From Bacillaceae bacterium (GTDB lineage Bacteria > Bacillota > Bacilli > JACDOE01): a DNA stretch of 64,000 nucleotides. A program made the translations under genes and the position numbers. How positions within the stretch are numbered: the stretch's first letter is position 1; each line of letters begins with the position of its first letter. Positions 1 to 64,000 of the stretch are shown here, piece after piece. Below the pieces are notes generated by a model. It saw only the letters and a program-made list of their open reading frames with translations, did not search any database and was not told where the DNA came from. Where the stretch lies: positions 4,033 through 68,032 of the forward strand of contig JACDOE010000002.1 in NCBI GenBank assembly GCA_017656255.1. The letters are read 5' to 3'.

Positions 1-9
1 ATATACGCC

Positions 10-837
10 ATGGATCGGATACAGATAGACTGGGGAAATTTCACACAGTATGTGAGTGTTATCATTGATATTTTGCTGGTTTCTTATGTTATCTATAAAT
101 TAATCATGTTGCTCAGGGGAACGCGGGCGATTCAGCTGTTGAAAGGAATCATGGTAATTGTGGTTGCCTGGCTGGCCAGTACGTTTCTGGAGCTCAGGAC
201 CCTGCAGTGGCTGATGTCCCAGGCCTTCACATACGGGGTGCTGGCGATCATTATTATTTTTCAGCCTGAACTTCGTCGTGCCCTGGAACAGCTGGGGCGG
301 GGAAGGTTTTTCTCCCGCACCGGTTCGGTGGACGAGCAGGCCGTATCCCGGCTGGTCAATGAAGTGAATAAGGCGGCGCAATATATGGCGAAACGCCGGA
401 TCGGAGGACTGATCGTCATTGAGCGGAACACAGGCCTTTCCGATTATATTGAAACGGGGACAGAGATCGAAGGAAAAGTCAGTTCGGAATTATTGATTAA
501 TATTTTTATACCTAATACCCCGCTTCATGATGGCGCCGTGATCATCCGCAAAAATATGGTGATGGCAGCCGGGTGTTATCTGCCGCTGTCCGAAAATCCG
601 ACGATTGACCGGGATCTCGGCACGCGGCATCGGGCAGCCATCGGTATGAGTGAGGTTTCCGATGCGCTATCCGTGGTGATCTCGGAAGAGACGGGAAATG
701 TCTCGATTGCGGTCAATGGGGAATTGAAACGCGGATTGAGTGAAGAAGAGGTTCGGGAGTTTTTGATGCAGGAACTACGGCCATCTGAGAAATCACAATC
801 CGGATTCTGGAACTGGAAGGTGAAGAATGATGGATAG
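10..837 (+). CDS. cdaA: Diadenylate cyclase CdaA (DisA_N/DAC domain, membrane-anchored c-di-AMP synthase)
   Basis: Three N-terminal transmembrane helices followed by a DAC domain with the motifs DGAVII and RHRAAIG. First gene of the conserved cdaA-cdaR-glmM-glmS arrangement. Confidence 0.85.
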   Translation: MDRIQIDWGNFTQYVSVIIDILLVSYVIYKLIMLLRGTRAIQLLKGIMVIVVAWLASTFLELRTLQWLMSQAFTYGVLAIIIIFQPELRRALEQLGRGRFFSRTGSVDEQAVSRLVNEVNKAAQYMAKRRIGGLIVIERNTGLSDYIETGTEIEGKVSSELLINIFIPNTPLHDGAVIIRKNMVMAAGCYLPLSENPTIDRDLGTRHRAAIGMSEVSDALSVVISEETGNVSIAVNGELKRGLSEEEVREFLMQELRPSEKSQSGFWNWKVKNDG

Positions 838-2068
838 ATGGTTAAGTCATCCCACTGTCATCAAAGTGGTAGCCGTGGTTCTGGCGGTCATGCTGTGGAT
901 GGTGGTCAACATGGATGATCCGCCGGCAGCCGAAACCGTTCCCGCTGAAAAATATACGATTCACGATGTAGAAGTCACGGCACGGGTAGATGCTGATGAA
1001 CTGGCCGTGGTGGATATGACGGATACGGTGACGGTGGAACTGCGGGGACCGCCGGCACTGCTCAACCCGGTCAGTATCCCGCCGGATTCCTACCAGGTGT
1101 ATGTGGATGCAACGGGGCTGGAAGCGGGCACATACCGACTTCCGGTGCAACATGAAGGATTCCCGTCCAATGTGTTTGTGACCACCAATCCGGCTTACAT
1201 TGAGATTACCCTTGAACGGAAAGTGCAGGCGCAAAAGCCGGTGCATATCGAAGTTATCGGAGAGCCACAGGATGGTTATGCTATCGGAGATGCGGTGATC
1301 AGTCCGCTGAAGGTGCATGTGACGGCACCAGAAAGCGTCATTGAACGTATTGCTCAGGTACGGGCGGCGGTCAACGTCCAGGATGCCGTTGAGACCATTC
1401 AGAAAACAATTCCGCTACAGGCCATCGACCGGGACGGAAACGTGATCAACGCCATGATCCAACCGGCCATCGCCGAGGTGAGAGTGCCGGTAACCAGCCC
1501 GTTCAAATCGGTTCCACTAAAAATCAATCTGGAGGGACAACCGGCTGATGGGTACAGCATCGCTTCGGTAGAGCAAAATGTGGACAACATCAAAGTCTAC
1601 GGCCCGTTAAATGTCATTGATAATTTGTCCGTCTACGAGGGACCGACGATCAATGTGGAAGGGGTCCGGATGAACCGGTTCTATCAATTGCGTATTCCGT
1701 TACAGGAAGGCGTGGAAAAAACGGAACCGGAATTTGTGGAAGTCGTCGTGCACATTGCCGAGTCTGAACAAAAAACGCTGGAAAATGTAGTGGTTCAATT
1801 AAACGGGGACAACGGAAACCGTCAGGCTGAATTCGTGGAGCCGACGGAGGGAAGCATCACCGTCACACTCACAGGGGCTCCGGAATTGCTGGCTGAACTG
1901 AGTGCCGCTGATATCCAGGCTTATGTGGACATTCAGAACCTGTCCCCCGAAGAACAGCGGGTTCCCGTTCAGTTTAATCTACCGCCGTATATCGAACTGG
2001 CGGATGATCAACCGATCTACGTGACGATTAACGTGACGGAAATTAACACAGATGGGCAAACGGAATAA
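827..2068 (+). CDS. cdaR: CdaA regulatory protein CdaR (YbbR-like repeat protein)
   Basis: N-terminal TM helix and repeated YbbR-like beta modules. The start overlaps the cdaA stop. Synteny with cdaA and glmM. Confidence 0.8.
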   Translation: MMDRWLSHPTVIKVVAVVLAVMLWMVVNMDDPPAAETVPAEKYTIHDVEVTARVDADELAVVDMTDTVTVELRGPPALLNPVSIPPDSYQVYVDATGLEAGTYRLPVQHEGFPSNVFVTTNPAYIEITLERKVQAQKPVHIEVIGEPQDGYAIGDAVISPLKVHVTAPESVIERIAQVRAAVNVQDAVETIQKTIPLQAIDRDGNVINAMIQPAIAEVRVPVTSPFKSVPLKINLEGQPADGYSIASVEQNVDNIKVYGPLNVIDNLSVYEGPTINVEGVRMNRFYQLRIPLQEGVEKTEPEFVEVVVHIAESEQKTLENVVVQLNGDNGNRQAEFVEPTEGSITVTLTGAPELLAELSAADIQAYVDIQNLSPEEQRVPVQFNLPPYIELADDQPIYVTINVTEINTDGQTE

Positions 2069-2114
2069 AAAGTGCGACATATAGATAAAATGGACCATTT
2101 TGGGAGGAGAGAAA

Positions 2115-3458
2115 ATGGGGAAATATTTTGGAACTGACGGCGTAAGAGGTGTAGCCAACCGGGAACTTACCCCCGAGCTGGCGTTTCAGATCGGACGCAT
2201 CGGCGGGTATGTGTTGACCCGTCACAAAGAAGAAAAACCGAAAGTGGTCATCGGCCGTGATACCCGGATTTCCGGACATATGCTGGAGGCGGCCCTGGTT
2301 GCCGGCCTGCTTTCCATCGGTGCGGAGGTGGTCCGGCTCGGTGTGATCACCACACCGGGGGTCGCCTATCTGACCCGCAAGTTATCGGCGGATGCGGGGG
2401 TGATGATTTCGGCATCGCATAATCCGGTGGAAGACAACGGGATCAAATTTTTCGGATCCGACGGATTTAAACTTTCCGATGAAAAAGAGGCGGAAATTGA
2501 AGCTTTACTGGACCGCAATCAGGATGAACTCCCGCGCCCGATCGGTCAAGAAGTGGGTACCGTGATGGATTACCTGGAGGGCGGACAAAAATACATTGCG
2601 TTTCTGAAATCGACGGTTCGCCATGAATTTGACGGCTTGAAAGTCGTGCTTGATTGTGCCTACGGGGCTGCTTCCTCCCTGGCGCCCCAGTTGTTCGGTG
2701 ATCTGGAAGCGGATGTGATCACCATCTGTTCCAACCCGGACGGGTTGAACATTAATGAGGGCTGCGGTTCGACGCATCCGGAACGGGTGCGGGAAGAGGT
2801 GTTAAAACAGGAAGCCGATCTCGGACTCTCCTTTGACGGAGATGCGGACCGGCTGATCGCCGTCGATCATCAAGGAAACATTATCGACGGGGACTATATC
2901 ATGGCTATTTGTGCCAATCATATGAAAAAGCGGGACCGCCTGAAGCACAACACGGTGGTGACCACGGTGATGAGTAACGTGGGATTCCATAAGGCGATGG
3001 AGGAACAGGGCATCTCAACCTGCCAGACCGCCGTGGGGGACCGTTACGTGATGGAGGAGATGCGAAAAGGCGGTTATAATCTGGGCGGTGAGCAATCCGG
3101 ACACATTATTTTTATGGATTATAACACCACGGGCGACGGCCTGCTGACGGCCATTCAGCTGCTCGATGTCATGGTCGACGAGGATAAATCGCTGCACGAG
3201 TTGAGCCAGATCATGGCAAAATATCCGCAGATCCTGGTGAACGTCGAGGTGGCGAATAAAACGCAGTTAACCGGAAACCGGGTGATAACCGAGGCGGTCA
3301 ACCAGGTGGAAGAAAAAATGAACGGCAATGGCCGGGTACTGGTACGTCCTTCGGGAACGGAGCCGATTGTACGGGTGATGGTGGAAGGACCGGATCGCGA
3401 TGAACTGGAAATGTACGCCAACCAGCTGGCCGACGTCGTGAAAAAAGAGCTGGGATAA
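2115..3458 (+). CDS. glmM: Phosphoglucosamine mutase GlmM
   Basis: GTDGVRG start motif and the active-site Ser loop SASHNP, both typical of GlmM. RBS GGAGGAG lies 6-7 nt upstream of the ATG at 2115; the ORF track extends the frame to 2100. Confidence 0.9.
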
Positions 3459-3492
3459 AGGCTGTTGCGGCAAGTGGGAAGCGATACGGAAA

Positions 3493-3521
3493 CTGCTGAT
3501 CTCAAGTCAGCAGTTTTTTTG
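3493..3521 (+). terminator. Rho-independent terminator after glmM
   Basis: Hairpin CTGCTGA...TCAGCAG followed by a T7 run. Confidence 0.7.
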
Positions 3522-3689
3522 TATAGATGGGGAACTGTCCGTTGTGTTATTGCATATTCTGAAGTGAGCCGGGGGTCAAAAAGTCATTGTCGCCGGCGAA
3601 AACTTATGATAGATTATAGGCTAAGAACAGGAGGTGGAACTTTTTAGCCTTTTAGTCAATCGATAGAAAGGAGGATCGTTAAACATACG

Positions 3690-3870
3690 TTTAAAGCGCC
3701 AGGACTAAGGACGAAATATCGGGATCGTTCTTAGTTGACGAGGAGGAGGTTTCATCGAGTTTCGGCGGGTGCCTCCCGGCACGTTGTCGGTGCCGCAAGC
3801 CGGTTTACAAAACAGCGGGGTGACCTGCTGGACAAAAGGGCCGGTACAGACAATGACCGATTTTTGACGA
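3690..3870 (+). ncRNA. glmS ribozyme: glmS ribozyme (GlcN6P-responsive self-cleaving leader of glmS)
   Basis: Core strings AGCGCCAGGACU and UUGACGAGGAGGAGGUUUCAUCGAGUUUCGGCGGGUGCCUCCCGGC match the B. subtilis glmS ribozyme core (AGCGCCAGAACU ... UUGACGAGGAGGAGGUUUAUCGAAUUUUCGGCGGAUGCCUCCCGGC). It sits immediately upstream of glmS. Confidence 0.85.
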
Positions 3871-3984
3871 AAAAATAAATGGAATGGACAGATAAACAAT
3901 GGAATGACGGGGGTACATGGCCCCTGTCAATGCTTAAGGGTCAGCCCCCGTCTCCCGTATATAGAGAAAGGGGAAATGACATCA

Positions 3985-5811
3985 ATGTGTGGCATAGTAG
4001 GCTATATTGGAGATAAACAGGCACAGGATGTGCTGATTAACGGACTGAAGAAACTGGAATACCGGGGATACGATTCTGCTGGTTTAGCGGTATATAACGG
4101 TTCGGTGAAAGTGAATAAAGCAAAGGGACGGATTGATCAGCTGGAGACGTTGCTCAGTGAGTCCCCGCTGGAAGGGACGATGGGGATCGGACATACACGC
4201 TGGGCAACGCACGGCCAGCCTTCTGATGAAAACTCGCATCCGCATCTGGATCAGTCAGGCAAATTCGCGGTCGTGCACAACGGGATTATTGAAAATTACC
4301 TGGAGATCAAGGAGGAGCTGATGGCCAAAGGGTATCAGTTTTCCTCCGAGACGGATTCGGAAGTGATCTCCCATCTGCTGGCCGACCTGTATAACGGCAA
4401 TCTGGTGGCGACGGTTCAGGAAGCGGTGAAAAAGATCAAGGGGGCCTATGCCCTGGCGATTATCAGTGAGTATGATCCCGGCAAAATTGTCACGGTCCGT
4501 TTCGACAGTCCGCTCGTGATTGGTGTGGGAGAGGGAGAAAACTTTGTCGGTTCGGATATTCCCGCCATTCTGGAGCATACCCGTAATGTCTATATTCTTG
4601 AAAATAACGAGATGGCGGTTCTTACCCGGGACAGCGTGGAGATTATGACGGTGGACGGTTCGATCGTCGCCAAGGATGTTTTCCGGGTGGAATGGGATAT
4701 GGTCCAGGCGGAAAAGGGAGGCTATGAGCACTTCCTGATCAAGGAGATTCATGAACAGCCCCGGGCTTTCCGCGATACGCTGGCCAGCCGGATCAGTGAG
4801 GACGGCCGGCGTGTAGTGCTGAAGGAACTGGAGCAGGGCCGCGATCTGTTAAAAGAGGCGGATAAAATATTTATCGTGGCCTGCGGCACGTCCTACCATG
4901 CGGGGATTGTCGCCAAGTATGCGATGGAACAGCTGGCACGGGTTCCGGTGGAAGTGGATGTGGCGTCGGAGTTCCGTTATCGGAACCCGATCATCACGGA
5001 TCGCACGCTGGTTATCGTGATCAGCCAGTCCGGTGAAACGGCGGATACGCTGGCGGCTCTCAGGGAAAGCAAAAAGCAGGGTGCGCGAGTGCTGGCGATT
5101 ACGAATGTGGTGGGCAGTTCGGTGGCCCGCGAGGCAGACGATGTGATCTATACATGGGCCGGGCCGGAAGTGTCGGTGGCTTCGACGAAGGCTTATACGT
5201 CCCAGCTGGTGGCGTTGTATTTGACGGCGCTTTATACAGCGCAGGTACGGGAAACGCACAGCGAGGATGAGATTGCAGACTTGATCAGCGGTCTGCAGCA
5301 GCTTCCGGAACAGGCGGAAGCGATCCTGGAACAGAAGGGCCAGATCAAGGCGTATGCGGAGAAGATTTCGAGTCATCCCAGTCTGTTCTTCATCGGGCGA
5401 GGCATAGATTATGCGGTGTGTATGGAAGGGTCGCTGAAGCTGAAGGAGATTTCGTATATTCATTCGGAAGCGTATCCGGCAGGTGAGTTGAAGCACGGTA
5501 CGCTGGCACTGATTGAAGAGGGTGTGCCGGTGGTGGCGATTGCAACGCAGCCGGAGATTTATGAGAAGACGATCAGTAATATTGTTGAGGTAAAAACGCG
5601 CGGTGCCCATGTCCTGGGTGTCGGGACGGAAGGGGACCGCGAGCTGGAGAAGTCGGTGGATGAGACGGTGTTTGTGCCGAAGACGCATCCGCTACTGGCG
5701 CCGGCTTTGTCCGTCATTCCATTGCAGTTGTTGGCTTATTACGCATCTGTTGCCAGGGGTAATGATGTGGATAAGCCGAGGAATCTGGCTAAGAGTGTTA
5801 CGGTGGAGTAG
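3985..5811 (+). CDS. glmS: Glutamine--fructose-6-phosphate aminotransferase GlmS
   Basis: Starts MCGIVGY, with Cys2 as the N-terminal nucleophile, followed by SIS domains. The ORF track's extension from 3904 runs through the ribozyme and is spurious. RBS AGAAAGGGG lies upstream of the ATG at 3985. Confidence 0.9.
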   Translation: MCGIVGYIGDKQAQDVLINGLKKLEYRGYDSAGLAVYNGSVKVNKAKGRIDQLETLLSESPLEGTMGIGHTRWATHGQPSDENSHPHLDQSGKFAVVHNGIIENYLEIKEELMAKGYQFSSETDSEVISHLLADLYNGNLVATVQEAVKKIKGAYALAIISEYDPGKIVTVRFDSPLVIGVGEGENFVGSDIPAILEHTRNVYILENNEMAVLTRDSVEIMTVDGSIVAKDVFRVEWDMVQAEKGGYEHFLIKEIHEQPRAFRDTLASRISEDGRRVVLKELEQGRDLLKEADKIFIVACGTSYHAGIVAKYAMEQLARVPVEVDVASEFRYRNPIITDRTLVIVISQSGETADTLAALRESKKQGARVLAITNVVGSSVAREADDVIYTWAGPEVSVASTKAYTSQLVALYLTALYTAQVRETHSEDEIADLISGLQQLPEQAEAILEQKGQIKAYAEKISSHPSLFFIGRGIDYAVCMEGSLKLKEISYIHSEAYPAGELKHGTLALIEEGVPVVAIATQPEIYEKTISNIVEVKTRGAHVLGVGTEGDRELEKSVDETVFVPKTHPLLAPALSVIPLQLLAYYASVARGNDVDKPRNLAKSVTVE

Positions 5812-5820
5812 GAAGGAACG

Positions 5821-5868
5821 AATCGAGAAGCGTACTTTAGATAGTACGCATTCTCGATTTTTTTTTGA
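5821..5868 (+). terminator. Rho-independent terminator after glmS
   Basis: 16-bp stem AATCGAGAAGCGTACT / AGTACGCATTCTCGATT followed by a T9 run. Confidence 0.8.
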
Positions 5869-6021
5869 GCAAAAAAATATGTAAACGATATAACCACGTT
5901 TGATAATCAGGGTTAATTTTAATTTGTATAAAATCAGATAAAAAGGAAAATAAGGGAATTATTTTTCGGTGAAAAAATTTAAAGCATATAAGGGTAAATT
6001 GTTAATACCTAATTTTACGGC

Positions 6022-6085
6022 ACTCAACTTCGATTACTTCATCATCTAGCCGGGGAAATTTCATTTTTACACATAATTTTGGACT
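6022..6085 (+). mobile_element. Solo IS256-family right-end remnant (about 65 bp, including the terminal inverted repeat)
   Basis: TTCATTTTTACACATAATTTTGGACT is identical to the right end of the intact IS at 16814..16840. Weaker upstream similarity (ACTCAACTTCGA...ACTTCATC) matches the last codons of the transposase gene. Confidence 0.6.
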
Positions 6086-6426
6086 CGACCGGAGGGGCTT
6101 TTCACCCTGAAGACAACCCTGGAATTCCATCCGATATATCACCGTCTCGAAGCCCGGATCCGTTCCCAAATTTTGCTGAGTTTGTTAGTATCATTACTTC
6201 TGGTAAGCATGGTCGAAGTGAAACGGGTGGGACCTGGAATAAGTTGAGTCACCTCCACGGTTCCTAGAAATCCATCCGGAAGCATAGACACGCCCACACG
6301 CCCTATTTCTATCTGAATACCTGTAAACCCAAGTATGACATGGATTTACAGGAATTTTATTTGCGTAGACGAACTCAGGTCTTTTTGGGGTTCTTTAAGG
6401 CTATCATCATAAACTTGAAAGAATAT

Positions 6427-9414
6427 TTATATGTTTTCCTTCAACTTTTCATAGCTTTCGGCTACTTTGTACTCGACATTTGTTTTTAGAGCTTCAAAAT
6501 GTTTGCGACCACACCTAATTTTTCCTACCTCTTTTAATCGTAGATCTTCTTGTTCTGTACTTCCTTTTGTTTCAACAACAAAGTATAACTTCTCTACACC
6601 TTGTATATCCATCAATATTGCCCAGTCAGGGTTGTAGTTTCCAAGTGGAGTATCAATGATAAATGAAGGCGGAAGTTTTACAAACAATTTGACGTCATCA
6701 TCGTTATTCAATTTTTCTGCAAAAGCTCGTTCCGTATTAGAATCATAACGAATGTAGTCATATACAGATTTATTTTTTGAAACTCCTATAGCATTTGCTT
6801 TCATGTAACCAATAAGCTCTTCATGTTCGAATAAGGACTGTTGGTAAAATTCATGGTCACCAATGCGCTCATATTTGATGCCATCGACAATGAGTTTTTT
6901 CTTCTCACGATTAATTATCTTCATAACTGCTTCCATAAATGCCTGTGGATTTTTCTCAAACTCATTTAAACGTTTAGAGCCGATTAAAATCTCAACCAAT
7001 GTACGACGCTTTAAATGGGTTTGTTCTTGAAGGTAACGTAAGATGTCTGGGAGGCGACGGTTCTCTTCCAATGCTTCGTAAACTCTAATCGTTTGACCTT
7101 CACCAGATACCCCAGATTGTTCTACTTTTAACAAAGCATTTTCTCTTTTAATCTTTCGTGCTTTGAAAGGCTCTAGTTTCTTTATTTCTTCAATACAACG
7201 TTTTTTAAGGGTTTCAACGTTAAGATCTACGGAATAGGTCGTTTTGTATTTGATTTGATTCCATAATTGTTTGAAATCATCCCCTAATAAAACTTCTTTA
7301 TTCAGTTTAATGGTAACCTCATCTTTTTTGTTAAAAACAGGTAACTTTTTGATAGAACGTCTAATCACGTGTTCAATATCGCCTTTTATTTCTTCAAATT
7401 CGGCCGGCACTGCAAATGTCTCTTTGACTAATGCTTCCTTAAGCGTGTCCTTTACTTTTCCTTGCTTCGTTATATAATTTTCTTTTAATAAGAATGAGAA
7501 AATTTTGGCTGATTTATCGTATCCAATTTCACTTTCTTGGCCTGTTTCTTCATCAACCATTGTAATCGTCGAAAAAGCATGCTCTTCAAGGTAACCGAAT
7601 TTAACGCCTGTTTCTTCTTCCATTTCTTTCTGTAGCGTCTCCGCAAACTCGTGATACGATTCGTTTGCGATTACGGTTAAGATATTTACGTCTTCATCAT
7701 ATTGGCGTTTACCTTCTTGGTTGACGGCAAGACGTAATCCACGTCCGATTTTTTGTCTTTTCGTAAATGTATCCTTTGTTTCAACAAGCGTACATATTTG
7801 AAAGACATTTGGGTTGTCCCATCCTTCTTTTAAAGCCGAGTGGGAGAAAATAAATCGTAAAGATGTATCAAAGCTTAATAGTTTTTCTTTCTCTTTCATA
7901 ATCAACTCAAATGTTGATTCATCGTCTTTATTCGAACGTAACGATCCATCTTTATTCATTCGGCTATCTTTAAATTGACCTTTCTTATCTTGAGAAAAAT
8001 ACCCGTTATGCACTTCTTCTGCATTACGGTTTACTATATATTTATCTTCTTTCCAAAGTGATTGGTACTTCGGTAAATTAATTAACTTTTCATATTCTTC
8101 TTCGAACATTTTGGCATATTTTCCTTTTTGCCAAGGTTGGCCTTTTGGGTAAATGCGGTAGTTTTCAACTTTGTCTATAAAGAAGAGCGTTAAAACTTTG
8201 ATCCCTTTATGAACGAGACGGAGCTCTTTATCTAAATGTGTACGAATCGCTTCACGAATTTGATACCTTTTTAGTAAATCGTCATCCATTCCGCCTATTA
8301 CTTCACCTAGTCGCAATACTTTACCGTTTGTAAACTCTACCGATTCATTTCCTGGATAACAATCAATTCCCTCTACCACATATCCTTTATACAGGTCCCG
8401 TTCACCGGATAAAAGGTATAAATCATTTTTTGTGTTTGGATTAATTTCCTTTTTCACACGTTTAACGGTACCGTTTTTCTTTTTCTCGTCTATTTCAATC
8501 GTAGCTTTGTAGCCATTTTTATTCGAAACACTAATGAGTTTAATGTATGGATCATTAAAATCATCATCCGAGTTTACCGATAATACCTCAATTTTTTTAA
8601 CTAACTTTTTTTCATACGCATCGACAGGGTCAAGCTTGTACATCAAATTGTATGTTTCCCGATGTGTAGCCGAATAACGTAATTTACACAATGGGTTTAA
8701 GGATGCAATTGCTTCTTTAGCTTTTTCCGTATTATCGACACTTTGTGGTTCATCGATAATGACAATTGGATTCGTTTCTTGGATGAACTGTATTGGACGT
8801 TTTCCGTTCATGGAATCACGTTCACGGTGAATTAAGTTTGCTTTATTTTCTTTTTCTGGATCATCGAAGCTCTTTTTAAATGCATCGATATTAATAATCA
8901 TCACTTCAATATTCGTACTTGTCGCAAAATCACGAACTTGTTCTAAGTCAGAAGAGTCATATTTAAAATAATGGCAATGTTGTCCTGGATACAGTTCAGA
9001 AAAGTGCTCTTCCGTCATTTGAAGGGATTTATAGACTCCTTCACGAATTGCAACACTTGGAACAACAATGATAAATTTTGAAAAACCGTACAGCTTATTC
9101 AATTCAAATATCGTTCTCGTATAAACATAGGTTTTACCGGTGCCTGTTTCCATTTCAACCGTAAAATTGCGATCTTGAATATCGGTACTTTTTTTCAAAT
9201 GATTGCGAATTTGGATCCTTTGGACGTTTTCAAGTAATTCAGCATCTGATATCTCCAACTTGTTTCCGATTCCTAGTTCGGTAAATTCTTGCCCCACAAT
9301 ATTGCCCATACTGACCGTGAAATTCGATACTTTTACAGGCTGCCCTTCAAAGATATCCGTAATGGATTTAATGGCGTCGAGCTGATATTGTTGTTCATCA
9401 AACTTAATCTTCAT
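6427..9414 (-). CDS. res: Type III restriction endonuclease Res subunit (SF2 helicase plus C-terminal PD-(D/E)xK nuclease)
   Basis: 995 aa. Helicase motif I TGTGKTYV and motif II IIDEPQ. C-terminal NPDW...VVETKG endonuclease motif. Lies immediately downstream of mod. Confidence 0.8.
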   Translation of the reverse strand: MKIKFDEQQYQLDAIKSITDIFEGQPVKVSNFTVSMGNIVGQEFTELGIGNKLEISDAELLENVQRIQIRNHLKKSTDIQDRNFTVEMETGTGKTYVYTRTIFELNKLYGFSKFIIVVPSVAIREGVYKSLQMTEEHFSELYPGQHCHYFKYDSSDLEQVRDFATSTNIEVMIINIDAFKKSFDDPEKENKANLIHRERDSMNGKRPIQFIQETNPIVIIDEPQSVDNTEKAKEAIASLNPLCKLRYSATHRETYNLMYKLDPVDAYEKKLVKKIEVLSVNSDDDFNDPYIKLISVSNKNGYKATIEIDEKKKNGTVKRVKKEINPNTKNDLYLLSGERDLYKGYVVEGIDCYPGNESVEFTNGKVLRLGEVIGGMDDDLLKRYQIREAIRTHLDKELRLVHKGIKVLTLFFIDKVENYRIYPKGQPWQKGKYAKMFEEEYEKLINLPKYQSLWKEDKYIVNRNAEEVHNGYFSQDKKGQFKDSRMNKDGSLRSNKDDESTFELIMKEKEKLLSFDTSLRFIFSHSALKEGWDNPNVFQICTLVETKDTFTKRQKIGRGLRLAVNQEGKRQYDEDVNILTVIANESYHEFAETLQKEMEEETGVKFGYLEEHAFSTITMVDEETGQESEIGYDKSAKIFSFLLKENYITKQGKVKDTLKEALVKETFAVPAEFEEIKGDIEHVIRRSIKKLPVFNKKDEVTIKLNKEVLLGDDFKQLWNQIKYKTTYSVDLNVETLKKRCIEEIKKLEPFKARKIKRENALLKVEQSGVSGEGQTIRVYEALEENRRLPDILRYLQEQTHLKRRTLVEILIGSKRLNEFEKNPQAFMEAVMKIINREKKKLIVDGIKYERIGDHEFYQQSLFEHEELIGYMKANAIGVSKNKSVYDYIRYDSNTERAFAEKLNNDDDVKLFVKLPPSFIIDTPLGNYNPDWAILMDIQGVEKLYFVVETKGSTEQEDLRLKEVGKIRCGRKHFEALKTNVEYKVAESYEKLKENI

Positions 9415-9429
9415 GACTCCATCTCCTCC

Positions 9430-11325
9430 TTAAATGACGCGGATATCTTCGACGCCATAACGTTTTAAAATTTGTTGTGCATTAATTCGAACGGTATCAT
9501 CTTTAAACCCTTCATCATAAAATACAACTCGTGCAGGTTTTTTCTGCGCAATTTCTTCAATATGTTCAAGCGTTAAATCTCTTTCTAAACAAATGAGTAA
9601 ATATCCCATACCCACTGAATAAACAACTTTATCAGCTACTTTTGTTTCTTCAATTGGAACTGTTAAATCAACACCATACTTGAGTAAAATTTCATACACA
9701 ACATCTTCTTGTGTACGCCCTTCTTTCACCGGATCAATTAAATCTAGTAAATTTCTTTCTACATCTGCTGTATTCTCATCCCAAACCTTTAAATTTGTAT
9801 CATCAAGCTTGAATACCTTAAACCCGATATCAAGATTCTCAATTCCTTCCTTGTCTTTATTCTCTTCCAATATCTTCTGACCCGCACGGCGAATACGTTC
9901 TTTTCCGATTTCACATATATTTTTAAAGCCTGCTTTAAATGCTTCTTTTTGATCATTTATTGGTTCATCTAATTGAATAAGGATAAACTTCCTTTTTCCA
10001 TTATCTTCGCTATTTAAATCAAAAACAGCATGAGCCGTAGTACTTGATCCTGCAAAAAAATCAAGTACTGTATCATGCTCTCCAAGTCCTAGCATCAATG
10101 ACTTCTTAATTAATTCCACAGGCTTTGGATGGTCAAAATACGAGGAACTAAAAAGCTCTCTAAAGACTATTGTTCCACGTTCTGTCCTAACATCCGCTTC
10201 ATCCCATATAGTCTTAGCTTTTGTAAGTGTTTTTCTATTTTTCTCATAAATATTCCATCCACCATTACGCTTTTCCTTAGCAATAACATTACTGTTTTCC
10301 GGATCATTTTCAATAATGTTTTCCGATAATAAATTTACCCCCCATCTCCAACAACTATCTTTCCCTTGACTATTTAATGGAAATACCTCTATATATTTAT
10401 CATTTTCTTTTACTAGATTTACAGGTGAAAATCCGTTCTTGTCTTTTATGTCAGGGTTAACATAAATTGGATAATAAAGATTTGGCCTGTTATTTTTGTT
10501 AAATTTCGGATTACGATTTCTTAATTCTCTTAATTCAAATCTTCCTTTATTGTCTTCATATTTAAATGATGACGTATCGGCCTTTGGAAGTAAGTTCAGA
10601 GTAGATTCATTGCTTTTAAAATAACATATCAAATATTCATGTGTTTTAGCTAAGTCTAAATAGTCTTGACCACCTTTATTCGTTTGTACAATGATTTGCC
10701 CTACAAAGTTGTGTTCACCAAAAATCTCATCACATATCTTCCGCAAATTATGAACTTCATTGTCATCAATACTTATAAATATTACACCATTATGTGTTAA
10801 CAAATTTTTCGCTAACTTTAAACGAGGATACATCATATTAAGCCAATCAGTATGATACCTACCATTTGTTTCTGGGTTTGATTTCATGCTTTCTTCATTC
10901 TTTTCTTTATAGTTTTTAATATTATCATGGAAGTCATCTTTATAAACGAAATCATTCCCTGTGTTATATGGTGGGTCAATGTAAATCATTTTTATTTTGT
11001 TACGATAGGAGTTCTGAAGAACGCGGAGTACTTCTAGGTTGTCTCCTTCAATATACAGGTTTTTTGTTGTATCCCAATTCACACTTTCCTCTTTACATGG
11101 TCGAAGTGTGCCTGTGGTTTGTTTTTGCGCAAGTTGAATGGCCTTTGTTTTTCCATTCCAAGTAAATTCATAGCGCTCTTTTTCTTTTTCAAGGTGTTCG
11201 CCAAGTGTCAGCAAGAGCTTTTCAACGTCAATTTTGTTTTCTGTAAATACTTCAGGGAAAAGTTGTTTTAGTTTTTCAATGTTGTCTTGTACAACGTTAA
11301 ATGTCTTTCCATCTAATTTTTGCAT
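9430..11325 (-). CDS. mod: Type III restriction-modification Mod subunit (N6-adenine DNA methyltransferase)
   Basis: 631 aa. Motif IV DPPYN and SAM motif FFAGSSTT. Size and mod-res order are typical of type III systems. Confidence 0.85.
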   Translation of the reverse strand: MQKLDGKTFNVVQDNIEKLKQLFPEVFTENKIDVEKLLLTLGEHLEKEKERYEFTWNGKTKAIQLAQKQTTGTLRPCKEESVNWDTTKNLYIEGDNLEVLRVLQNSYRNKIKMIYIDPPYNTGNDFVYKDDFHDNIKNYKEKNEESMKSNPETNGRYHTDWLNMMYPRLKLAKNLLTHNGVIFISIDDNEVHNLRKICDEIFGEHNFVGQIIVQTNKGGQDYLDLAKTHEYLICYFKSNESTLNLLPKADTSSFKYEDNKGRFELRELRNRNPKFNKNNRPNLYYPIYVNPDIKDKNGFSPVNLVKENDKYIEVFPLNSQGKDSCWRWGVNLLSENIIENDPENSNVIAKEKRNGGWNIYEKNRKTLTKAKTIWDEADVRTERGTIVFRELFSSSYFDHPKPVELIKKSLMLGLGEHDTVLDFFAGSSTTAHAVFDLNSEDNGKRKFILIQLDEPINDQKEAFKAGFKNICEIGKERIRRAGQKILEENKDKEGIENLDIGFKVFKLDDTNLKVWDENTADVERNLLDLIDPVKEGRTQEDVVYEILLKYGVDLTVPIEETKVADKVVYSVGMGYLLICLERDLTLEHIEEIAQKKPARVVFYDEGFKDDTVRINAQQILKRYGVEDIRVI

Positions 11326-12101
11326 CAGTCACACAACTCCTTTAATTCACTTAAAAGTGATTCAATGTTTGCTTGAATTTGTTTCATTTCTATATGAAGT
11401 TCCATCTTTATGCCAAAGTCTAACACATGATTTTGTTTTTGTTTTAATTCCTCTAACTGAGATTTTCTTACATTGACTTCTGATAACTTAGAAATGATTA
11501 AATCACGACTTTCATCTTGAGTTGGAAAGCACTCTATCCACTCAATGATTGGTGAACACTGCAACCAACGATTCAAGTCATCATAAAATTTGTAGAGATC
11601 AACAAACGATTGATTCGAGCACTTTAAGGCGTTTAGCAACTTTTCGTAGGAACTGTTATTGTTTTTTGGATGGAACCACCCAGTCAGTAATGGTTCATCC
11701 AACACAACTTTGGTAGGATCATTTTTATTCAACCGCTTATGACATGTGCTCAGCAACCACTCTTTTTCCTTTGACTCCATAATCAAAACAGCTGGATTTG
11801 GAATCGATTTATGAATCGCATGGATTATTCGATTAACATGTTGGTTCGTACGTAATTGTACATAAATCCAAACCACTTCAGCATATTGATGCACCTCTGA
11901 CTGATACGTAGAGATATTCATGCTTTGACGATTCATTACACTCAGTAAGTATATTCCTTCTATTTGAGAAGTAAATAGCTCTTTCTCCTTTTTCGATAAG
12001 TCACCTTGAGAAAAGAATGTTTTTTTCGGAACTTTTCGATTTAACACCGTTCTTTGCGGTATCTCAAACTGCTGGATAACCCATTCTCGCAACCTTCTCA
12101 C
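11325..12101 (-). CDS. DUF4391-like hypothetical protein of the helicase/type III module
   Basis: 258 aa with no catalytic motifs recognised. Its start/stop junctions are shared with the flanking genes (12102/12101 and 11325/11325). Size and context resemble DUF4391 proteins that accompany SNF2 helicases and DNA methyltransferases. The family assignment comes from memory of the architecture, not from an HMM. Confidence 0.45.
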   Translation of the reverse strand: MRRLREWVIQQFEIPQRTVLNRKVPKKTFFSQGDLSKKEKELFTSQIEGIYLLSVMNRQSMNISTYQSEVHQYAEVVWIYVQLRTNQHVNRIIHAIHKSIPNPAVLIMESKEKEWLLSTCHKRLNKNDPTKVVLDEPLLTGWFHPKNNNSSYEKLLNALKCSNQSFVDLYKFYDDLNRWLQCSPIIEWIECFPTQDESRDLIISKLSEVNVRKSQLEELKQKQNHVLDFGIKMELHIEMKQIQANIESLLSELKELCD

Positions 12102-15100
12102 CTACTTAATAATTAAAAATGAAATTAATTCAAAGTCTTCTGACGTTGTATTTGTATCTACTAATAAACTTGAGTCTCCTAAACTAAATAAAGATTCCAT
12201 TCCTTTTTCTTCGACAATTCCAAGAATAAATTCAACGACTGTATCTAATAATGACTTATAATCAGACATGTCCGCTAATTCATCCGTTTCTTTATGAAAT
12301 TGCAAGATTAATTCCGTAAACAATACATTTTGGCCCATGCAAACCTTTCGATAGAGGTCAAGGATTTGCTTCGTTTTGGAATGACCTAATAAAATATCAC
12401 CGTCATTACTCACATACACAAGATAATATGGATACAGAGCACTCAACTCTTTTATTTTGGCATTAGCGTTTCGTTGTTTGATACAAAAAATGACACCTGG
12501 TTTTGCTTCACCATTAGGAGTTAAATGTTTAGACGTGATTGAATACATACCTAGCGGAGCCGTTTCTAAATCAAGTTTATGTTTATTCATATAATCAACT
12601 AAATCCATCTTGAAGTCGTTCAATGTTAAGTCCGTGATCGAAATCCCGCCTGAAATATCCTCTAGATCAATTACTTCTTCTTGAAGTTGTTTCAGCTGCT
12701 TCGCACGATACTCTAGATCGTTCATTTTTTTCTTTTCATCATACTCGATTACATTCTCTTCTCCTGTTGCCGATATATCTAATAAAACCATACGACCACT
12801 TACACGAGCTTCTAAATTGATATACTCGTCTAAATCCATGTTTGGCCAGAAGTTCACAAGCTGAATCACATCATTTTTTGATCCGAGACGATCAATTCGA
12901 CCAAATCGTTGAATAATACGCACTGGATTCCAATGAATATCATAATTAATTAAATAATCACAGTCCTGTAAGTTTTGACCTTCAGAAATACAATCTGTTG
13001 CAATAAGTAGATCAATTTCTTCATTTGCCATTTCATCCACTTTATTTCGTTCTTTTGATACAGGGGAAAAATACGTTAAGATGGTATTTAAATCTTTTGG
13101 AATATTGCTTAAAGTTGTTTTATTTCCACCTGTACCGGTTACTAGAGCTGTGTGAATACCATATTCCTTTAGGATCCATTTGGACAGCTCATCGAATAAA
13201 TAGTTTGCTGTATCAGCAAAAGCCGTGAACACAATTATTTTTTTATTGTTTTGGTTTATTGGATTTGAAAGCTTATGATGAATCATAGACTTTAATTCTA
13301 AAAGTTTAGCATCCCGGTAAGGTCTGACTTTTGCCGATTCGACAAGAAGCTTCTCAAGTTTTTGTTTATCCTCTTCAAGGTCTTGACGCAATTTAATTTG
13401 ATCAATGTCTTGAAGCAGCACCTTGACTTTCGATCCAATTAGCATATCTTCCACATCATCGTCATCTATATTTATATCTGTAATATTAATCGACTGTTCA
13501 GTGAATTGATTAATATTTTCAAGCTTATTCAATAGATCATCAATTTTACCTAATAACGAGGCAATTGTCATGCCGAATGAGTGAATAGAGCTTTCCATTC
13601 GTTTTAAAAGATTAACACGCATTAAATGAACGAGACTACGTTCCCTGTCAATTTGTTTAAAAACAGATCCGCCTTTTACTTGGATATCGTATTTCTGACT
13701 ATATTCGGCCTGTTTCTCAGGCAAGACATATTTTAAAGGCGAATAGGCACTCAAATTCAATCGATTAATAATTTTATTTACTTCTCTAATTTCAGGAAAC
13801 TCTTTCTCTTCATCTATATCAGGATAAACATTAATTGGTTTTAATCTTTTTGGAAACTTCCCTATTTCTGACATGTTGTAGTATTTTTCAATATGTTTTC
13901 TAGACCTTGCGATAGTTATAGCATCCAACAATTTAAAATAATCAAAATTTAACATTTCTAATAATGTATCTGTTGTCCTTTTTTCTTCACCTAATTTTAA
14001 CCATTTATTAAAGTCTTGCTGTGCTTTTCTTAGTGTTAATTCAATACTATCAATTCCTGCTGAATTTAATGCATTATCTTTTCCTTCCGTAATAAAAGAC
14101 ACTTGATTTTTTAAATCATTCATTTTATTATTTACTGGTGTTGCTGAGAGCATTAAAACTTTTGTTTTTACTCCAGATCTAATTACTTGATTCATTAAAC
14201 GTGAATAACGGGTTTCTCGGTCTTTCCGCGCTTCATTATTTCGGAAATTATGTGATTCATCAATCACAACTAAGTCGTAGTTACTCCAATTTACAGTTGC
14301 TAAATTAATATCACCAGACATTCCACTATATCGACTAAGATCCGTATGATTTAACACATCGTAATTAAATCGATCTGCAGCTAAAACGTTTCGTTTGTCA
14401 TTTTGTGTATAGATTAGCCAATTTTCACGTAATTTTTTAGGACAAAGCACTAATACACGATCATTTCGAAGCTCGTAATATTTAATAACAGCAAGTGCTT
14501 CAAAAGTTTTTCCCAAACCAACACTATCAGCTATAATGCAGCCATTATATTTTTCAAGTTTATCAATGGCTCCTAAAACCCCATCTTTTTGAAATTTATA
14601 TAGTTTATTCCAAATGATCGTATCTTTAAAGCCTGTTTTAGATTTGACAATATCGTCTTCACTTAATTCTTCTAAAAAGTCTTTAAAGATATTATAAAGG
14701 GTCACATAATACAGAAACTCAGGTGTATTATCTTGATAAATTTTTTCGATCCGACTTAATACTTCTTGTTTAACATTTTCTACATGCTCATCATTGTTCC
14801 AGATTTGGTCGAACCATCTGAGATAATTCATTGTTTGGCCAGGTTCATTTATTAAAGAATTCATTTCATAATTAGTTGAATACGTATATCCTAATCCACT
14901 ACTCGTGAAATTTGAGGTGCCTTGAATGGCAATTGAATCATCACTCTTGTTTTGCACATGAATAAGGTTCCCGGGTGCCATTGGTAAATTTAACGATTTC
15001 ATTTGAACTTTTGAACGAATCCAGTCCGCACATTCACGTGCAATCTTAGCTTGATTGAGTTCGTTCCTAAATTTTACTTCTAAATCTATGCCTACCAAGC

Positions 15101-15347
15101 TATTCTCTCGTTTAAGCATTTCATGTTTGGCCATTTGATCAGGAATTTTCATATCACGTATAAAAGTTGGACTATTGAATAAAAATCGAACCTCTTCTAC
15201 TTTTAATAACTCTTTCTTAAGTGCTTCAAAAGCATATATTGTAAAATATGAAGACATAATCGATATTTTTGAACCCTTTTTTAGGAATTTCTTCAACTCG
15301 TCCCCAACATTACCATGCGTTTTATTATCTAGCATTTTTCCAACCAT
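12102..15347 (-). CDS. PLD-like nuclease domain fused to an SNF2-family (SF2) helicase
   Basis: 1081 aa. N-terminal phospholipase-D-like segment with H..K..DD..GTSNFT. SNF2 motif I DSVGLGKT, motif II DESHNFRN, and a helicase C domain. Head of a four-gene operon. Confidence 0.75.
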   Translation of the reverse strand: MVGKMLDNKTHGNVGDELKKFLKKGSKISIMSSYFTIYAFEALKKELLKVEEVRFLFNSPTFIRDMKIPDQMAKHEMLKRENSLVGIDLEVKFRNELNQAKIARECADWIRSKVQMKSLNLPMAPGNLIHVQNKSDDSIAIQGTSNFTSSGLGYTYSTNYEMNSLINEPGQTMNYLRWFDQIWNNDEHVENVKQEVLSRIEKIYQDNTPEFLYYVTLYNIFKDFLEELSEDDIVKSKTGFKDTIIWNKLYKFQKDGVLGAIDKLEKYNGCIIADSVGLGKTFEALAVIKYYELRNDRVLVLCPKKLRENWLIYTQNDKRNVLAADRFNYDVLNHTDLSRYSGMSGDINLATVNWSNYDLVVIDESHNFRNNEARKDRETRYSRLMNQVIRSGVKTKVLMLSATPVNNKMNDLKNQVSFITEGKDNALNSAGIDSIELTLRKAQQDFNKWLKLGEEKRTTDTLLEMLNFDYFKLLDAITIARSRKHIEKYYNMSEIGKFPKRLKPINVYPDIDEEKEFPEIREVNKIINRLNLSAYSPLKYVLPEKQAEYSQKYDIQVKGGSVFKQIDRERSLVHLMRVNLLKRMESSIHSFGMTIASLLGKIDDLLNKLENINQFTEQSINITDINIDDDDVEDMLIGSKVKVLLQDIDQIKLRQDLEEDKQKLEKLLVESAKVRPYRDAKLLELKSMIHHKLSNPINQNNKKIIVFTAFADTANYLFDELSKWILKEYGIHTALVTGTGGNKTTLSNIPKDLNTILTYFSPVSKERNKVDEMANEEIDLLIATDCISEGQNLQDCDYLINYDIHWNPVRIIQRFGRIDRLGSKNDVIQLVNFWPNMDLDEYINLEARVSGRMVLLDISATGEENVIEYDEKKKMNDLEYRAKQLKQLQEEVIDLEDISGGISITDLTLNDFKMDLVDYMNKHKLDLETAPLGMYSITSKHLTPNGEAKPGVIFCIKQRNANAKIKELSALYPYYLVYVSNDGDILLGHSKTKQILDLYRKVCMGQNVLFTELILQFHKETDELADMSDYKSLLDTVVEFILGIVEEKGMESLFSLGDSSLLVDTNTTSEDFELISFLIIK

Positions 15348-15457
15348 GCATATCCCCCTGTTTCTTTATGTATTATTTTTTAGGGATTGATTTATAATAA
15401 CAATTTTATTTTATAGTTACATTTTACCATTATCTTTGTACATTATTGCAATAAGTT

Positions 15458-16840
15458 AAGTCCATATAATTGTGTAAAAAGAAAATCTATAAAAAAGGAG
15501 CCATTTTCAAATCCCTCGGTTAGAATGAAGTTGTGCACACTACATTCGAGAGGAGAGATTTGAAATGGCTCAATACAAGATTAACGTAGATTCAGAGATT
15601 TTGCATCAACTTTTTCTGGGGAATTCTCAAGATTCAGGGGTAGCGGCTTTGTTGGAGTCCGTGTTAAATCAGGTCTTAGAGGCACAGGTTTCAGAACAAT
15701 TAGGGGCCGAACCCTATGAACGCACAGATGAACGCCAGGGTTATCGAAACGGTACATATCCTCGTCAACTGACGACGCGTGTCGGTAAGATCACCCTTCG
15801 AGTACCTCGTCTGAGAAACGGCAAGTTTTCTACCGAATTGTTTGCCCGTTACCAGAGAAGTGAACAAGCATTGGTTCTGGCTCTGATGGAAATGGTGGTC
15901 AATGGGGTTTCGACGCGAAAAGTGAGCCAGATTACAGAAGAATTGTGCGGTGAGGAGTTTTCCAAGTCGACAGTTTCTGAGCTGTGCAAAAAACTGGATC
16001 CGATTGTACAAGCCTGGAATAACCGAAACCTTCGAGATCGAAATTATCCGTTTGTCATTGTGGATGCAATGGTGATTAAAGTGCGTGAAGAGGGGCGGGT
16101 TCGATCCCGTGGTGTCCTGATAGGATACGGGATTAATGACGAAGGGCATCGGGAAGTATTAGGCATGATGCTTGGAGACAGCGAATCTGAAGCGAGCTGG
16201 AATGACTTTTTCTCCTGGTTGAAATCCCGCGATTTACGCGGTGTGGATCTCATTGTTTCTGACCACCACAGCGGACTGGTCAAAGCGATCCGAAATCACT
16301 TTCAGGGGGTAACGTGGCAGCGTTGCCAGACTCACTTTATGAGAAACATTCTGGATGCCACCCCAAAGGCTTTAAAAGAAGAAATCCATACGCGGGTCAG
16401 AGCCGTGTTTGATGCACCCGATATGAAGACAGCCAGGCTGTTACTTGAAGATGTGTTGGCAGAATATGAAGAGAAAGCTTCAAAGGCGATGAATATCCTG
16501 GAGACCGGTTTTGATGATGCGACAGCCGTCCTCGTTTTACCAAAGAAATACCGCAAACGTCTCCGGACAACAAATGGGATGGAGAGGCTGAATGAAGAGA
16601 TCCGACGCAGAGAACGGGTCATTCGCATCTTTCCTAATAGAGAGTCGGCCATGAGACTCATTGGAGCTTTGCTCATGGAACAGGATGAGAAATGGTCCAG
16701 TGGCCGAAAGTATTTGGACATGACGGAATACCACTTATGGCTTCCATCTCAAAAACAAGATAAACAGGTTCAAAAGGTTACTCAACTTCGAACTTCATCT
16801 TCTAACAGGGGGATTCATTTTTACACATAATTTTGGACTT
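15458..16840 (+). mobile_element. IS256-family insertion sequence (about 1.38 kb)
   Basis: Imperfect terminal inverted repeats AAGTCCATATAATTGTGTAAAAAG (left) and revcomp of TTCATTTTTACACATAATTTTGGACTT (right). Contains a single Mutator-like transposase gene. Confidence 0.75.
15565..16830 (+). CDS. IS256-family transposase
   Basis: 421 aa. Hallmark NGVSTRKV motif and DDE region typical of IS256/Mutator-like transposases. Confidence 0.85.
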   Translation: MAQYKINVDSEILHQLFLGNSQDSGVAALLESVLNQVLEAQVSEQLGAEPYERTDERQGYRNGTYPRQLTTRVGKITLRVPRLRNGKFSTELFARYQRSEQALVLALMEMVVNGVSTRKVSQITEELCGEEFSKSTVSELCKKLDPIVQAWNNRNLRDRNYPFVIVDAMVIKVREEGRVRSRGVLIGYGINDEGHREVLGMMLGDSESEASWNDFFSWLKSRDLRGVDLIVSDHHSGLVKAIRNHFQGVTWQRCQTHFMRNILDATPKALKEEIHTRVRAVFDAPDMKTARLLLEDVLAEYEEKASKAMNILETGFDDATAVLVLPKKYRKRLRTTNGMERLNEEIRRRERVIRIFPNRESAMRLIGALLMEQDEKWSSGRKYLDMTEYHLWLPSQKQDKQVQKVTQLRTSSSNRGIHFYT

Positions 16841-16979
16841 AATCGACATTTCCCCTTTGTAGTTATAGCCAGAGTAAATGGTAAATAACAAAGAGAGATT
16901 TATATTATTATAAAAGAAAAAGGAAATTGAGAATAAATATAGAAGTTAGAAGTAAATTTTAATCATTTGTTTAGATCAG

Positions 16980-17549
16980 ATGTTTAGGATGTGTATATCT
17001 ATGACTGGAATAATATTTGTAGGAGGAATTCATGGAGTTGGTAAAACAACTTTATGCAAGCAAATATCTGAACAGTTTAAATTATTACATTATTCAGCGA
17101 GTGATTTAATATCACAAAGGAAAAAAGTCGATTTTAATAATGAGAAAAAAGTTAGGAATATAAATGAGAACCAAAATTTATTACTGGAGGCAATAAATTG
17201 TTTAGATACTCGAGATAATTGTTTATTATTAGATGGTCATTTTTGCTTAATAAACACATTTGGAGAAATTAGAAAAATTCCTATTGAGACATTTATTAAT
17301 TTATCACCTAGCGCAATAATCTGTTGTACTGAATCTCCTACAAAAATTTTTACTAGGTTAAAAGAGAGAGATAACATAAATTATGATATTAATTTTTTAG
17401 AAAGATACCAAAGAATCGAATTAGCATATTCACAAGAAATATCAGAGAAATTAAATGTACCTTATTTCGTTTACTCTCCGGTCGAAGAAATGAATAATTT
17501 TTATAAATTTTTAGAAAGAATAATTAAAGGAGGGGTAGAATGTGAGTGA
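16980..17549 (+). CDS. Small P-loop NTPase / nucleotide-kinase-like protein
   Basis: Walker A GGIHGVGKTT near the N-terminus, about 185 aa, kinase-like size. An alternative start at 17001 is possible. Very AT-rich. The next gene overlaps its 3' end. Confidence 0.55.
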   Translation: MFRMCISMTGIIFVGGIHGVGKTTLCKQISEQFKLLHYSASDLISQRKKVDFNNEKKVRNINENQNLLLEAINCLDTRDNCLLLDGHFCLINTFGEIRKIPIETFINLSPSAIICCTESPTKIFTRLKERDNINYDINFLERYQRIELAYSQEISEKLNVPYFVYSPVEEMNNFYKFLERIIKGGVECE

Positions 17550-18591
17550 TTATTTAGAAAGAAGAAAATTTAAGGATGTTGATTTAAACGATAATTTTTT
17601 TGATTCTCTAAAAGAAGATTATCACGAATTTGAAACTTGGTTTAGAAAAAAAGAAGAAGAGGAAGCGTTTTTACTATATGATAATGATAATAAAATTCAA
17701 GGATTTCTTTATTTTAAAATTGAGGAAGGTCCAATAAAAGATGTTGAACCAGACATTAATCAAAAAAAAGTATTGAAAATCGGAACTTTTAAAATTAACC
17801 CTCATGGTACTAGATTAGGTGAGCGTTTTATAAAGAAGGCTTTAGATTATGCCATTGTAGAGAATGTAGATGCGTGTTATGTTACTATTTTTGAAAGGCA
17901 TGATGTCTTAGTAAAGCTGTTTGAAAGGTATGGTTTTATTAGGTACGGCGTTAAAGATACATCCAACGGGATTGAACTAGTTTTAGTTAAAGATTTGCGT
18001 GAGTTAAAGAATGATATATTATTGGATTATCCTTTAATCAGTACAAAAAATTCAAGAAAATTCATCCTTTCAATTTACCCTAAGTACCATTCAAGGATGT
18101 TTCCGGATTCTATCTTAAAAACTGAAAAAGTCGATATTCTAGAAGATGTTTCATATACGAATAGTATACATAAGATATATGTTTGTAGAATGGCTGTCGA
18201 TCAAGCGAACCGTGGAGATATCTTTGTAATATATCGCACAAAAACTCCTGGACAAAGTGCCGAATATACATCTGTTGTAACATCAGTGTGTGTTGTAGAG
18301 GATATAAAGAGTCAAGATGAATTTAAAAACTTTGAAGAATTTTTTGAATATGCTAATGCTTATAGTATATTTAATCGTGATGATCTAAAAAAGTGGTATA
18401 ACAAAGGGGGATGTTTTATTATCAAAATGACTTACAATGCAGCTTTGAGTAAAAGATTAATTAGAAAAAAACTAATTGAAGAAATAGGTCTTGAACGTAA
18501 TAGCTATTGGGGATTTTTCGAAATATCAAATGAGCAATTTAATCGAATTCTAGAAGAAGGTGAAGTTAATGAAAGTATTATTATCGATTAA
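17542..18591 (+). CDS. GNAT-fold acetyltransferase-like protein with about 190-aa uncharacterised C-terminal domain
   Basis: GTG start with RBS AAAGGAGGGG. The N-terminal half carries the GNAT motif-A-like HGTRLGERF. The C-terminal half has no recognisable motif. Overlaps both neighbours (8 nt upstream, 23 nt downstream). Confidence 0.5.
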   Translation: MSDYLERRKFKDVDLNDNFFDSLKEDYHEFETWFRKKEEEEAFLLYDNDNKIQGFLYFKIEEGPIKDVEPDINQKKVLKIGTFKINPHGTRLGERFIKKALDYAIVENVDACYVTIFERHDVLVKLFERYGFIRYGVKDTSNGIELVLVKDLRELKNDILLDYPLISTKNSRKFILSIYPKYHSRMFPDSILKTEKVDILEDVSYTNSIHKIYVCRMAVDQANRGDIFVIYRTKTPGQSAEYTSVVTSVCVVEDIKSQDEFKNFEEFFEYANAYSIFNRDDLKKWYNKGGCFIIKMTYNAALSKRLIRKKLIEEIGLERNSYWGFFEISNEQFNRILEEGEVNESIIID

Positions 18592-18943
18592 ACCCGAATA
18601 TGTTGAACAAATTGAAAATGGAAACAAAAAATTCGAATATAGAAAAAGAATTTTTAAAAAAAATGTTGATTCGGTAGTGGTTTACTCAACAAAGCCGGTT
18701 GGGAAAATAGTTGGAGAAATTATAATAGAAGAAATTATAAATGATTCTCCAGAAGAAATTTGGAACAAGACAAATAAATATTCTGGAATCTCAGAAGAAA
18801 ACTTTAAAAATTACTTTTCTAATCGAAAGGAAGGGTTTGCTATAAAGATCAAGAAATTTCTTAAATATGATAAACCTTTAAATCCATTTGAAATTTTTAA
18901 TGATTTTGTACCTCCGCAGTCTTATAAATATATAGAAAGATAA
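18569..18943 (+). CDS. ASCH (PUA-like) domain protein
   Basis: MKVLLSIKPEYVEQIENGNKKFEYRK is the canonical ASCH N-terminal pattern. About 124 aa. Start is inside the 3' end of the upstream gene; the ORF-track start at 18560 is GTG. Confidence 0.65.
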   Translation: MKVLLSIKPEYVEQIENGNKKFEYRKRIFKKNVDSVVVYSTKPVGKIVGEIIIEEIINDSPEEIWNKTNKYSGISEENFKNYFSNRKEGFAIKIKKFLKYDKPLNPFEIFNDFVPPQSYKYIER

Positions 18944-18948
18944 ATAGG

Positions 18949-18972
18949 GTGACTACAAGTCACTTATTTTTT
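18949..18972 (+). terminator. Rho-independent terminator after the ASCH gene
   Basis: Stem GTGACT / AGTCAC with a 3-nt loop, followed by TTATTTTTT. Confidence 0.6.
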
Positions 18973-19008
18973 ATGTACAAGTAATCAAAGTAAAAAAGGT
19001 GATTCATT

Positions 19009-21366
19009 ATGATACGAACAGGCGTTAGGTGGCTAGAATCCGAAACTCGCAAAATATTTAATGCAACCAAAAAATCAGACGAATTATTGGCATATCTTGA
19101 TTCACTTTTATTTCATAAAAAAGTGGCTACTGGAAGTGCTGAATCATTTGAATCTGGTCGAAAGCAGGGCAGAATGACGTATTATAAAGAAAATAAAAGA
19201 TTCATTGTAGCCGCACCTAGAAAAAAAGGAGATTACATACATGTCGTCCTAACAATCCAAACTATCAGCAGAGCTGAAATGGAGGAACAGGGATTTAAAT
19301 TGGGAAACCAACATGATATTTATCTCTATAATAAAGAAGAAATAGAAAGGTTTGTCGATTTTTTAAATTTTAAACTAAACCGGGGACGACAATTAAAATT
19401 ATCATCACTGGTGTTGAAAGAATGGATTAAGAGATACATACAAGATGAAGATAGTCGTAAACGATATAAACAAGTTAATAAATCCAGATTTACAACACTT
19501 GAACATTTTAAAATTTATCTTGAACAGTTAAAATCCGGTGACCTGTCGCTATTAGAATTTAAAAAGAACATTGACCAGTTATTTAAAACAAAACATGAAA
19601 TAGCCGGCGAAAAAATCAACATATGGGGATTCAGCGGCTTTTCAGGTCAAATGTTTTTCAACCAAATCTGTAATCAGGTTGAACATGCCGGAATGATGGA
19701 TGAATTAACCAATGCTTTTCTTGAGGCAATTGAATTACCTGAACAAATCAACCATGATTTCAGCTGGGTCAAACATAAATTTCAAACCTTTATTGAAATC
19801 ATTAAAATATCGGCTAAAAAAGCCATTGAGAACGGGTTTCCCCCACAAAAATGTGCCAAAGTTAAATTTTCAACATTTTTCTTAAGTTTTTTCTGGGGGA
19901 TTCAGGATCTTTATCATATCCCGATTTATTATCGGTCTTCCAGAGATGCACTGGAGTATCTAGAGTATCCACTTAATCAAAACACTAAACATTTTGATGG
20001 AACCAATTACATATATTTTGCAGAACGTATGAACGAAGTTTCTGACGAAGTATCCACTTATTTGCCTGATGACAATACATTTAACATGTTAGAGCTGGAA
20101 CATTTTCTTCATTATGTAAAACAAAAAGTTGAGGAACAAAAGCAAAGTCAGGATGAAATTTACACTCTTTCAGATGATTTGTTTGCAGAGAGAATCAAGA
20201 ATACATTTATTGATATAGGAATCGTGATCGATGAGATGTCCAGCTCAATGGGTGAAGAGACGGATTTACCCGAGAGCCATCATGGCCAGGAGGTATGGCG
20301 GTTTTCGGGGAAGACAAACAAAGATGCCATGGTTTCTTATCTATTCTGCTGGGATAATCCGGATACGTATCTTTCCACCGTTTATGAAGAAGATGAAGAA
20401 GGTGCCTCCAAAAATATAGGGGAGATAGGCGGAGAAAATGAAGATGACTTCCTCCGCAATATGAAAAGATTTTTCATAGATCGTTTTAAGGAAAAAAAGC
20501 CCTATACACTTGAAGATGCGGTAGGGGAGACTTATATTGAAAAGAAATTGCTGGAAGAATGGCTGGAGCTTTTAAGTGAAAACAAGCAAATTATTTTTTA
20601 TGGTCCGCCCGGAACGGGTAAAACCCTTGTTGCCAAAAAACTGGCAAAAATACTGGCACAGCACGAAAACAGAACACGATTTATCCAATTTCACCCTTCT
20701 TACACCTATGAAGAATTTATAGAGGGACTGCGTCCTGAACTGGTTAAGACGGATCAGGGGACTTCCCAGTTATCCGTTAAAGTAAAACCCGGTATTTTTA
20801 AATCCTTATGTAAAGAAGCTTCAAAACCGGAAAATAAGTATGATTCCTATGTTTTAATTATCGATGAGATTAATCGCGCAAACACAGCTAAAGTATTTGG
20901 AGAATTGTTATATGCGCTGGAATACCGTGATACGCCGGTCCCTCTTCCTTACTCGAATGAAGATAAATTAATCGTTCCTTCAAATGTGTATCTGATTGGA
21001 ACCATGAATACGACTGACCGGTCCCTGGCCCATATAGATTTTGCTTTACGTCGCCGGTTTCAATTTATCCCCTTTTTTCCAGAGCAAACCGAACACGTCT
21101 TAAAATCATATCTGGATAAACATCAACCGGAAATGTCATGGGTCTTTGATCTTGTTAAATACGTTAATCAAAAAATAGAAGATCCCCATTATGCGATCGG
21201 ACACAGTTACTTTATGGGCCAGGAATTAACTGAAGAGAAGTTGGAACGAATATGGAAGTATCAGATTATACCTTATCTTGAAGAATGCTTTGTTCATCAG
21301 CCTGATAAAATAGAAGAATTTAAACTGGAAACGTTATTGGAAAATGGGGAGTTCAGGCATGACTAG
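19009..21366 (+). CDS. McrB-like AAA+ GTPase with long N-terminal putative DNA-recognition region
   Basis: The C-terminal 260 aa carry Walker A GPPGTGKT and the McrB signature IDEINRANTAKVFGELLYALEYR. The N-terminal 520 aa are unassigned. Confidence 0.75.
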   Translation: MIRTGVRWLESETRKIFNATKKSDELLAYLDSLLFHKKVATGSAESFESGRKQGRMTYYKENKRFIVAAPRKKGDYIHVVLTIQTISRAEMEEQGFKLGNQHDIYLYNKEEIERFVDFLNFKLNRGRQLKLSSLVLKEWIKRYIQDEDSRKRYKQVNKSRFTTLEHFKIYLEQLKSGDLSLLEFKKNIDQLFKTKHEIAGEKINIWGFSGFSGQMFFNQICNQVEHAGMMDELTNAFLEAIELPEQINHDFSWVKHKFQTFIEIIKISAKKAIENGFPPQKCAKVKFSTFFLSFFWGIQDLYHIPIYYRSSRDALEYLEYPLNQNTKHFDGTNYIYFAERMNEVSDEVSTYLPDDNTFNMLELEHFLHYVKQKVEEQKQSQDEIYTLSDDLFAERIKNTFIDIGIVIDEMSSSMGEETDLPESHHGQEVWRFSGKTNKDAMVSYLFCWDNPDTYLSTVYEEDEEGASKNIGEIGGENEDDFLRNMKRFFIDRFKEKKPYTLEDAVGETYIEKKLLEEWLELLSENKQIIFYGPPGTGKTLVAKKLAKILAQHENRTRFIQFHPSYTYEEFIEGLRPELVKTDQGTSQLSVKVKPGIFKSLCKEASKPENKYDSYVLIIDEINRANTAKVFGELLYALEYRDTPVPLPYSNEDKLIVPSNVYLIGTMNTTDRSLAHIDFALRRRFQFIPFFPEQTEHVLKSYLDKHQPEMSWVFDLVKYVNQKIEDPHYAIGHSYFMGQELTEEKLERIWKYQIIPYLEECFVHQPDKIEEFKLETLLENGEFRHD

Positions 21367-22579
21367 GCGACAGTGGTACCGGATCAAGGAATATCAAACA
21401 CGGCAAGGGGTTCAACTGTCTGAACAGAGTGTCCAGTTGTTACACAATCATTTTCGTCAAGTGGTCAAAGTAAGAAAAGCAGCGGATGGCTCCTGGGACA
21501 TAAAGGCCAATTCGATCGTGGGCCACATTAACTTACCAGACGCCATCATTCAAATTGAACCCAAAATCCCCATACAAACATTGTGGGAATGGATGGCGTG
21601 GGCGTATGATTTAAAGTCCCTGGAAATCTATCCATCCATGTCACCGTTCCAGCATCATGTTGGTGATCAAGAATGGCTGGTCAAAATCTTTTTATATGAA
21701 TGTGAAAAGATATATTCACAGGGGATTTACAAGGGATATGTGACGCGTGAAGAGGCCCTGGGGCATGTTCGGGGTCAATTAAATGCTTATCCGACCTTTC
21801 GTTTATGGCTTCAAAATGACTATCAATTTCTGTGCACCTTTGACGAATTGACATATGGGGTGACGGAAAATGAAATTATTTTCGCTGGCTTGCAGGACAT
21901 GAGCTCTAAAACTTTTCAAGATCCTGAGGTAAAGTCCCGGATTCATAAATTGATCCATGTATTTGGCGCTGAATTTTCTACCACACCGAAAAGATCGCCG
22001 CAGGAATGGATCGACATGATTGATAGTATCAAGATAACCCGACTCAATCACCATTACACCCGGGCGTTCCGTTTGTTGCGTTTATACTGGGAGGCTGCTG
22101 GACTTTCTTTTCAAAAGGGGAACATACAATGTCACAGTTTTTTGCTGGATATGAATGAGCTTTTTGAGCGCTACATTGCCAAAAGGTTGCAACATGAATT
22201 AAGTCCCTATCATGTGAATGTCATAGCCCAAAAGCAGGACTGGCTGGCAGTCGGAGGGCGCATTAAAATTGTTCCTGATCTAATCATCAAAGATGCGTCA
22301 GGTGACGAGATTGTTCTGGATACAAAGTATATCGGAAAAACCGAAGAGAGCTCCATCAACAGTCATATCTTCCAGATGCTTGCCTATTTAACTGCTCGGC
22401 AATCTAAAAAAGGCATTCTTCTTTACGTTTTTGGACCTGAACGGGAGGACGTGATTAAAAATACCGATATGGTTATATATCAATGGGGATTTATGGATAA
22501 TGAATTCAAGGAAGATGGCAAAGCGTTGACGGATAAGATTATGGGTCTGTTTAATAAACATTTATCTCATTCTAGTTAA
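21359..22579 (+). CDS. McrC-like PD-(D/E)xK nuclease subunit
   Basis: C-terminal VPDLIIKD...EIVLDTKY (PD...D/ExK). Overlaps the McrB-like gene. RBS GGGGAG lies upstream of the ATG at 21359; the ORF track begins at 21344. Confidence 0.7.
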   Translation: MTRRQWYRIKEYQTRQGVQLSEQSVQLLHNHFRQVVKVRKAADGSWDIKANSIVGHINLPDAIIQIEPKIPIQTLWEWMAWAYDLKSLEIYPSMSPFQHHVGDQEWLVKIFLYECEKIYSQGIYKGYVTREEALGHVRGQLNAYPTFRLWLQNDYQFLCTFDELTYGVTENEIIFAGLQDMSSKTFQDPEVKSRIHKLIHVFGAEFSTTPKRSPQEWIDMIDSIKITRLNHHYTRAFRLLRLYWEAAGLSFQKGNIQCHSFLLDMNELFERYIAKRLQHELSPYHVNVIAQKQDWLAVGGRIKIVPDLIIKDASGDEIVLDTKYIGKTEESSINSHIFQMLAYLTARQSKKGILLYVFGPEREDVIKNTDMVIYQWGFMDNEFKEDGKALTDKIMGLFNKHLSHSS

Positions 22580-22592
22580 GGAGGGGAAAAGA

Positions 22593-22829
22593 TTGTCCAC
22601 ACAAAGTGATGCCATTATAAAAGCTTTTGAAGAATTAGGAGGTACCAGGAGCATTAGAGAAATAGAGGATTGGGTTAACAGAAAGTATGGAGCCAAATGG
22701 AAGGATTTTAGTACGTTGATGGCTGATATGGTACCTGTGTCTCATGGTGGCAATACTTCTTCAACTGTACCCGAAGAAAAACGGGTTTTAGAAAGGGTTT
22801 CACGGGGCTATTATCGTTTGATAAAATGA
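22593..22829 (+). CDS. Stand-alone winged-helix protein (Mrr_N / HARE-HTH-like)
   Basis: 78 aa with a TTG start after RBS AAGGAGGGG. Pattern SIREIEDWV...RVSRGYYRL resembles the N-terminal wHTH of Mrr-type restriction enzymes. Confidence 0.45.
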   Translation: MSTQSDAIIKAFEELGGTRSIREIEDWVNRKYGAKWKDFSTLMADMVPVSHGGNTSSTVPEEKRVLERVSRGYYRLIK

Positions 22830-23341
22830 TTCACAAATTCGAATTAACATTTTCAAAAAATATATTAATTTCTCTTAATATATTCACAAATATGAAGCAC
22901 AATACTACCAATTGAGTTTGGTGATCTAGTTTCTTTCCACCATAAATTTTCAGTACTTAATGATTGAATGCATTTAACAACTTGGAGAGGTAATGATTGT
23001 ACATCCTGGCTTTTGAAATTTTAATAAATAGTTTCAAAGTTTCATTTGCCATTGACTCATTCCCCTATTTAACCAAGTTCTAATTTATTATTATATAGAA
23101 TAATTTGAGTTGCAGCTACTAACCACGCGTGCCTCCAAATCCTACAGGTATTTTTGCCATCAATCGCATCCATGCAACAAATATTAGAGATAACCTTTTT
23201 GATTTAAACTATTCATTATTGCAGAATCTTCATGGTATACTAATGTTACATATCCAACTGTATAAAGTCTTCTAACACGGCAACACTAATCCTAAAAACT
23301 TTTTAGGAGGTGAGGTCGTGGATAAAAAGGAGGGGAACGAT

Positions 23342-23494
23342 ATGCTCACTCCGGTTAAGCCTATTAACAAAGCCAAAAAAACAGGACTAACAAAGGATAA
23401 GAAGGAGCTTATGAAGAAATATCAGGGGTCTGCTTCTGCTCCGGTAGATTTGAATAAAATACGCCAGTGGTCAAAGAAGAATGAATCTCATTAA
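23342..23494 (+). CDS. Lys-rich 50-aa micro-ORF overlapping the PIN gene start
   Basis: Strong RBS AAAAGGAGGGG lies 6 nt upstream of the ATG. Product MLTPVKPINKAKKTGLTKDKKELMKKYQGSASAPVDLNKIRQWSKKNESH. Not in the ORF track because it is below the size cut-off. Confidence 0.3.
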   Translation: MLTPVKPINKAKKTGLTKDKKELMKKYQGSASAPVDLNKIRQWSKKNESH

Positions 23495-24041
23495 TTTCTC
23501 AGATAATTTCACAGGTTTTCATGAAGGCGAGGATATTTTAGTTGATACTGGAATATTACTTGCCTATTTTAATGAGTATGATGCGTATTATTCCACTGTT
23601 AAGGACCTGTTTGATAATCACATTTATGGAACCGATAGAACCCTGTTCCTTTATGTAAATCCAACTATCGTCAACGAGATTACCCATTTAGCCCAGGATC
23701 CTGTAAAAAGATATTTAAACGCATATCCTTCAGAACGGGATAAGTTTGATATGATTACCTTAATTAATTTGCAAAATAAGATAGCAAACGGAGTAAAGAA
23801 TTTAATTGAAAATGAAATCCTGTATGTGCTGGATGGAAACGAAGAAAGCGTGAAAAAACAGATTGAACTATACAAGACTTTAGGGTCTGCTGATGCTGTG
23901 AATGCATCTGTTGCTAATCTTTATGGGACAAGCTTCTTAACGGTAGATGCAAAACTGGCTTACAATCTAAAAAGCGTTGAAAATCAACTTCCTTACATCC
24001 AAAATGTATACTATACAACTTCTAGATACCGTGATTTCTAA
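23481..24041 (+). CDS. PIN-domain (VapC-like) protein
   Basis: Acidic residues sit in the positions expected of a PIN domain: ILVDTG near the N-terminus and LTVD near the C-terminus. 186 aa. Confidence 0.45.
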   Translation: MNLINFSDNFTGFHEGEDILVDTGILLAYFNEYDAYYSTVKDLFDNHIYGTDRTLFLYVNPTIVNEITHLAQDPVKRYLNAYPSERDKFDMITLINLQNKIANGVKNLIENEILYVLDGNEESVKKQIELYKTLGSADAVNASVANLYGTSFLTVDAKLAYNLKSVENQLPYIQNVYYTTSRYRDF

Positions 24042-24149
24042 AAGAAGTAGGAAAACCAAAAAAATAACGAACGAAGTGTTCCAGAAGGAACAGTCCCAAC
24101 TTCGTCAGGTTGAACAATCAGTTATACCTTTATTTAAATAACCTCGCCG

Positions 24150-24593
24150 TTATTTGAACAATTTTTCGTTAAACCATACTGTCAAAAGTGTAATAAATAC
24201 ACTAATAAACCCGGCATACACGTAAGCAGGAGTAAAAAAGATAAATATATCTTGAACGACATCATACGCCTTGGTTTGCAGTTCTGGAAATTCATAACTA
24301 CCGATTTCCCTAGAGCCTAACCAAAGAAGCAATATCCTTTCAAGAATCATTGGAATCAGAGATACCATAAAGGCAAATTTATATGGTTGACTGATCTGGC
24401 CATTCTTTTTAAAACTTATTGTTATGAACCCTAAAATAATATAAGGTATGACAATGAGCAATGTCCCAATGACTATTTCAACGTGGCCAAAATAAATTCT
24501 GGTGCCGAATCCAATACCGCTGATTATTCCATAGACTAACAAATACATAACCCAGCTTACAATAAAATATCCAGCCTTCTTTAGCATTTTCAA
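24150..24593 (-). CDS. Hypothetical integral membrane protein
   Basis: 147 aa with four predicted hydrophobic helices. Last gene of the AT-rich island. Confidence 0.5.
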   Translation of the reverse strand: MKMLKKAGYFIVSWVMYLLVYGIISGIGFGTRIYFGHVEIVIGTLLIVIPYIILGFITISFKKNGQISQPYKFAFMVSLIPMILERILLLWLGSREIGSYEFPELQTKAYDVVQDIFIFFTPAYVYAGFISVFITLLTVWFNEKLFK

Positions 24594-24907
24594 TCCCCCT
24601 TTGCAGGAATAAGAATAAGGGAGAAGCCACCTTATTCGTTTAGTTATGAGATCACTTTCTGTCTATAGTAACGTTTATAATTTCCATAACGTTTCTATGA
24701 GTTAGCAAAATTAATCCCCGATTGTAGTGTAGGTTACGGTTGAGCAATACAGCACAATCCAATCATGAAACAGCAAAGTTATTTCAAAATCACAAAATAA
24801 ATCTTGTTAACCCCCAAAAATTCCCCTATAATAAACCCAACAAAACTTTTCTTAACACTTAAGAAAATTATTGAAAAATCCAAACTAAAACCACAGGGAG
24901 AACCAAC

Positions 24908-26098
24908 ATGCTAACCGGAAACTACGAAATCATCAAATCCGTCAACATATCCCTCGTCCTTGACGCCCTGCGACACCACGAACAACTCTCACGATCCGAC
25001 ATCGCCAGACTGACCGGCCTCACCACCGGCACCATCACCAACATCGTCCACAAACTCATCGATCATGGCCTCGTCGAAGAAACCGGATCCAGCACCTCAT
25101 CCACCGGCGGAAGAAAACCCATCTTGCTCCGCCTTGCTGCCCGGGGCGCCTATGCCATCGGCATCGAAGTCACCACCACCGGCATCAAAGGCATGCTGGT
25201 CAACTTCCTGGCAGAACCCATACATACGCTTGAAAAACCGGGTGTCTTCCGCTACCAGCAGGGCCTATACTCCATCGCAGACCTCATCAAAGAACTGCAG
25301 CAACATCTGCCGGACGAACAGGACAAATTGCTCGGCGTCGGCATCAGCCTGCCGGGATGGGTCCATTTTGCCACCGGGAAAGTTCAGAATCTTCCCAACT
25401 TGCCGGGCTGGGAAAACGTCAACCTCAAGGATGATCTGGAGCAGGAGATCCGCCTCCCGGTGTTTATCGACAACGACGCCAATCTGGGCGCACTGGGCGA
25501 ATTATGGTTTGGCAAAGGCAGGATGTATCAACAGCTCATCTATATCCTGGTTGAAGACGGAATCGGCTCCGGTTTTGTGTTCAATCATCAGGTCTATCAC
25601 GGCAGGGGGTACACGGTCGGTGAACTGGGGCATATCCCCTTCGGCGGGAGTGATCAGCCCTGCTCCTGTGGCAACAGGGGATGCCTTGATGTCACCGCCT
25701 CAAACCGGGCCATGCTGAGAAACTATGCCACCCGGACGGGGGAAAACATCACCATCGAAGCATTGAACAGCCGTTTTCAACAGGGAGAGGAAGCCGCCCG
25801 TGCCGTCATGGAGGAATGCGCCGACAGGCTGGGCAGGGGCTGTGGAGCTCTGATCAACCTGTATGGACCCGAAGCGATCATCATCGGGGGAACCGTCGTC
25901 CATCAAAATCCCCATTTTCTGGATCTGGTCAAAGAGGCGACGCTCAAGTACGCCCTCCCCGTCATGTCCCGGGAGGTCCTGCTGACCGGGTCTCAATTAA
26001 AAGAACGCAGCGGTCTCTACGGCTGTGTCGCCCTCGTTTTTCAATCGACCCTGCAGCCCTATTCCCTGCAGTCGGTAGGCGGAACGCAATCAGGATAA
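24908..26098 (+). CDS. ROK-family transcriptional repressor (NagC/XylR-like)
   Basis: N-terminal wHTH (LSRSDIARLTGLTTGTITNIV), ROK sugar-kinase-like fold, and Zn motif CSCGNRGCLD. Confidence 0.8.
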   Translation: MLTGNYEIIKSVNISLVLDALRHHEQLSRSDIARLTGLTTGTITNIVHKLIDHGLVEETGSSTSSTGGRKPILLRLAARGAYAIGIEVTTTGIKGMLVNFLAEPIHTLEKPGVFRYQQGLYSIADLIKELQQHLPDEQDKLLGVGISLPGWVHFATGKVQNLPNLPGWENVNLKDDLEQEIRLPVFIDNDANLGALGELWFGKGRMYQQLIYILVEDGIGSGFVFNHQVYHGRGYTVGELGHIPFGGSDQPCSCGNRGCLDVTASNRAMLRNYATRTGENITIEALNSRFQQGEEAARAVMEECADRLGRGCGALINLYGPEAIIIGGTVVHQNPHFLDLVKEATLKYALPVMSREVLLTGSQLKERSGLYGCVALVFQSTLQPYSLQSVGGTQSG

Positions 26099-26148
26099 CC
26101 ATGGGGGAGCCCCCATTTTTAAAAATATACAGAAATGAGGGAGGAAGC

Positions 26149-27264
26149 GTGGCAGGTATCAAGTTTAACCATGTTTACAAACGGTATGACAATAGCGATC
26201 AATACGCGGTCAAGGATTTTCATCTGGAAATCGAGGACCGGGAATTTATTGTGTTTGTCGGGCCTTCCGGATGCGGAAAATCCACCACCCTGCGTATGAT
26301 CGCCGGACTGGAAGAAATCACGGAAGGGGAACTCTACATTGGGGACCGTCTGGTCAATGATGTGCCGCCCAAGGATCGGGATATCGCCATGGTGTTTCAA
26401 AGCTATGCCCTGTACCCGCACATGTCCGTTTATGATAACATGGCCTTCAGCCTCAAATTACGAAAGTTTTCCAAAAAAGAGATCGATAAACGCGTCCGGG
26501 AAGCGGCCAAAATACTGGAGATTGAGGAATACCTCGATCGTAAGCCAAGGGCATTGTCCGGGGGACAGAGACAACGTGTGGCCCTCGGTCGGGCCCTGGT
26601 CCGCGAGCCGAAGGTGTTCCTGCTCGATGAGCCATTGTCCAATCTGGACGCCAAATTGCGGGTGCAAATGCGGGCGGAAATCCTGAAGCTGTATGAACGG
26701 TTGCAGACCACTTTTATTTATGTGACGCACGATCAGACGGAAGCGATGACCATGGCCACCCGCATTGTCATTATGAAGGATGGCGTGATTCAGCAGATCG
26801 GCAGCCCGCAGGAGGTTTACGACAAACCGGATAACCGTTTTGTCGGCGGCTTCATCGGTTCTCCGGCGATGAACTTTATGAAAGGGGAAATCCGGGAAGA
26901 AGACGGCAACGTGGTGTTTAAAAATCAGGATATTGCCATTCAGGTGCCACAGGGGAAAGCCGGTCAGTTAAAGGATTCCGGTTATGTGAACCGGCCGGTT
27001 TATCTCGGAATTCGCCCGGAAGATATCCATGATGAGCCGGTGGTGCTGGAGACCTCACCGCAAACCCATTTCAGAGCCAGAGTCGACTTGATGGAATTGA
27101 CCGGGGCGGAGAAATTACTTCATTTGTCCGTGATGGATCAGAAGGTGGTGGCCCGGGTCGATTCCCGCTCTGCCATCCAATCGGGAGATATGGTGGAGCT
27201 GGCGATGGATCCCAACAAACTTCATTTTTTTGACGTGGAAACCGACCAGCGCATCGGGGGTTAG
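26149..27264 (+). CDS. msmX: Sugar ABC transporter ATP-binding protein (MsmX/MalK-like)
   Basis: Walker A GPSGCGKST, signature LSGGQRQR, Walker B LLDEPLSNLD, and a C-terminal TOBE domain. GTG start after RBS GAGGGAGG; the ORF-track extension to 25816 is spurious. Confidence 0.85.
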   Translation: MAGIKFNHVYKRYDNSDQYAVKDFHLEIEDREFIVFVGPSGCGKSTTLRMIAGLEEITEGELYIGDRLVNDVPPKDRDIAMVFQSYALYPHMSVYDNMAFSLKLRKFSKKEIDKRVREAAKILEIEEYLDRKPRALSGGQRQRVALGRALVREPKVFLLDEPLSNLDAKLRVQMRAEILKLYERLQTTFIYVTHDQTEAMTMATRIVIMKDGVIQQIGSPQEVYDKPDNRFVGGFIGSPAMNFMKGEIREEDGNVVFKNQDIAIQVPQGKAGQLKDSGYVNRPVYLGIRPEDIHDEPVVLETSPQTHFRARVDLMELTGAEKLLHLSVMDQKVVARVDSRSAIQSGDMVELAMDPNKLHFFDVETDQRIGG

Positions 27265-27273
27265 GAGGACATC

Positions 27274-28272
27274 ATGACGGAACCATCGATCTATATCGGC
27301 ATTGATCTGGGTGGCACATCGATCAAAATGGGACTGGTGGACCAGCAGGGCCACCTGATTGACTGGACGGAAGCGCCCACCCGCGCCCGGGAGGGATACC
27401 ACAAAGTCAGTGAGACCATGCACGCCATGGCCGGTAACCTGTTACATCATCACGGGTATGCCTGGCATGATTGCGTTGGAGTCGGCATCGGCGTTCCCGG
27501 GTTTCTGGATTTGCCAAACGGCATCATCGTAGAATCAGTCAATCTGGGCTGGAAAAACATCGATCTGAAAAAACATCTGGCGCAAACGTGGCGCGTGCCG
27601 GTTGAACTGGACAACGATGCGAATGTGGCAGCCCTCGGGGAAATGTGGTGCGGTGCCGGCAGGGATATATCCGACATGCTCTGCCTGACCATTGGCACCG
27701 GGATTGGCGGCGGCGTCATCATCAACCGGGATATCTATCATGGTGCCAACGGGATGGCCGGTGAGATTGGCCATGTCCGCGTGAAAGAGCGGAACGCCAG
27801 AACCTGTAACTGTGGCAGAAAAGGGTGTCTGGAAACGGAAGCCTCGGCCACCGCCATTGAACAAAACGCACTGGAAAGAGCGCAACAGCAACCTGCAGGC
27901 AAACTGAAAGAGATCTACGAATCATCAGGGACCATCACCGCGAAACAGGTCATCGAACTCGCCCGGCAGGGAGACGCAGACAGCCGCCAAATCATAGAGG
28001 ATGTCGGTCAGGTTCTCGGCCGATTTCTCGCTGAAATGAGTTATCTGCTGAACCCGGAACTCATCGTTGTGGGTGGCGGTGTTTCCCATGCAGAGGATGT
28101 GCTTTTTCAGCCCTTGATCACCACTTTTAAAGCATCGGCCCTCCCCAGACTGACCGAAAAAACATCCGTCGTCCGGGCACAGCTGGGCAATCGGGCGGGC
28201 ATGATTGGAGCGGCCTGGCTCATTCATCGAAAACACACGGAAAGTAGCCTGAGGGGGAGGATGAACCCTTGA
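27274..28272 (+). CDS. glcK: ROK-family glucokinase
   Basis: IGIDLGGTSIK ATP-binding motif and CNCGRKGCLE Zn motif. No HTH. Confidence 0.8.
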   Translation: MTEPSIYIGIDLGGTSIKMGLVDQQGHLIDWTEAPTRAREGYHKVSETMHAMAGNLLHHHGYAWHDCVGVGIGVPGFLDLPNGIIVESVNLGWKNIDLKKHLAQTWRVPVELDNDANVAALGEMWCGAGRDISDMLCLTIGTGIGGGVIINRDIYHGANGMAGEIGHVRVKERNARTCNCGRKGCLETEASATAIEQNALERAQQQPAGKLKEIYESSGTITAKQVIELARQGDADSRQIIEDVGQVLGRFLAEMSYLLNPELIVVGGGVSHAEDVLFQPLITTFKASALPRLTEKTSVVRAQLGNRAGMIGAAWLIHRKHTESSLRGRMNP

Positions 28273-28506
28273 AATCACTCAATAAAATAGCTGTTTTAAC
28301 CAGTGGTGGAGATGCCCCGGGAGGGTTGCTTAATTCTAGATTAGTAGTTACACAGGGGCTGCTTTCTGAGCAATACATTTGCTGTAGAGAGTTTAAAGTA
28401 TTATGAATTTTATATAATGGTAAAGTGAAAGAGATGTATATAATCTTGAGGTCTTAAAAGTTTCTGTTCGATGATTACCATAACCTGTTTGAAGGGAAGT
28501 GTTGCA

Positions 28507-29079
28507 TTGAATTACTTATTCGAAACAGAAGAAAAGGATAGGGAAATTTCATTTCCTGAATTGATCAAAGAAAAGCCTGTGCTATTGGTGTTATTACGGC
28601 ATTTAGGATGACCCATCTGTCGGAATTTCCTCGCGCAGTTGCGTGAGAATGCAGATACCATTCAAAATAAAGGGCTTTCCATTGTCGCAGTTGTTCCAAC
28701 AGATTCAGATCAAATAAGACAGTTTTTACAAGTCTATGGGCCCTACCCGTTCCAAATATTAGGCGATCCCAATCTCAATGCTTATAAGGATCTTTCGCTC
28801 AGGCGAGTATCGATTGGAAGATCTCTTAAAATCATCACGCAGTATATTTTTTCTGGAAGAATACGAGAAATTTTCCCCAGAGATCCTGAACAGATGAAAA
28901 TCGTGAAAAAAGCATTATCGAGTCAGGATGTATATCAGCTAGGAGGGACCTGGTTGATAGAAACTACCGGAGAGATTCTCTGGCAACATATTGATTCTGA
29001 CCCCTCTGACCATGCTACTATTCCAACCATTTTATCAGTTTTAAATGAACTTAATGGAGAAGATTCATCTATCAGGTGA
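28507..29079 (+). CDS. Peroxiredoxin-like (AhpC/TSA_2-type thioredoxin-fold) protein with an in-frame TGA at the first Cys of the CxxC motif; candidate selenoprotein (UxxC) or pseudogene
   Basis: TTG start at 28507 after RBS GAAGGGAAG. Reads ...PVLLVLLRHLG-[TGA 28609..28611]-PICRNFLAQLRE.... The family motif is RHxGCxxCR. A 6-bp hairpin CUCGCG-CAGUUG-CGUGAG lies 18 nt downstream of the UGA. The track's ORF at 28639..29079 is the post-TGA part. Confidence 0.45.
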
Positions 29080-29113
29080 TCTATTGCATAACAAATGTAA
29101 CAACCCCGTTAAG

Positions 29114-29143
29114 AGGCCGTTCACCCTGCACCGGCCTTTTTTT
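29114..29143 (+). terminator. Rho-independent terminator
   Basis: AGGCCG-loop-CGGCCT followed by a T7 run. Confidence 0.7.
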
Positions 29144-29165
29144 CATGATTTTGTGTAAAAAGGGA

Positions 29166-29193
29166 TTGACTTTACGGCCATATTTTATATAAT
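29166..29193 (+). promoter_or_regulatory. SigA-type promoter of the cggR-gap operon
   Basis: TTGACT -35 box, 16-nt spacer, TATAAT -10 box. Confidence 0.55.
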
Positions 29194-29266
29194 ACCTGCA
29201 AAGCGGGATGAAAAATAATTATCGGGACACAAAACGTCCCGAACAAGAAACAGGTGGTCTTAATCG

Positions 29267-30295
29267 ATGAAACAAATTTGGCACGTCCTGGACAGCGTTC
29301 ACCCCGAACTGGTGGCCGAAGTGAGGAAAAGGCATGACGTTCTGCGGTACATTCATTTGCTTCAGCCGGTGGGAAGACGCAATCTCACCACACACCTGCA
29401 ACTGACGGAAAGAACGATACGGACGGAAATGGAATCCCTTCAGGAACTCGGGCTCATCTCATCCAACAACAGAGGCATGTCGCTCACCAGAAAAGGATTT
29501 CACATTTTGCAGCAACTGGATGCCTATCTCAGAGATAGCTCGGATCTGGGCAGCCTGGCCGCGGAGCTGGAAGAACGACTGGCCATTGAAGAAGTCATTG
29601 TCGTGGCGGGCGATTCGGAACAAGATCCGCTGGTCAAAAAGGAAATGGGACGTCAGGCGGCCCTGAAGCTGGTCTCCCTTTTTGAACATGCCAGCGTGGT
29701 TTCCCTCACCGGGGGTACTTCCGTCGCCAGTGTCGCCGAATTGATGCCCTCCCTGCAGGAGTTTCCCGATCTTCTATTTCTGCCGGCCAGGGGCGGGCTG
29801 GGACAGAAGATGGAAACCCAGGCCAACACACTGGTTTCCATGATGGCGGAGAAAGCGGGCGGCCGATACCGGCTGTTGCATCTCCCCGATCATTTGAGCG
29901 AAGCCTCCTATCAATCCCTGAAAAAGGAGCCGCAAATCAAAGAATATTTAAACCTGATCGCCGAATCGGACATCATTGTCCACGGCATCGGCGACGCCCT
30001 CAACATGGCGGAAAAAAGGCAGATGGATGACAGCATCCTTCAATTATTACAGCAGGAAAAAGCCGTGGGCGAAGCGTTCGGCTATTACTTCAATCAGCAG
30101 GGGGATGTGGTTTATAAAATGCCCAATATCGGGATTCAACTGGATCAGGTGCGAAACGCGTCTTATGTCTTGGCGGTGGCCGGAGGTGCCTCCAAGGCGA
30201 AGGCGATTGCAGCTGTGGCCAAGCAACAATTGCAGCAGGTCCTGGTGACAGATCAGGCGGCAGCGGAACGTCTGTTAGGAGAAACGCGCAGGTAA
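29267..30295 (+). CDS. cggR: Central glycolytic genes regulator CggR (SorC/DeoR family)
   Basis: 342 aa with an N-terminal HTH and a SorC sugar-binding domain. Lies immediately upstream of gap. Confidence 0.85.
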   Translation: MKQIWHVLDSVHPELVAEVRKRHDVLRYIHLLQPVGRRNLTTHLQLTERTIRTEMESLQELGLISSNNRGMSLTRKGFHILQQLDAYLRDSSDLGSLAAELEERLAIEEVIVVAGDSEQDPLVKKEMGRQAALKLVSLFEHASVVSLTGGTSVASVAELMPSLQEFPDLLFLPARGGLGQKMETQANTLVSMMAEKAGGRYRLLHLPDHLSEASYQSLKKEPQIKEYLNLIAESDIIVHGIGDALNMAEKRQMDDSILQLLQQEKAVGEAFGYYFNQQGDVVYKMPNIGIQLDQVRNASYVLAVAGGASKAKAIAAVAKQQLQQVLVTDQAAAERLLGETRR

Positions 30296-30329
30296 TCCTG
30301 TTTTTTTACGATAAAAGGAGGTATGAAAC

Positions 30330-31400
30330 ATGATGAGAGTTGGAATTAACGGGTTTGGAAGGATCGGACGCAATGTGCTGAGGGCCGCAATGATGAGTGA
30401 CGCTGACATCGAAATCGTGGCGATTAATGACCTGACCGATGCGGATATGCTGGCTCATTTGCTCAAATATGATTCGGTACACGGTCGGTTTCAGGGGGAG
30501 GTAACGGCGGAGGATAACCGGCTTATCGTCAACGGCAGGCCCATTCACGTTTTTGCCGAGAAAGACCCGGCGGATATCCCCTGGGGAGAGATGGATGTGG
30601 ATATCGTGATTGAATCCACCGGCCGTTTTCGCCGGAAAGAAGATGTCGAGAAGCATCTGATGGCCGGCGCGAGAAGGGTGATTATTTCCGCACCGGCGAA
30701 AAATGAGGATATCACCATCGTCATGGGGGTTAACGAGGACCGGTTTGATCCGGATCAGCATTTCATCGTGTCCAATGCCTCCTGTACCACCAACTGCCTC
30801 GCCCCGGTGGCAAAGGTCCTGAACGAACAGTTCGGCCTGAAAAGAGGGATGATGACCACCGTCCATGCCTACACCAACGATCAGCAAATCCTTGATCTGC
30901 CCCATTCCGACTATCGGCGGGCCCGGGCAGCCGGCCAGTCTATCATTCCCACTACCACCGGAGCGGCCGAAGCGGTATCGCTGGTTCTGCCCGAACTGGA
31001 AGGAAAACTGAGCGGGATGGCGATGCGTGTGCCGGTCCCCAATGTGTCGGTGGTCGATCTGGTCGCCGAACTGGAACGGCCGGTGACAGCGGATGAAGTG
31101 AATGAAGCCTTCAAACAGGCGTCTGAAGGCCCGATGCATGGCATAATGAGCTGCAGTGACGAACCGCTGGTATCGCGGGACTTCCTCGGAAATCCGCATT
31201 CCTCCATTGTGGATCTGTTATCGACAAAGGTGATGGATGATGCCTTGATCAAAGTGGTGTCCTGGTATGATAATGAGTGGGGATATTCCAACCGGATTGT
31301 CGATTTGATTCAGTACATCGGAGAAACCGAAAAGTCAGATGACAGGAGGGGGACTGACCGTGAATTCGCTGCGGGTACAACCGGAGGCCGTCATCTTTGA
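30330..31400 (+). CDS. gapA: Glyceraldehyde-3-phosphate dehydrogenase, with about 20-aa C-terminal extension
   Basis: NGFGRIGR Rossmann motif, the catalytic [12 protein letters not shown], and [11 protein letters not shown]. Confidence 0.85.
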
Positions 31401-32046
31401 TCTGGACGGCGTGATGACCGATACAGCTGAATACCATTTTCTCGCCTGGAAGGCGCTCGCTGAAGATCTCGGCATTGCGATTAATCGGGCGTTTAACCAG
31501 CGATTAAAAGGCATCGGCCGCATGGAATCGCTGGAACTGATTCTGGAGCACGCGGGAATGGCGGAACAATTTTCAACGGAAGAAAAAGAAAAATGGGCCG
31601 CTAAGAAAAATGACCATTACAAAAAACTGATCCGCCTGATTACGCCCCGTGATCTTTTACCCGGCATCGAACCGTTCATGAAAGCGATCAAGCAGCACGG
31701 CATCAAAATCGGGCTCGCCTCTGCCAGCCGAAACGCCCTGTCGGTGCTGGAGTCCCTCCAGATAACCGCCTGGTTCGACGGGATCGTGGATGCCGGTAAA
31801 ATCGCCAGAGGCAAACCCGATCCCGAGATTTTTTTAACGGCGGCACAGCTGTTGTCCGTCCGGCCTGACCGGTGCGTGGGCATTGAAGATGCGGTGAGTG
31901 GCATCCGGGCGATCAACCGGGCCGGGATGTTTTCCATCGGGGTGGGAGACACCCGGGTGTTGCACGAAGCCGATTATGTCGTTACCTCAACAGCCGAACT
32001 GGATCTACAGGATGTCATCAGCCGCTTCCACGCCTGGAAAACGTGA
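31360..32046 (+). CDS. pgmB: Beta-phosphoglucomutase (HAD superfamily)
   Basis: [13 protein letters not shown] motif I and KGKPDPEIF motif. GTG start after RBS AGGAGGGGG. Overlaps the gap 3' end by 41 nt. Confidence 0.75.
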
Positions 32047-34356
32047 TTTTTTTCTGATGTTTAGTTGAACGGGTTTCGTCGCATCCAGTTGATATGGACG
32101 ATCGTACAGGGTGAGTGACAGGCCCTCTCCCCGGACCAGTTTGATCCGAATCTCCTGCTGATTGATCGACACGTGTAACAGACGCCCCAGATACTGAATC
32201 GAGAACGAATAGGCGTTCCATTTTTCTGGAATGGAAGGGGCAAATGAAAGCCCTTTTTCCTTCAGGCGAAGCCCGGCAAACCCCATTACAATCGCCATCC
32301 AGGTGCCTCCCATGTTCGCCAGGTGCAGCCCATCCTTCGTGTTGCCATGGATATTGTCCAGATCCAGCCTCGCCGTTTCCCTGAAATAATCATAGGCTTT
32401 TTCCTGATAGCCCAGCCTAGAGGCCATGATACTGAACACACAGGACGACAGAGACGAATCATGGGTCGTGATTTTTTCATAGTAATCATAGGAATCTTTC
32501 ATCACGGAAAAATCCTGTTCGTCCTCCAGCAGAAAATGGGCCAGTACCGTATCCGCCTGTTTACACACCTGATGGCGATAGAGGGTGAGCGGGTGGTAAT
32601 GCAGGAGCAGCGGATAGCGATCAGCGGGGGTGCCGGCAAAATCCCACACTTTTTTGTTCAGAAAATCATCGTCCTGGGGATTAATATTTCGCTCCGCATC
32701 ATAGGGCAGATACATCTGCGCCGCCGCTTTCAGCCACGCCTCCACTTCTTCCGGATCCAGGCTGATTTTCTCGACAACTCGATGCAGCCGATCGGCATTT
32801 TCCTGCTTCAGCATGGCATACATCTTCGCCGCCCATTTCAGGTTATACTTGGCCATCACGTTGGTGTAATAGTTGTTGTTGACCAGACAGGTGTATTCAT
32901 CGGGACCGGTCACCTCGTGGATGTGAAACTGCCCCTGATGATAATGCCCTAGATCCACCCACAGCCTCGCCGTTTCGAACAGCATCTCCGCCCCGTAATC
33001 ATAGAAAAAGTCCAGATCGCGGGTGGCCAGATAGTACTGCACATAGCTGTAGGCGATATCAGCACTGATGTGATACTGGGCCGTTCCCGCCGGGAAAAAA
33101 GAGGAACATTCCGACCCGGAAATGGTGCGCCAGGGAAACAGGGCCCCCTTTTGGTGTCCCAGTTCCCGGGCGCGGATGCGTGCCTCTTCCAGCGTGGCGT
33201 ACCGGTAGATCAGCAACTGCCTGGCCAGGTCGGGCTGTGAGAACAAAAACACAGGAAACATAAAGATCTCCGTATCCCAGAAGTAATGCCCCTCATAGCC
33301 TTCGCCGGACAACCCCTTGGCCGCAATGTTGGAATACGGGTCTCGCCCGATCGATTGCAGCAAATGATAGAGATTAAAGCGAATCCCTTCCTGTAAAAGG
33401 GCCGCTTCCCTCAGCTCCCGATCACTCTCGATGGTAATGTCGGCCTGCTGCCAGAAATCCCTTAATACCTGCGTCTGTTGTTCCGCCATATCAGGGAAGG
33501 TTACCGATTGGAGACGTGCATGGGCCTGCAGTGCCTGCCGGATAAGGTCCGTTCCATGCCGCAGTGAATCCATATAAATATTTTTCCTGGTCAAAACAAC
33601 CGGTTCGCTCAGGGAAAAGGTGAAAGTAGACACGACGCCGTGGGTTGTTTGCTGACCCGTTCGCTTATGGTCCACAGACAGATCATGGGTGGTGGCACAT
33701 ACTGCCCTTAGTCCGGATCGGCTTGTGGCTGCTTCCACCAGCGCAATCCCCTTTTCCATCCGTACATCCGTAACGGAGAGGAGTTTGCTGACATCCGAAG
33801 CGATGCGGGGATCCTGATCATCCACATAATTGGATACATCCCCGGTGACCGTTGATACGATTTTCACCGTGCCATGAAAATTGACCGGTTCCAGCCGGAC
33901 TTCCTGGATGAACAGTTCCTTTTCCGTCAGGGAGACCAGGCGGCGGAAACGTAACCGGATTTCTTTTCCGGACGGGGAGCGCCAGTGGACGAGGCGTTCT
34001 GTATAGCCTTTGTCAAGATGGAGAAACCGGTCATAGTGCAGGAGGTCTCCGGCAAATAAAGAAAACCATTCTTCCTTCCCATGCTCGATCAGCGCAATCC
34101 GGATGGTCTGGGCATCGATGAGATTGACGATCTTCTGTTTCTGTTCGGGGAAACCGTGGTGTTTTTCACCGTAAGGGATGTCGGCAATGTCATAGAAAGC
34201 ATTTAAATAAGTCCCCCGTATCGTCGCTGCCTGTGCGGGATAGCCTTCTTCAAAATTGCCGCGAACCCCGATGTAGCCGTTCCCTGTAAAAAAGAGACTT
34301 TCTTCATTTAACAAGACTTCGAGATCTGTGCTTTGAGAATGAATCCGCCAGTTCAT
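32005..34356 (-). CDS. Glycoside hydrolase family 65 disaccharide phosphorylase (maltose/kojibiose/trehalose phosphorylase type)
   Basis: 783 aa with the GH65 N-terminal beta-sandwich and (alpha/alpha)6 core. Convergent with pgmB, whose product consumes beta-G1P. Confidence 0.75.
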   Translation of the reverse strand: MNWRIHSQSTDLEVLLNEESLFFTGNGYIGVRGNFEEGYPAQAATIRGTYLNAFYDIADIPYGEKHHGFPEQKQKIVNLIDAQTIRIALIEHGKEEWFSLFAGDLLHYDRFLHLDKGYTERLVHWRSPSGKEIRLRFRRLVSLTEKELFIQEVRLEPVNFHGTVKIVSTVTGDVSNYVDDQDPRIASDVSKLLSVTDVRMEKGIALVEAATSRSGLRAVCATTHDLSVDHKRTGQQTTHGVVSTFTFSLSEPVVLTRKNIYMDSLRHGTDLIRQALQAHARLQSVTFPDMAEQQTQVLRDFWQQADITIESDRELREAALLQEGIRFNLYHLLQSIGRDPYSNIAAKGLSGEGYEGHYFWDTEIFMFPVFLFSQPDLARQLLIYRYATLEEARIRARELGHQKGALFPWRTISGSECSSFFPAGTAQYHISADIAYSYVQYYLATRDLDFFYDYGAEMLFETARLWVDLGHYHQGQFHIHEVTGPDEYTCLVNNNYYTNVMAKYNLKWAAKMYAMLKQENADRLHRVVEKISLDPEEVEAWLKAAAQMYLPYDAERNINPQDDDFLNKKVWDFAGTPADRYPLLLHYHPLTLYRHQVCKQADTVLAHFLLEDEQDFSVMKDSYDYYEKITTHDSSLSSCVFSIMASRLGYQEKAYDYFRETARLDLDNIHGNTKDGLHLANMGGTWMAIVMGFAGLRLKEKGLSFAPSIPEKWNAYSFSIQYLGRLLHVSINQQEIRIKLVRGEGLSLTLYDRPYQLDATKPVQLNIRKKSRFPGVEAADDIL

Positions 34357-34504
34357 CGGCCATACCCCTTTTCGCGTGTATTACAAAAATGATATATTAC
34401 AATTTTTTGATTTTTGTTGAATTGCTATAATTTTCTGTAATATAATATCATTGAAAAGGTTTTCAAACAACATTGATCGACACTTTACTAAAAGGAAGAA
34501 TGCG

Positions 34505-35500
34505 ATGAAGCCCACAATCCGAGATGTTGCCCGGATGGCCAATGTGTCCATCAGCACGGTATCCCGCGTGATGAACGCCCCGGAAACGGTGGTGGAAGAC
34601 AAGCGGGAACGTGTCCTTGAAGCCATCAAAAAACTGCAGTATCAGCCCAATGCCTTTGCCCGCGGACTCATTTACAAGAAGTCCAATACCCTCGGCGTGA
34701 TGATTCCGGATGTGGAGAACCCCTATTATGCCGGTGTATTGAGAGGGATGCAGGATTCCGCGGTGAAACTGGGTTACAGTCTGATGATTTTTAATACCGA
34801 CCGCAACAAGCAGCGAACCGTTGATTATATGCGGCACCTGTATGAAAAACAGGCGGATGGCGTGATCTTCGCCAGTGATGTTTTTCATCAGGAGTACTAT
34901 GAAGCGGCCCGGCATTATCAGATTCCGATTGTGCTTGTTTCCACCAATTCACAGGAATTTGAAGTCCCGTCTGTGGATATTGACGATGAAAAGGCGGCTT
35001 ATGATGCGGTCAAATACCTAATTGAATCCGGTCATCGCAACATCGGAATGATCAGTTTTCCCTTCGATGATTCGATCTCCGGCCTTCCCCGTTACCAGGG
35101 GTTTAAGAAGGCATTGAAAGATTTTGAGCTCGAAGACTGTTTGTCACAGGTGTCTTTTGCCAATCATCGGTTTGAAGAAGCCTATGACGCAACGCAGCAA
35201 CTTTTCTCCCGATTTCCGGATCTGACAGCCATTTTTGCATCTTCAGATGAATTTGCCATGGGTGCCATTACCTACCTGCATGAACACGGCATTGCTGTAC
35301 CTGAACAGGTAGCGGTGATCGGCTTTGACGACATTCGCATGGCACACATGTTTATCCCCAAATTAACCACCATCGCACAGCCTGTCTATGAAATCGGGCA
35401 GCGCTCCGTAGAGAAACTTCACGAATTGATCACACAGGGGAAAGTTAAAAATCTGAGAGAACGTTTGCCACATAAGCTGGTTATCCGTGATTCCACTTGA
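34505..35500 (+). CDS. LacI-family transcriptional regulator
   Basis: N-terminal HTH MKPTIRDVARMANVSISTVSRV and a periplasmic-binding-like sugar domain. RBS AAAGGAAG upstream of the ATG at 34505. Confidence 0.8.
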   Translation: MKPTIRDVARMANVSISTVSRVMNAPETVVEDKRERVLEAIKKLQYQPNAFARGLIYKKSNTLGVMIPDVENPYYAGVLRGMQDSAVKLGYSLMIFNTDRNKQRTVDYMRHLYEKQADGVIFASDVFHQEYYEAARHYQIPIVLVSTNSQEFEVPSVDIDDEKAAYDAVKYLIESGHRNIGMISFPFDDSISGLPRYQGFKKALKDFELEDCLSQVSFANHRFEEAYDATQQLFSRFPDLTAIFASSDEFAMGAITYLHEHGIAVPEQVAVIGFDDIRMAHMFIPKLTTIAQPVYEIGQRSVEKLHELITQGKVKNLRERLPHKLVIRDST

Positions 35501-35666
35501 TAGATAGAGAAACCACTCATTTTGTTTGCTTATCTTTGAAAAGGTTTTCAAAGACAGAATTTTGCGGTCTTAAGGGGGTGTTGCATACATATAATGACTC
35601 TGGACAACGAGAGACAGCCTCAAGATATGGTCTTTGTGAATTGATAAAAGGGGGATGAATGTCTGA

Positions 35667-37067
35667 ATGAAACCAGTGAGAAAAAGTCTTTTAGCCGTTT
35701 TATCGTTCGCTCTGATTTTTGTACTCGCCTTTACGGCCTGCAGTAATCAGGATGAGGCCGTTGATCAGCAACCGGCTGAAAATGAAACGGATCAGCAGGA
35801 GCAGCCGGTGGCAGATGACAGCGAGAATAAGGGAAGTTACCTCGAACGAGCCTATGCTGGCGAGTTTCAGGGCACAAAGGTCTCCGTGTTTGGTCCGTTT
35901 GCCGATGCGGATGAGGTGAAATTTGAACAGAGCATCAAGCCATTTGAAGAAAAAACAGGCATCGATATTCAATATGAGAGCTCCAAGGAATTTGAAGCGA
36001 CCATTTCCATCCGCGTGGAAGGTGGCAATGCGCCGGACATTGCCGATTTTCCTCAGCCCGGTTTGCTTGAGTCCTTTGTTAAAACCGGTAAAGTGATTGA
36101 TGTTCGCACGTTCCTTGACGAGGATTATTTAAAAGAACAATACAACCAGAGCTGGCTTGACATGGCGACCATGGAAGGTCCGGACGGCGACGTGATGGCA
36201 GGCGTCTGGAGCCGAAGCAATCTGAAGAGTCTGGTCTGGTATCCCAAAAATGAATTTGAAGCGGCCGGCTACGAGGTGCCGGAGACCTGGGATGAACTGC
36301 TGGCGCTCTCAGAACAAATTGCAGCCGATGGCGATACACCCTGGGCGATCGGAATAGAAAGCGGTGCGGCAACCGGATGGGTCGCCACCGACTGGGTGGA
36401 AGATATCATGCTGCGAACCACGTCACCCGAGAATTATGATAAATGGGTGAAAGGGGAACTTCCGTTTACGTCGGATATCGTCAAGAATGCGGTTCAGGAA
36501 ATGTCAAAAATCTGGTTAAACGATGATTACGTCTATGGCGGAAGAAAAGCGATCGTCACCACGCCTTTCGGAGATGCCCCTGCACCGATGTTTGACGTGC
36601 CGCCAAAAGCCTGGTTGCACCGGCAGGGTAACTTTATCACCAGCTTCTTCCCGTCCGGTTTAACCCCGGGAGAAGATTATGACTGGTTCTATTTCCCGCC
36701 GATTGATGAGCAGTACGGAAAGCCGGTTCTTGTAGGTGGCGACATTATGGCCATGTTTAACGATCGTCCTGAAGTACGTGCCGTAATGGAATTCTTTACG
36801 ACAGGAGAATCGCTCAAAACCTGGATTCAGTCCGGCGGGACGATTGCCCCGATGAATGATGCCGATCTGGACTGGTATTCCAACGAATCGGATCGTCGCA
36901 TGGCGCAACTGCTTCAGGAGGCCACCACTATTCGATTTGATGGATCTGACCAGATGCCCGGTTCAGTCGGAGCGGGTACCTTCTGGAAGGGGATGACTGA
37001 CTATGTGAGTGGCACCGTTGATCTGGATGAAGCGATGGAAGAAATTCAGGCGGGATTCAATCAATAA
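35667..37067 (+). CDS. Carbohydrate ABC transporter substrate-binding lipoprotein
   Basis: Lipobox LAFTAC. Family-1 extracellular solute-binding protein features. Confidence 0.75.
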   Translation: MKPVRKSLLAVLSFALIFVLAFTACSNQDEAVDQQPAENETDQQEQPVADDSENKGSYLERAYAGEFQGTKVSVFGPFADADEVKFEQSIKPFEEKTGIDIQYESSKEFEATISIRVEGGNAPDIADFPQPGLLESFVKTGKVIDVRTFLDEDYLKEQYNQSWLDMATMEGPDGDVMAGVWSRSNLKSLVWYPKNEFEAAGYEVPETWDELLALSEQIAADGDTPWAIGIESGAATGWVATDWVEDIMLRTTSPENYDKWVKGELPFTSDIVKNAVQEMSKIWLNDDYVYGGRKAIVTTPFGDAPAPMFDVPPKAWLHRQGNFITSFFPSGLTPGEDYDWFYFPPIDEQYGKPVLVGGDIMAMFNDRPEVRAVMEFFTTGESLKTWIQSGGTIAPMNDADLDWYSNESDRRMAQLLQEATTIRFDGSDQMPGSVGAGTFWKGMTDYVSGTVDLDEAMEEIQAGFNQ

Positions 37068-37143
37068 ATCTCAGACGTTCCACCAGGGAAGCCATGATGC
37101 TTCTCTGGTGGAAATGTCTCTTTAAAGTCGGGTAGGGGGTAAA

Positions 37144-38226
37144 ATGAATAAATTAGCATTCAGAGGCTTTTCCATAAGGCTTGTTTTTTTATCCATACTG
37201 GTACCGACGGCTAATCTTGTTTTACACGGGTTGATATTTTTGTTTTTTAAACATATAGACCTGCACCCGCTTTTGGCAGCAGCCCTTGCGGTGCTCTGGG
37301 GTGTCGTGGGGATCTATTTTGTCTATCTTTCGCTTAACTGGGTGGTCGAGCAATATCCCCAGCATCTGCGGCAGAAAATGCTGCCCTTCGTTTTCGTGGG
37401 TCCCGCTGTCCTAATACTGGGTTGGTTACTTGTTTTTCCGACGCTCAGAACCCTGTATCTCAGTTTTCTGGATGCACAGTCCGTCAATTTTGTCGGGTTA
37501 TCCAACTACGTCGCGGTATTTACGGATCGATTGCTAGTGACGGCATTGCGTAATAACCTGCTGTGGGTGGTTTTTGGGGCGACCAGCTGCGTGGCACTGG
37601 GTCTGTTAATTGCGATTCTGGCAGACCGGAGCAGCTACGAACGTCTGGCCAAAACCATTATTTTTATGCCCATGGCCATCTCATTTGTGGCGGCCGGGGT
37701 GATCTGGAAGTTTATCTATTACTACCAGCCCGGGGACGAACAGGTGGGGCTGTTGAATGCAATCGTCGTAGCCCTTGGCGGAGAACCGCAGGCCTGGACC
37801 AGTTTGCTTCAACCGTGGAATAATTTATTTCTTATTGTGATTTTAATCTGGATGCAAACCGGGTTTGCCATGGTCATTTTCTCAGCGGCGATCAAAGGGG
37901 TTCCGGGTGAATTGCTGGAAGCGGCAAGAGTCGATGGGGCCGGTGAGATCCGAATATTTTTTCAGATCATTATCCCGTATATTAAGGGGACGATTCTGGC
38001 GGTGACCACAACGATTGTCGTCTTTACGCTGAAAATATTTGATGTGGTCATGGTGATGACCGGTGGCCAGTATGACACGGAAGTGGTGGCCACGCAATTT
38101 TACCGGCAGTTCTTTATGTACCGGAACTTTGGCTACGGTTCCACCCTGGCGATAGTTCTGCTGATTGCGGTCATTCCGATTATCATCTTTAATCTTCGTC
38201 AGTTCCGCAGGCAGGGAGGCGTATAA
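37144..38226 (+). CDS. Carbohydrate ABC transporter permease (MalF/UgpA-like)
   Basis: Multiple TM helices and an EAA-like loop. The N-terminal 80 aa could be an upstream extension. Confidence 0.7.
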   Translation: MNKLAFRGFSIRLVFLSILVPTANLVLHGLIFLFFKHIDLHPLLAAALAVLWGVVGIYFVYLSLNWVVEQYPQHLRQKMLPFVFVGPAVLILGWLLVFPTLRTLYLSFLDAQSVNFVGLSNYVAVFTDRLLVTALRNNLLWVVFGATSCVALGLLIAILADRSSYERLAKTIIFMPMAISFVAAGVIWKFIYYYQPGDEQVGLLNAIVVALGGEPQAWTSLLQPWNNLFLIVILIWMQTGFAMVIFSAAIKGVPGELLEAARVDGAGEIRIFFQIIIPYIKGTILAVTTTIVVFTLKIFDVVMVMTGGQYDTEVVATQFYRQFFMYRNFGYGSTLAIVLLIAVIPIIIFNLRQFRRQGGV

Positions 38227-38228
38227 TC

Positions 38229-39320
38229 ATGCCGGAGAAGGAAAGAAAACGCTCAAGCTGGATTGTGAATATTGTGCTGGCGGTAATTTGCCTGGTATGG
38301 TTGATTCCCACACTAGGCCTGTTCATTTCATCTTTTCGCCCTGCCACGGAGATTCTGCAGACGGGATGGTGGACGGTATTTCCGCACCGAACCTGGGAAA
38401 CGGTTGAACAGATTCAACTTCCGAAAGATCTGGATTTACGCAAGCCCGTTGAAGTGAATGGTCGTACCTACACCAATGAGGAGTTGCGTGCCGGCATTGA
38501 AATTGAAGACGGCCGCCGGCTGATCTGGGAAAACCCCCGAGAACGTCTGTTGAACGTGCAGGAACGGGGGTGGGGGATGAATACCAGCTTCACCCTGGAA
38601 AATTACAAAAGCGTGTTGACCGGTAAAGAATATGAAATTGCGCAGCCGGATGGCGGTGTCAGGCTTGAGAAGGGAAGCAATCTGTCCCGAAGCTTCTGGA
38701 ACACGCTGGCAGTATCAATACCGGGAACCGTCATTCCGATTTTGATCGCGTCGTTTGCGGCCTATGCCTTTGCCTGGATGCCGTTTCCGGGCCGTAAACT
38801 TATTTTCGTGACCATGATCGCCCTGCTGGTGGTTCCGTTGCAGGTGGCGCTCATTCCTGTGTTAAAAGATTATACCGCGCTGGGGCTGAACGGCAGTCTG
38901 CTGGGGATATGGCTGGCTCATACCGCTTTCGGCCTGCCGCTGATTACGTATTTTATGTACAACTATATCAGCCAGTTGCCCGGGGAGATCTTTGAATCCG
39001 CCTATCTGGACGGGGCGAGCAATTTTACAATTTTTACCCGGCTGGTGTTACCGCTCTCGGTACCTGCGCTGGCGTCGATCGGAATCTTTCAGTTTCTCTG
39101 GGTATGGAATGATTATCTGGTGGCGCTCGTGTTTATCGGCAGCCAGCCGGATGTGCAGGTGTTGTCGATGCGGATTGCGGACCTGGTCGGGTCGCGGGGC
39201 AGTGACTGGCATCTGCTGACGGCCGCCGCGTTTATCTCGATGTTCATGCCGCTCATGGTTTTCTTCTTTTTACAAAAATATTTTGTCAGAGGCTTGCTGG
39301 GCGGGTCCATTAAGGGGTAG
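38229..39320 (+). CDS. Carbohydrate ABC transporter permease (MalG/UgpE-like) with enlarged periplasmic loop
   Basis: TM helices and an EAA motif region (ESAYLDGAS). Confidence 0.7.
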   Translation: MPEKERKRSSWIVNIVLAVICLVWLIPTLGLFISSFRPATEILQTGWWTVFPHRTWETVEQIQLPKDLDLRKPVEVNGRTYTNEELRAGIEIEDGRRLIWENPRERLLNVQERGWGMNTSFTLENYKSVLTGKEYEIAQPDGGVRLEKGSNLSRSFWNTLAVSIPGTVIPILIASFAAYAFAWMPFPGRKLIFVTMIALLVVPLQVALIPVLKDYTALGLNGSLLGIWLAHTAFGLPLITYFMYNYISQLPGEIFESAYLDGASNFTIFTRLVLPLSVPALASIGIFQFLWVWNDYLVALVFIGSQPDVQVLSMRIADLVGSRGSDWHLLTAAAFISMFMPLMVFFFLQKYFVRGLLGGSIKG

Positions 39321-40771
39321 TGATGTTTAATCCAACTCATTTACATCGTGACAACAAAAATAATGGGGAGTCTTTGCGGATCATGAACCGATTAAAACCC
39401 GTGTATCATTTTATGGCACCTGTCGGCTGGATGAACGATCCGAATGGTCCCATTTATCTAGAGGGTGCCTATCACTTGTTTTATCAGTATAATCCCCATG
39501 GTGATCACTGGGATACGATTCACTGGGGGCACGCGAGAAGCCGGGATATGGTTTTCTGGGAACACCTGCCGATTGCCCTGGCCCCGTCACTGGAAAAAGG
39601 GGAACATCATTGTTTTTCCGGTTGTACGGTAGTCGATGATGAGGGCAAACCGATCATTTTTTATACCTCCGTGGGTGAGGGCGAACGAAACCAGATCACC
39701 GGGGCAGAGCAATGGATGGCAACCGGGTCATCCGACCTGATTTCATGGAAAAAATGGTCGGGGAATCCGGTGATGACGCCGGATATTCATGGCGACATGG
39801 CGGTTACCGAGTGGCGGGATCCGTTTGTCTGGAAAGAGAAGGATAGCTGGTATATGTTACTCGGCGGGTCCTATCAAGGGGCCGGTTGTGTGTTGATCTA
39901 TCGTTCCCCGGATCTGGTGAACTGGGAATTTCTCAATAGGGTGGATGAGGACAGGGAAGGGGCGGGGGTCTGGGAATGCCCCGGTTTATTTACCCTTCAA
40001 GATAAACATGTCCTCCTGTATTCGCCGGATCAGACGGATGATTATCGAGTGAGATATAAAATCGGGACCTTACGGGATGATTTTCGTTTTGAATCGGAAT
40101 ATGAAGGGATTCTGGACCACGGGGGAAAGGAAGGGTTTTATGCGCCGACCACTTTCCTCGATGGGCAGGGAAGACGGGTGATGTTCGGATGGATGCCGGA
40201 GACCCGGGGGGATTTTGAAGGCATTAAGGGATGGGCCGGTGTTCAGGCGATTCCGCGAATTCTCTCATTGCAAAATGACCGGTTGTGTGTGGAGCCGATT
40301 CCGGAAATCAGCAAGCTGAGAGAAGAAGAATACCGGTTTGAGGAGCAGGCGGTTACCGGTTCCATGGATACCGGTATTCGCGGAAAAGCGCTGGAGTTGC
40401 AACTGGTGGTGAGACAGAGCGCGGGGCGTTTCTGGCTGAAGGTATTCCGCTCTCCCGGCGGCGAGGAAGAGACCGTTTTATGGATTGATCCGGAGAATGG
40501 CAGCGTCGTTCTTGACCGCAGTCGCTCAAGCCTTTATCCGGGAATCAGCAACACGGCCATTAACGCTGATCTTGATCCGGCGATGGATGGGGTCTATCAC
40601 ATCCGTGTTTTGCTGGATCATTCATCAATTGAAGTGTTTGTTAATCACGGGACGTGCCTGTCGACCCGGGTCTATCCGCAACGCGAAGATAGCATGCAGG
40701 TCCATATTGGCTCGGAGAAAATATTGCAGATTGAGGCGTTCAGGGGCTGGAAGTTAAAAGCGATACGCTGA
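39320..40771 (+). CDS. GH32 beta-fructofuranosidase / sucrose-6-phosphate hydrolase
   Basis: WMNDPNG, RDP (EWRDPFVW) and EC (WECPG) motifs of GH32. The true start may be the internal MNRL at about 39383. Confidence 0.85.
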   Translation: MMFNPTHLHRDNKNNGESLRIMNRLKPVYHFMAPVGWMNDPNGPIYLEGAYHLFYQYNPHGDHWDTIHWGHARSRDMVFWEHLPIALAPSLEKGEHHCFSGCTVVDDEGKPIIFYTSVGEGERNQITGAEQWMATGSSDLISWKKWSGNPVMTPDIHGDMAVTEWRDPFVWKEKDSWYMLLGGSYQGAGCVLIYRSPDLVNWEFLNRVDEDREGAGVWECPGLFTLQDKHVLLYSPDQTDDYRVRYKIGTLRDDFRFESEYEGILDHGGKEGFYAPTTFLDGQGRRVMFGWMPETRGDFEGIKGWAGVQAIPRILSLQNDRLCVEPIPEISKLREEEYRFEEQAVTGSMDTGIRGKALELQLVVRQSAGRFWLKVFRSPGGEEETVLWIDPENGSVVLDRSRSSLYPGISNTAINADLDPAMDGVYHIRVLLDHSSIEVFVNHGTCLSTRVYPQREDSMQVHIGSEKILQIEAFRGWKLKAIR

Positions 40772-40773
40772 GG

Positions 40774-41763
40774 ATGTATCTTAAAGATAGGGTGAAAACG
40801 ATGTATGATGTTTGCGCGCTGGGAGAACTGTTGATTGATTTTACGCCGGTGGGAACATCCGATCAGAACAACGTGATTTATGAACAAAACCCGGGAGGGG
40901 CCCCGGCCAATGTGGTAGCGGCTCTCAGTAAACTGGGGAAGAAGACGGCGTTCATTGGAAAAGTGGGGAATGATGCGTTCGGCCATTTTTTAGGGAACGT
41001 ACTGGGTGAACGGGGGGTTGATGGGCAGGGGCTGGTTTACTCGGATGAATTCCCGACGACGCTTGCCTTTGTTCATCTGCAGGAAGATGGCGAGCGTTCC
41101 TTCAGTTTTTATCGGAAACATAGTGCCGATCAGAACCTGTCAAAAGATGAGGTTCGATTTGACCTGATCGCCGAGTCCAGGGTGTTTCATTTTGGATCGG
41201 TGTCGATGACGGATGAGCCGTCAGCGACAGCCACGCTGGAGGCGGCCCGGTTTGCCAGGGAGAACGGGGTGCTTGTCTCTTTTGATCCCAATCTGAGGGA
41301 GCCGCTATGGGATGATCTGGCCCGTGCCCGTGATCAGATCAGGGCGGGGCTGGGCTTTACGGATATACTGAAGGTATCGGAGGAAGAATTGTATTTTATC
41401 ACGGAGTCCGAGGATCTGGAGCGGGGATCGCATATGCTCCATGAAAAATATGCCATTCCGTTTATTTTCGTGACGCTGGGGGAGAAGGGCTGTTTTGTGC
41501 GCAGAAGGCATGAAACGGCCACCGTTCCCGGTTTCTCTGTCCCGGTGGTAGATACCACGGGGGCCGGGGACGGCTTTCTGGGTGGGATTCTCAGTCGCAT
41601 CCTTAATTTTGACGATGAGCTGGCGCGTTTGTCGAAGGACGATATCGTCAAAATGACCCGGTTTGCCTGTGGGGTTGGGGCTTTGACCACCACCAGACGG
41701 GGTGGGATGACGGCACTTCCCGGCAGTCTGGAGGTAAAAAGGTTTCTGGCAGAGAGGAAGTAA
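40774..41763 (+). CDS. scrK: Fructokinase (PfkB family)
   Basis: GGAPANVA N-terminal motif and DTTGAGD ATP motif. Confidence 0.8.
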   Translation: MYLKDRVKTMYDVCALGELLIDFTPVGTSDQNNVIYEQNPGGAPANVVAALSKLGKKTAFIGKVGNDAFGHFLGNVLGERGVDGQGLVYSDEFPTTLAFVHLQEDGERSFSFYRKHSADQNLSKDEVRFDLIAESRVFHFGSVSMTDEPSATATLEAARFARENGVLVSFDPNLREPLWDDLARARDQIRAGLGFTDILKVSEEELYFITESEDLERGSHMLHEKYAIPFIFVTLGEKGCFVRRRHETATVPGFSVPVVDTTGAGDGFLGGILSRILNFDDELARLSKDDIVKMTRFACGVGALTTTRRGGMTALPGSLEVKRFLAERK

Positions 41764-41774
41764 AATTCCTCTGA

Positions 41775-42641
41775 TCAACCAAAAACCTGGGCGGCGATGC
41801 CGTACAGTGTCTGATTTCGTGGAGGTAACTGCTTTGCGTTTCGGATCATGACGGGAGGCTCACTTACTTTGTTGAATCCGCGATCCTCCAAAAACGTTAG
41901 TATTGGATACTGTTCATCGGGGACATCGATTCGTAGCTTCCCCCTGCTGTTTGTGGCCAGGTGATCGATAATGCTTGTCGCCACATCCTGGTTGATGGCG
42001 ACAATGGGCCCGAGTATGGTATTGACGGGTCCTTTTATACTTAGTCCGTAACCCACTGCAATTCCCGTCCTGTCTGTGACGACAATCCCCCGATCAGCCT
42101 GCCTGATGCGCAACTTAAGAAAGGCGCTTCTGTTAGCCCCGACGGCAGATCGATCCAGCTCCACAATCCGGTCTAAGTGGTCATCAGTTAACGGTGATAG
42201 GGTGTACTCACCGTTTTTTCTATGGGTGTAAAACGGTACATAATCTTCGCTTAAAATCTTGTGGACACAGGAGACGGTGTGAAACCCCAGCTTTTCATAA
42301 AGCGGTTTCCCCTCCGGGGTGGCAATCAGCATAATGGTTATGTCTTCAGGAACGGCCTCGATACAGGTTCGGGTTAATGCGGAGCCTAACCCGTGTCCTC
42401 TATAACGTTGGTCTACAATGACCATGCCGATCGAAGCCAGTTTCTGGCCATAGGGAATGATGGCGGCACTTGAGATGATCTGTCCCTGTTCATTTTTATG
42501 GCCATAGCTGGTGCCGGCGGACATAACGGTTTTGATTTCCGCTTCATCGTAGTCCCAGCCGACTGAGGCGGAAAGTTCAATAAGACCTTTTATATCTTCC
42601 TGGTGGAGTGTGTGGATTTGAAAATGGGTTGTTCCCGTCAT
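41775..42641 (-). CDS. GNAT-family N-acetyltransferase (tandem GNAT domains)
   Basis: RGHGLGSAL acetyl-CoA motif. 288 aa. Confidence 0.65.
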   Translation of the reverse strand: MTGTTHFQIHTLHQEDIKGLIELSASVGWDYDEAEIKTVMSAGTSYGHKNEQGQIISSAAIIPYGQKLASIGMVIVDQRYRGHGLGSALTRTCIEAVPEDITIMLIATPEGKPLYEKLGFHTVSCVHKILSEDYVPFYTHRKNGEYTLSPLTDDHLDRIVELDRSAVGANRSAFLKLRIRQADRGIVVTDRTGIAVGYGLSIKGPVNTILGPIVAINQDVATSIIDHLATNSRGKLRIDVPDEQYPILTFLEDRGFNKVSEPPVMIRNAKQLPPRNQTLYGIAAQVFG

Positions 42642-42961
42642 ATTAACGCCTCTTTTTTATAAACTGTATCTGTCTTTCATACACCTCAATCTTACCAATT
42701 TTACACAGTTCAATAAATATATAATGATTTAAAGGTATGGCATCTTTTCATATCAGGCCTGATCCCTTCAAGGGAATGTTCTTGTTACAAACATACCCGA
42801 GAGTATGGTTGTAACAGAGTGAAACAAATAAGGATCCCAATTGTCTGGATGAATCCATGTGTTACGAAAGAATCCTGTCTCCATTCCCAAAAAAGTTGAG
42901 AGTAACATCGGGAAGCAACTTAAATATCATTGATCACGTCATAAATAGGGGGTGATAGTCT

Positions 42962-43537
42962 ATGAATAGGCTATTTCTGATCATATTGACAACATTGCTG
43001 TTAGTCTCAGCCGGTTGTGGCACAAATCAAAATGATGCTAACCAGACATCAAACCTGGATGATTTCCAGGTCCAAAACACACAGGATGAGGTCACGGAAG
43101 GCGACTTTACCTACCGTCTCGTCACAGAAAAGAAAGAATACCAGCAGGGAGAACCGGTCCGGATTTACGCGGAGTTAGTATACACCGGTGACCGGGAAGA
43201 AATCACGATTTATCATGCCGCATCCCCTTTCTATTTTCCCATGGTTGAAAAAACAAGGGGATTTACCATTGATTATCCGATGGAACAACCGTTGGTGAGC
43301 ACGACACTTAAAAAAGGAGAGCCGATTCAAAAAGAATACCGGAGAAGCGGCGGGTACGGTTCGCAGGATGAAAAAGCGTATATCGATTTTATGAAATCCT
43401 TTTTAGAAGAAGGGTTTCCGGCCGGCTATTATGTGGTGAATGGATTTGCTGACTTTTATGTTGAATGGGATGAAAATGGCGAAAAGGTTAAAAGAGATTA
43501 CAGGATTGAAGCCGAGATTGATTTTAAGGTGAAATAA
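42962..43537 (+). CDS. Hypothetical lipoprotein
   Basis: Signal peptide with lipobox LVSAGC. Confidence 0.5.
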   Translation: MNRLFLIILTTLLLVSAGCGTNQNDANQTSNLDDFQVQNTQDEVTEGDFTYRLVTEKKEYQQGEPVRIYAELVYTGDREEITIYHAASPFYFPMVEKTRGFTIDYPMEQPLVSTTLKKGEPIQKEYRRSGGYGSQDEKAYIDFMKSFLEEGFPAGYYVVNGFADFYVEWDENGEKVKRDYRIEAEIDFKVK

Positions 43538-43625
43538 CAGAGATAGGCATCGCTTCGCATAAACAGTTCTTCCGGGTTTTTGATACAATAAAGGAAATCA
43601 CAGGATAAAAACCGGGAGGGCTTTC

Positions 43626-43931
43626 ATGAAATATTTTATTACAGGGTCAATCATGGCCGTGATTGTGCTTGCGGTGGGGTTCATTTCGGGTGACCGGGAT
43701 TTAATGTTAAACATGATCGGTTTTGCGGCCATTGTCCCGTTGATGTTAGCCGGTGTATTTACGGGAGCCTTTTTAGGTAGCGACGGTGTGCGCAATGAAG
43801 CCAGGAGATATCATGACACGGAAACCCCGGAGAATAGAAAAAGAAAAAATAAATGGGCGACAAATTTAGTTCTGATCGCCCTGCCCAATCTTGTTTTGCT
43901 TATTGTATTATTATCATTTAATGACGGTTAA
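43626..43931 (+). CDS. Small hypothetical membrane protein
   Basis: 101 aa with three hydrophobic helices. Confidence 0.4.
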   Translation: MKYFITGSIMAVIVLAVGFISGDRDLMLNMIGFAAIVPLMLAGVFTGAFLGSDGVRNEARRYHDTETPENRKRKNKWATNLVLIALPNLVLLIVLLSFNDG

Positions 43932-44000
43932 AAACGGCTCCAACACCTTAACATTGCCCCCGAGCATGCTTAACGGGAATAGGCCGGGGGGTGAACGGCA

Positions 44001-44633
44001 TCATGGGGCTCCCTTTAAAACATCCCGGATCTTCTCTTCCAAAAGAGAGGAATCACCGTGTCTAAAATCCTCAATCACCTCATCCTGGACGATTGCCTGA
44101 AACAATTTTCTTCGTATCTCCGGATCATCAACCTGACGTATGATCTCCCGGCGCCACAAAGATAATTTCTCTAAAAAAGCTTCATATTCGGGTCCATACA
44201 TCTCCTCAAGCTGGAGGCGTATTTTTTTAGAAAGAGCCGGGCTGACACCTGAGGTAGAAATGGCAATGGTCAGCGACCCCTGTTGAACAACCGATGGAAA
44301 AGTAAACGTGCAAAGTTCCGGCTGATCGACCACGTTAATCAATGGGACGTGATCTCTGGCATCTTGATACACGGCATGATTGATCCCTTGATTATCGGTC
44401 GCCGCAACGACCACAAAGGCACCCTGTGTATCTCCCTTTTGAAATGAACGGTCTTGATAGTTAAAATGATCCCTCTGCGTCTGTAATGCCGGGTGAAGAT
44501 CAGGACTTATGATGGTGATATCAGCTCCGGCTTCGGCTAGAGTTTCAAACTTTCTCGCCGCCACATCTCCGCCACCGACAATCACACCTTTTTTATTTTC
44601 CAGGTTGAGCATAAATGGCGTTTGTCGTTGCAT
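44001..44633 (-). CDS. sirC: Precorrin-2 dehydrogenase / sirohydrochlorin synthase (SirC / CysG N-domain-like)
   Basis: NAD-binding GVIVGGGDVAARK. 210 aa. Divergent from the B12-riboswitch-controlled cbi operon. Confidence 0.7.
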   Translation of the reverse strand: MQRQTPFMLNLENKKGVIVGGGDVAARKFETLAEAGADITIISPDLHPALQTQRDHFNYQDRSFQKGDTQGAFVVVAATDNQGINHAVYQDARDHVPLINVVDQPELCTFTFPSVVQQGSLTIAISTSGVSPALSKKIRLQLEEMYGPEYEAFLEKLSLWRREIIRQVDDPEIRRKLFQAIVQDEVIEDFRHGDSSLLEEKIRDVLKGAP

Positions 44634-44737
44634 ACAACCGCTTTCCTTTCATCCAACATGATTATGCGTCATTCTATCACAATCTGGTAGACAACTCATC
44701 CGCTTGATGATAATATATTACTACAATTGCATATCGG

Positions 44738-44943
44738 AAGGGTACAGGTGCCGGGCGTTGTTTAACAACAACGATGAATAAGTTCATCGTCCGGCTTAAA
44801 AGGGAAGTTCGGTGAGAATCCGACACGGTCCCGCCACTGTGATGGGTTCCGGCAGATTGCCGGATATCTTTCAGTTTATGCCACTGGGCTAAGTCAACCG
44901 GGAAGGCACTGAAAGAGAGGCCCTAAGTCAGGAGACCTGCCTG
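44738..44943 (+). ncRNA. Cobalamin (AdoCbl) riboswitch
   Basis: Conserved AAAAGGGAAGUUCGGUGAGAAUCCGACACGGUCCCGCCACUG core and B12 box AAGUCAGGAGACCUGCC. Leader of the cobalt-transporter/cbi operon. Confidence 0.85.
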
Positions 44944-45029
44944 TATCAACAACACTGTCGACCTACGAGGATAGGGAGGTGTTAGAGAGCGGCATATGGT
45001 CTTTTTATGCCTGTGTGCGTCCAGTACAA

Positions 45030-45068
45030 GCATTTCTAACCCCGAGTAGGTTGGAAATGCTTTTTTTA
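45030..45068 (+). terminator. Riboswitch expression-platform terminator (attenuator)
   Basis: GCATTTC...GAAATGC hairpin followed by a T7 run, 22 nt before the operon's first start codon. Confidence 0.65.
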
Positions 45069-45090
45069 ATGGAAAAAGGAGTGAGAAAAC

Positions 45091-45786
45091 ATGATGATGG
45101 AATTTCTTGCACTGGCCGGGTTTGCGATTCTGATCGGTTTCCGGCATGGGCTGGATTCCGACCACATTGCAGCGATTGCGGACATGGTCGGAGCGGAGAA
45201 ACAGAAAAAGGGACAGTTAAGAATGGGGATCATGTATGCGATCGGACACGGTGTGATTGTGCTGGTAATGGGATTGCTCGTGATTTTTCTGGGATCCCAT
45301 TTGCCCGAATCCGTTTTAAAATCCATGGAATTTCTGGTAGGGATAAGTTTGTTCGTGCTGGGATCGATCATTCTTTATTCCGTCCTGAAACAAAATAAAC
45401 ACTACACCTACGAAAGTCGTATCATGATTGTTTACAAAGCATGCCGTCGTTTTTTTAGGAGAAAGACAGACGAAAAGCCGGTTAACATTACAAAATTTGG
45501 AATATTCGGATCTTTTGTTGTCGGTGTGATTCATGGAATTGGGGCCGAAACGCCCTCCCAGGTGCTTGTTATTTCCAGCAGTGCGGGGTTGAACAATTTA
45601 ACCGCCTCTTTGATGCAACTGCTTCTTTTTGTCGTCGGTCTGCTGTTGGCGACCATTCTGGTGACGTTCATCGCCTCCTGGGGATTTATGAAAGCCAAAT
45701 ATAAACGCAAAGCCTATCTATTTCTCGGCGTCATTACCGGGGTGTACAGTGTGTTTTTAGGCCTGAGCATGATGAATGGAATTTAG
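45091..45786 (+). CDS. NicO/NiCoT-like nickel/cobalt transporter (putative cobalt uptake)
   Basis: H-x4-DH signature RHGLDSDH in the first TM segment and GHG motif. 231 aa. Under the B12 riboswitch. Confidence 0.6.
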   Translation: MMMEFLALAGFAILIGFRHGLDSDHIAAIADMVGAEKQKKGQLRMGIMYAIGHGVIVLVMGLLVIFLGSHLPESVLKSMEFLVGISLFVLGSIILYSVLKQNKHYTYESRIMIVYKACRRFFRRKTDEKPVNITKFGIFGSFVVGVIHGIGAETPSQVLVISSSAGLNNLTASLMQLLLFVVGLLLATILVTFIASWGFMKAKYKRKAYLFLGVITGVYSVFLGLSMMNGI

Positions 45787-45804
45787 GGGAAAGGGTGAGC
45801 CACC

Positions 45805-47418
45805 ATGACGGGAAAATTACTGGTAATCGGATTCGGGCCCGGCAGTGAAGATCATATGACGAAACGGGCCCGGGAAGCCATTGAAGAAAGTGATGTCATC
45901 ATCGGGTACAAGACTTATGTGGATTTGATTCAGGATCTGTTGGACGGGCAGCAGATTGTGCAAACCGGGATGACGGAAGAGGTCAGCCGTGCCCAGGAAG
46001 CGGTGCGCCAGGCGGAAGAAGGAAAAAAAGTGGCGGTCATCTCCAGTGGGGATGCCGGTGTTTACGGAATGGCCGGACTCATCTATGAAGTTCTGGTCGA
46101 GAAAGGCTGGACGGAAGCGTCGGGGGTTGAAGTGGAAGTGATCCCGGGTATATCAGCGATCAACTCCTGTGCCTCCCTGCTGGGAGCTCCGGTGATGCAT
46201 GACGCCTGCACCATCAGCCTGAGTGATCATCTGACCCCCTGGGACCTGATAGCCCGAAGAGTGGAGGCGGCGGCAGCAGCTGATTTTGTGATCGCTTTGT
46301 ACAATCCGCGCAGCGGACGAAGAACCCGGCAAATCGTGGAAACGCAGAAGATTTTGTTAAAGCATCGTGCACCGGATACACCGGTGGGCATTGTGAAAAG
46401 TGCCTATCGTGAACGGCAGCGAGTGGTTGTCACCACCCTTGAAAAGATGCTGGATCACGAAATCGGGATGTTGACCACCGTGATCATCGGGAATGCCACC
46501 ACACGTGTCTATGATGGAAAAATGATCACCCCCCGGGGTTACCAGCGCAAATACACGCTGGATGCCGAAGAGCAAAAGCTGAAACCGCATGAACGCCTGA
46601 AAAAGGAAGTGGAACCCTGGGCATTGCCACAATCTGATACCGCCTCATCGGACAAGCCGGACGCCTATCAACTGGCCGAGGAAGCGTTGCAGGCCATCGA
46701 TCCGAGCCGGGGAACCCCGGGAGATCATAACACGGAACAGCAGCAAAGGGCGGCCGCTTTTTTCAAACAGAAAGCGATCTTTGAAGTGGCGGTCAGTCCG
46801 GGGCTGGCCAACAAAAAGTTTACCGCCGCCCAGATGAAAGTCCTGGCTGATGTGGCCGGGGAAGAGGGCGAAATTGAATATACCCCGCATCATCAGATCC
46901 TGCTTCGGATCCCCACCGAAGACCCGGAACAGATTCGCCGGCGCCTGGAGCAGGAAGGCCTGATGCTGTCTCCTGTTGGCGATGTGCTTCAGGTGAAGGC
47001 CTGTGATTTTTGTGACGGGGAGAAGGCGGATTCGATCCCGTATGCTGAAGCCTTGCATCAACGGCTCGGCCATCTGAAGGTGCCGAAACAATTAAAGATT
47101 GGATTTAACGGTTGTGCCATGGCCTGTTACGGCGCGGTTAAAGAAGACATCGGCATCGTCTACCGCAGGGGAAAATTTGATTTGTTCCTGGGGGGCAAGA
47201 CCGTCGGCCGCAATGCGCATCCCGGTCAGCCGGTGGCGGAAGGCCTTGAACCGGAAGAGCTGGTGCCGGTTATTGAACGCATTGTGAATCGGTATGTCGA
47301 CGAAGGGTTTCCCAATGAACGCTTTCATAAATTCTTTAAACGGGTCGGCGAAATCGAAGGATTTCCTTACCGGGAAGTTCCGACGATCAAAATTGAAAAC
47401 GCGGTATGCGGCGATTAA
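45805..47418 (+). CDS. cbiH: Cobalt-factor III C17-methyltransferase CbiH fused to a nitrite/sulfite-reductase-like 4Fe-4S domain (CbiH60 type)
   Basis: N-terminal TP-methylase fold (VIGFGPG...SSGDAGVYGMAG). C-terminal Cys-rich domain (CDFCDG...GCAMAC). Architecture matches B. megaterium CbiH60. Confidence 0.8.
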   Translation: MTGKLLVIGFGPGSEDHMTKRAREAIEESDVIIGYKTYVDLIQDLLDGQQIVQTGMTEEVSRAQEAVRQAEEGKKVAVISSGDAGVYGMAGLIYEVLVEKGWTEASGVEVEVIPGISAINSCASLLGAPVMHDACTISLSDHLTPWDLIARRVEAAAAADFVIALYNPRSGRRTRQIVETQKILLKHRAPDTPVGIVKSAYRERQRVVVTTLEKMLDHEIGMLTTVIIGNATTRVYDGKMITPRGYQRKYTLDAEEQKLKPHERLKKEVEPWALPQSDTASSDKPDAYQLAEEALQAIDPSRGTPGDHNTEQQQRAAAFFKQKAIFEVAVSPGLANKKFTAAQMKVLADVAGEEGEIEYTPHHQILLRIPTEDPEQIRRRLEQEGLMLSPVGDVLQVKACDFCDGEKADSIPYAEALHQRLGHLKVPKQLKIGFNGCAMACYGAVKEDIGIVYRRGKFDLFLGGKTVGRNAHPGQPVAEGLEPEELVPVIERIVNRYVDEGFPNERFHKFFKRVGEIEGFPYREVPTIKIENAVCGD

Positions 47419-47431
47419 GGAGGAGTACCGG

Positions 47432-48274
47432 ATGAATGCGATATTGTTTGTGGGCCATGGAAGCAAAGATCCTGAAGGGAATGAAGAAGTACGCCGGTTT
47501 GTAGCCTCCCTTGACCTTTCGGTATCAGATACGATCATCGAAACCTGTTTTCTGGAATTTGAGCAACCGGACATCGGCCAGGGGATTGAAACATGTGTGA
47601 AAAAGGGAGCGACCCGGGTTGTTCTGATCCCGATTATTCTGTTTCCAGCCGGGCATGCCAAACTTCATATTCCGGCCGCCATCGATGAAGCCAGAGAGAA
47701 GTATCCGGACGTGACATTTACGTATGGCAGGCCGATCGGGGTCCATGACCGGGTGCTGGACATCCTGTCGGCACGACTGGAGGAAGCCGGAATTCAGCTT
47801 GATTCTTCACCGTCCGATACAGCCGTTTTGATTGTCGGCCGGGGAAGCAGCGATCCGGATGCCAACAGCGATCTGTTCAAAATCGCCCGCCTTTTCTGGG
47901 AACGCGGGCAGGTGAAATGGGTGGAAACGGCTTTTATGGGTGTCACGTCCCCGTTAGTGGATGAAGGGATCGAACGGTGTGTCATACTGGGGGCCCGCCA
48001 TGTGGTGATACTCCCGTATTTCCTGTTTACCGGGGTTCTGATCAAACGGATGGAAAAAATGGTGGATGCGTTTCAAACGCGTTACCCGGATCATCAGTTT
48101 TCACTGGCGTCCTATTTCGGGTTTCATCCGACCTTAAAAGAGATCATCAAAGACCGGGTGAACGAGGCGTTACAGGATGAGGTGAAAATGAATTGCGACA
48201 ATTGCCAGTATAGGCTGGAAGCGATGAAGGACATGGATCATCACCATCACCATCATCACCATCACGGATCATGA
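47432..48274 (+). CDS. cbiX: Sirohydrochlorin cobaltochelatase CbiX, long form with Cys motif and poly-His C-terminal tail
   Basis: Two CbiX half-domains (LFVGHGSKDPEG / LIVGRGSSDPDA), MNCDNCQY, and a terminal DHHHHHHHHHGS. RBS AAGGAGG upstream of the ATG at 47432. Confidence 0.8.
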   Translation: MNAILFVGHGSKDPEGNEEVRRFVASLDLSVSDTIIETCFLEFEQPDIGQGIETCVKKGATRVVLIPIILFPAGHAKLHIPAAIDEAREKYPDVTFTYGRPIGVHDRVLDILSARLEEAGIQLDSSPSDTAVLIVGRGSSDPDANSDLFKIARLFWERGQVKWVETAFMGVTSPLVDEGIERCVILGARHVVILPYFLFTGVLIKRMEKMVDAFQTRYPDHQFSLASYFGFHPTLKEIIKDRVNEALQDEVKMNCDNCQYRLEAMKDMDHHHHHHHHHGS

Positions 48275-48306
48275 TGCGAAGCGATACAAGACAGGAGGAA
48301 GCCCCT

Positions 48307-49107
48307 ATGATTCTGGTACTCGCCGGAACGCATGATGCCAGAGAGCTGGCATTAAAAATCAAAGAGTCGGGATATGGCCTGATCACAACGGTCGTCACTG
48401 AAAATGCCGCCAGAAGCATGCGCAAAGCCGGGTTGCCCGTTCATACCGGGAGGTTGTCTGCCGAAGATATGGCGGAGATGATCCGCCAACACCGGGTTTG
48501 GGCCGTGGTGGATGCCAGCCATCCCTATGCGGAAGAAGCCTCCAGAAATGCCATGGCCTGCGCGAAAACGGCCGGGGTCCCTTACATCCGGTATGAACGT
48601 GAGTCCCTGTCCTATGAGTCACACGAAAACATCATCATGGTCGAGGATTATGCGGGGGCGGCCGAGGTGGCAGCAGAGAAACGGGGTGTGATCATGCTGA
48701 CCACCGGCAGCAAGACACTGGAGATTTTCACAAAAAGACTGCTCGGGTTGCCGGATGTCCGGCTAATCGCGCGCATGCTACCCCGTCAAGACAATATGGA
48801 AAAATGCGAAGCCTTGGGCCTGGAGCAAAAAAACATTGTGGCGATGCAGGGCCCCTTTTCCCGGGAACTGAACAAAGCCCTTTTTAACCATTACAACGTC
48901 ACTTTGATGATTACCAAAGAAAGCGGGAAAGCGGGGGCGGTTGACGAGAAGGTGGAAGCGGCCCTGGAACTGGGGATTGAAGTGGTCATGATCGCCCGTC
49001 CCAGACTGGCCTACGAGAGGGTGTTCTGCAATTATCGTGAGGTCATCGCCCAACTTAACCAATTTAAAAAGGGGGGAATCCGCCATGGATTTTCGGACGC
49101 ATTTTAA
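48307..49107 (+). CDS. cbiJ: Cobalt-precorrin-6A reductase CbiJ
   Basis: MILVLAGTHDAR start. Family size and operon context. Confidence 0.75.
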   Translation: MILVLAGTHDARELALKIKESGYGLITTVVTENAARSMRKAGLPVHTGRLSAEDMAEMIRQHRVWAVVDASHPYAEEASRNAMACAKTAGVPYIRYERESLSYESHENIIMVEDYAGAAEVAAEKRGVIMLTTGSKTLEIFTKRLLGLPDVRLIARMLPRQDNMEKCEALGLEQKNIVAMQGPFSRELNKALFNHYNVTLMITKESGKAGAVDEKVEAALELGIEVVMIARPRLAYERVFCNYREVIAQLNQFKKGGIRHGFSDAF

Positions 49108-49732
49108 GCCGGCTACCGTACAGCCGCAGGAAATTGAAGGGAAAAGTTTTCAAATCATTACGGAAGAGCTGGGGGAGCATTCTTTTACGGAGGAGCAGTA
49201 CCCCGTCGTTCAGCGCGTGATTCACGCATCCGCTGATTTTGAACTGGGAAGAAGCCTGATATTCCATCCCGATGCGATCCGGGCCGGGATTGAAGCGGTT
49301 CGAACAGGTAAACGGGTGGTGGCTGATGTGCAGATGGTGCAGGTTGGGATCAGCAAAGCCCGCCTTGAGAAATTCGGGGGAGACGTGAAAGTCTATATTT
49401 CCGACCCGGATGTGGTGGAGGAAGCGAAGCGGCTCAACACGACCCGCGCGATTGTATCAATGCGTAAAGCAGCGAAAGAAGCGGAAGGCGGCATTTTTGC
49501 GATCGGGAATGCGCCGACGGCGCTTCTGGAATTGATCCGCCTGGTCAAGGAAGGGGAAGCCAGGCCGGGCCTGATTATCGGGATGCCCGTCGGGTTTGTC
49601 TCCGCAGCGGAGTCCAAGGAAGAACTGGCCAAACTGGATGTGCCGTTTATCACCAACCGGGGGAGAAAAGGAGGAAGTGCCGTGACCGTAGCTGCCGTCA
49701 ACGCGATTATCCGGATGGGAGAACAGGTGTAA
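49085..49732 (+). CDS. cbiC: Cobalt-precorrin-8 methylmutase CbiC
   Basis: CbiC/CobH family pattern (VIHASADFELG, AIGNAPTAL). Confidence 0.75.
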   Translation: MDFRTHFKPATVQPQEIEGKSFQIITEELGEHSFTEEQYPVVQRVIHASADFELGRSLIFHPDAIRAGIEAVRTGKRVVADVQMVQVGISKARLEKFGGDVKVYISDPDVVEEAKRLNTTRAIVSMRKAAKEAEGGIFAIGNAPTALLELIRLVKEGEARPGLIIGMPVGFVSAAESKEELAKLDVPFITNRGRKGGSAVTVAAVNAIIRMGEQV

Positions 49733-49735
49733 CCC

Positions 49736-50830
49736 ATGGCGGAAGAAAAGTCATCTTCGATGCGGTACGGTTATACAACCGGTGCCTGTGCCACCGCTGC
49801 GGCGAAAGCAGCCCTTTTGGCCCTGATATCCCGGGAGGAGCAGACAGAGGTTACCATCGGGCTGCCCATTGGCAAAGAGGTCACTTTTTCGCTGGAACAG
49901 TGCGCCTGCACCGGCGATGAGGCGGTGGCCGGCGTGATCAAAGATGGCGGGGATGACCCCGATGCCACGCATGGTGCCCTGATCCAGGCCACCGTCACCT
50001 GGAAGGATGAAAGCGGGATCGAGATTGACGGCGGTACCGGGGTGGGGCGCATCACAAAACCCGGGTTGCCCGTCCCGGTCGGGGAAGCGGCGATCAATCC
50101 GGTGCCGCGCAGGATGATCACCGAGACGCTGCAAACGGTTCTGGTTGAGCATCATATCACCAGAGGGGTTCGTGTGGTCATCTCCGTTCCGAAAGGAGAG
50201 GAAATCGCGAAGAAAACCCTGAATCACCGTCTGGGCATTGTGGGGGGCATCTCCATTCTCGGGACACGGGGAATCGTCGTGCCTTTTTCCACAGCCGCCT
50301 ACAAGGCGAGCATTGTGCAGGCGATTCGGGTCGCCCGTGAATCCGGCTGCCGGCACCTGGTCCTCTCCACCGGGGGAAGAAGTGAAAAAACCGGGATGGC
50401 GCTCTATCCGGATTTACCCGAGGAAGCATTTATTGAAATGGGGGATTTTGTCGGCTTTTCCCTGGTTCAATGCAAAAAATCCGGCGCTGAAAAAGTCACG
50501 CTTGTCGGCATGATGGGCAAGTTCTCCAAGCTGGCCCAGGGCGTGATGATGGTTCATTCCAAAAGTGCCCCCGTTAACTTTGATTTTCTCGCAGATGTTG
50601 CCCGGGATGCCGGTATACCGGATACGCTGGTTCAGGAAATCCGTGGTGCCAATACGGCGTCCCAGGTGGGATCGCTGATGCATGAGCATGGTTATGATGG
50701 CTTTTTTGAGGCATTGTGCACGTCCTGCTGCCAGCAGGGGTTGAAGCAGGTGAAAGGCGGCATGGAAATGGAAACAGTGATTTGTTCCATGAAAGGTGAG
50801 ATTCTGGGAAGGGTGAGCATGCATGAATGA
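49736..50830 (+). CDS. cbiD: Cobalt-precorrin-5B C1-methyltransferase CbiD
   Basis: [19 protein letters not shown]-terminal signature of CbiD. Confidence 0.8.
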
Positions 50831-52040
50831 TACGATCAAAGTGATCGGAATCGGGGATAATGGCCGGGACAGCCTGCTGCCGCTGTATCAAAAATGGATC
50901 CATGAGAGTGAACGGCTGGTCGGCGGTGAAAGACATCTAAACTTTTTCCCGGACTATCAGGGAGAAAAAATCGTGCTGAAAGGCGGGCTTTCCAGACTGG
51001 TTGAAACATTGCAGCAGGAGAAAAAGAAGACGGTTGTGCTGGCTTCGGGAGATCCGCTTTTCTACGGAATCGGCGGCTATCTGGCCAAAAAAATGGCGGT
51101 GGACATCTACCCGAACTTAAGCTCGGTTCAGCTGGCCTTCGCCCGGATTAAGGAAAGCTGGCAGGATGCTTATGTCACCAGTGTGCACGGGCGCAGTATG
51201 AAAGGATTGATTCAGCGCATCGAAGGCAGGAAAAAAGTGGCGTTATTGACCGATGAAGCCCATAATCCGAATGAGATTGCCCGTTATTTACTCTCCTATG
51301 GCGTGAATGAGTACGAAGCTTATGTGGCGGAAAACCTGGGCAGTCCGTCGGAGAAGATCACGCATCTTACGCTGGAGGAGATGGCAGAAGGCTCCTTTTC
51401 CCCGTTAAACATTGTGATATTAAAACAGGTGAAGGCATCCCCGTCCTGGCCGCTGGGGATAGACGATCAGGCGTTCTATCAGCGAAAACCGGACAAAGGG
51501 TTGATCACCAAAAAAGAGATTCGGGTTTTAAGTCTAAGCCAACTTAACATCCGAGAAGACAGTGTGGTCTGGGATATCGGTACCTGCACCGGCTCCGTCG
51601 CGATTGAAGCGGCCCGGCTGGCACGGCATGGCCAGGTGTATGCGATTGAAAAAAACGAAGCGGATCTTCACAACTGCCGAAAAAATATGGTCAAATTTCG
51701 TACGGATTTTACGGTGGTGCACGGGAAAGCCCCTGACGGCCTGGATAATTTTCCGGATCCGGATGCGGTGTTTATCGGTGGGAGCGGAGGCCGCCTGCAA
51801 TCCCTACTGGAAATGTGCTGCCGCCGACTCAAGCCGGGGGGCCGGATCGTGCTCAATGCCGCGACGATGGAAACCCTGCACGATGCGAGCCGTATTTTGG
51901 CCGATCAGGGTTTTCAGACCGATATCACGCTGGTTCAGGTATCGAGAAGCAAACCTGTTTTAGACATGAATCGGTTTGAAGGATTAAACCCCGTCTTCAT
52001 CATCACCGCCGAGCAGCACAAAGGAGGAGAAACAGATTGA
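50823..52040 (+). CDS. cbiET: Cobalt-precorrin-6B/7 C5,C15-methyltransferase (decarboxylating), CbiE-CbiT fusion
   Basis: N-terminal TP-methylase plus C-terminal class I SAM MTase ([11 protein letters not shown]). Confidence 0.8.
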
Positions 52041-52747
52041 GTGATATTGGAACGTTATATGGCGTCGGCGTGGGGCCGGGCGACCCGGAACTGATCACGG
52101 TCAAGGCGTTTCGGGTTTTAAAGGAATCACCGGTGATTGCCTATCCGAAAAAACGAAAGGGAAGCAAGAGTTATGCCCATGCCATTGCCGAGGGATATCT
52201 CCATGAACAGGAAAAAGAGAGGCTGGGGCTCGTTTTCCCGATGACGAAAGATCGGGATATTCTGGAGCGGGAATGGCACCGTGTCGTGGAAACCGTCTGG
52301 GAACCGTTAAGCCGGGGAAAAGATGTCGCATTTGTCACGGAAGGCGATCCGCTATTATACAGTACGTTTATTCATCTCATGCGCCTGATGAACCAGTGTC
52401 ATCCAGAGGTTGAGATCCAGGTCGTGCCCGGCATCTCATCGATCAACGGGGTAGCTGCCCGGCTGGGGCTGCCTCTGGCGGATGGCGATGAGACGCTGGC
52501 GATTGTCCCGGCAACCGATGATCACGAGCAGATGAAGAAAGTGCTGCAGGATCATGCGTGTGTCATTTTTTTGAAAGTGGCGAAGGTGATCGATCCGATG
52601 CTGCGTGTCCTGGAGGAACTGGATTTATTGGACCGGGCGTCCGTGGTCACGAAAGCCACATCGTCGGAAGAAAGAATCTGGAAAGAGGTTTCAGAGCTTA
52701 AACGGGCGGAACTTCCCTATTTAACATTGATGGTGGTGAGGAAATGA
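52037..52747 (+). CDS. cbiL: Cobalt-factor II C20-methyltransferase CbiL
   Basis: [21 protein letters not shown] start after RBS AAAGGAGGAG. Confidence 0.8.
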
Positions 52748-53523
52748 TGAAGGTTTATATCATTGGCGCCGGCCCGGGCGATCCGGACCTGATCACGGTC
52801 AAAGGGTTAACGTTGTTGCAGGAGGCAGATACCGTTCTTTATACGGATTCACTGGTCAACGATGCGTTGATCGCCAGAGCCAGACCCGGTGCCGAGATCT
52901 TGAAAAGTTCAGGGATGGATCTGCAGGAAATGGTTTCGATCATGGCGGAACGGGTCAAAGCAGGCAAGAAGGTCGTCCGGATCCACACCGGAGACCCCTC
53001 GGTCTTCGGGGCGGTGATGGAACAAATCGCCCTGCTGAAAAAAGAGGGCATCTCATGCGAAGTGGTGCCGGGGGTCAGTTCCGTTTTTGCGGCTGCTGCG
53101 GCGATCGGGGCAGAACTGACCGTCCCCGACCTGACCCAGACCCTGATTCTGACCCGGGCAGAAGGAAGAACCCCGGTACCGGAACGGGAAAAATTAAAGG
53201 ATTTAGCCGCCCATCATGCCACGCTCGCCTTGTTCCTCAGCGCCACGCTGACCAAAAAAGTGGTGAAGGAACTGCGGGAAGCAGGCTGGCAGGAAGAGAC
53301 CCCGGTGGTGGTGGTGCAGCGCGCCAGCTGGCCGGATCAAAAAATTGTACGGACCACGTTAAGCCAATTAGATGACGCGATGCAACAAAACGGGATTCGT
53401 TCGCAGGCGATGATCCTGGCGGGCTGGGCGCTGGACCCGTCCATTTATGAAAAAGGGGAATATCGCTCCAAATTATACGATAAAACCTTTACGCACGGTT
53501 ATCGGAAGGGTGTGAACACATGA
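52744..53523 (+). CDS. cbiF: Cobalt-precorrin-4 C11-methyltransferase CbiF
   Basis: [20 protein letters not shown]. Confidence 0.8.
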   Translation: MMKVYIIGAGPGDPDLITVKGLTLLQEADTVLYTDSLVNDALIARARPGAEILKSSGMDLQEMVSIMAERVKAGKKVVRIHTGDPSVFGAVMEQIALLKKEGISCEVVPGVSSVFAAAAAIGAELTVPDLTQTLILTRAEGRTPVPEREKLKDLAAHHATLALFLSATLTKKVVKELREAGWQEETPVVVVQRASWPDQKIVRTTLSQLDDAMQQNGIRSQAMILAGWALDPSIYEKGEYRSKLYDKTFTHGYRKGVNT

Positions 53524-54644
53524 TTGTCCTCCGGGAAAACGAGATCCCGTCCGTTCAGGTGAAGGAACCCTATGCCATCGTGGCGATCACCAAACATGGC
53601 GTGCAACTGGCGCGAAGGCTTCAGACCCGTTTTGCCGGTGCAGATCTCTATTATATGAGCAAGTTTGAAAAAGGGGATGAGGCGGCACGGGGCATTCAGA
53701 TGTTTGAAGGAAGTGTCAGGCTGTTGTTACCCGCCCTCTTCCAGGCCTATCAGGGGATTATTCTGTTCATCTCCCTGGGAGCCGTGGTTCGCATGATTGC
53801 CCCATTGCTCAAAGACAAAAAAACGGATCCGGCTGTGGTGGTCATCGACGATAAGGGTGAGCATGCGATCAGTGTCCTTTCCGGCCATCTCGGGGGAGCG
53901 AATGAATTGACGCGTGAGGTGGCAGCCGCCATGGGGGCACGGCCTGTTATCACCACCGCCTCGGATGTGCAGAAAACGATTCCGGTCGATTTGTTCGGGC
54001 GCCGATTCGGCTGGGAATATGAATCCGAGGAGAAACTGACCCCGGTCAGTGCTTCCGTCGTCAATGAGGAACGGGTGGCCGTCGTCCAGGAATCCGGCGA
54101 AAAAAACTGGTGGACCTATGACGCCCCGCTGCCCCAAAATATTAAAACTTATGACAGCATTGACCGGGCCCTGGCGGATCAGCCGGATGCCGCTCTGGTC
54201 ATCACCCATCGCCTCCTTAACGAGGAAGAATCGCGCATTCTGGAAAACGGGGTGCTGTATCGCCCGAAAGTGCTGGCGCTGGGAATCGGGTGCAATCGCG
54301 GCACATCAGCGGAAGAAATTGAATCGGTCATCAAAGAAACCCTGGATGAGCTTCAGTTTTCCATCAAAAGTGTCAAAGCGGTCTGCACCATTGATTTGAA
54401 AAAAGATGAACAAGGACTGCTCGATGTGTGCCGCGGGCATGGCTGGGAATTTGTCTATTATAGCCCGGAACAATTGAATCAAGTGGAGATCAGTGCCCCG
54501 TCCGAAACGGTTTATAAATATACCGGTGCCTACGGGGTCAGTGAACCGGCCGCCAAAATCTATTCAGGGGCAAAAGAACTTGTTTTAAATAAAAAGAAGT
54601 CGGGCAATGTCACCATTTCCGTCGGCATCATTCCATTTGATTAA
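53520..54644 (+). CDS. cbiG: Cobalt-precorrin-5A hydrolase CbiG
   Basis: CbiG N-, mid- and C-domain pattern. Operon position between cbiF and cbiA. Confidence 0.75.
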   Translation: MIVLRENEIPSVQVKEPYAIVAITKHGVQLARRLQTRFAGADLYYMSKFEKGDEAARGIQMFEGSVRLLLPALFQAYQGIILFISLGAVVRMIAPLLKDKKTDPAVVVIDDKGEHAISVLSGHLGGANELTREVAAAMGARPVITTASDVQKTIPVDLFGRRFGWEYESEEKLTPVSASVVNEERVAVVQESGEKNWWTYDAPLPQNIKTYDSIDRALADQPDAALVITHRLLNEEESRILENGVLYRPKVLALGIGCNRGTSAEEIESVIKETLDELQFSIKSVKAVCTIDLKKDEQGLLDVCRGHGWEFVYYSPEQLNQVEISAPSETVYKYTGAYGVSEPAAKIYSGAKELVLNKKKSGNVTISVGIIPFD

Positions 54645-54662
54645 GAATAGGAGGATCTTGTC

Positions 54663-56048
54663 TTGGCTGAACACCGAATTGTTATCGCCGGCACGGGAAG
54701 CGGAGTCGGAAAGACCACGGTCACCCTCGGGCTGATGGCGGCCTTCAAAAACATGGGGCTCGGCGTGCAGGGGTTTAAATGCGGCCCTGATTACATTGAT
54801 CCCAGTTATCATACCGCGATTACGGGGCGGCCGTCCCGCAATCTGGACAGCTGGATGTTTTCCCGTGATACCGTCAGAGAAATCTATGCCCGGGGAAGCC
54901 GGGGAGCCGATATCGCCATCATTGAAGGGGTAATGGGGTTTTATGACGGGAAAAACCCCCGTTCCAACGAAGGCAGTACCGCGGACATCAGCAAGATTGT
55001 GGAAAGTCCCGTCCTGCTGGTGGTCAACTGCCAGAGTATGGCCCGCAGTGTGGCAGCCGTGGTCCGGGGTTTTCAACAGTTTACAGACGGAATCAACATC
55101 ATCGGGGTGGTCGCCAACAAGGTTGGAAGTGCCGGCCACTACAAAATCGTGCGGGAAGCGGTGGAACAGACCTGTCACGTTCCGGTTCTGGGATATCTGA
55201 CCCGGAATGACCGGTTGCACATACCGGAACGCCATCTGGGGCTGGTCCCCTCCATTGAACGGGGTGAACTGGACCCGTTTTATCAAAAACTGGCGGATAA
55301 AGTGTCTGAAACCTTTGATCTTAAACAGTTGTTGAAGCTTTCTAAAGTCGACCCCTTACAGGTTGAACCGGGGCTGTTTCGTAAAAAAGCTGATCCCAAA
55401 CGGGTCAAAATCGCAATCGCCCGGGATGCTGCTTTTAACTTCTATTATCCGGAAAATATCGAGTTGCTGGAAAGTTACGGGGCGGAATGCGTGTCCTTTT
55501 CGCCGTTAAAGGGAGAGCCGCTTCCGGAACAGGTGGACGGTCTGTATCTCGGAGGCGGATTTCCGGAAGAATTTGCGGAAACGTTGTCCCGGCATCAGCC
55601 TGTCAGGGAATCCATTGTCCGGGCGATCCGGAACGGGTTGCCGACGCTGGCCGAATGCGGCGGGTTTATGTACTTGACGGAAGCGATCATCGATACCGGC
55701 GGCAACCGTTATCCGATGGCCGGGGTGATCCCCGGGGAAGTGCGTATGCAGGAAAAGCTGGCCGCTCTGGGATACCGTGAAGTGACCGGGACTCAGGAAA
55801 ACGTTTTGTTGCGTGACGGACAGGTGGCGCGGGGACATGAGTTTCACTATTCGACGTTTTCTCCCGGGACCGAGATGCCACCGGCTTATGAAACCAGAGG
55901 GCTGCGCGGCGTGAAAAAAGAGGGCGTGGCGAAAGGAAACCTGGTAGCCGGTTATACCCATATCCATTTCGCGTCCAATCCGGACATGGCAAAAAATTGG
56001 ATTGACCGTTGTGTGAAATATCAAAACGAAAAACAAACAAAGAGGTGA
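54663..56048 (+). CDS. cbiA: Cobyrinate a,c-diamide synthase CbiA
   Basis: N-terminal P-loop IAGTGSGVGKTT and a C-terminal glutamine amidotransferase domain. TTG start after AGGAGG. Confidence 0.8.
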   Translation: MAEHRIVIAGTGSGVGKTTVTLGLMAAFKNMGLGVQGFKCGPDYIDPSYHTAITGRPSRNLDSWMFSRDTVREIYARGSRGADIAIIEGVMGFYDGKNPRSNEGSTADISKIVESPVLLVVNCQSMARSVAAVVRGFQQFTDGINIIGVVANKVGSAGHYKIVREAVEQTCHVPVLGYLTRNDRLHIPERHLGLVPSIERGELDPFYQKLADKVSETFDLKQLLKLSKVDPLQVEPGLFRKKADPKRVKIAIARDAAFNFYYPENIELLESYGAECVSFSPLKGEPLPEQVDGLYLGGGFPEEFAETLSRHQPVRESIVRAIRNGLPTLAECGGFMYLTEAIIDTGGNRYPMAGVIPGEVRMQEKLAALGYREVTGTQENVLLRDGQVARGHEFHYSTFSPGTEMPPAYETRGLRGVKKEGVAKGNLVAGYTHIHFASNPDMAKNWIDRCVKYQNEKQTKR

Positions 56049-56054
56049 GGTCGG

Positions 56055-56426
56055 ATGGCCACGTGGGATTTGTCTGAAACCCGCCATCATGTGCTGATAT
56101 GTAATGGAAACAGTTGTCTGAGAAAAGGTGGGGAAGCGGTAACACAGGCGATTCGGGAAGAAATCTCGAAACAGGGTGCCGATCATGTGATACATACCAG
56201 TCGCACCCGGTGTAACGGAAGGTGCAGGGATGCCTGTGTGGTCATCGTGTATCCGGAGGGAACCTGGTATAAGGATGTCACACCAGAAGATGCGGCTTCT
56301 CTGGTTCAGAACCATCTGCTGAAAGGACAACCTCTGGCAGAGAAAGTGAGTCACCGTTATAACCAGCACGCTTTTCAACGAACCGAGCATACCGTTGAGG
56401 GCACGGTTAAAAGCGTTGTGAAATAA
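56055..56426 (+). CDS. cbiW: Thioredoxin-like [2Fe-2S] ferredoxin (CbiW-like)
   Basis: 123 aa with Cys pattern CNGNSC...CNGRCRDAC. Located between cbiA and SUMT. Confidence 0.6.
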   Translation: MATWDLSETRHHVLICNGNSCLRKGGEAVTQAIREEISKQGADHVIHTSRTRCNGRCRDACVVIVYPEGTWYKDVTPEDAASLVQNHLLKGQPLAEKVSHRYNQHAFQRTEHTVEGTVKSVVK

Positions 56427-56441
56427 AAGGGGGATCCTAGC

Positions 56442-57215
56442 ATGAAAAAGGGGAAAGTATTCTTCGTCGGAGCAGGTCCCGGAGACCCAAAATTAATCAC
56501 CCTTCGCGGGCTGGAATGCCTGCAACAATCGGATGTCATCGTTTATGACCGGCTGGTGAATCCGGAACTGCTTACGTATGCCCGGGAGGATGCCAGGAAA
56601 ATATTTTGCGGAAAGTTTCCGGATCGCCATGTGATGCGCCAGGAACAGATCAACGACGTGCTCGTTCGCGAAGCCGGTGAAGGCCAGGTGGTCACCCGTC
56701 TCAAAGGGGGAGATCCCTGTGTGTTTGGGCGTGTTGGGGAAGAAGCGGTCCATTGTGCCTCGCATGATATTGAATTTGAGATTGTGCCGGGCATCACGGC
56801 TGGGATTGCGGCTCCGGCCTATGCCGGTATCCCGGTGACGCATCGGGATTACGGGTCTTCTTTTGCCTTTGTGACGGGACATCTCCGGGACAGGCAGGAA
56901 GACCATCGAAAGTGGGAAGCGTTTGCCAGAGGCATTGATACCATCGCTTTTTATATGGGGATCAACAAACTCTCTCATATTTGTGAGCGGCTGATCGAAC
57001 ACGGCCGCGACCCGGAAACCCCGGTCGCCATCATTGAATGGGGGACGACCGAGAATCAAAGAACGATTGTGGGGGAACTGCACAACATTGTCGAAAAAGC
57101 AGAACAACACAACATGACACATCCGGCGATTATTTTGGTGGGGGATATTGTCACCATCCGCGAGAAGATGCAGTGGTTTCAAGAGAGAGGTTTTTCCCGT
57201 TTGACGGGGGTCTGA
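56442..57215 (+). CDS. cobA: Uroporphyrinogen-III C-methyltransferase (SUMT, CobA/SirA)
   Basis: VFFVGAGPGDPKLITLRG and the TP-methylase fold. 257 aa. Confidence 0.8.
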   Translation: MKKGKVFFVGAGPGDPKLITLRGLECLQQSDVIVYDRLVNPELLTYAREDARKIFCGKFPDRHVMRQEQINDVLVREAGEGQVVTRLKGGDPCVFGRVGEEAVHCASHDIEFEIVPGITAGIAAPAYAGIPVTHRDYGSSFAFVTGHLRDRQEDHRKWEAFARGIDTIAFYMGINKLSHICERLIEHGRDPETPVAIIEWGTTENQRTIVGELHNIVEKAEQHNMTHPAIILVGDIVTIREKMQWFQERGFSRLTGV

Positions 57216-57283
57216 GAAGCATAAGGGGCGGTAAAACCAGAAGTATTGAAGGAGAGTCTGCCATCGGAAACGCCAAAACTGTT

Positions 57284-57709
57284 TTACGCCCTTATCCTCC
57301 TTACAATCTGATGAAACACCTCCGAGAACACCAGCCCAACCGCAATCGCCCCCGAGATCATCAACACTTTGGCCGCCAGTTGCAGCGCCATATTATAATC
57401 ATTCATCATAAAGTGTCTCATTGTATCATATGCCAGTCCGCCGGGGACCAGCGGAATAATCCCGGAAACGCTGAATATCGTCATTGGCAATTTTTCCACT
57501 CTGGCAAACACCTGGCTCATCAGCGCCACGAAAAAGGAGGCAACCAGTGTTCCCAGTACGGGATCAAACTGACGTTCCGTAAAAGAGAGATAGATCAGCC
57601 AGCCGATCATCCCGACAAAGCCGCATTTAAGCAGGGATTTTTTCGGTACATTAAATATAATCCCGAAGCCGGCGGATGCAATGAAACTGGTGAAAAGTTG
57701 TTCGATCAT
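57284..57709 (-). CDS. Threonine/serine exporter family protein, small subunit (YjjB/DUF3815-like)
   Basis: 141 aa with four TM helices. Paired with the upstream DUF1212-like gene. Confidence 0.55.
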   Translation of the reverse strand: MIEQLFTSFIASAGFGIIFNVPKKSLLKCGFVGMIGWLIYLSFTERQFDPVLGTLVASFFVALMSQVFARVEKLPMTIFSVSGIIPLVPGGLAYDTMRHFMMNDYNMALQLAAKVLMISGAIAVGLVFSEVFHQIVRRIRA

Positions 57710-57727
57710 AACACGTTTCCTTTCTGG

Positions 57728-58474
57728 TTAAAAAATCGAGATCACAACGGCAATGCCGGTACCGATCGCCGTGGCCGTCAGGAAGGCTTCAGCCCCCCTC
57801 GACAGTCCGGCTACCAGATGCCCCGCCATCAGATCTCTTACGGCATTGGTGATGAGGACACCCGGAACCAGAGGCATGACGGAGCCGATGATGATTTTAT
57901 CCAGTTCGTGCCCGATGCCTGACGTAACCAATAAGTAGGACATCAGGCCAATCACGAATGAAGCCAGAAACTCGGAGAAAAACCGGACCTGAATCAGGCG
58001 GTGAAAATACAGCATACTGGCAAATCCAAACCCGCCGGATACAACAGCCGGAATAAAGTCATGCCATCTCCCCTGAAACATGATCAGAAAACAACCGCTG
58101 GCAATGGAAGCAGCTGCGATCTGGATCAAAACCGGATAGGCATCATGTCCGGATTCAACCCTTTTTAACCGGTCATAGGCTTCATCAACAGTTAATTCTT
58201 CTCTGCTGATCTGCCGTGAAATACTGTTCACCTGCGTCACTTTATGTAAATCCGTTGAGCGTTCCAGGATGCGTACCATTCTAGTAGGATCCGTGCCATC
58301 CAGTGAAAAAATAATGCCGGTGGGGGTGACAAAACTGTGAGAGTCACGGATACCGAAAGCATCGGCGATGCGCATCATCGTATCTTCCACGCGGTAGGTT
58401 TCCGCCCCGTTCTGCAACATAATTTTGCCGGCCAGCAGGCACACGTCCATAATTTTTTTTGGTTGATTATCCAT
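57728..58474 (-). CDS. Threonine/serine exporter family protein (ThrE/YjjP, DUF1212-like)
   Basis: N-terminal soluble domain (AGKIMLQNGAETYRVEDTMMRIA) followed by TM helices. Confidence 0.6.
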   Translation of the reverse strand: MDNQPKKIMDVCLLAGKIMLQNGAETYRVEDTMMRIADAFGIRDSHSFVTPTGIIFSLDGTDPTRMVRILERSTDLHKVTQVNSISRQISREELTVDEAYDRLKRVESGHDAYPVLIQIAAASIASGCFLIMFQGRWHDFIPAVVSGGFGFASMLYFHRLIQVRFFSEFLASFVIGLMSYLLVTSGIGHELDKIIIGSVMPLVPGVLITNAVRDLMAGHLVAGLSRGAEAFLTATAIGTGIAVVISIF

Positions 58475-58957
58475 GCTTGATCGCTCCTATATCAATAAAA
58501 GCCGATTTGATTCTCAGTTTTTCCGCCATGGGCCCAGGCAATCCGTTCATCGATTTTGCGGACCAGGTGGTATATGACGGCACACGTTTAATTTATTTTA
58601 CCAGAAGATGTGCAACCCGGCATTCTTTTGTCGCATCGGTAGAAATGAAACCGTTTAGGAAGTTCTATTGAGGCCGCTCCTTTATAAGATATAATGAAAA
58701 AGGGATTGGTGAAACAAGTACAAATTACTAGACCTGGAGGTTAAACCATGAAAAACTGGGATTAGTTTAGATTGGCCAGACCGACAGACAAATTTGAAGA
58801 AGTGATCCGTTCTATGAAAAAGGCCTGGGTCTCAAACGACTCGGCGGATTTGAGAATCACGCCGGATATGATGGAGTGATGTTCGGAGTGCCGGATGCCG
58901 AATTATATTGAAGAATACGAAAGGGATATAGGGCCGGTAAGGGATGGAGGCTGGAGA

Positions 58958-59581
58958 ATGGATTTGCGAGTGACATTACTGTTTCTGGTTTTGTTTCTGA
59001 TGTCGGCGGGATGCAGTCAGGATGGGCAGGTGGGCACCGCTGACAAAATTCCCGATTCCCGGGATCGTGAACAGACGACTGCATCACAACAGGTTCCTGT
59101 TACAGATGATAAAGAGGAAGGTAAAATCGACGATTGGAGCCAGGTACGCCATACTTTAATCATTGAAAAGTTGAACAGTGAGGATCAAGCGGAAGTCAAC
59201 ATCCCGCTCCCTTACGGATGGGGGGCAATCCCCACACAACACGACGGGCAATATACGATTGTCAATGAGGACAGAGAGCAGATCGGGGAGTGGCTTCTCG
59301 TCGGACAGTCCCCTGATCAACCCGATGGTTATCTCCCGAATCATATCGTCACGCAAGAAAAAAGGGCTTTTCAAACGAAGCTGGGTGAGGGATATCTCTA
59401 CCAGCTGGAATTGGACTTTCCCGATCATGTACGGACAGAGGAACATTCCTCCTATCATATGGTGTATGTGCTCATCCCCATTGCAAACAGACAACAGTCC
59501 TATAACTTGTATGTGAGGGTCCCTTTCAATGAGCCGATGGGCAAATACGTGGAATTGGTAGAGAGAATGTTGCGTCCATAA
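58958..59581 (+). CDS. Hypothetical lipoprotein
   Basis: Lipobox LMSAGC after the ATG at 58958, with RBS GGAGG. The ORF track starts earlier at 58895. Confidence 0.5.
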   Translation: MDLRVTLLFLVLFLMSAGCSQDGQVGTADKIPDSRDREQTTASQQVPVTDDKEEGKIDDWSQVRHTLIIEKLNSEDQAEVNIPLPYGWGAIPTQHDGQYTIVNEDREQIGEWLLVGQSPDQPDGYLPNHIVTQEKRAFQTKLGEGYLYQLELDFPDHVRTEEHSSYHMVYVLIPIANRQQSYNLYVRVPFNEPMGKYVELVERMLRP

Positions 59582-59789
59582 TCTTCAAAACTTTATCGCA
59601 CAGGTCATCATAGCCTGTGTTTTTTATTTTTCTCAAAAAATCGACGAGATTCCTTTTAATTTGTCTACACACGTCACATTATGTAAATACATGTAATAAA
59701 AAATTATATTTGTAAAAATGGAGGAATTTAACATATAAAAATCGAATGAGAAAAGACACCAAATTTTTCTGTAAAGGAGAATGCAAATC

Positions 59790-62700
59790 ATGAGCCATGT
59801 TAACTGGAAAACAAGGCAGACGCTCATCATACTGCTTTGTTTTCTGCTGTTGTTTCCCCTGAATCCGGCTTTTGCCGCCGAAACAACAAACACCGATGAG
59901 TTGCTCCAACAGATCGAATCGGATATGCAAAATGGACTCAACTACCTCCAACAAACACAGGCAACGGAAGGATACTGGGGACAGGTTACTGCCACACAAG
60001 TCCGTAACACGTCTGAGATTGCCGGCTTCCTGAGACATCTCCAATCCGGTGATCCGGAATTTTCCCATCAGGACATGCTGTCTCGAGCCGAACAATGGTT
60101 ATCATCCCAGAATCCATTGACCAACTTTGATTATGCCGCACGTCTGTATCCCTTTCTTGAAGATCCGCAACAGAGAACCTCGCTGCTTGATGAATGGATA
60201 ATGTCTCAAAACCGGGACGGAGGCTGGGGAATCACATCCGGTTACGCCAGTGATGTCCTGGACACGCTTCTCGTCACACATGCCCTCCTTGGTGACAATG
60301 AGATCATCTCTGACCATCCGGACCTATTGAACAGCGCGGTCCAGTATCTCTTGAATCAACAGAACCAGGACGGAAGCTGGTCCTATGTGAGTGGCCAATC
60401 GGGAGACCTTCTGTTAACAGCCCGAACCGTTCTTCTGTTGAATGAATTCTCCACCCGAACCGGATCGACGTCCAACGCGTTGATGACCTCCCTGCAGACC
60501 GGGGGACAATATTTGCTTCGGCACCAGCAAACCGACCAGATGTGGGGAACCGATCGGGACCGGTTGAATCTCTCCCTGGTGGCTTATCGCGCTGTTCTGG
60601 TGACCGCAGGTCATCAGGAAGTTGACGCAGTTCCGGAACAAATCATGACCCTGCAACAAAGTGACGGCAGCTGGCAGCAGAATGATTATACCACGTTGCT
60701 CGCCCTTGAAGCATTGCAATCGTTCAAGACCTACTATCAAAAACAACATTTCATCAGCGCCGTGCATCTCTATAAATCGGAAAATGGGACCAAAACTGAA
60801 ACCGATCAGTTTGAGGCTTATGACCTGGTGGTTATTGAAGCCGATTATCCTGACAGTGATGTTCAGTTGGTGGAACAGGCGTTTATCCGAATGCCGGACG
60901 CAAGCATTGTGCCGCTTATGAGTGAAGATACGTTGCAGTGGCCTGTTGAAAACCATTCACCCGGTGACTACACTCTGATATTCCAGCTTAAAGACCCGCA
61001 ATCGGGAGAGATTGTTGCCAGCAGTGAAAAAATGTTTACGATCCTGCCGACCTTCAAGATTGACGGCGTCTTCATTTATACAGATCCGGAACAAACGTCC
61101 GTCGGTTCAGCCGTTGACGTTCAAGTGACAACATCTCTTTTTGCCGCCCATAATATGCCCGGGGATGTGACTGTCTCACTTGACGTGTATGATCCAAATC
61201 TCACCCTCGTTGATTCCGGCCAGAAAACCCTTACCATGCCGGTGGACGAGCCGGTGAAACACCTGGACATGCTGTCATTTACACCCGATGTGACAGAGGA
61301 AGGAATTTATACCCTGAAGGCGACTGTCGAACATCAAGGCATGGTGATGGCAGTAGCGGAAAAAAGTTTCGAGGTGCTACCGCCTCCTCCGCCGACCCGG
61401 GTGGATGTACAACAGGAATTGAACAAAACCAGACTGTATCCGGGACAGGATGATGCGGAAGTTCGTTTCACACTGGAAGGACTGGGTTCTCCGACCATGC
61501 CGGAGCGGAAACCGCTGGATATGGTATTCGTGCTTGATGTATCAGGAAGCATGTCGGGTACGCCGATCCAGAGTTCCAAACAGGCCGCCAAAAAATTGGT
61601 AGAGCTGATCCAGGAGGAGGACCGGGGTGCCGTCGTATTTTTCAACTACTATGGTCGAGTCATCCAGTCCCTTACGAATGATGTCAGCAAACTTCAGGAT
61701 GCCATTGATCAGGCATACGCCTATGGTGGAACAGCGATTCACAGTGGAATAGCCACAGCCAGATCGGTACTGAACCAGAACAGTACACCGGATCGTGAAC
61801 AGGTCATTGTGCTTCTGTCCGATGGCTATTCCAGCCGATATTATGCGATTAGAGAAGCAAGAAGGGCCGCGGAAGACGGAATCACCATTCATACCATCGG
61901 ACTGGGAAGAGGTGTGGATCAGTACCTGTTGCAAACCATCGCCAGTGAAACCGATGGCACCTATCGTTACAGTCCCACAACCGATGAACTGGAAGAAATG
62001 ATGAATGAAATCGGTGGAGAAATTTTTAACACAGCCGGTAAAAATGTGACGTTGTCTACCACGCTGCCACCGGGTATTCACATTGACTCCGACACCACGA
62101 CACCCGCTCCCGCCAGAATCATTGATCAGCCGGACGGAAGTGTGACGGTGGAATGGGATTATCCGTTAATTGTCATGGGACAGCAAAAAGAGATCGTGCT
62201 TTCCCTCTACGGAGACAATCTGCAACCGGGCGAAACGGTAACACTGACAACATCAACTGTCTTGACCTACACCAATAAATTTGATCAATCCGAAACGGTT
62301 GACCTGGAGGACCTGAAACTGCCGGTAGTAGATTCTCTCCAGGTAAAAGCTGCGACCGACAGATCCGTCTACATGGCAGATGAGGACGTTGAGATTACAA
62401 GTACGGTTACCAATTTTATCGATAAAGAACGGGATCTGCTGGTACAGGTGGACATTGTCGATGAGAATGGCTTAAAGGTGGACGAAGTCGGAACCTATAC
62501 CATTGAAACCCTGACGAAAAACAGTTCGGATGAACGCCGGTTGACCTGGAACACGGCTGACAACTATGCCGGTCCCTATCAGGTCCGGATAACGGTTCAG
62601 GAAGATGACCGGAAAGCAGGACAGGCTTTCGCCGACTTTGAGATTCAATCGGAAGCCGGAGCTGCCCTCGATGTTGTCACCGATCAACTGAAGTATGAGC

Positions 62701-64000
62701 CGGGGGCAACGGTCACGATCACCACCGACGTGATCAATCAAAGCGTGAACAGCGACTGGCGGGATCTCACCGTTCAGATTGCGGTTTATGGTGAAAATGG
62801 GGATATGGTGTTCTCGGATCAACAACCGGTGTTGTATCTCACCCCGCAGGAAACGAAAGAAAAAGTGTTTGCCTGGGAAAGCGGCCAAGCGTCTCCCGGA
62901 CCCTATGAAATAAAGGCAACTTTATGGAATCAGGACGAGATGCTGGCGGAAGATACAGCTGACTTTGAGATTCTGTCCACCGCCGATACCGGATATGGAT
63001 TATCCGGTGATGTCAAGGTCCAGGATCGTACCTTGATTTACGGCGAAACGGCTCAGATCGAGTACGTTGTTGAAAATACGGGTAACAGTGATATCACCGA
63101 TGGTGAGTATCAGTTGCTTATTGTAGACCCCGAACAGTCTGAGGACGGTGTGATCGATACGGAGCAAGGACCGCTCAATCTGACTGTCAATGAAAGCATG
63201 GACAGGACGTATCCGTTCAACACCACCGGTCTGGAACCGGGCCATTACCTGGTGGTATTGCAGGCGGCACCGCCCGGCGGAGAGCTGCGGACCCTCTCCA
63301 GTGCTTCATTTACGGTGGAAATTTCGCTGGACATCCAGGCGGAAGTTTCCGATGACCCGCGCATACTGGTCTGGTCCGAAGACCATGCCAACTGGCCCTG
63401 GATTAAAGCCTGGCTGGATGAGCGGGGTTATTATTACACGATGGTCGATCATGAAACCGATTTTGTGAAAGAACTCCGTTCCAATAAATACAATCTGTAC
63501 TTCCTGTCAGACTTCAACAAGACCCTGACGAATCACCATGATCAGGAGCTGTTGGCCAAACTGCATGGCGGCGGAAGCGTGATCGTAACTTCCGAAGCCA
63601 ACCTGGCCAATCTGGACGTCTATGAATTCACGGGAGCCAGACAAAAAGGGGTACAGTCTGTGAACGACGTACCGATGGTGTCCGAAACATTCACCGGCAT
63701 TGACGATACCACGATCAGCGGTAAAATTGAACAACTCGCCATCACAGAGGGAGACGTTCTCGCTCATGTCACCGGGCGGAAGGGATCCCTGTTACCGGTG
63801 GTGGTGCACCATCATTACGGAAAGGGGCAGGCTGTCCGGGTCGGGTTCGATTTAACCGCACTTCCGGAGGAAGAGCGAACCCGGTTACTCGATCAGATCG
63901 TACCGTTGATTCAGCCGGATGCTTCTGAAACGATGGCCGGATCCGGCCAGTTAATCGAATTGACCGTCACCGCCATCGGCGGTCCGATCGATGCGGAAAT
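59790..64000 (+). CDS. Very large secreted multidomain protein (partial, continues beyond the window): signal peptide, prenyltransferase/squalene-cyclase-like alpha/alpha-toroid repeats, VWA domain, multiple Ig/CARDB-like repeats, C-terminal ThuA/DUF4159-like (GATase1-like) region
   Basis: Translated manually: the frame is open from the ATG at 59790 to the window end. It is absent from the ORF track because no stop falls inside the window. Signal peptide LLLFPLNPAFAAE. DGGWG / DGSWS / DGSWQ repeats. VWA MIDAS motif DVSGSMSG...SDG. Repeated modules of about 100 aa. Confidence 0.65.
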   Translation, partial: MSHVNWKTRQTLIILLCFLLLFPLNPAFAAETTNTDELLQQIESDMQNGLNYLQQTQATEGYWGQVTATQVRNTSEIAGFLRHLQSGDPEFSHQDMLSRAEQWLSSQNPLTNFDYAARLYPFLEDPQQRTSLLDEWIMSQNRDGGWGITSGYASDVLDTLLVTHALLGDNEIISDHPDLLNSAVQYLLNQQNQDGSWSYVSGQSGDLLLTARTVLLLNEFSTRTGSTSNALMTSLQTGGQYLLRHQQTDQMWGTDRDRLNLSLVAYRAVLVTAGHQEVDAVPEQIMTLQQSDGSWQQNDYTTLLALEALQSFKTYYQKQHFISAVHLYKSENGTKTETDQFEAYDLVVIEADYPDSDVQLVEQAFIRMPDASIVPLMSEDTLQWPVENHSPGDYTLIFQLKDPQSGEIVASSEKMFTILPTFKIDGVFIYTDPEQTSVGSAVDVQVTTSLFAAHNMPGDVTVSLDVYDPNLTLVDSGQKTLTMPVDEPVKHLDMLSFTPDVTEEGIYTLKATVEHQGMVMAVAEKSFEVLPPPPPTRVDVQQELNKTRLYPGQDDAEVRFTLEGLGSPTMPERKPLDMVFVLDVSGSMSGTPIQSSKQAAKKLVELIQEEDRGAVVFFNYYGRVIQSLTNDVSKLQDAIDQAYAYGGTAIHSGIATARSVLNQNSTPDREQVIVLLSDGYSSRYYAIREARRAAEDGITIHTIGLGRGVDQYLLQTIASETDGTYRYSPTTDELEEMMNEIGGEIFNTAGKNVTLSTTLPPGIHIDSDTTTPAPARIIDQPDGSVTVEWDYPLIVMGQQKEIVLSLYGDNLQPGETVTLTTSTVLTYTNKFDQSETVDLEDLKLPVVDSLQVKAATDRSVYMADEDVEITSTVTNFIDKERDLLVQVDIVDENGLKVDEVGTYTIETLTKNSSDERRLTWNTADNYAGPYQVRITVQEDDRKAGQAFADFEIQSEAGAALDVVTDQLKYEPGATVTITTDVINQSVNSDWRDLTVQIAVYGENGDMVFSDQQPVLYLTPQETKEKVFAWESGQASPGPYEIKATLWNQDEMLAEDTADFEILSTADTGYGLSGDVKVQDRTLIYGETAQIEYVVENTGNSDITDGEYQLLIVDPEQSEDGVIDTEQGPLNLTVNESMDRTYPFNTTGLEPGHYLVVLQAAPPGGELRTLSSASFTVEISLDIQAEVSDDPRILVWSEDHANWPWIKAWLDERGYYYTMVDHETDFVKELRSNKYNLYFLSDFNKTLTNHHDQELLAKLHGGGSVIVTSEANLANLDVYEFTGARQKGVQSVNDVPMVSETFTGIDDTTISGKIEQLAITEGDVLAHVTGRKGSLLPVVVHHHYGKGQAVRVGFDLTALPEEERTRLLDQIVPLIQPDASETMAGSGQLIELTVTAIGGPIDAE

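What the first reader, a model, noticed from the sequence alone, without database searches (positions are those of the whole stretch)
5880..24900. About 19-kb AT-rich genomic island inserted immediately downstream of the glmS terminator
Seen in sequence: base composition drops sharply, by eye from above 50% GC in cdaA..glmS and in the ROK/msmX genes to roughly one-third GC, between the glmS terminator (5821..5868) and the ROK regulator gene at 24908. The interval contains only defense and mobile functions: type III R-M with helicase, an IS256 element, the kinase/GNAT/ASCH operon, McrBC, a wHTH protein, a PIN protein, and a membrane protein. Established: the 3' flank of glmS is a classic integration hotspot (attTn7), and cdaA-cdaR-glmM-glmS is a conserved core operon. 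No Tn7-like tnsABCD genes or integrase are present, so the route of acquisition is not evident. The McrB gene is itself mosaic: AT-rich up to about 20.2 kb and GC-richer afterwards through mcrC.
Basis: partly seen in the sequence, partly recalled or inferred. Interest (0 to 1): 0.6.

Follow-up and report, generated by a model that had tools for sequence, protein, structure and literature searches.

The report
Mosaic defence island downstream of glmS
A 19-kb stretch of foreign-looking, AT-rich DNA right after the essential gene glmS in an uncultured Bacillaceae genome is a patchwork of separately acquired anti-phage systems and an insertion sequence, which is a real but ordinary kind of bacterial defence island.

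Summary
Window 5,880-24,900 has 34.9% GC against 51.3% for the rest. Third-codon-position GC is 0.18-0.47 inside and 0.58-0.69 in the flanking core genes.

- a type III Mod/Res pair with DUF4391 and an SNF2 helicase;
- an IS256 element;
- a kinase-like gene with GNAT and ASCH genes (PADLOC candidate PDC-M11);
- McrBC;
- a small putative wHTH gene;
- a PIN toxin pair;
- a membrane protein.

No integrase, Tn7 genes, Tn7-like ends or flanking repeats were found.

Three things are new. First, the island is a mosaic of at least four modules with significantly different GC3, not one insert. Second, a 64-bp relic of a second IS256-family right end sits at 6,022-6,085. With the full IS256, which lacks a target-site duplication, it brackets the type III-like cassette. 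Third, in five related genomes synteny ends at glmS, and each carries different DNA after it. That DNA is lower in GC than glmS in the four relatives measured. The locus is therefore variable, but no empty site could be recovered.

The "mosaic McrB" idea is not supported, because full-length homologues share the same architecture.

One caveat: the contig runs through a multi-copy IS, so the join of the two halves is unverified.

The parts
3684..3855 (+). glmS ribozyme (core flank, not part of the island)
   Evidence: Rfam RF00234, 115.8 bits
3985..5811 (+). glmS coding sequence. The true start is MCGIVG, 27 codons inside the longest ORF. It is the left core flank.
   Evidence: Pfam SIS and GATase domains; translation; 100% identical to P0001, 'MAG: Bacillaceae bacterium'; GC3 0.64
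5820..5868 (+). glmS intrinsic terminator (17-bp stem with one bulge, then a U9 run)
   Evidence: RNA fold -25.3 kcal/mol, z = -6.7, 0 of 200 shuffles as stable
5869..6021 (.). Very AT-rich spacer (22-37% GC). This is the left compositional boundary.
   Evidence: 100-bp GC profile; no ORF or family hit
6022..6085 (+). Relic of the right end of an IS256-family element, including its terminal inverted repeat
   Evidence: blastn: 56/64 identical (88%, 2 indels) to 16,780-16,839, same orientation, E = 2e-15
6086..6426 (.). Non-coding segment of intermediate GC (0.38-0.53), unexplained. It contains a hairpin just downstream of the res stop codon.
   Evidence: GC; no Pfam, Rfam or plasmid match; fold z about -1 on both strands
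6427..9414 (-). Type III restriction subunit (Res): helicase motifs plus a C-terminal PD-ExK endonuclease
   Evidence: PADLOC REase_III, 1,042 bits, full length; Pfam ResIII and RE_endonuc; motifs GTGKT91, DEPQ221, PD929..ETK
9430..11325 (-). Type III methyltransferase (Mod)
   Evidence: PADLOC MTase_III, 711 bits, full length; Pfam N6_N4_Mtase; DPPY at residue 117
11325..12101 (-). DUF4391 protein, a conserved cassette component of unknown role
   Evidence: Pfam PF14335, E = 2.6e-44; same position in cassettes on plasmids and metagenome contigs
12102..15347 (-). SNF2-family helicase with a degenerate PLD-like N-terminal domain (PADLOC 'HKD+Snf2')
   Evidence: PADLOC C3a139, 470 bits; DrmD models at 118-136 bits; NCBIfam DrmD 169 bits, far below the 610 cut-off; HxK motif absent here (HVQNKSDD) and in most homologues
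15456..16842 (+). Complete IS256-family insertion sequence (25-nt imperfect terminal inverted repeats; transposase 15,565-16,830). It has no target-site duplication.
   Evidence: Inverted repeat I2; flanks GCAATAAG and TCGACATT; NCBIfam transpos_IS256, 400 bits; 80-81% aa identity to copies in Brevibacillus and Geobacillus; GC3 0.47; an independent Logan contig breaks 32 nt inside its right end
16980..17549 (+). P-loop kinase-like protein, first gene of a three-gene module
   Evidence: Pfam AAA_17/AAA_18; Walker A GIHGVGKT; 31% identical (E = 4e-26) to the 'ATP-binding protein' next to GNAT+ASCH on a Vibrio plasmid
17542..18591 (+). GNAT-like protein, PADLOC candidate PDC-M11A
   Evidence: PADLOC PDLC04419, 489 bits, full length; weak Pfam Acetyltransf_1 hit
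18560..18943 (+). ASCH-domain protein, PADLOC candidate PDC-M11B
   Evidence: PADLOC PDLC04425, 166 bits; Pfam ASCH
19009..21366 (+). McrB-family GTPase with a 495-aa N-terminal region of unassigned fold
   Evidence: NCBIfam McrB over aa 485-771; PDB 6ut6/6hz4 by sequence and by fold; GPPGTGKT, VLIIDE and NTTD motifs; N-terminal model at pLDDT 87 with no PDB fold match at E<=1e-3
21344..22579 (+). McrC nuclease subunit
   Evidence: Pfam McrBC, E = 1.3e-41; PD311..DTK motif
22593..22829 (+). 78-aa ORF, putative winged-helix protein. It has a TTG start and a GGAGGGG ribosome-binding site, 14 nt after mcrC.
   Evidence: ORF list; weak Pfam DUF7669 hit, E = 0.0019, below cut-off. It was not called as a gene in the Logan annotation of the identical contig.
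23318..24041 (+). Two overlapping ORFs: a 58-aa putative antitoxin (23,318-23,494) and a 186-aa PIN-like toxin (23,481-24,041)
   Evidence: ORFs overlap by 14 nt; Pfam PIN E = 3.4e-4, just below the gathering score
24150..24593 (-). 147-aa hydrophobic protein with no family assignment. It is the last gene with island-like composition.
   Evidence: ORF and translation; GC 0.34, GC3 0.35; no Pfam hit
24594..24907 (.). AT-rich intergenic region holding the right compositional boundary and a promoter-like site for the ROK operon (24,804-24,832)
   Evidence: GC 0.30-0.34; TTGTTA-17-TATAAT
24908..28272 (+). Right core flank: ROK regulator, MsmX-type ABC ATPase and ROK sugar kinase
   Evidence: Pfam; GC3 0.63-0.69; the cluster is conserved in Microaerobacter and other relatives, where it is not adjacent to glmS

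Best explanation
The interval is a horizontally acquired defence island. It fills a variable locus that begins immediately after the glmS terminator in an uncultured Bacillaceae genome of about 51% GC.

It was built stepwise from at least four modules with different compositional histories:
1. A self-contained four-gene cassette, SNF2(PLD-like)-DUF4391-Mod-Res. This is a type III restriction-modification system with two accessory proteins. Mod should methylate host DNA at adenine, and Res should translocate on and cut unmethylated invading DNA. The SNF2 and DUF4391 roles are unknown.
2. A host-type IS256 element.
3. A three-gene kinase-like/GNAT/ASCH module (PADLOC candidate PDC-M11, mechanism unknown).
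4. A McrBC type IV system that should cut modified DNA. It is followed by a small putative DNA-binding protein, a PIN toxin-antitoxin pair and a small membrane protein.

Shown: the compositional break, the gene identities, the integrity of catalytic motifs, the heterogeneity between modules, the IS256 relic and the missing target-site duplication, and the different cargo after glmS in relatives.

Inferred:
- IS256-family elements delivered or rearranged the type III-like cassette, as a decayed composite-transposon-like unit.
- The other modules arrived by separate events, probably homologous or illegitimate recombination at a permissive site behind a terminator. Insertions there do not disturb the essential operon.
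- Tn7-type targeting was not involved.
For: Foreign composition:
- GC is 34.9% against 51.3%, and GC3 is 0.20-0.47 against 0.62-0.65.

Defence content and integrity:
- Full-length PADLOC, Pfam and NCBIfam matches for all main genes.
- Catalytic motifs are present in Mod, Res, McrB and McrC.

Mosaic origin:
- Pairwise GC3 differences between the cassette, IS256, PDC-M11 and McrBC modules have p from 4e-6 to 6e-22.

The modules are independently mobile elsewhere:
- The four-gene cassette stands alone on plasmids of Paraburkholderia, E. coli and the archaeon Methanomethylovorans (51-57% aa identity). It is also present in most of 80 metagenome loci.
- GNAT+ASCH occurs on plasmids of many phyla, next to IS630 in Paenibacillus larvae.
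- McrBC of this family is a two-gene insert between housekeeping genes in a Paenibacillus-type contig.

IS involvement:
- A 64-bp IS256-family right-end relic lies at 6,022-6,085, in the same orientation as the full IS at 15,456-16,842.
- The full IS has no target-site duplication.
- The IS is multi-copy in the sample, since an independent contig breaks 32 nt inside its end.

Variable locus:
- In L003, L004, L098 and L099 (GlmS 82, 72, 69 and 68% identical) the operon up to glmS is conserved where the contig reaches upstream (L004, L098, L099).
- The DNA after glmS differs in every genome and drops 8-24 GC points for at least 1-3 kb; in L003 only 430 bp is available.

Precedent:
- E. coli defence hotspot #37 has no detectable mobile element in 68% of occupied cases (PMC10121019).
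Against: - No empty site and no second strain could be found. The only other contig with these genes is 100% identical and probably comes from the same sample.
- The nearest relatives are distant, so 'acquired' rests on composition and on differing cargo, not on a presence/absence polymorphism.
- The ROK cluster is not glmS-adjacent in any relative. The region may mark an old synteny breakpoint rather than an insertion between two formerly adjacent genes.
- The IS relic is only 64 bp and 88% identical. It may be an unrelated older insertion rather than the partner of a composite transposon.
- No homologue of any island protein above 65% identity was found, so no donor or recent transfer can be named.
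- None of the systems has been tested for function.
Confidence: 0.75

Rival explanations
1. Assembly join. The source is a metagenome-assembled contig that runs through a multi-copy IS256. The left half (glmS plus the type III-like cassette) and the right half (PDC-M11, McrBC, PIN, ROK operon) may be two separate low-GC islands from different places in the genome, joined in silico at the repeat.
For: - The independent Logan assembly of SRR13776092 breaks 32 nt inside the IS256 right end, as expected for a repeat.
- The IS has no target-site duplication. Collapsing two different IS copies would give exactly that.
- The ROK cluster is not next to glmS in any relative.
Against: - The deposited contig is 274,577 bp, so its assembler resolved this repeat by some means that cannot be checked here.
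- IS-mediated recombination in vivo gives the same signature.
- Even if true, each half is still a low-GC defence island abutting core genes, so the main conclusion survives for 5,869-15,455.
Confidence: 0.12
2. One-step insertion of a single 19-kb element at an attTn7-like site downstream of glmS. It would be a Tn7-like or other site-specific element that later lost its transposition or integration genes.
For: - The position directly after glmS matches the classical Tn7 target (established knowledge).
- A cassette of the same family lies 1.9 kb downstream of glmS in an unrelated 25%-GC organism (L044/L045).
Against: - No tnsA-E or tniQ, no integrase and no recognisable pseudogene of them in ORFs or non-coding fragments.
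- No terminal inverted repeats, and no flanking direct repeats above chance. The longest shared word is 12 nt, within the range seen in shuffled sequences.
- The glmS terminator is intact, and AT-rich DNA starts 58 nt after the stop codon.
- The modules differ strongly in GC3.
- L045 also lacks tns genes within 15 kb after glmS.
Confidence: 0.07
3. Ancestral region. The low-GC genes are old residents of this lineage, and their composition reflects selection or mutation bias rather than transfer.
For: - No presence/absence polymorphism could be shown.
- All four relatives examined also have lower-GC DNA after glmS.
Against: - GC3 is 0.25-0.45 lower than in both flanks, too large for amino-acid constraints alone.
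- The relatives carry different genes there.
- Homologues of each module are scattered over plasmids of unrelated phyla and archaea.
- An IS and an IS relic are present.
Confidence: 0.03

Closest known systems
Defence islands at chromosomal hotspots without recognisable mobility genes (for example E. coli hotspot #37, Hochhauser et al. 2023, PMC10121019; the Listeria immigration control region, PMC10059834)
   Same: Several unrelated defence systems are clustered between core genes. Cargo varies between genomes, no integrase or complete mobile element is present, and IS elements occur.
   Different: Here hotspot status rests on five distantly related genomes, not on a population of strains. 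No empty site is known. The right flank is not syntenic in relatives.
Tn7 and Tn7-like genomic islands at attTn7 downstream of glmS (established knowledge)
   Same: Foreign DNA is placed directly after the glmS terminator, leaving the essential gene intact.
   Different: There are no tnsABCD/tniQ genes, no Tn7 ends and no 5-bp duplication. The composition is heterogeneous, which argues against a single element.
IS256 composite transposons such as Tn4001 (established knowledge)
   Same: An IS256-family end and a full IS256 in the same orientation bracket a 9.4-kb cargo, the type III-like cassette.
   Different: One partner is only a 64-bp relic at 88% identity. The outer target-site duplication cannot be checked. 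The full copy has no duplication of its own.
Class 1 DISARM (DrmA, DrmB, DrmC, DrmD, DrmMI)
   Same: An SNF2 helicase related to DrmD, a PLD-like domain and an adenine-type methyltransferase sit in one operon. On a B. cereus plasmid the same four-gene cassette directly follows drmA and a DUF1998 gene.
   Different: DrmA and DrmB (DUF1998) are absent here and in all 80 metagenome loci. The DrmD score is far below the NCBIfam cut-off (169 against 610 bits). A type III Res nuclease and DUF4391 are present instead. The PLD motif is degenerate.
E. coli McrBC
   Same: The AAA+ GTPase core has the same fold (Foldseek E = 4e-16 to 6ut6) and carries an NTTD motif. The McrC partner has a PD-DxK motif.
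   Different: The 495-aa N-terminal region has no sequence or fold match to the E. coli or Thermococcus McrB DNA-binding domains.

Membership tests
Horizontally acquired genomic island | Base composition and codon usage deviate from the host core | tested here: met
   34.9% against 51.3% GC; GC3 0.20-0.47 against 0.62-0.65; p <= 1e-8
Horizontally acquired genomic island | Absent from the same locus in related genomes (an empty site, or different cargo) | tested here: inconclusive
   Relatives with 82, 72, 69 and 68% GlmS identity carry different DNA after glmS. No close relative and no empty glmS-ROK junction was found.
Horizontally acquired genomic island | Integrase or flanking direct repeats | tested here: not met
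   No integrase or recombinase domain. The longest shared flank word is 12 nt, within chance.
Horizontally acquired genomic island | Presence of mobile-element sequences | tested here: met
   Complete IS256 at 15,456-16,842 and an IS256-family relic at 6,022-6,085
Defence island | Several distinct defence systems adjacent to one another | tested here: met
   Type III R-M with SNF2/DUF4391, PDC-M11, McrBC and a PIN toxin-antitoxin pair within 18 kb
Tn7-like element at attTn7 | tnsA/B/C plus tnsD/tniQ genes | tested here: not met
   None found among ORFs or fragments
Tn7-like element at attTn7 | Terminal inverted repeats with repeated transposase-binding sites and a 5-bp duplication | tested here: not met
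   No inverted word of 11 nt or longer is shared between the left edge (5,781-6,450) and the right edge (22,801-25,000)
IS256 composite transposon | Two IS256 copies flanking the cargo | tested here: inconclusive
   One full copy and one 64-bp right-end relic, in direct orientation, 88% identical
IS256 composite transposon | 8-9-bp target duplication at the outer ends | not testable with these tools
   The outer left end is deleted. The full copy's own flanks, GCAATAAG and TCGACATT, differ.
Type III restriction-modification | Mod methyltransferase with catalytic motif IV | tested here: met
   PADLOC MTase_III, 711 bits; DPPY at residue 117
Type III restriction-modification | Res with SF2 helicase motifs and a PD-(D/E)xK nuclease, adjacent to mod | tested here: met
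   PADLOC REase_III, 1,042 bits; GTGKT, DEPQ, PD..ETK; 15-nt gap to mod. NCBIfam type III endonuclease scores 362 bits, below its 564 equivalog cut-off.
Type III restriction-modification | Methylation and restriction activity | not testable with these tools
   Needs methylome sequencing and phage or plasmid challenge
DISARM class 1 | DrmA helicase and DrmB (DUF1998) | tested here: not met
   Absent from the window and from 80 related loci. Present only next to the B. cereus plasmid cassette.
DISARM class 1 | DrmD equivalog | tested here: not met
   NCBIfam DISARM_DrmD scores 169 bits against a 610 cut-off
McrBC (type IV restriction) | McrB AAA+ GTPase core and McrC nuclease in an operon | tested here: met
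   PDB 6ut6/6hz4 by sequence (E = 1e-49) and by fold (E = 4e-16); Pfam McrBC E = 1e-41; the genes overlap by 23 nt
McrBC (type IV restriction) | N-terminal modified-DNA-binding domain of a known type | tested here: not met
   No Pfam, PDB-sequence or PDB-fold match for aa 1-495
PADLOC candidate PDC-M11 | Adjacent PDC-M11A and PDC-M11B genes | tested here: met
   489 and 166 bits, full-length matches; the genes overlap
PADLOC candidate PDC-M11 | Demonstrated anti-phage activity | not testable with these tools
   Only one listed paper mentions PDC-M11, once in its text. That paper was not read.

The most novel reading that the evidence does not exclude
The 3' flank of glmS may be a Tn7-independent capture site for defence cassettes that recurs across lineages. 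Five related Bacillales-type genomes each carry different DNA there, lower in GC than glmS in the four relatives measured. An unrelated 25%-GC organism (L044/L045) has the same SNF2-DUF4391-Mod-Res cassette family 1.9 kb after glmS, between a NERD nuclease and a reverse transcriptase, again without tns genes or an integrase. If this is more than coincidence, some unrecognised targeting or selection mechanism directs defence DNA to this site. Separately, the kinase-like/GNAT/ASCH trio and the McrB with an unassigned 495-aa N-terminal region could be functionally new defence variants.
Probability: 0.12. Interest if true: 0.55.

Novelty: new member of a known kind. Interest (0 to 1): 0.27.

Why it matters
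The result adds one more documented defence island that sits behind a conserved essential operon and lacks an integrase. It comes from a poorly sampled Bacillaceae lineage whose nearest GlmS is 82% identical. It also shows that the island is a patchwork shaped by IS256 rather than a single insert. That is useful for annotation, and as a source of untested systems (the SNF2/DUF4391-assisted type III cassette, three-gene PDC-M11, and McrB with an unassigned N-terminal region). It does not change how such islands are understood. The glmS-flank pattern would matter only if a wider survey showed enrichment beyond chance.

Tried and rejected
Searches for an empty site:
- Exact look-ups of GlmS failed three times. 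The ROK look-up returned only a 100%-identical contig from what is probably the same sample.
- A degenerate 41-nt pattern from the glmS 3' end found nothing in metagenome contigs.
- Contexts of the nearest ROK homologues (61-64% identity) showed no glmS linkage.

Searches for a donor:
- Megablast of the whole island found only about 77-79% identity over 0.3 kb in B. cereus plasmids, and nothing in phages.

Flanking repeats or att sites:
- Nothing above chance.

The 6,086-6,426 segment:
- No plasmid DNA match, Rfam hit, Pfam hit on six-frame fragments or unusual RNA fold.

Truncated-DISARM idea (IS256 having removed drmA and drmB):
- Rejected, because the four-gene cassette stands alone on plasmids and in 80 metagenome loci.

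ARMADA II:
- Considered and rejected. It requires a DUF1998 helicase-nuclease and a UvrD-like protein (PMC13463889).

McrB as a recent chimera:
- Rejected on homology.

Fold of the McrB N-terminal region:
- Only weak PDB hints: DUF1801/YdhG at probability 0.91, and HhH-type glycosylase-like folds at low probability.

Full report
**Observation.** The composition shift is real and large. In 1-kb windows, GC is 0.50-0.56 over cdaA-glmS. It falls to 0.28-0.43 between about 6,000 and 24,900, apart from a bump to 0.47 over the IS256, and is back at 0.57 by 25,000-26,000. The interval 5,880-24,900 is 34.9% GC and the rest of the window is 51.3%. Third-position GC is 0.58-0.64 in cdaA, cdaR, glmM and glmS and 0.63-0.69 in the ROK regulator, msmX and the ROK kinase. 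It is 0.18-0.47 in every gene between them. Pooled by module, each differs from both flanks at p <= 1e-8. At 100-bp resolution the left switch follows a strong intrinsic terminator (hairpin 5,820-5,860 plus U9; -25.3 kcal/mol, z = -6.7). The right switch coincides with the ROK start codon at 24,908.

**Source and flanks.** GlmS, the ROK regulator and McrB are 100% identical to proteins of a 'MAG: Bacillaceae bacterium' contig of 274,577 bp. The lineage is poorly sampled: the next GlmS is 82% identical, then 72%, then about 69%. The left flank is the conserved cdaA-cdaR-glmM-glmS operon with its glmS ribozyme at 3,684-3,855. The same gene order occurs in L004, L098 and L099. The true glmS start is at 3,985 (MCGIVG), not 3,904.

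On the minus strand lie four genes:
- Res (6,427-9,414), matching PADLOC REase_III at 1,042 bits over its full length.
- Mod (9,430-11,325), matching MTase_III at 711 bits.
- A DUF4391 protein (11,325-12,101).
- A 1,081-aa SNF2 helicase with a PLD-like N-terminus (12,102-15,347), matching PADLOC 'HKD+Snf2' at 470 bits.

On the plus strand lie the rest:
- The IS256 transposase.
- A P-loop kinase-like protein.
- A GNAT-like and an ASCH protein, which are full-length matches to the PADLOC candidate pair PDC-M11A and PDC-M11B (489 and 166 bits).
- McrB and McrC.
- A 78-aa putative winged-helix ORF, and a 58-aa ORF that overlaps a PIN-like gene.

A 147-aa membrane protein lies on the minus strand at the right end.

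Catalytic motifs are present in Mod (DPPY), Res (GTGKT, DEPQ, PD..ETK), McrB (GPPGTGKT, VLIIDE, NTTD) and McrC (PD..DTK). No frame is interrupted. No integrase, recombinase or Tn7 gene was found in ORFs of 90 aa or more, or in the fragments of the non-coding stretches.

**The island is a mosaic.** GC3 is 0.28 for the type III-like cassette, 0.47 for the IS256 transposase, 0.20 for the kinase/PDC-M11 trio, 0.37 for McrBC and 0.35 for the PIN pair plus membrane gene. The differences among the first four have p from 4e-6 to 6e-22.

Each module also occurs on its own elsewhere:
- The four-gene cassette, in the same order, stands alone on plasmids of Paraburkholderia, E. coli and the archaeon Methanomethylovorans. 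The last is 51-57% identical in Res and SNF2, closer than the Bacillus cereus copy. It is also present in most of 80 metagenome loci at 45-63% identity.
- GNAT+ASCH pairs occur on plasmids of many phyla. One sits beside an IS630 in Paenibacillus larvae.
- McrBC of this family is a two-gene insert among housekeeping genes in a Paenibacillus-type contig.

The 19 kb is therefore best read as an accretion of separate acquisitions, not as one element.

**Route of acquisition.** The complete IS256 spans 15,456-16,842 and has 25-nt imperfect terminal inverted repeats. Its 8-bp flanks, GCAATAAG and TCGACATT, are not a target-site duplication. A blastn search of the IS against the window found a second, 64-bp copy of its right end at 6,022-6,085. 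It is 88% identical, has two small indels and lies in the same orientation. Thus [relic of an IS right end] - 9.4 kb holding the type III-like cassette - [full IS256] has the layout of a decayed composite transposon. The missing duplication shows that the sequences on the two sides of the full IS were not originally contiguous.

The transposase is 80-81% identical to copies in Brevibacillus and Geobacillus. Its GC3 is nearer to the host's, so it looks like a resident IS rather than imported cargo.

No direct or inverted repeat above chance links the outer edges of the island. The longest shared word is 12 nt, and its right-hand copy lies inside the PIN gene; shuffled sequences reach 12-15 nt in 27 of 200 trials. 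Nothing resembles Tn7 ends.

**Is it an insertion between glmS and ROK?** This could not be shown. The only other contig carrying these genes (Logan, SRR13776092) is 100% identical over 19,190 bp and starts 32 nt inside the IS256 right end. It is therefore not an independent strain, and it shows that the IS is repeated in that sample. In the nearest genomes with the ROK-(MsmX)-ROK kinase cluster (61-64% identity), that cluster lies next to other genes, never next to glmS.

The relatives do show that synteny stops at glmS:
- L003 (82%) has 30.5%-GC DNA with small membrane-like ORFs.
- L004 (72%) has MFS, LysR and Uma2 genes at 33-46% GC.
- L098 (69%) has DUF8370/8371, MerR and others.
- L099 (68%) has 2 kb of 37-43% GC, then a MalT-like regulator and an SLH protein.

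In each case glmS itself has 8-24 points higher GC. The flank is thus a variable locus in this group.

**A caveat on the assembly.** The deposited contig passes through a 1.39-kb multi-copy IS that lacks a duplication. The join of the left half (glmS side) to the right half (ROK side) is therefore not independently verified. If it is wrong, there are two islands rather than one, each still abutting core genes. I give this 0.12.

**The type III-like cassette.** On a B. cereus plasmid the same four genes directly follow drmA and a DUF1998 gene, which makes a DISARM-like array. This raised the possibility that IS256 had removed drmA and drmB here. It is unlikely, because the cassette stands alone on three other plasmids and none of the 80 metagenome loci has DrmA or DrmB nearby. 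The SNF2 protein scores far below the DrmD equivalog cut-off (169 against 610 bits). Its PLD-like domain lacks the HxK catalytic motif (HVQNKSDD here), and the motif is absent from nearly all homologues. The Res PD-ExK domain is therefore the likely nuclease. ARMADA II, a recently described DISARM relative, has different components (PMC13463889).

**McrB.** There is a modest GC3 gradient: 0.29 for aa 1-400, 0.38 for aa 401-785 and 0.45 for mcrC. Nineteen homologues at 43-49% identity cover 82-100% of the protein, including ones from Evansella, Paenibacillus and Aneurinibacillus. They align through the N-terminal region at 33-49% identity and through the AAA+ part at 63-74%. The architecture is thus old and shared, and the identity difference reflects ordinary differences in conservation. 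I find no support for a recent chimera.

The N-terminal 495 aa model confidently (pLDDT 87) as three sub-domains but match no solved fold at E <= 1e-3. The only hints are a DUF1801/YdhG-like domain and low-probability glycosylase-like folds. The AAA+ part matches E. coli McrB.

**How it most likely works.** The following is inferred from family knowledge.
- Mod methylates host DNA, and Res, perhaps assisted by the SNF2 and DUF4391 proteins, cleaves unmethylated invaders.
- McrBC cleaves DNA that carries foreign modifications. The two systems are compatible because type III Mod enzymes make N6-methyladenine.
- PDC-M11 with its kinase-like partner is a candidate system of unknown mechanism.
- The PIN pair may act as a toxin-antitoxin or abortive-infection module.

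None of this was tested.

**Comparison and novelty.** Defence islands at hotspots with no recognisable mobility genes are well documented. In E. coli hotspot #37, 68% of occupied cases have no detectable mobile element (PMC10121019). This region is a new member of that kind. The resemblance to attTn7 is positional only.

One curiosity: an unrelated 25%-GC organism (L044/L045, GlmS 46-47% identical) carries the same cassette family 1.9 kb after glmS, between a NERD nuclease and a reverse transcriptase and before cysS, again without tns genes. One independent case among 80 loci is about what chance allows, so I treat it as a lead only.

**Verdict.** The region is an ordinary, intact-looking, mosaic defence island shaped by IS256 in a variable locus behind glmS. 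Interest is 0.27.

Noticed in passing
window 6022-6085: A 64-bp relic of an IS256-family right end, 88% identical to 16,780-16,839 and in the same orientation. Together with the full IS256 it brackets the type III-like cassette.
   Followed up: yes
window 6086-6426: A non-coding segment of intermediate GC (0.38-0.53) between the IS relic and the res stop codon. It has no match in Pfam (six-frame fragments), Rfam or plasmid DNA, and no unusual RNA fold. Its origin is unknown.
   Followed up: yes
window 16980-18943; L017 5992-7944: The kinase-like P-loop gene is homologous (31% identity, E = 4e-26) to an 'ATP-binding protein' that follows GNAT+ASCH on a Vibrio tubiashii plasmid. The PADLOC candidate PDC-M11 therefore seems to have an optional third gene whose position varies. 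P. larvae plasmid L016 has only the pair.
   Followed up: partly
window 19009-20493: The McrB N-terminal 495 aa model well (pLDDT 87) as three sub-domains, with an invariant WGFSGFSGQMFFN motif (aa 206-218). They match no solved fold at E <= 1e-3. The only weak hints are DUF1801/YdhG-like and glycosylase-like folds. In Paenibacillus-type locus L014, DUF1801 genes lie near the homologous McrBC.
   Followed up: partly
window 14950-15000 (SNF2 protein aa 130-147); L005, L011-L013, L018-L097: The PLD-like domain that PADLOC labels 'HKD' lacks the HxK catalytic motif here (HVQNKSDD) and in nearly all homologues. It is probably non-catalytic.
   Followed up: yes
L045 6395-22000 (also L044): In an unrelated organism of about 25% GC, the same cassette family lies 1.9 kb downstream of glmS. 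A NERD nuclease precedes it, and a reverse-transcriptase gene and cysS follow it. There are no tns genes or integrase.
   Followed up: partly
L005 5722-19455 (B. cereus plasmid NZ_AP022875.1): The same four-gene cassette directly follows drmA and a DUF1998 gene, forming a six-gene DISARM/type III hybrid array.
   Followed up: partly
window 28300-29200: A second small low-GC patch (about 0.43) holds a short AhpC/TSA_2-like ORF (28,639-29,079, GC3 0.33) between the ROK kinase and cggR. Relatives L006, L008 and L010 have pfk directly after the ROK kinase.
   Followed up: no
window 16811 (start of L001): The independent Logan contig of SRR13776092 begins 32 nt inside the IS256 right end. This indicates that the IS is multi-copy in that sample and that the MAG contig bridges a repeat.
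   Followed up: partly
window 3904-3984: The longest glmS ORF starts 27 codons upstream of the conserved MCGIVG start. This stretch lies downstream of the glmS ribozyme (3,684-3,855). The true CDS starts at 3,985.
   Followed up: yes
window 44729-44958: Cobalamin riboswitch (Rfam RF00174, 94.8 bits), outside the finding.
   Followed up: no

Follow-up and report, generated by a model that had tools for sequence, protein, structure and literature searches.

A cassette of four tightly packed genes in a Bacillaceae genome is interpreted here, at a probability of about one half, as a type III restriction-modification (R-M) system to which an ATP-driven accessory module has been added, one that depends on the methyltransferase Mod and the restriction subunit Res and would boost or extend restriction. 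The added pair consists of an SNF2-family ATPase, here named HEL, and a DUF4391 protein. The dependency runs one way: HEL-DUF4391 was never seen without Mod-Res, and Mod-Res survives alone.

Organization of the four-gene cassette

The window, the whole stretch of 64,000 nucleotides analyzed, carries the cassette on the minus strand from 15347 to 6427, with the open reading frames in the order HEL, DUF4391, Mod, Res (Table 1). On re-reading, the ORF positions and junctions agreed with those of the first-pass annotation in coordinates and strand, and every motif quoted there was found, namely, DSVGLGKT and DESHNFRN in HEL, DPPY and FFAGSSTT in Mod, and TGTGKT, DEPQ, and PD...ExK (D929, E947, and K949) in Res, where all of them are intact.

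TABLE 1 Features of the cassette and its leader in window coordinates
Feature	Position	Strand	Description
HEL	12102..15347	-	1081-aa SNF2-family ATPase; N-terminal PLD-like relic domain; conserved C-terminal region without recognized fold
PLD-like relic domain of HEL, residues 23-183	14799..15281	-	PLDc_2; predicted catalytically inactive
SNF2 ATPase core of HEL, about residues 250-840	12828..14600	-	Pfam domains and motifs
DUF4391 protein	11325..12101	-	258-aa ORF; PF14335 full-length
Type III Mod	9430..11325	-	631 aa; N6-adenine methyltransferase, beta-class motif order, variable central target-recognition domain
Type III Res	6427..9414	-	995 aa; SF2 helicase-like ATPase and C-terminal PD-(D/E)xK nuclease
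PD-(D/E)xK endonuclease domain of Res, residues 881-986	6457..6774	-	Pfam RE_endonuc PF19778, E=1.3e-38
Upstream intergenic leader of operon	15348..15564	-	No regulator gene; adjoins divergent Mutator-family (Transposase_mut) transposase gene

At the HEL/DUF4391 junction, a GTG codon directly follows the HEL stop codon TAG, and an alternative TTG start lies 9 nt downstream, preceded by the Shine-Dalgarno sequence AGGTGA. The real start is probably this TTG at 12092, giving a protein of 255 aa, the length of the database protein P0001 from a Bacillaceae metagenome-assembled genome, with which the window protein is 100% identical. The stop codon of DUF4391 and the start codon of Mod overlap in TGATG, and the 15-nt spacer between Mod and Res contains GGAGG. 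A consensus scan of the operon for promoters and terminators returned fewer promoter-like sites than were present in shuffled sequence. The cassette is located in a low-GC island together with McrBC-like genes and the PADLOC candidate PDC-M11.

Mod and Res form a canonical type III pair

Type III R-M is treated as a two-gene system of Mod and Res, in which an asymmetric site is hemimethylated and cleavage needs ATP and a pair of unmethylated sites in inverse orientation. The window Mod matches the PADLOC model MTase_III over its full length (711 bits) as well as Pfam N6_N4_Mtase, with DPPY at residue 117 and FFAGSSTT at residue 423. Its target-recognition domain (TRD; about residues 245-395) is just 14-50% identical among close relatives, which points to swapping of the specificity domain. 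Directly downstream, Res matches PADLOC REase_III (1042 bits) and Pfam ResIII, with RE_endonuc at the C terminus, aligns full-length with NCBIfam PRK15483 (362 bits), and matches EcoP15I Res (PDB 4zcf) at E=1e-59. Full architecture, mod-then-res gene order, and model scores thus uphold the assignment of both proteins to canonical type III R-M.

The rule that two genes suffice does not describe this cassette, since two further genes are present in every HEL-bearing locus examined. Related Mod-Res pairs without the extra genes exist, so the two proteins can probably function as an R-M system by themselves.

HEL-DUF4391 depends on Mod-Res in one direction

Among the loci examined (HEL orthologs with at least 45% identity), HEL-DUF4391 was not seen without Mod-Res; HEL relatives at about 27% identity belong to other systems. 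The standalone Mod-Res pairs of loci L034, L037, and L038 nest within the cassette Res clades of a neighbor-joining tree without support values. In locus L012, HEL lacks residues of about 19-364, including Walker A, and the DUF4391 protein lacks its N-terminal domain, with Mod and Res at full length. The earlier description of the two proteins as obligate extra components therefore stands for the pair, which always accompanies Mod-Res, and falls for Mod-Res, which persists after natural loss or decay of the pair.

This survival rules out an essential safety role and still allows a modulatory one, and it is also the one argument for enhancement as the likely direction of the effect. A reading that we consider unlikely is nonetheless that the pair is a safety or establishment module, in which HEL-DUF4391 would restrain Res on host DNA by evicting Mod-Res from unmethylated self sites. 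It might do so after replication or just after plasmid entry into a new host, by analogy to type I restriction alleviation. The cassette is frequently plasmid-borne and mobile, and fills more than half of a 16.7-kb mobilizable plasmid. A small HTH or WYL/BrxR-like regulator occupies the upstream leader position in many homologous loci, as is typical of R-M establishment control. Proteins of the SNF2 family displace proteins from DNA, and the nearest solved relatives of HEL, with likeness at the motif level only, are the Sulfolobus Rad54-like SNF2 protein and RapA. Against this reading, Mod-Res remains intact where the pair has been lost or has decayed (L034, L038, and L012), so the pair is not needed to spare the host from Res, and classical type III pairs of related architecture (PRK15483) manage without it.

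The DUF4391 protein is the fastest-evolving component

The tentative DUF4391 assignment of the 258-aa protein was confirmed by a full-length match to PF14335 above the gathering threshold (E=2.6e-44, 152.3 bits versus a cutoff of 29.9; residues 12-245 on model positions 1-231 of 232). Its conserved polar residues K26 and E75 form no recognizable catalytic set. An AlphaFold2 model (pLDDT 79.8) has an N-terminal alpha/beta domain and a long C-terminal helical hairpin. No fold relatives were returned by Foldseek at E<0.09 or by a sequence profile against the PDB, and there is a weak hint of an inactive REase-like fold. The family comprises 1,589 clusters at 50% identity, and neither PADLOC nor NCBIfam has a model for it.

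The DUF4391 protein evolves fastest by far, with identities of 48-91% against 76-100% for HEL, dropping across phyla to about 20% against about 50%. HEL, DUF4391, and Res show correlated pairwise identities (rho 0.91-0.92). These three proteins co-evolve, and Mod is exchanged independently. A role of DUF4391 as a TRD reader or adaptor co-varying with Mod specificity was rejected, since its identity follows that of HEL and Res and not that of the Mod TRD (rho 0.23).

Fast evolution of DUF4391 beside a highly conserved ATPase is a pattern typical of arms-race interfaces. It fits a guard or counter-counter-defense function, in which DUF4391 would sense anti-restriction or DNA-protecting proteins of phages and HEL would remove them for Mod-Res. 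This is rather improbable, because the divergence of DUF4391 follows the HEL/Res phylogeny with no episodic swaps, the searches with DUF4391 found no domain with a known sensor function, and its rapid change may equally reflect weak constraint on an adaptor.

HEL is an SNF2 motor with a degenerate PLD domain

HEL has the full set of SNF2 motifs I to VI and matches the Pfam domains SNF2-rel_dom (47.2 bits), Helicase_C (57.5 bits), and ResIII. Of the four proteins it is the best conserved, with 47-58% identity across phyla. In the ortholog alignment, which spans Bacillales to an archaeon, motifs I (GLGKT), II (DESH), V, and VI hardly vary, and GLGKT, DESH, and QRxGRxxR are invariant across phyla.

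The first-pass annotation had labeled the protein a helicase-nuclease, and this label had to be abandoned. The HxK(x)4D(x)6G(S/T)xN signature of the active PLD/HKD nuclease superfamily is not found in HEL, the window copy of which reads H130-x-Q132-x4-D137...GTSN and lacks the catalytic Lys of HxK. This Lys is absent in 13/13 aligned orthologs, the His gives way to M, S, V, L, or I in 6/13 (L013, L014, L015, L017, L019, and L021), and the invariant columns of the alignment include no HKD residue. Only 1 of 12 orthologs reaches PLDc_2, on which the window copy itself scores marginally (about 26.7-30.4 bits versus a cutoff of 27), and the HEL family profile matched no PLD enzyme in the PDB. With the HKD motif absent or unconserved, HEL is regarded as a motor and not a helicase-nuclease; an active PLD nuclease was rejected, and Res is the sole predicted nuclease of the cassette. 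Since the His is retained in the Bacillales orthologs, the window copy among them, and a Lys stands at +4, some residual PLD chemistry is conceivable in this subclade.

The same evidence makes it very improbable that HEL is a second effector, i.e., a PLD-type helicase-nuclease directed or licensed by Mod, giving two nucleases per system, similar to MtsD of MANTIS. The HKD and SNF2 architecture does resemble that of MtsD and of helicases related to type 2 BREX, and the window HEL keeps His130, D137, and GTSN. The losses across its orthologs oppose this, as does a score of 139 bits versus a cutoff of 1100 on the MANTIS-type helicase model NCBIfam NF042964 (phospholipD_antiphage).

The four genes are linked across bacteria and archaea

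In the HEL-centered census, which covers the best 80 of at least 582 metagenome HEL matches, with more divergent HEL relatives outside the sample, DUF4391 lay downstream of HEL in 68/68 scorable loci, Mod in 42/43, and Res in 33/33. In L114, the exception for Mod, Mod-Res lies upstream instead, likewise on the same strand. The gap between HEL and DUF4391 is 15 nt or less in 60 of the 68 loci, often with a 4-nt overlap. Insertions of more than 600 nt occur between them in 5/68, which contradicts the idea that the two genes are never interrupted. The cassette was carried by all 12 Bacillales genome loci, with HEL and DUF4391 decayed in one (L012), and all four genes were present in 13/13 sampled plasmid contexts, which came from Proteobacteria, Firmicutes, and an archaeon; in three of these contexts, an IS element or an unannotated gap breaks up the set. 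HEL was found immediately upstream in all 10 DUF4391-centered contigs. A native plasmid version of the cassette is present in 10 of 5,426 complete E. coli genomes; a megablast search of E. coli with the window cassette as the query gave no match.

The neighborhoods of homologs were thus constant in metagenomes, Bacillales genomes, and plasmids, and the suggestion that the helicase and the small protein are not chance neighbors of mod-res holds. It is hardly credible that HEL-DUF4391 and an ordinary type III R-M system are two independent systems co-travelling in defense islands: defense genes do cluster, unrelated ones are often inserted inside the cassette at other loci, and the gene order is permuted in L114 and L103, but co-occurrence is 100% in the loci scored in the census across bacteria and archaea, HEL and Res co-evolve (rho 0.91), the genes share a strand with near-zero spacers, and HEL-DUF4391 has no effector domain of its own.

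Comparison with known defense systems

Canonical type III systems (EcoP15I, EcoP1I, and the PRK15483 family) have the same Mod and Res architecture and the same gene order as the cassette. They consist of two genes, whereas the cassette adds an upstream SNF2 ATPase and a DUF4391 protein that co-evolve with Res.

MANTIS (Gao_RL) is a type 2 BREX-related system with the DUF499 AAA+ ATPase MtsA, the DUF3870 protein MtsB, and an active HKD nuclease effector, in which the HKD-helicase ATPase is recruited by a complex that the methyltransferase directs and that includes a small co-regulator (bioRxiv 10.64898/2026.09.23.753747). It shares with the cassette four genes, a methylation basis, two ATPases, a sequence-specific methyltransferase, a small co-regulator without a known fold, and a helicase whose N-terminal domain is of the HKD/PLD type. 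In contrast, no DUF499 or DUF3870 was found in the four proteins and the neighboring ORFs scanned, the HKD of HEL is degenerate, and the nuclease is provided by the type III Res. Identity with Gao_RL/MANTIS was ruled out by the different gene set, and on model scores HEL is not an MtsD ortholog; its match to PADLOC PLD_Helicase is partial (100 bits).

Class 1 DISARM is likewise a methylation-based defense, in which an N6-adenine methyltransferase and a component with a PLD domain accompany the SNF2 helicase DrmD. The cassette differs in lacking DrmA and DrmB (YprA helicase and DUF1998) and in having its PLD as a fused domain, predicted to be inactive, instead of a separate DrmC. HEL reached 169 bits on the DrmD model (cutoff 610), over the C-terminal half only, and membership was rejected on this score and the missing DUF1998/YprA genes.

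Hma also has an SNF2 helicase and a methyltransferase encoded together, in a defense operon that is an insertion hotspot for other defense genes; its SNF2 protein HmaA ends in an active NOV_C PD-(D/E)xK nickase, HmaB is an m5C-type methyltransferase, and HmaC is an AAA+ ATPase (PMC11232893). HEL has no NOV_C domain and the cassette no AAA+ partner, and Hma membership was excluded by the partial HmaA match (85 bits) and the missing core genes. BREX types 2 and 3, in which the core genes PglZ, BrxC, and PglX go with the BrxHI/BrxHII helicases, were rejected as well: the BrxH matches were only partial and did not exceed 97 bits, and PglZ and BrxC are missing from the island.

The sole full-length PADLOC match of HEL was C3a139 "HKD+Snf2" (470 bits, residues 16-1079), a candidate type III CRISPR accessory cluster with four occurrences near type III CRISPR loci (Shah et al. 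2018, PMC6546367). C3a139 and HEL very probably belong to the same protein family, although the cluster listing drew no link to DUF4391 or Mod-Res (PMC6546367). A scan of the ORFs around the window copy, down to a length of 80 aa, showed no cas genes. A literature search for DUF4391, PF14335, and type III with SNF2 or PLD returned no description of the cassette and no DUF4391 paper in a defense context. As no model in PADLOC or NCBIfam and no paper was found to cover the set, the earlier remark that it may be undescribed still applies.

A proposed motor module added to type III restriction

In the proposed mechanism, the four genes would form one methylation-based restriction system of two modules. 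In the first, Mod would recognize an asymmetric site and mark self DNA by methylation, and Res would act as the ATP-dependent switch and nuclease. In the second, HEL would serve as an SNF2-family motor on double-stranded DNA, with DUF4391 as its translationally coupled partner of an alpha/beta domain and a coiled-coil hairpin, probably an adaptor or regulator bound to HEL. The second module, with no effector of its own, would depend on the first and spend ATP on DNA engaged or scanned by Mod-Res, by which restriction may be increased or broadened. The step affected could be the movement of DNA, driven directionally in place of the passive sliding of ordinary type III enzymes, or the clearing of DNA-bound proteins. 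The recruitment of the HKD-helicase ATPase in MANTIS offers a precedent for such an arrangement, and the role suggested in the first-pass annotation, DNA sensing or remodeling gated by methylation, is hypothetical.

Phages exploit the weaknesses of type III enzymes, which slide passively after the ATP switch, need two inverted sites, and are lost from free DNA ends. It is possible, though doubtful, that the SNF2-DUF4391 module supplies a true DNA translocase, replacing or supplementing the passive one-dimensional sliding of Res. Such a system could cut single sites, sites in the same orientation, linear DNA with free ends, or DNA coated with phage proteins, and would stand as a class of its own among ATP-dependent restriction systems, having a nuclease-free remodeler as an integral subunit.

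For annotation, defense finders now report the locus just as "RM type III", and HEL figures among the candidate CRISPR accessory proteins. The loci, with at least 582 metagenome HEL matches, make up a large type III clade across bacteria and archaea, often plasmid-borne, with an SNF2 motor and DUF4391. If HEL and DUF4391 work with Mod-Res, this would be the first function for DUF4391 and would place a further SNF2 motor in methylation-based immunity beside those of DISARM, BREX type 3, MANTIS, and Hma, here with an unusually simple and well-understood partner system that makes the role of the motor directly testable.

A four-gene cassette in a low-GC block

The cassette consists of HEL, an SNF2-family protein with a phospholipase D (PLD)-like N-terminal domain, a DUF4391 (PF14335) protein, and the type III restriction-modification (R-M) methyltransferase Mod and restriction subunit Res. 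An ORF scan of the window returned exactly the four minus-strand positions given in the first-pass annotation. At the HEL/DUF4391 junction, a GTG directly follows the HEL stop codon TAG, and an AGGTGA Shine-Dalgarno sequence precedes a TTG 9 nt downstream (sequence read). The TTG is the more likely DUF4391 start, since it yields a 255-aa protein 100% identical to a Bacillaceae MAG protein. The DUF4391 stop and the Mod ATG overlap (TGATG), and the 15-nt Mod/Res spacer includes GGAGG.

The cassette (33 to 37% GC) is housed in a low-GC block of about 18 kb (window 5812-24100; 31 to 40% GC, genome approximately 52%) that starts directly after glmS. No tRNA genes were found anywhere in the 64-kb window. 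No regulator lies upstream of HEL at the window copy; at other loci, small HTH_17 or HTH_3, or WYL/BrxR-like regulators are often located directly upstream of HEL.

Genes of the cassette and its surroundings in the window, with example insertion sites at homologous loci
Feature	Position	Strand	Description
glmS	3904-5811		adjoins start of low-GC block
Res	9414-6427	minus	ORF, 995 aa
Mod	11325-9430	minus	ORF, 631 aa
DUF4391	12101-11325	minus	ORF, 258 aa
HEL	15347-12102	minus	ORF, 1081 aa
Mutator-family transposase gene	15565-16830		abuts cassette
AAA_17 kinase-like gene	16980-17549		low-GC block
PDC-M11A	17542-18591		PADLOC candidate, after AAA_17 kinase-like gene
PDC-M11B	18560-18943		PADLOC candidate, ASCH domain
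McrB-like AAA_5 gene	19009-21366		low-GC block
McrC	21344-22579		with McrB-like AAA_5 gene
PIN-domain ORF (weak)	23481-24041		low-GC block
Example insertion sites	L056 13994-15691; L083 11181-12338; L116 13970-17262; L096 13827-14864		homologous loci

Conservation of the four-gene unit

Linkage was surveyed independently in genomes, annotated plasmids and a HEL-centred metagenome scan (n = 3). All 12 of the 12 Bacillales loci found via DUF4391 show the order HEL-DUF4391-Mod-Res, with HEL and DUF4391 (the pair) decayed in Neobacillus jeddahensis. The four genes were present in 13/13 plasmid contexts inspected, an IS element or unannotated gap interrupting three of the 13 cassettes (L014, L022, and L023) and an extra gene lying between DUF4391 and Mod in L016. 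The plasmid hosts were Proteobacteria (Paraburkholderia, three Acinetobacter plasmids, an E. coli IncF plasmid with the cassette at 25504-34844 of NZ_CP075717.1 [L015], and Vibrio), Firmicutes (two Enterococcus plasmids, Levilactobacillus, Latilactobacillus, Lactiplantibacillus, and Listeria) and the archaeon Methanomethylovorans. The plasmids include pMsp65 from Acinetobacter sp. NEB149. Of 5,426 complete genomes, 10 contain the E. coli version, mostly on plasmids; in phage records, the cassette hardly occurs. In the Lactiplantibacillus plantarum locus L036, the approximately 9-kb cassette takes up more than half of a 16.7-kb mobilisable MobQ plasmid, which suggests that it benefits or stabilises the plasmid itself.

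The metagenome scan gave at least 582 confirmed HEL relatives, the best 80 of which were scored with custom HMMs, a locus being counted only where enough sequence was present. Among these best 80, DUF4391 was downstream of HEL on the same strand in 68 of 68 (within 15 nt in 60), Mod downstream of DUF4391 in 42 of 43, and Res downstream of Mod in 33 of 33. In L114 (232-13873), the sole Mod exception, and L103 (1-7516), Mod-Res or Res is found upstream of the pair, in the same orientation and separated from it by other ATPase genes; linkage is kept even where gene order changes. HEL was directly upstream in all 10 DUF4391-centred contigs from divergent family representatives. The joint recurrence of all four genes refutes chance juxtaposition, against which the first-pass annotation had called for a neighbourhood survey.

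The cassette is also a hotspot at which other defence genes insert: roughly one locus in three carries such insertions, most of them at the Mod-Res junction. In L042 to L121, insertions of >600 nt occupied 13/37 Mod-Res, 9/42 DUF4391-Mod and 5/68 HEL-DUF4391 junctions. The inserted genes encode GmrSD, YhcG/DUF1016 nucleases, an OLD/Gabija-like ATPase-TOPRIM protein, AbiEii, Schlafen-AlbA_2, DUF6119, UvrD-like helicases, and small PLD-like proteins. In L024 (8847-9386), the expected place of Mod, directly after DUF4391 at the end of the contig, is taken by a Phage_integrase-family gene, which may have been inserted or may encode a recombinase that acts on Mod.

One-way dependency of HEL and DUF4391 on Mod-Res

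The association is asymmetric. No HEL ortholog of ≥45% identity was seen without Mod-Res; plasmid matches approximately 27% identical to HEL belong to unrelated systems. Close relatives of the window Mod and Res that lack the pair were found in Thiodictyon (Res 50% identical), Aeromonas (Mod disrupted by an IS element) and Staphylococcus hominis. In a neighbour-joining tree without support values, the Res proteins of these three each nest within cassette-type Res clades, the staphylococcal one nearest to the Listeria cassette Res (distance 0.19). In the N. jeddahensis locus (L012, 8331-15315), the accessory pair has decayed naturally: through an in-frame deletion that joins residue ~18 to ~365, HEL has lost residues ~19-364 and with them Walker A and the PLD-like domain, and DUF4391 is reduced to residues 116-257 by loss of its N-domain, whereas Mod and Res are full length. 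This decay and the standalone relatives show that Mod-Res can persist without the pair. The earlier description of the pair as "obligate extra components" thus stands in one direction, HEL-DUF4391 never having been seen without Mod-Res, and falls in the other.

HEL, DUF4391, and the type III subunits

HEL contains SNF2-rel_dom and Helicase_C domains (Pfam); one ortholog is named at source "rapA: RNA polymerase-associated protein RapA". The only full-length PADLOC match of HEL is C3a139 ("HKD+Snf2"), a model that derives from proteins listed in 2018 for their proximity to type III CRISPR loci and belongs to no defined system (Shah et al. 2018, PMC6546367). C3a139 appears to be the HEL family, and its listing probably reflects defence-island co-location rather than CRISPR function.

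The PLD catalytic motif has been lost. In the window HEL, the motif region reads IHVQNKSDDSIAIQGTSNFT, i.e., H-x-Q-x4-D...GTSN, with the His at residue 130, and the catalytic Lys is missing. The window protein was aligned with 12 orthologs from Bacillales, Proteobacteria, Enterococcus and one archaeon: the Lys occurs in no sequence, six have M, S, V, L or I in place of the His, and no HKD residue is among the invariant columns of the domain. On PLDc_2 (Pfam), the window domain scored 26.7 bits, the cutoff being 27. Of 12 HEL sequences, the window protein alone reached PLDc_2, and the profile of the domain family matched no solved PLD enzyme. SNF2 motifs I, II, V, and VI are near-identical in all aligned orthologs; the Walker A lysine of the window HEL is K280. 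Since the Lys is absent, the His unconserved, PLDc_2 reached by the window protein only and a profile match to solved PLD enzymes lacking, the domain is read as inactive, and HEL is best described from its sequence as an SNF2 ATPase with a presumably inactivated PLD-like N-domain, a relic, rather than the "helicase-nuclease" first proposed.

The tentative DUF4391 assignment proved unambiguous (full length, E = 2.6e-44, Pfam); no PADLOC or NCBIfam model exists for the family. Clustered at 50%, it comprises 1,589 representatives; of the top 150 matches, almost all are standalone proteins of approximately 230 to 270 aa. Annotations at source are inconsistent for DUF4391 as for HEL (plasmid matches H24, H75, and H165; proteins P0084 and P0097), some DUF4391 members being named "chemotaxis protein". 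An AlphaFold2 model from a 25-sequence alignment (pLDDT 79.8, pTM 0.74) predicts an N-terminal alpha/beta domain (approximately residues 1-145) joined through a short helical linker to a long helical hairpin at the C-terminus (residues 196-257). Foldseek returned no significant fold relative of the model. Only P15, K26, E75, P103, and Y173 are invariant across phyla, with no recognisable catalytic set among them, and DUF4391 is treated as a non-enzymatic partner of HEL. The second gene in Listeria, a 185-aa "hypothetical protein", is a minimised DUF4391 (hhalign probability 97%, E = 5e-11).

Mod and Res are canonical type III subunits, as initially annotated (Pfam/PADLOC/NCBIfam): Mod matches PADLOC MTase_III (711 bits) with DPPY followed by FFAGSSTT, and Res matches REase_III (1042 bits) with TGTGKT, DEPQ and a C-terminal RE_endonuc domain containing D929/E947/K949 (sequence read). 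The alignment of Res to NCBIfam PRK15483 runs over its full length, and EcoP15I Res is matched with E = 1e-59; Res is predicted to carry the only nuclease of the cassette.

Co-evolution and exchange of Mod alleles

When the window copy and 11 Bacillales loci are compared in pairs, the identities of HEL, DUF4391, and Res are strongly correlated with one another (rho 0.91 to 0.92), whereas neither Mod core nor TRD correlates with them (rho between −0.14 and 0.23), which indicates that the three evolve as a unit while Mod alleles are exchanged. Between Pallidibacillus (L001) and Ureibacillus (L002), HEL is 100%, Res 99% and DUF4391 91% identical, in contrast to 82% for Mod core and 21% for the TRD; this looks like a recent Mod allele replacement, hence a specificity change, in an otherwise identical cassette across genera. 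DUF4391 tracking Mod specificity was ruled out, its identity following HEL/Res and not the Mod TRD. Across phyla, DUF4391 evolves fastest (approximately 20% identity) and HEL slowest (47 to 58%).

Proposed role and relation to known systems

Translational coupling suggests that HEL and DUF4391 form a complex. This complex would work with Mod-Res, since the pair was never seen by itself, lacks an effector and co-evolves with Res. Type III cleavage depends on two unmethylated sites in inverted orientation; once ATP has triggered a switch, Res moves by passive sliding, and enzymes that slide off a free end are lost. It is plausible that an SNF2 double-stranded-DNA translocase could provide directed movement or remove roadblocks.

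As Mod-Res persists after its loss, the pair may enhance or extend restriction rather than protect the host, and a safety or establishment role is, on the same ground, unlikely. We regard a guard against anti-restriction as improbable, and HEL as an active second nuclease, at odds with the missing Lys and replaced His, as more doubtful still. Two independent systems are hardly credible given the three observations that tie the pair to Mod-Res.

Of the systems described, canonical type III R-M and MANTIS/Gao_RL come nearest: the former accounts for two of the four genes, and the latter is a methylation-based system of analogous four-part logic but with other proteins and an active HKD (bioRxiv 10.64898/2026.09.23.753747). 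Class 1 DISARM and Hma (PMC11232893) have the SNF2-plus-methyltransferase theme in common with the cassette, which falls outside both in membership tests. The type III locus of Rhizobium sp. NLR16a plasmid p7 (L035, 1648-10976) is ordered HTH-SNF2-Mod-DUF262-Res; its 949-aa SNF2 protein, without a PLD-like domain, resembles HEL at motif level only. Since this protein is of a different subfamily and DUF4391 is absent there, type III systems seem to have acquired SNF2 motors independently on more than one occasion. In the literature searched, of incomplete coverage, DUF4391 occurs in two papers only, both of them outside any defence context, and PF14335 was not mentioned; the four-gene arrangement was absent from the type III and defence-system genomics reviews searched. 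RefSeq annotates the cassette gene by gene, so curators have probably encountered it. The cassette represents a widespread and experimentally tractable variant of type III R-M.

Follow-up and report, generated by a model that had tools for sequence, protein, structure and literature searches.

A Mobile GNAT-EVE/ASCH Cassette in a Bacillaceae Defense Island, Probably a Toxin-Antitoxin or Abortive-Infection Unit

Introduction

What do three overlapping genes directly upstream of mcrBC do in a Bacillaceae genome, and do they act together? The genes lie co-oriented at positions 16980-18943 on the forward strand of a 64,000-nt stretch of contig JACDOE010000002.1 (assembly GCA_017656255.1), which was analyzed here and is called the window below. 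A preliminary description had proposed a self-contained module, built from P-loop kinase-like, GNAT-fold and ASCH proteins, that might serve as an anti-phage or addiction system. Our analysis recovers this module and shows it to be horizontally mobile, and the suggested role agrees with its entry as PDC-M11 in PADLOC and with a phage record that labels a homologous pair toxin and antitoxin. The claim that the trio matches no named system does not hold: it corresponds to PDC-M11, to GevT/GevA and to the operons of Bell et al. (2020; PMC7641849). The finding is mostly a correct re-discovery of a cassette that is already a PADLOC candidate and known from computational descriptions of 2013 and 2020. 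Its value as a pointer lies in a family that is large, mobile across phyla and biochemically uncharacterized in the literature searched.

Organization of the Locus

All three genes have hundreds to thousands of full-length homologs each and are therefore real genes rather than chance ORFs (Table 1). As first described, they are AT-rich and overlap by 8 nt (kinase/GNAT genes, 17542-17549) and 23 nt (GNAT/ASCH genes, 18569-18591), and because of the latter overlap the ASCH gene is probably translationally coupled to the GNAT gene. The true start of the kinase gene is probably the ATG at 17001, yielding a product of 182 aa, because homologs align from residue 8-11 of the mechanical ORF product onward and AGGA is located ~10 nt upstream of this ATG. 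The GTG start of the GNAT gene (17542) is preceded at 5 nt by AAAGGAGGGG, and the resulting N-terminus MSDY agrees with homologs. The mechanical start of the ASCH ORF is GTG 18560; the ATG at 18569 (MKVLLSIKPEY), with AAGGTG upstream, agrees with homologs and with GevA.

The terminator previously placed ahead of mcrBC was recovered by a terminator scan as a hairpin of eight pairs with a loop of three (18947-18965) and the tail ATTTTTTATG; two terminator-like hairpins were found, compared to 0.7 expected in shuffles. Downstream of the terminator follow a McrB-like gene (AAA_5, 1.6e-20) and McrC (PF10117, 1.3e-41). The GC content is 27.6-28.1% over 17-19 kb of the window and ~50-56% outside 6-25 kb, which places the trio (28% GC) in a low-GC island of ~19 kb within a genome of ~52% GC.

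TABLE 1. Coordinates of the cassette features in the window.
Feature	Coordinates	Strand	Remarks
P-loop protein, NMP-kinase-like (AAA_17)	ORF 16980..17549, likely gene 17001..17549	+	facultative third component
GevT-like / PDC-M11A protein	17542(GTG)..18591	+	349 aa, GNAT + PUA-like
GNAT acetyltransferase domain	17542-18006, ~residues 1-155 of 349-aa protein	+	
PUA-like (EVE/ASCH-fold) reader domain	18034-18588, ~residues 165-349 of 349-aa protein	+	
GevA-like / PDC-M11B ASCH protein	18569..18943	+	23-nt overlap with GNAT gene
Intrinsic-terminator-like hairpin + T-run	18947..18975	+	closes operon ahead of mcrB

Domain Architecture of the Three Proteins

The initial domain calls (P-loop kinase-like, GNAT, ASCH) are supported by Pfam. 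The GNAT protein is a single chain of ~350 aa that begins with a GNAT domain and ends in a PUA-like (EVE) domain, and it matches the PADLOC model PDC-M11A (2e-147). The GNAT domain itself scores just above the Pfam cutoff (Acetyltransf_1, 3.6e-4), carries a non-canonical acetyl-CoA loop (HGTRLGERF) and is remote from all solved GNATs, including the toxins that acetylate aminoacyl-tRNA. A profile search of the PDB returned PaiA as best match (1e-3) and one other GNAT, and the NCBIfam match to PaiA is weak and far below cutoff. Pfam EVE matches to the C-terminal domain are weak but recurrent and stay below cutoff. A profile of this domain found no match in the PDB at E<=10, and hhalign gave a probability of 1.2% for its alignment with the ASCH partner family. 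It is on the basis of structure only that the C-terminal half shares its fold with solved ZmASCH, a close relative of the partner, and that the PUA-like domain is related to the ASCH partner.

The ASCH protein matches Pfam ASCH (1.3e-5) and PADLOC PDC-M11B (1.2e-49), and phmmer against the PDB finds ZmASCH (Zymomonas mobilis ZMO0922, 5GUQ) at 9e-12; ZmASCH in turn matches the PDC-M11B model at 1.5e-27. Among 59 ASCH sequences, the motif GxKxxExR is conserved with K20, E23 and R25 invariant and G18 nearly so, and Y39 and P116-Q117-S118 are conserved as well. Judged by this motif, the protein belongs to the ZmASCH-like GKER type (G18-x-K20-x-x-E23-x-R25). The parallel to YqfB drawn earlier has to be replaced accordingly, as the YqfB-type N4-acetylcytidine amidohydrolase has an octapeptide with GK[T/S]R and consists of one domain of ~103 aa, whereas GKER is found here and the nearest solved structure is ZmASCH. 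The class definitions (GKER vs. Thr/Ser type) are taken from a 2026 preprint, according to which ASCH proteins including ZmASCH strip ac4C from tRNA in vitro and the Lys/Glu dyad is essential, while ZmASCH shows no activity on free ac4C or in vivo. ZmASCH had earlier been reported as a Mg-dependent ssRNA ribonuclease to which Tyr47 and Ser128 contribute, and these residues correspond to the conserved Y39 and S118 of the window protein. The ASCH partner retains a Lys/Glu site that is now linked to ac4C removal.

ZmASCH resembles gene 3 as a homolog with GxKxxExR, Tyr47 and Ser128. Unlike gene 3, it has no GNAT-EVE neighbor, and ssRNA cleavage and in-vitro ac4C removal are reported for ZmASCH itself. 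We considered whether ZmASCH is part of such a cassette and rejected this, since its gene neighbor encodes an unrelated 375-aa protein that does not match PDC-M11A; hence, its biochemistry transfers to the cassette by homology only. The 377-aa gene beside ASCH in a Priestia locus (L084) is likewise unrelated to the 375-aa Zymomonas neighbor.

The third protein matches Pfam AAA_17 (1.8e-17) and AAA_18 (7e-10), and its family profile finds AK5, AK1 and UMP-CMP kinases as top PDB matches (~1e-7). The family keeps the P-loop, an SxxLI segment, DGH and RxxxRD, with GxxGxGK, S34, DGH78-80, R119, R123-D124, Q137 and E140 invariant. NCBIfam scores reach at most 29 bits and the cutoffs of the adenylate/NMP kinase families are 102-560, so that a kinase fold is predicted but an orthodox Adk is not. 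The only PADLOC match of the kinase is weak (VakA, 3.6e-5).

Relation to Catalogued Systems

The module is almost certainly a member of the GNAT-EVE/ASCH cassette family (PDC-M11, GevT/GevA). GevT and GevA of Escherichia phage PhiR47_2 (PV340567.1) are 47.7% (GNAT-PUA) and 48% (ASCH) identical to the window pair over the full length and match the same PADLOC sub-models (PDLC04419 and PDLC04425). Both loci have the two-gene core, its order and the overlapping junction in common. The phage pair lacks the kinase gene and follows cI within the immunity region of a lambdoid phage, whereas the copy in the window is chromosomal, comes from a Bacillaceae MAG and has an overlapping AAA_17 gene upstream. 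The toxin and antitoxin labels of GevT and GevA are the depositors' GenBank annotation only (2025 phage record).

In PADLOC-DB v2, PDC-M11 is a candidate phage-defense system that is unvalidated. Both core proteins match it (2e-147 and 1e-49), but it is defined by two genes and the kinase found in the window lies outside its models. Some PDC-M11A models contain an additional ~150 aa at the N-terminus that the window protein lacks; these models presumably represent the PIN-GNAT-EVE form. A 2026 preprint lists PDC-M11 in an E. coli O157:H7 strain. The (PIN)-GNAT-EVE + ASCH (+ AAA_17) operons of Bell et al. (2020; PMC7641849) have an identical gene set and are associated with prophages and defense islands, as is the cassette studied here; the AAA_17 gene linked to the pair in the window corresponds to their three-gene form. 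Their description is purely computational and the TA role is predicted. In our literature search, "PDC-M11" appeared only as PADLOC output in one preprint and "GNAT-EVE" only in Bell et al., and GevT, GevA or GevTA returned nothing relevant.

Gene Linkage and Mobility

The preliminary description had made its proposal depend on co-conservation of the three genes. We examined 80 loci/genomes from several phyla, two of which are cut by contig ends and cannot be assessed for ASCH. Co-conservation is strong for the core, as ASCH occurs together with the GNAT gene in 78 of the 78 assessable loci and directly 3' of it in 75/80, and it applies in part to the kinase, a homolog of which is present in 39/80 loci in four arrangements. 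Only the GNAT, ASCH and kinase families recur among the 1245 neighboring ORFs. When kinase homologs from other taxa were sampled independently, all six adjoined a GevA-family ASCH gene and five of the six a GNAT-PUA protein. Hence, GNAT-ASCH pairing is obligate and the kinase linkage is facultative but dedicated. The kinase is a dedicated accessory that is able to fuse with an AbiC-like membrane domain: in Bacteroidota, the kinase-like protein carries a fused 2-TM AbiC-like abortive-infection domain, and a fusion to putAbiC is found in two of the sampled loci (L050 and L060). In one further locus (L070) the GNAT gene is fragmented while ASCH and kinase are intact, which fits a toxin that is lost first.

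The family comprises >2000 clusters with a patchy, multi-phylum distribution. The cassette is present in 275/5426 complete E. coli genomes (~5%) and in 16 phage records, including lambdoid phages, SopEPhi, Lj965 and psiM100. In the lambdoid phage PhiR47_2 the pair directly follows cI, which is the rexAB position in lambda, and in C. tyrobutyricum the cassette lies between genes matching Prophage_tail/Prophage_tailD1 and a holin/amidase pair. Neighbors elsewhere include PARIS AriA/AriB, Septu, MADS, Gabija, DRT4/6, CBASS E1-E2, integrases and TnsD, and the 128 nearest large neighbors (PADLOC + Pfam) comprise many defense and mobile-element families as well as plain housekeeping genes. The cassette is mobile and found at prophage moron sites and in defense islands. 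In the window it is flanked by a Type III R-M system, DUF4391+SNF2, an IS256-family element, McrBC and a PIN-like pair; it has been acquired horizontally into a defense island. The adjacency to McrBC stressed in the preliminary description is incidental: clusters resembling McrB or McrC do not recur around the 80 loci, and we rejected McrBC as a functional partner.

Proposed Function and Alternatives

A role in conflict, defense or addiction is likely for the cassette, and our overall reading is that the three genes probably form a toxin-antitoxin/abortive-infection unit. With some reserve, we favor the GNAT protein as the toxin and the ASCH protein as its antidote. The GNAT-PUA protein would acetylate, in an acetyl-CoA-dependent manner, an amino group of a substrate carried on nucleic acid and recognized by its PUA-like domain. 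We lean slightly toward RNA rather than DNA as the target; tRNA might be the likeliest substrate, at cytosine N4 or at the aminoacyl group, and its acetylation would lead to arrest of translation or replication. The ASCH protein, probably translationally coupled on the same mRNA, would neutralize the toxin. That it does so by enzymatic deacetylation is a tentative suggestion, in which hydrolysis of the acetyl mark by the conserved Lys/Glu site appears as the most plausible route and would make a writer/eraser pair like DarT/DarG; alternatively, ASCH might occupy the same substrate. The kinase-like protein may act as an accessory and tune or trigger the system in an ATP-dependent way. The ZmASCH-like fold, the retained Lys/Glu site and the dedicated kinase provide a sharper testable model, that of an acetyl writer/eraser TA pair.

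In DarT/DarG, a nucleic-acid-modifying toxin is encoded upstream of a mark-removing enzyme, and AtaT and TacT are acetyl-CoA-dependent GNATs that poison translation. The likeness of the cassette to DarT/DarG and to the GNAT type II toxins (AtaT, TacT, ItaT) is a functional analogy, and no relationship was detected at the sequence level. The putative antidote of the cassette has an ASCH fold, in contrast to the macrodomain of DarTG and the RHH repressor of GNAT type II systems, and the candidate toxin, unlike theirs, bears a PUA-like targeting domain of its own. Assignment to the AtaT/TacT/ItaT/KacT type was rejected, as these are stand-alone GNATs of ~170 aa with an RHH/HTH antitoxin, whereas the partner here is ASCH, a PUA-like domain follows the GNAT domain in the same chain and the PDB search yielded only PaiA and one other GNAT. 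A role as a reversible base-acetylation immune module seems rather unlikely. In such a module, growth would be arrested when GNAT-PUA writes N4-acetylcytosine or a similar acyl mark on tRNA or on nucleic acid of the phage or host; ASCH would erase the mark, and the kinase would provide an ATP-dependent trigger or a second modification. If true, DarTG would have an acetylation-based counterpart, and nucleobase acetylation would for the first time be known to serve as an immune effector.

The homology of gene 3 to ZmASCH, with its reported Mg-dependent cleavage of ssRNA and the two contributing residues retained, is consistent with reversed roles, in which ASCH would be the effector (an ssRNA ribonuclease), the kinase would modulate and the GNAT-PUA protein would be a sensor or regulator that acetylates and silences ASCH or senses modified phage nucleic acid. 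We regard this as distinctly unlikely, because the depositors of the phage record name the GNAT protein the toxin, ASCH never occurs without a GNAT gene in the sampled loci, the L070 arrangement of a GNAT pseudogene beside an intact ASCH gene would kill its carrier if an unchecked ASCH were toxic, and the lone ZmASCH is harmless in its genome. A DNA base modification has been proposed by Iyer et al. (2013), as cited by Bell et al. (PMC7641849), who also describe HTH-ASCH and HsdS-ASCH fusions as a hint of DNA binding. The GNAT-EVE protein would then acetylate a DNA base and ASCH/EVE would read or edit it with assistance of the kinase, so that self is marked or invading DNA altered. However, no nuclease or restriction partner is co-conserved with the three genes, which recur alone, phages carry the cassette by itself at moron sites, and the same fold also reads RNA (YTH, ASCH); such epigenetic marking is therefore improbable as well.

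The occurrence in phages could also mean that GNAT-EVE is a counter-defense or host-takeover factor of temperate phages and that chromosomal copies are prophage remnants, and Bell et al. (PMC7641849) speculated that GNAT-EVE protects phages from R-M systems. This is very unlikely given that no phage structural genes were seen near the trio in the window, where the neighbors are R-M, McrBC, SNF2 and an IS element, and that the PhiR47_2 pair beside cI lies in a region expressed in lysogeny, which fits a prophage-encoded defense of the lysogen. Finally, the generic GNAT and kinase folds, the in-vitro deacetylation of tRNA ac4C by ASCH proteins and weak NCBIfam matches to PaiA and adenylate kinases might point to writing and erasing of tRNA ac4C combined with nucleotide salvage, or to an antibiotic acetyltransferase/phosphotransferase pair. 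We rejected these housekeeping and resistance readings on scores and context and consider them exceedingly improbable: all NCBIfam scores are far below cutoffs (for example, 29 vs. 155 and 20 vs. 250), the kinase is NMP-kinase-like and not APH-like, the distribution is patchy across phyla with 28% GC within a 52% GC genome, and the cassette sits in prophages and defense islands.

Several observations count against the favored toxin-antitoxin reading. The GNAT domain is far from solved GNATs, and housekeeping genes are also among the neighbors of the 80 loci. ZmASCH lacks a GNAT-EVE neighbor, shows no activity in vivo or on free ac4C and was earlier reported as an ssRNA ribonuclease, so that ASCH could be the effector instead of the antidote. 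Moreover, the gene order in the cassette would be toxin followed by antitoxin, whereas classical type II TA modules more often have the opposite order.

A new copy of a candidate conflict system

The trio of kinase-like, GNAT-PUA and ASCH genes is a new copy of a known system, which has been described computationally and stands at candidate level. The preliminary description had found no named match, which does not hold: PADLOC v2 carries the gene 2/gene 3 pair type as candidate PDC-M11, the pair in Escherichia phage PhiR47_2 (PV340567.1) is labelled 'GevT toxin' and 'GevA antitoxin' in its GenBank annotation, and GNAT-EVE operons have been described (Bell et al., 2020; PMC7641849). A specialist would recognise the trio at once. 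[quoted passage not shown] The same authors credit the first description and the proposal of DNA-base acetylation to Iyer et al. (2013). No published experiments on GevTA were found in our literature search.

GevT and GevA match the PADLOC sub-models that the two window proteins match and are 47.7% identical to gene 2 and 48% identical to gene 3, respectively. The phage pair sits between cI, which it follows directly, and kil-gam-bet-exo, at the position occupied by rexAB in lambda. A tblastn search of phage genomes places the GNAT protein in 16 phage records. In E. coli, the cassette is present at ≥99% identity in 275 of 5426 complete genomes, in every case on the chromosome, and its RefSeq labels read only 'hypothetical protein' and 'ASCH domain-containing protein'.

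In the window, the three co-oriented, overlapping ORFs are confirmed, and the overlaps of 8 nt (genes 1/2) and 23 nt (genes 2/3) are retained with start codons refined by homologue alignments and Shine-Dalgarno spacing. By tblastn, homologues of gene 1 align only from residue 8-11 of the longer reading frame onwards, hence the internal ATG is the most likely start. The N-terminus of gene 2 (MSDY) agrees with its family, and the start of gene 3 with GevA and all homologues. The trio has a GC content of 27.6-28.1%, the hairpin following it is the sole terminator-like site found on the + strand in a scan of the region, and a protein identical to the window's has been recorded for a 'Bacillaceae bacterium' MAG.

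Coordinates of the trio, its surroundings in the window and features of related loci (L handles) in other genomes
Feature	Position	Strand	Remarks
glmS	3904-5811		
Low-GC island	5811-25000		~19 kb (~6-25 kb), 31-43% GC against ~52%
Four-gene cluster	6427-15347	-	start/stop codons tightly packed: 11325 shared, 12101/12102 abut
Cluster: Type III-like res		-	ResIII + RE_endonuc, 995 aa
Cluster: N6_N4 methylase		-	631 aa
Cluster: DUF4391		-	2.6e-44
Cluster: HKD+SNF2 helicase		-	PADLOC C3a139, 4.9e-141
IS256-family element	15456-16842		Transposase_mut 7.7e-132; 25-nt terminal inverted repeats 15456-15480, 16818-16842
Gene 1 ORF, kinase-like	16980-17549	+	likeliest start ATG 17001
Gene 2 ORF, GNAT-PUA	17542-18591	+	start GTG 17542
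Gene 3 ORF, ASCH	18560/18569-18943	+	start ATG 18569
Terminator-like hairpin + T-run	18947-18975	+	
McrB-like protein	19009-21366		785 aa; AAA_5 match only at residues ~505-690
DUF7669-like small ORF	22593-22829		after mcrC
PIN-like pair	23318-24041		58-aa ORF overlapping 186-aa weak PIN-domain ORF (PF01850, 3.4e-4) by 14 nt
Kinase-putAbiC fusion	L050 9420-10757; L060 9353-10753		Bacteroides and Prevotella; 446-467 aa; kinase C-terminal, two hydrophobic helices + putAbiC N-terminal
ZmASCH and upstream gene	L082 3825-5447		Zymomonas mobilis
Rearranged cassette	L084 4001-6750		Priestia koreensis
Second ASCH-domain ORF	L088 2187-2537		C. tyrobutyricum prophage; 116 aa

The GNAT-PUA and ASCH proteins

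Gene 2 matches PDC-M11A over its full length (2.3e-147), and its sole Pfam match is a weak one to GNAT, over the N-terminal 130 residues. The C-terminal half, left unassigned in the preliminary description, is now identified as a PUA-like modified-base-reader domain. This follows from matches to EVE domains (1WMM 11.2, 2AR1 11.0, 2GBS 10.9), THYN1 bound to 5mC DNA (10.3), the EVE-HNH enzyme VcaM4I (9.7), YTH m6A readers (~8-9), McrB N-terminal domains (9.0 and 7.3) and YqfB (7.2). Pfam EVE gives sub-threshold matches to 12 of 20 family members (best 9.5e-4), consistent with the published label 'GNAT-EVE'.

Gene 3 matches PDC-M11B in PADLOC (1.2e-49) and ASCH in Pfam, and is a sequence homologue of Zymomonas mobilis ZmASCH (9e-12). 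Among 59 family sequences, K20, E23 and R25 of the ASCH octapeptide G18-x-K20-x-x-E23-x-R25 are invariant and G18 is nearly so; Y39 and P116-Q117-S118 are conserved too, with Y39 and S118 being the counterparts of ZmASCH Tyr47 and Ser128. The octapeptide is of the 'GKER' class and not of the YqfB 'GK[T/S]R' class. The gene of the crystallised ZmASCH (ZMO0922) lies 49 nt downstream of that of an uncharacterised 375-aa protein without Pfam or PADLOC match, which might serve a GevA-like ASCH protein as an alternative partner.

Co-conservation and the accessory kinase

A scan for relatives, limited to a single genome per species, gave 160, and 80 loci were retained. These span Bacillota, Bacteroidota, Pseudomonadota and several further lineages, including MAGs of Gastranaerophilales, Arcobacteraceae (one each) and deltaproteobacteria. 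The GNAT gene is accompanied by an ASCH homologue in 78 loci, in 75 directly downstream on the same strand; in the other two, the sequence stops 118 and 177 nt past the GNAT gene, so they are not assessable. A kinase homologue occurs in 39 of the 80, on the same strand upstream (28) or downstream (6) of the GNAT gene, or on the opposite strand upstream (4) or downstream (1). That it is kept despite rearrangement argues for a functional link. When 1245 neighbouring ORFs were clustered, only the GNAT, ASCH and kinase families recurred, the next commonest family being found at 6 loci. Hence, McrBC is ruled out as a conserved partner and is an incidental neighbour.

The reciprocal test covered six kinase homologues sampled from taxa not represented among the 80 loci (Priestia, Anabaena, a Nostocales MAG, Nitrospirota, Clostridium tyrobutyricum and Bacillus). 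A GevA-family ASCH gene adjoins the kinase in all six, and a canonical or divergent GNAT-PUA protein in five of six; thus, the kinase is a dedicated but dispensable accessory. In Priestia koreensis, the order is kinase, ASCH, an unassigned 377-aa protein and a stand-alone 176-aa GNAT; here, GNAT has apparently been separated from its customary reader domain, or another protein has taken the reader's place.

Gene 1 matches Pfam AAA_17 (1.8e-17) and also AAA_18. The best PDB matches of its family profile (32 members) are short adenylate kinases and UMP/CMP kinases (~1e-7), spanning the P-loop and the NMP-binding segment, and its scores against curated NCBIfam kinase models are far under their cutoffs. 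Gene 1 is therefore predicted from sequence to have an NMP-kinase fold and not to be a housekeeping kinase. Conserved in the family are GxxGxGK, S34, K49, N57, DGH78-80, R119, R123-D124, Q137 and E140. Bacteroides and Prevotella loci encode a single protein that combines the kinase domain with two predicted transmembrane helices and a putAbiC abortive-infection domain (PF16872, ~5e-20). This fusion and the optional presence of the kinase suggest a role as regulator or auxiliary effector.

A proposed writer/eraser model

The architecture, linkage and mobility of the cassette are shown, as is the conservation of catalytic-type residues in each of its three proteins. The general reading of the preliminary description, a self-contained conflict module, is supported. 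The most economical model is a writer/eraser pair with a logic like that of DarT/DarG. The GNAT-PUA protein would be a toxic enzyme, its reader domain would steer it to a nucleic-acid substrate, and the translationally coupled ASCH protein would be the antidote. The model draws on a 2026 preprint reporting that 19 of 19 ASCH proteins assayed, ZmASCH included, strip N4-acetylcytidine (ac4C) from E. coli tRNA in vitro, and on the octapeptide Lys/Glu dyad, essential in a GKER-type enzyme of that study and invariant in the gene 3 family. Caveats come from ZmASCH, which has no GNAT-EVE gene beside it in the Zymomonas mobilis locus, is without activity on free ac4C or in vivo in the same preprint, and was originally published as an ssRNA nuclease. 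No close characterised relative of the GNAT domain was found, and the nucleic acid targeted may be RNA or DNA. The writer/eraser model is directly testable.

Genomic neighbourhood

The trio lies in a low-GC island, outside of which the window has ~50-56% GC. The island opens directly after the 3' end of glmS, the classic site for Tn7-type insertions, and no Tns genes were seen inside it. At least five conflict modules are stacked here, the order after glmS being Type III res and mod, DUF4391 and HKD/SNF2 helicase, the IS256-family element, the trio, McrBC, the DUF7669-like small gene and the PIN-like pair. The four-gene cluster resembles one composite R-M/helicase system. The IS256-family element, inserted ~160 nt before the kinase start and showing no clear target-site duplication, may influence how the trio is transcribed. 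The McrB-like protein is unusually long, and its N-terminal ~500 aa, matched by neither Pfam nor PADLOC, could represent a new type of DNA-reader domain. The PIN-like pair at the island edge is a possible VapBC-like toxin-antitoxin.

Elsewhere, the nearest large neighbours of related loci include Septu PtuA, MADS, Gabija, DRT4, DRT6, CBASS E1-E2, PDC-M36A and other PDC candidates, as well as integrases, TnsD and ordinary metabolic genes. PARIS-like AriA (~453-471 aa) and AriB (312 aa) are encoded directly upstream of the trio in 5-6 Lachnospiraceae loci (L030, L033, L044, L054, L056), which reflects either a co-travelling defence pair or merely one shared mobile element. The Bacillus cassette adjoins an integrase, and that of C. 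tyrobutyricum lies downstream of genes matching Prophage_tail/Prophage_tailD1 and upstream of a holin/amidase pair. Taken together, these surroundings are what one would expect of a mobile cassette for defence or addiction. In the C. tyrobutyricum prophage, a second, weak ASCH-domain ORF without PDC-M11B match is located just upstream of the GNAT-PUA gene, and the locus therefore encodes three PUA-like domains.
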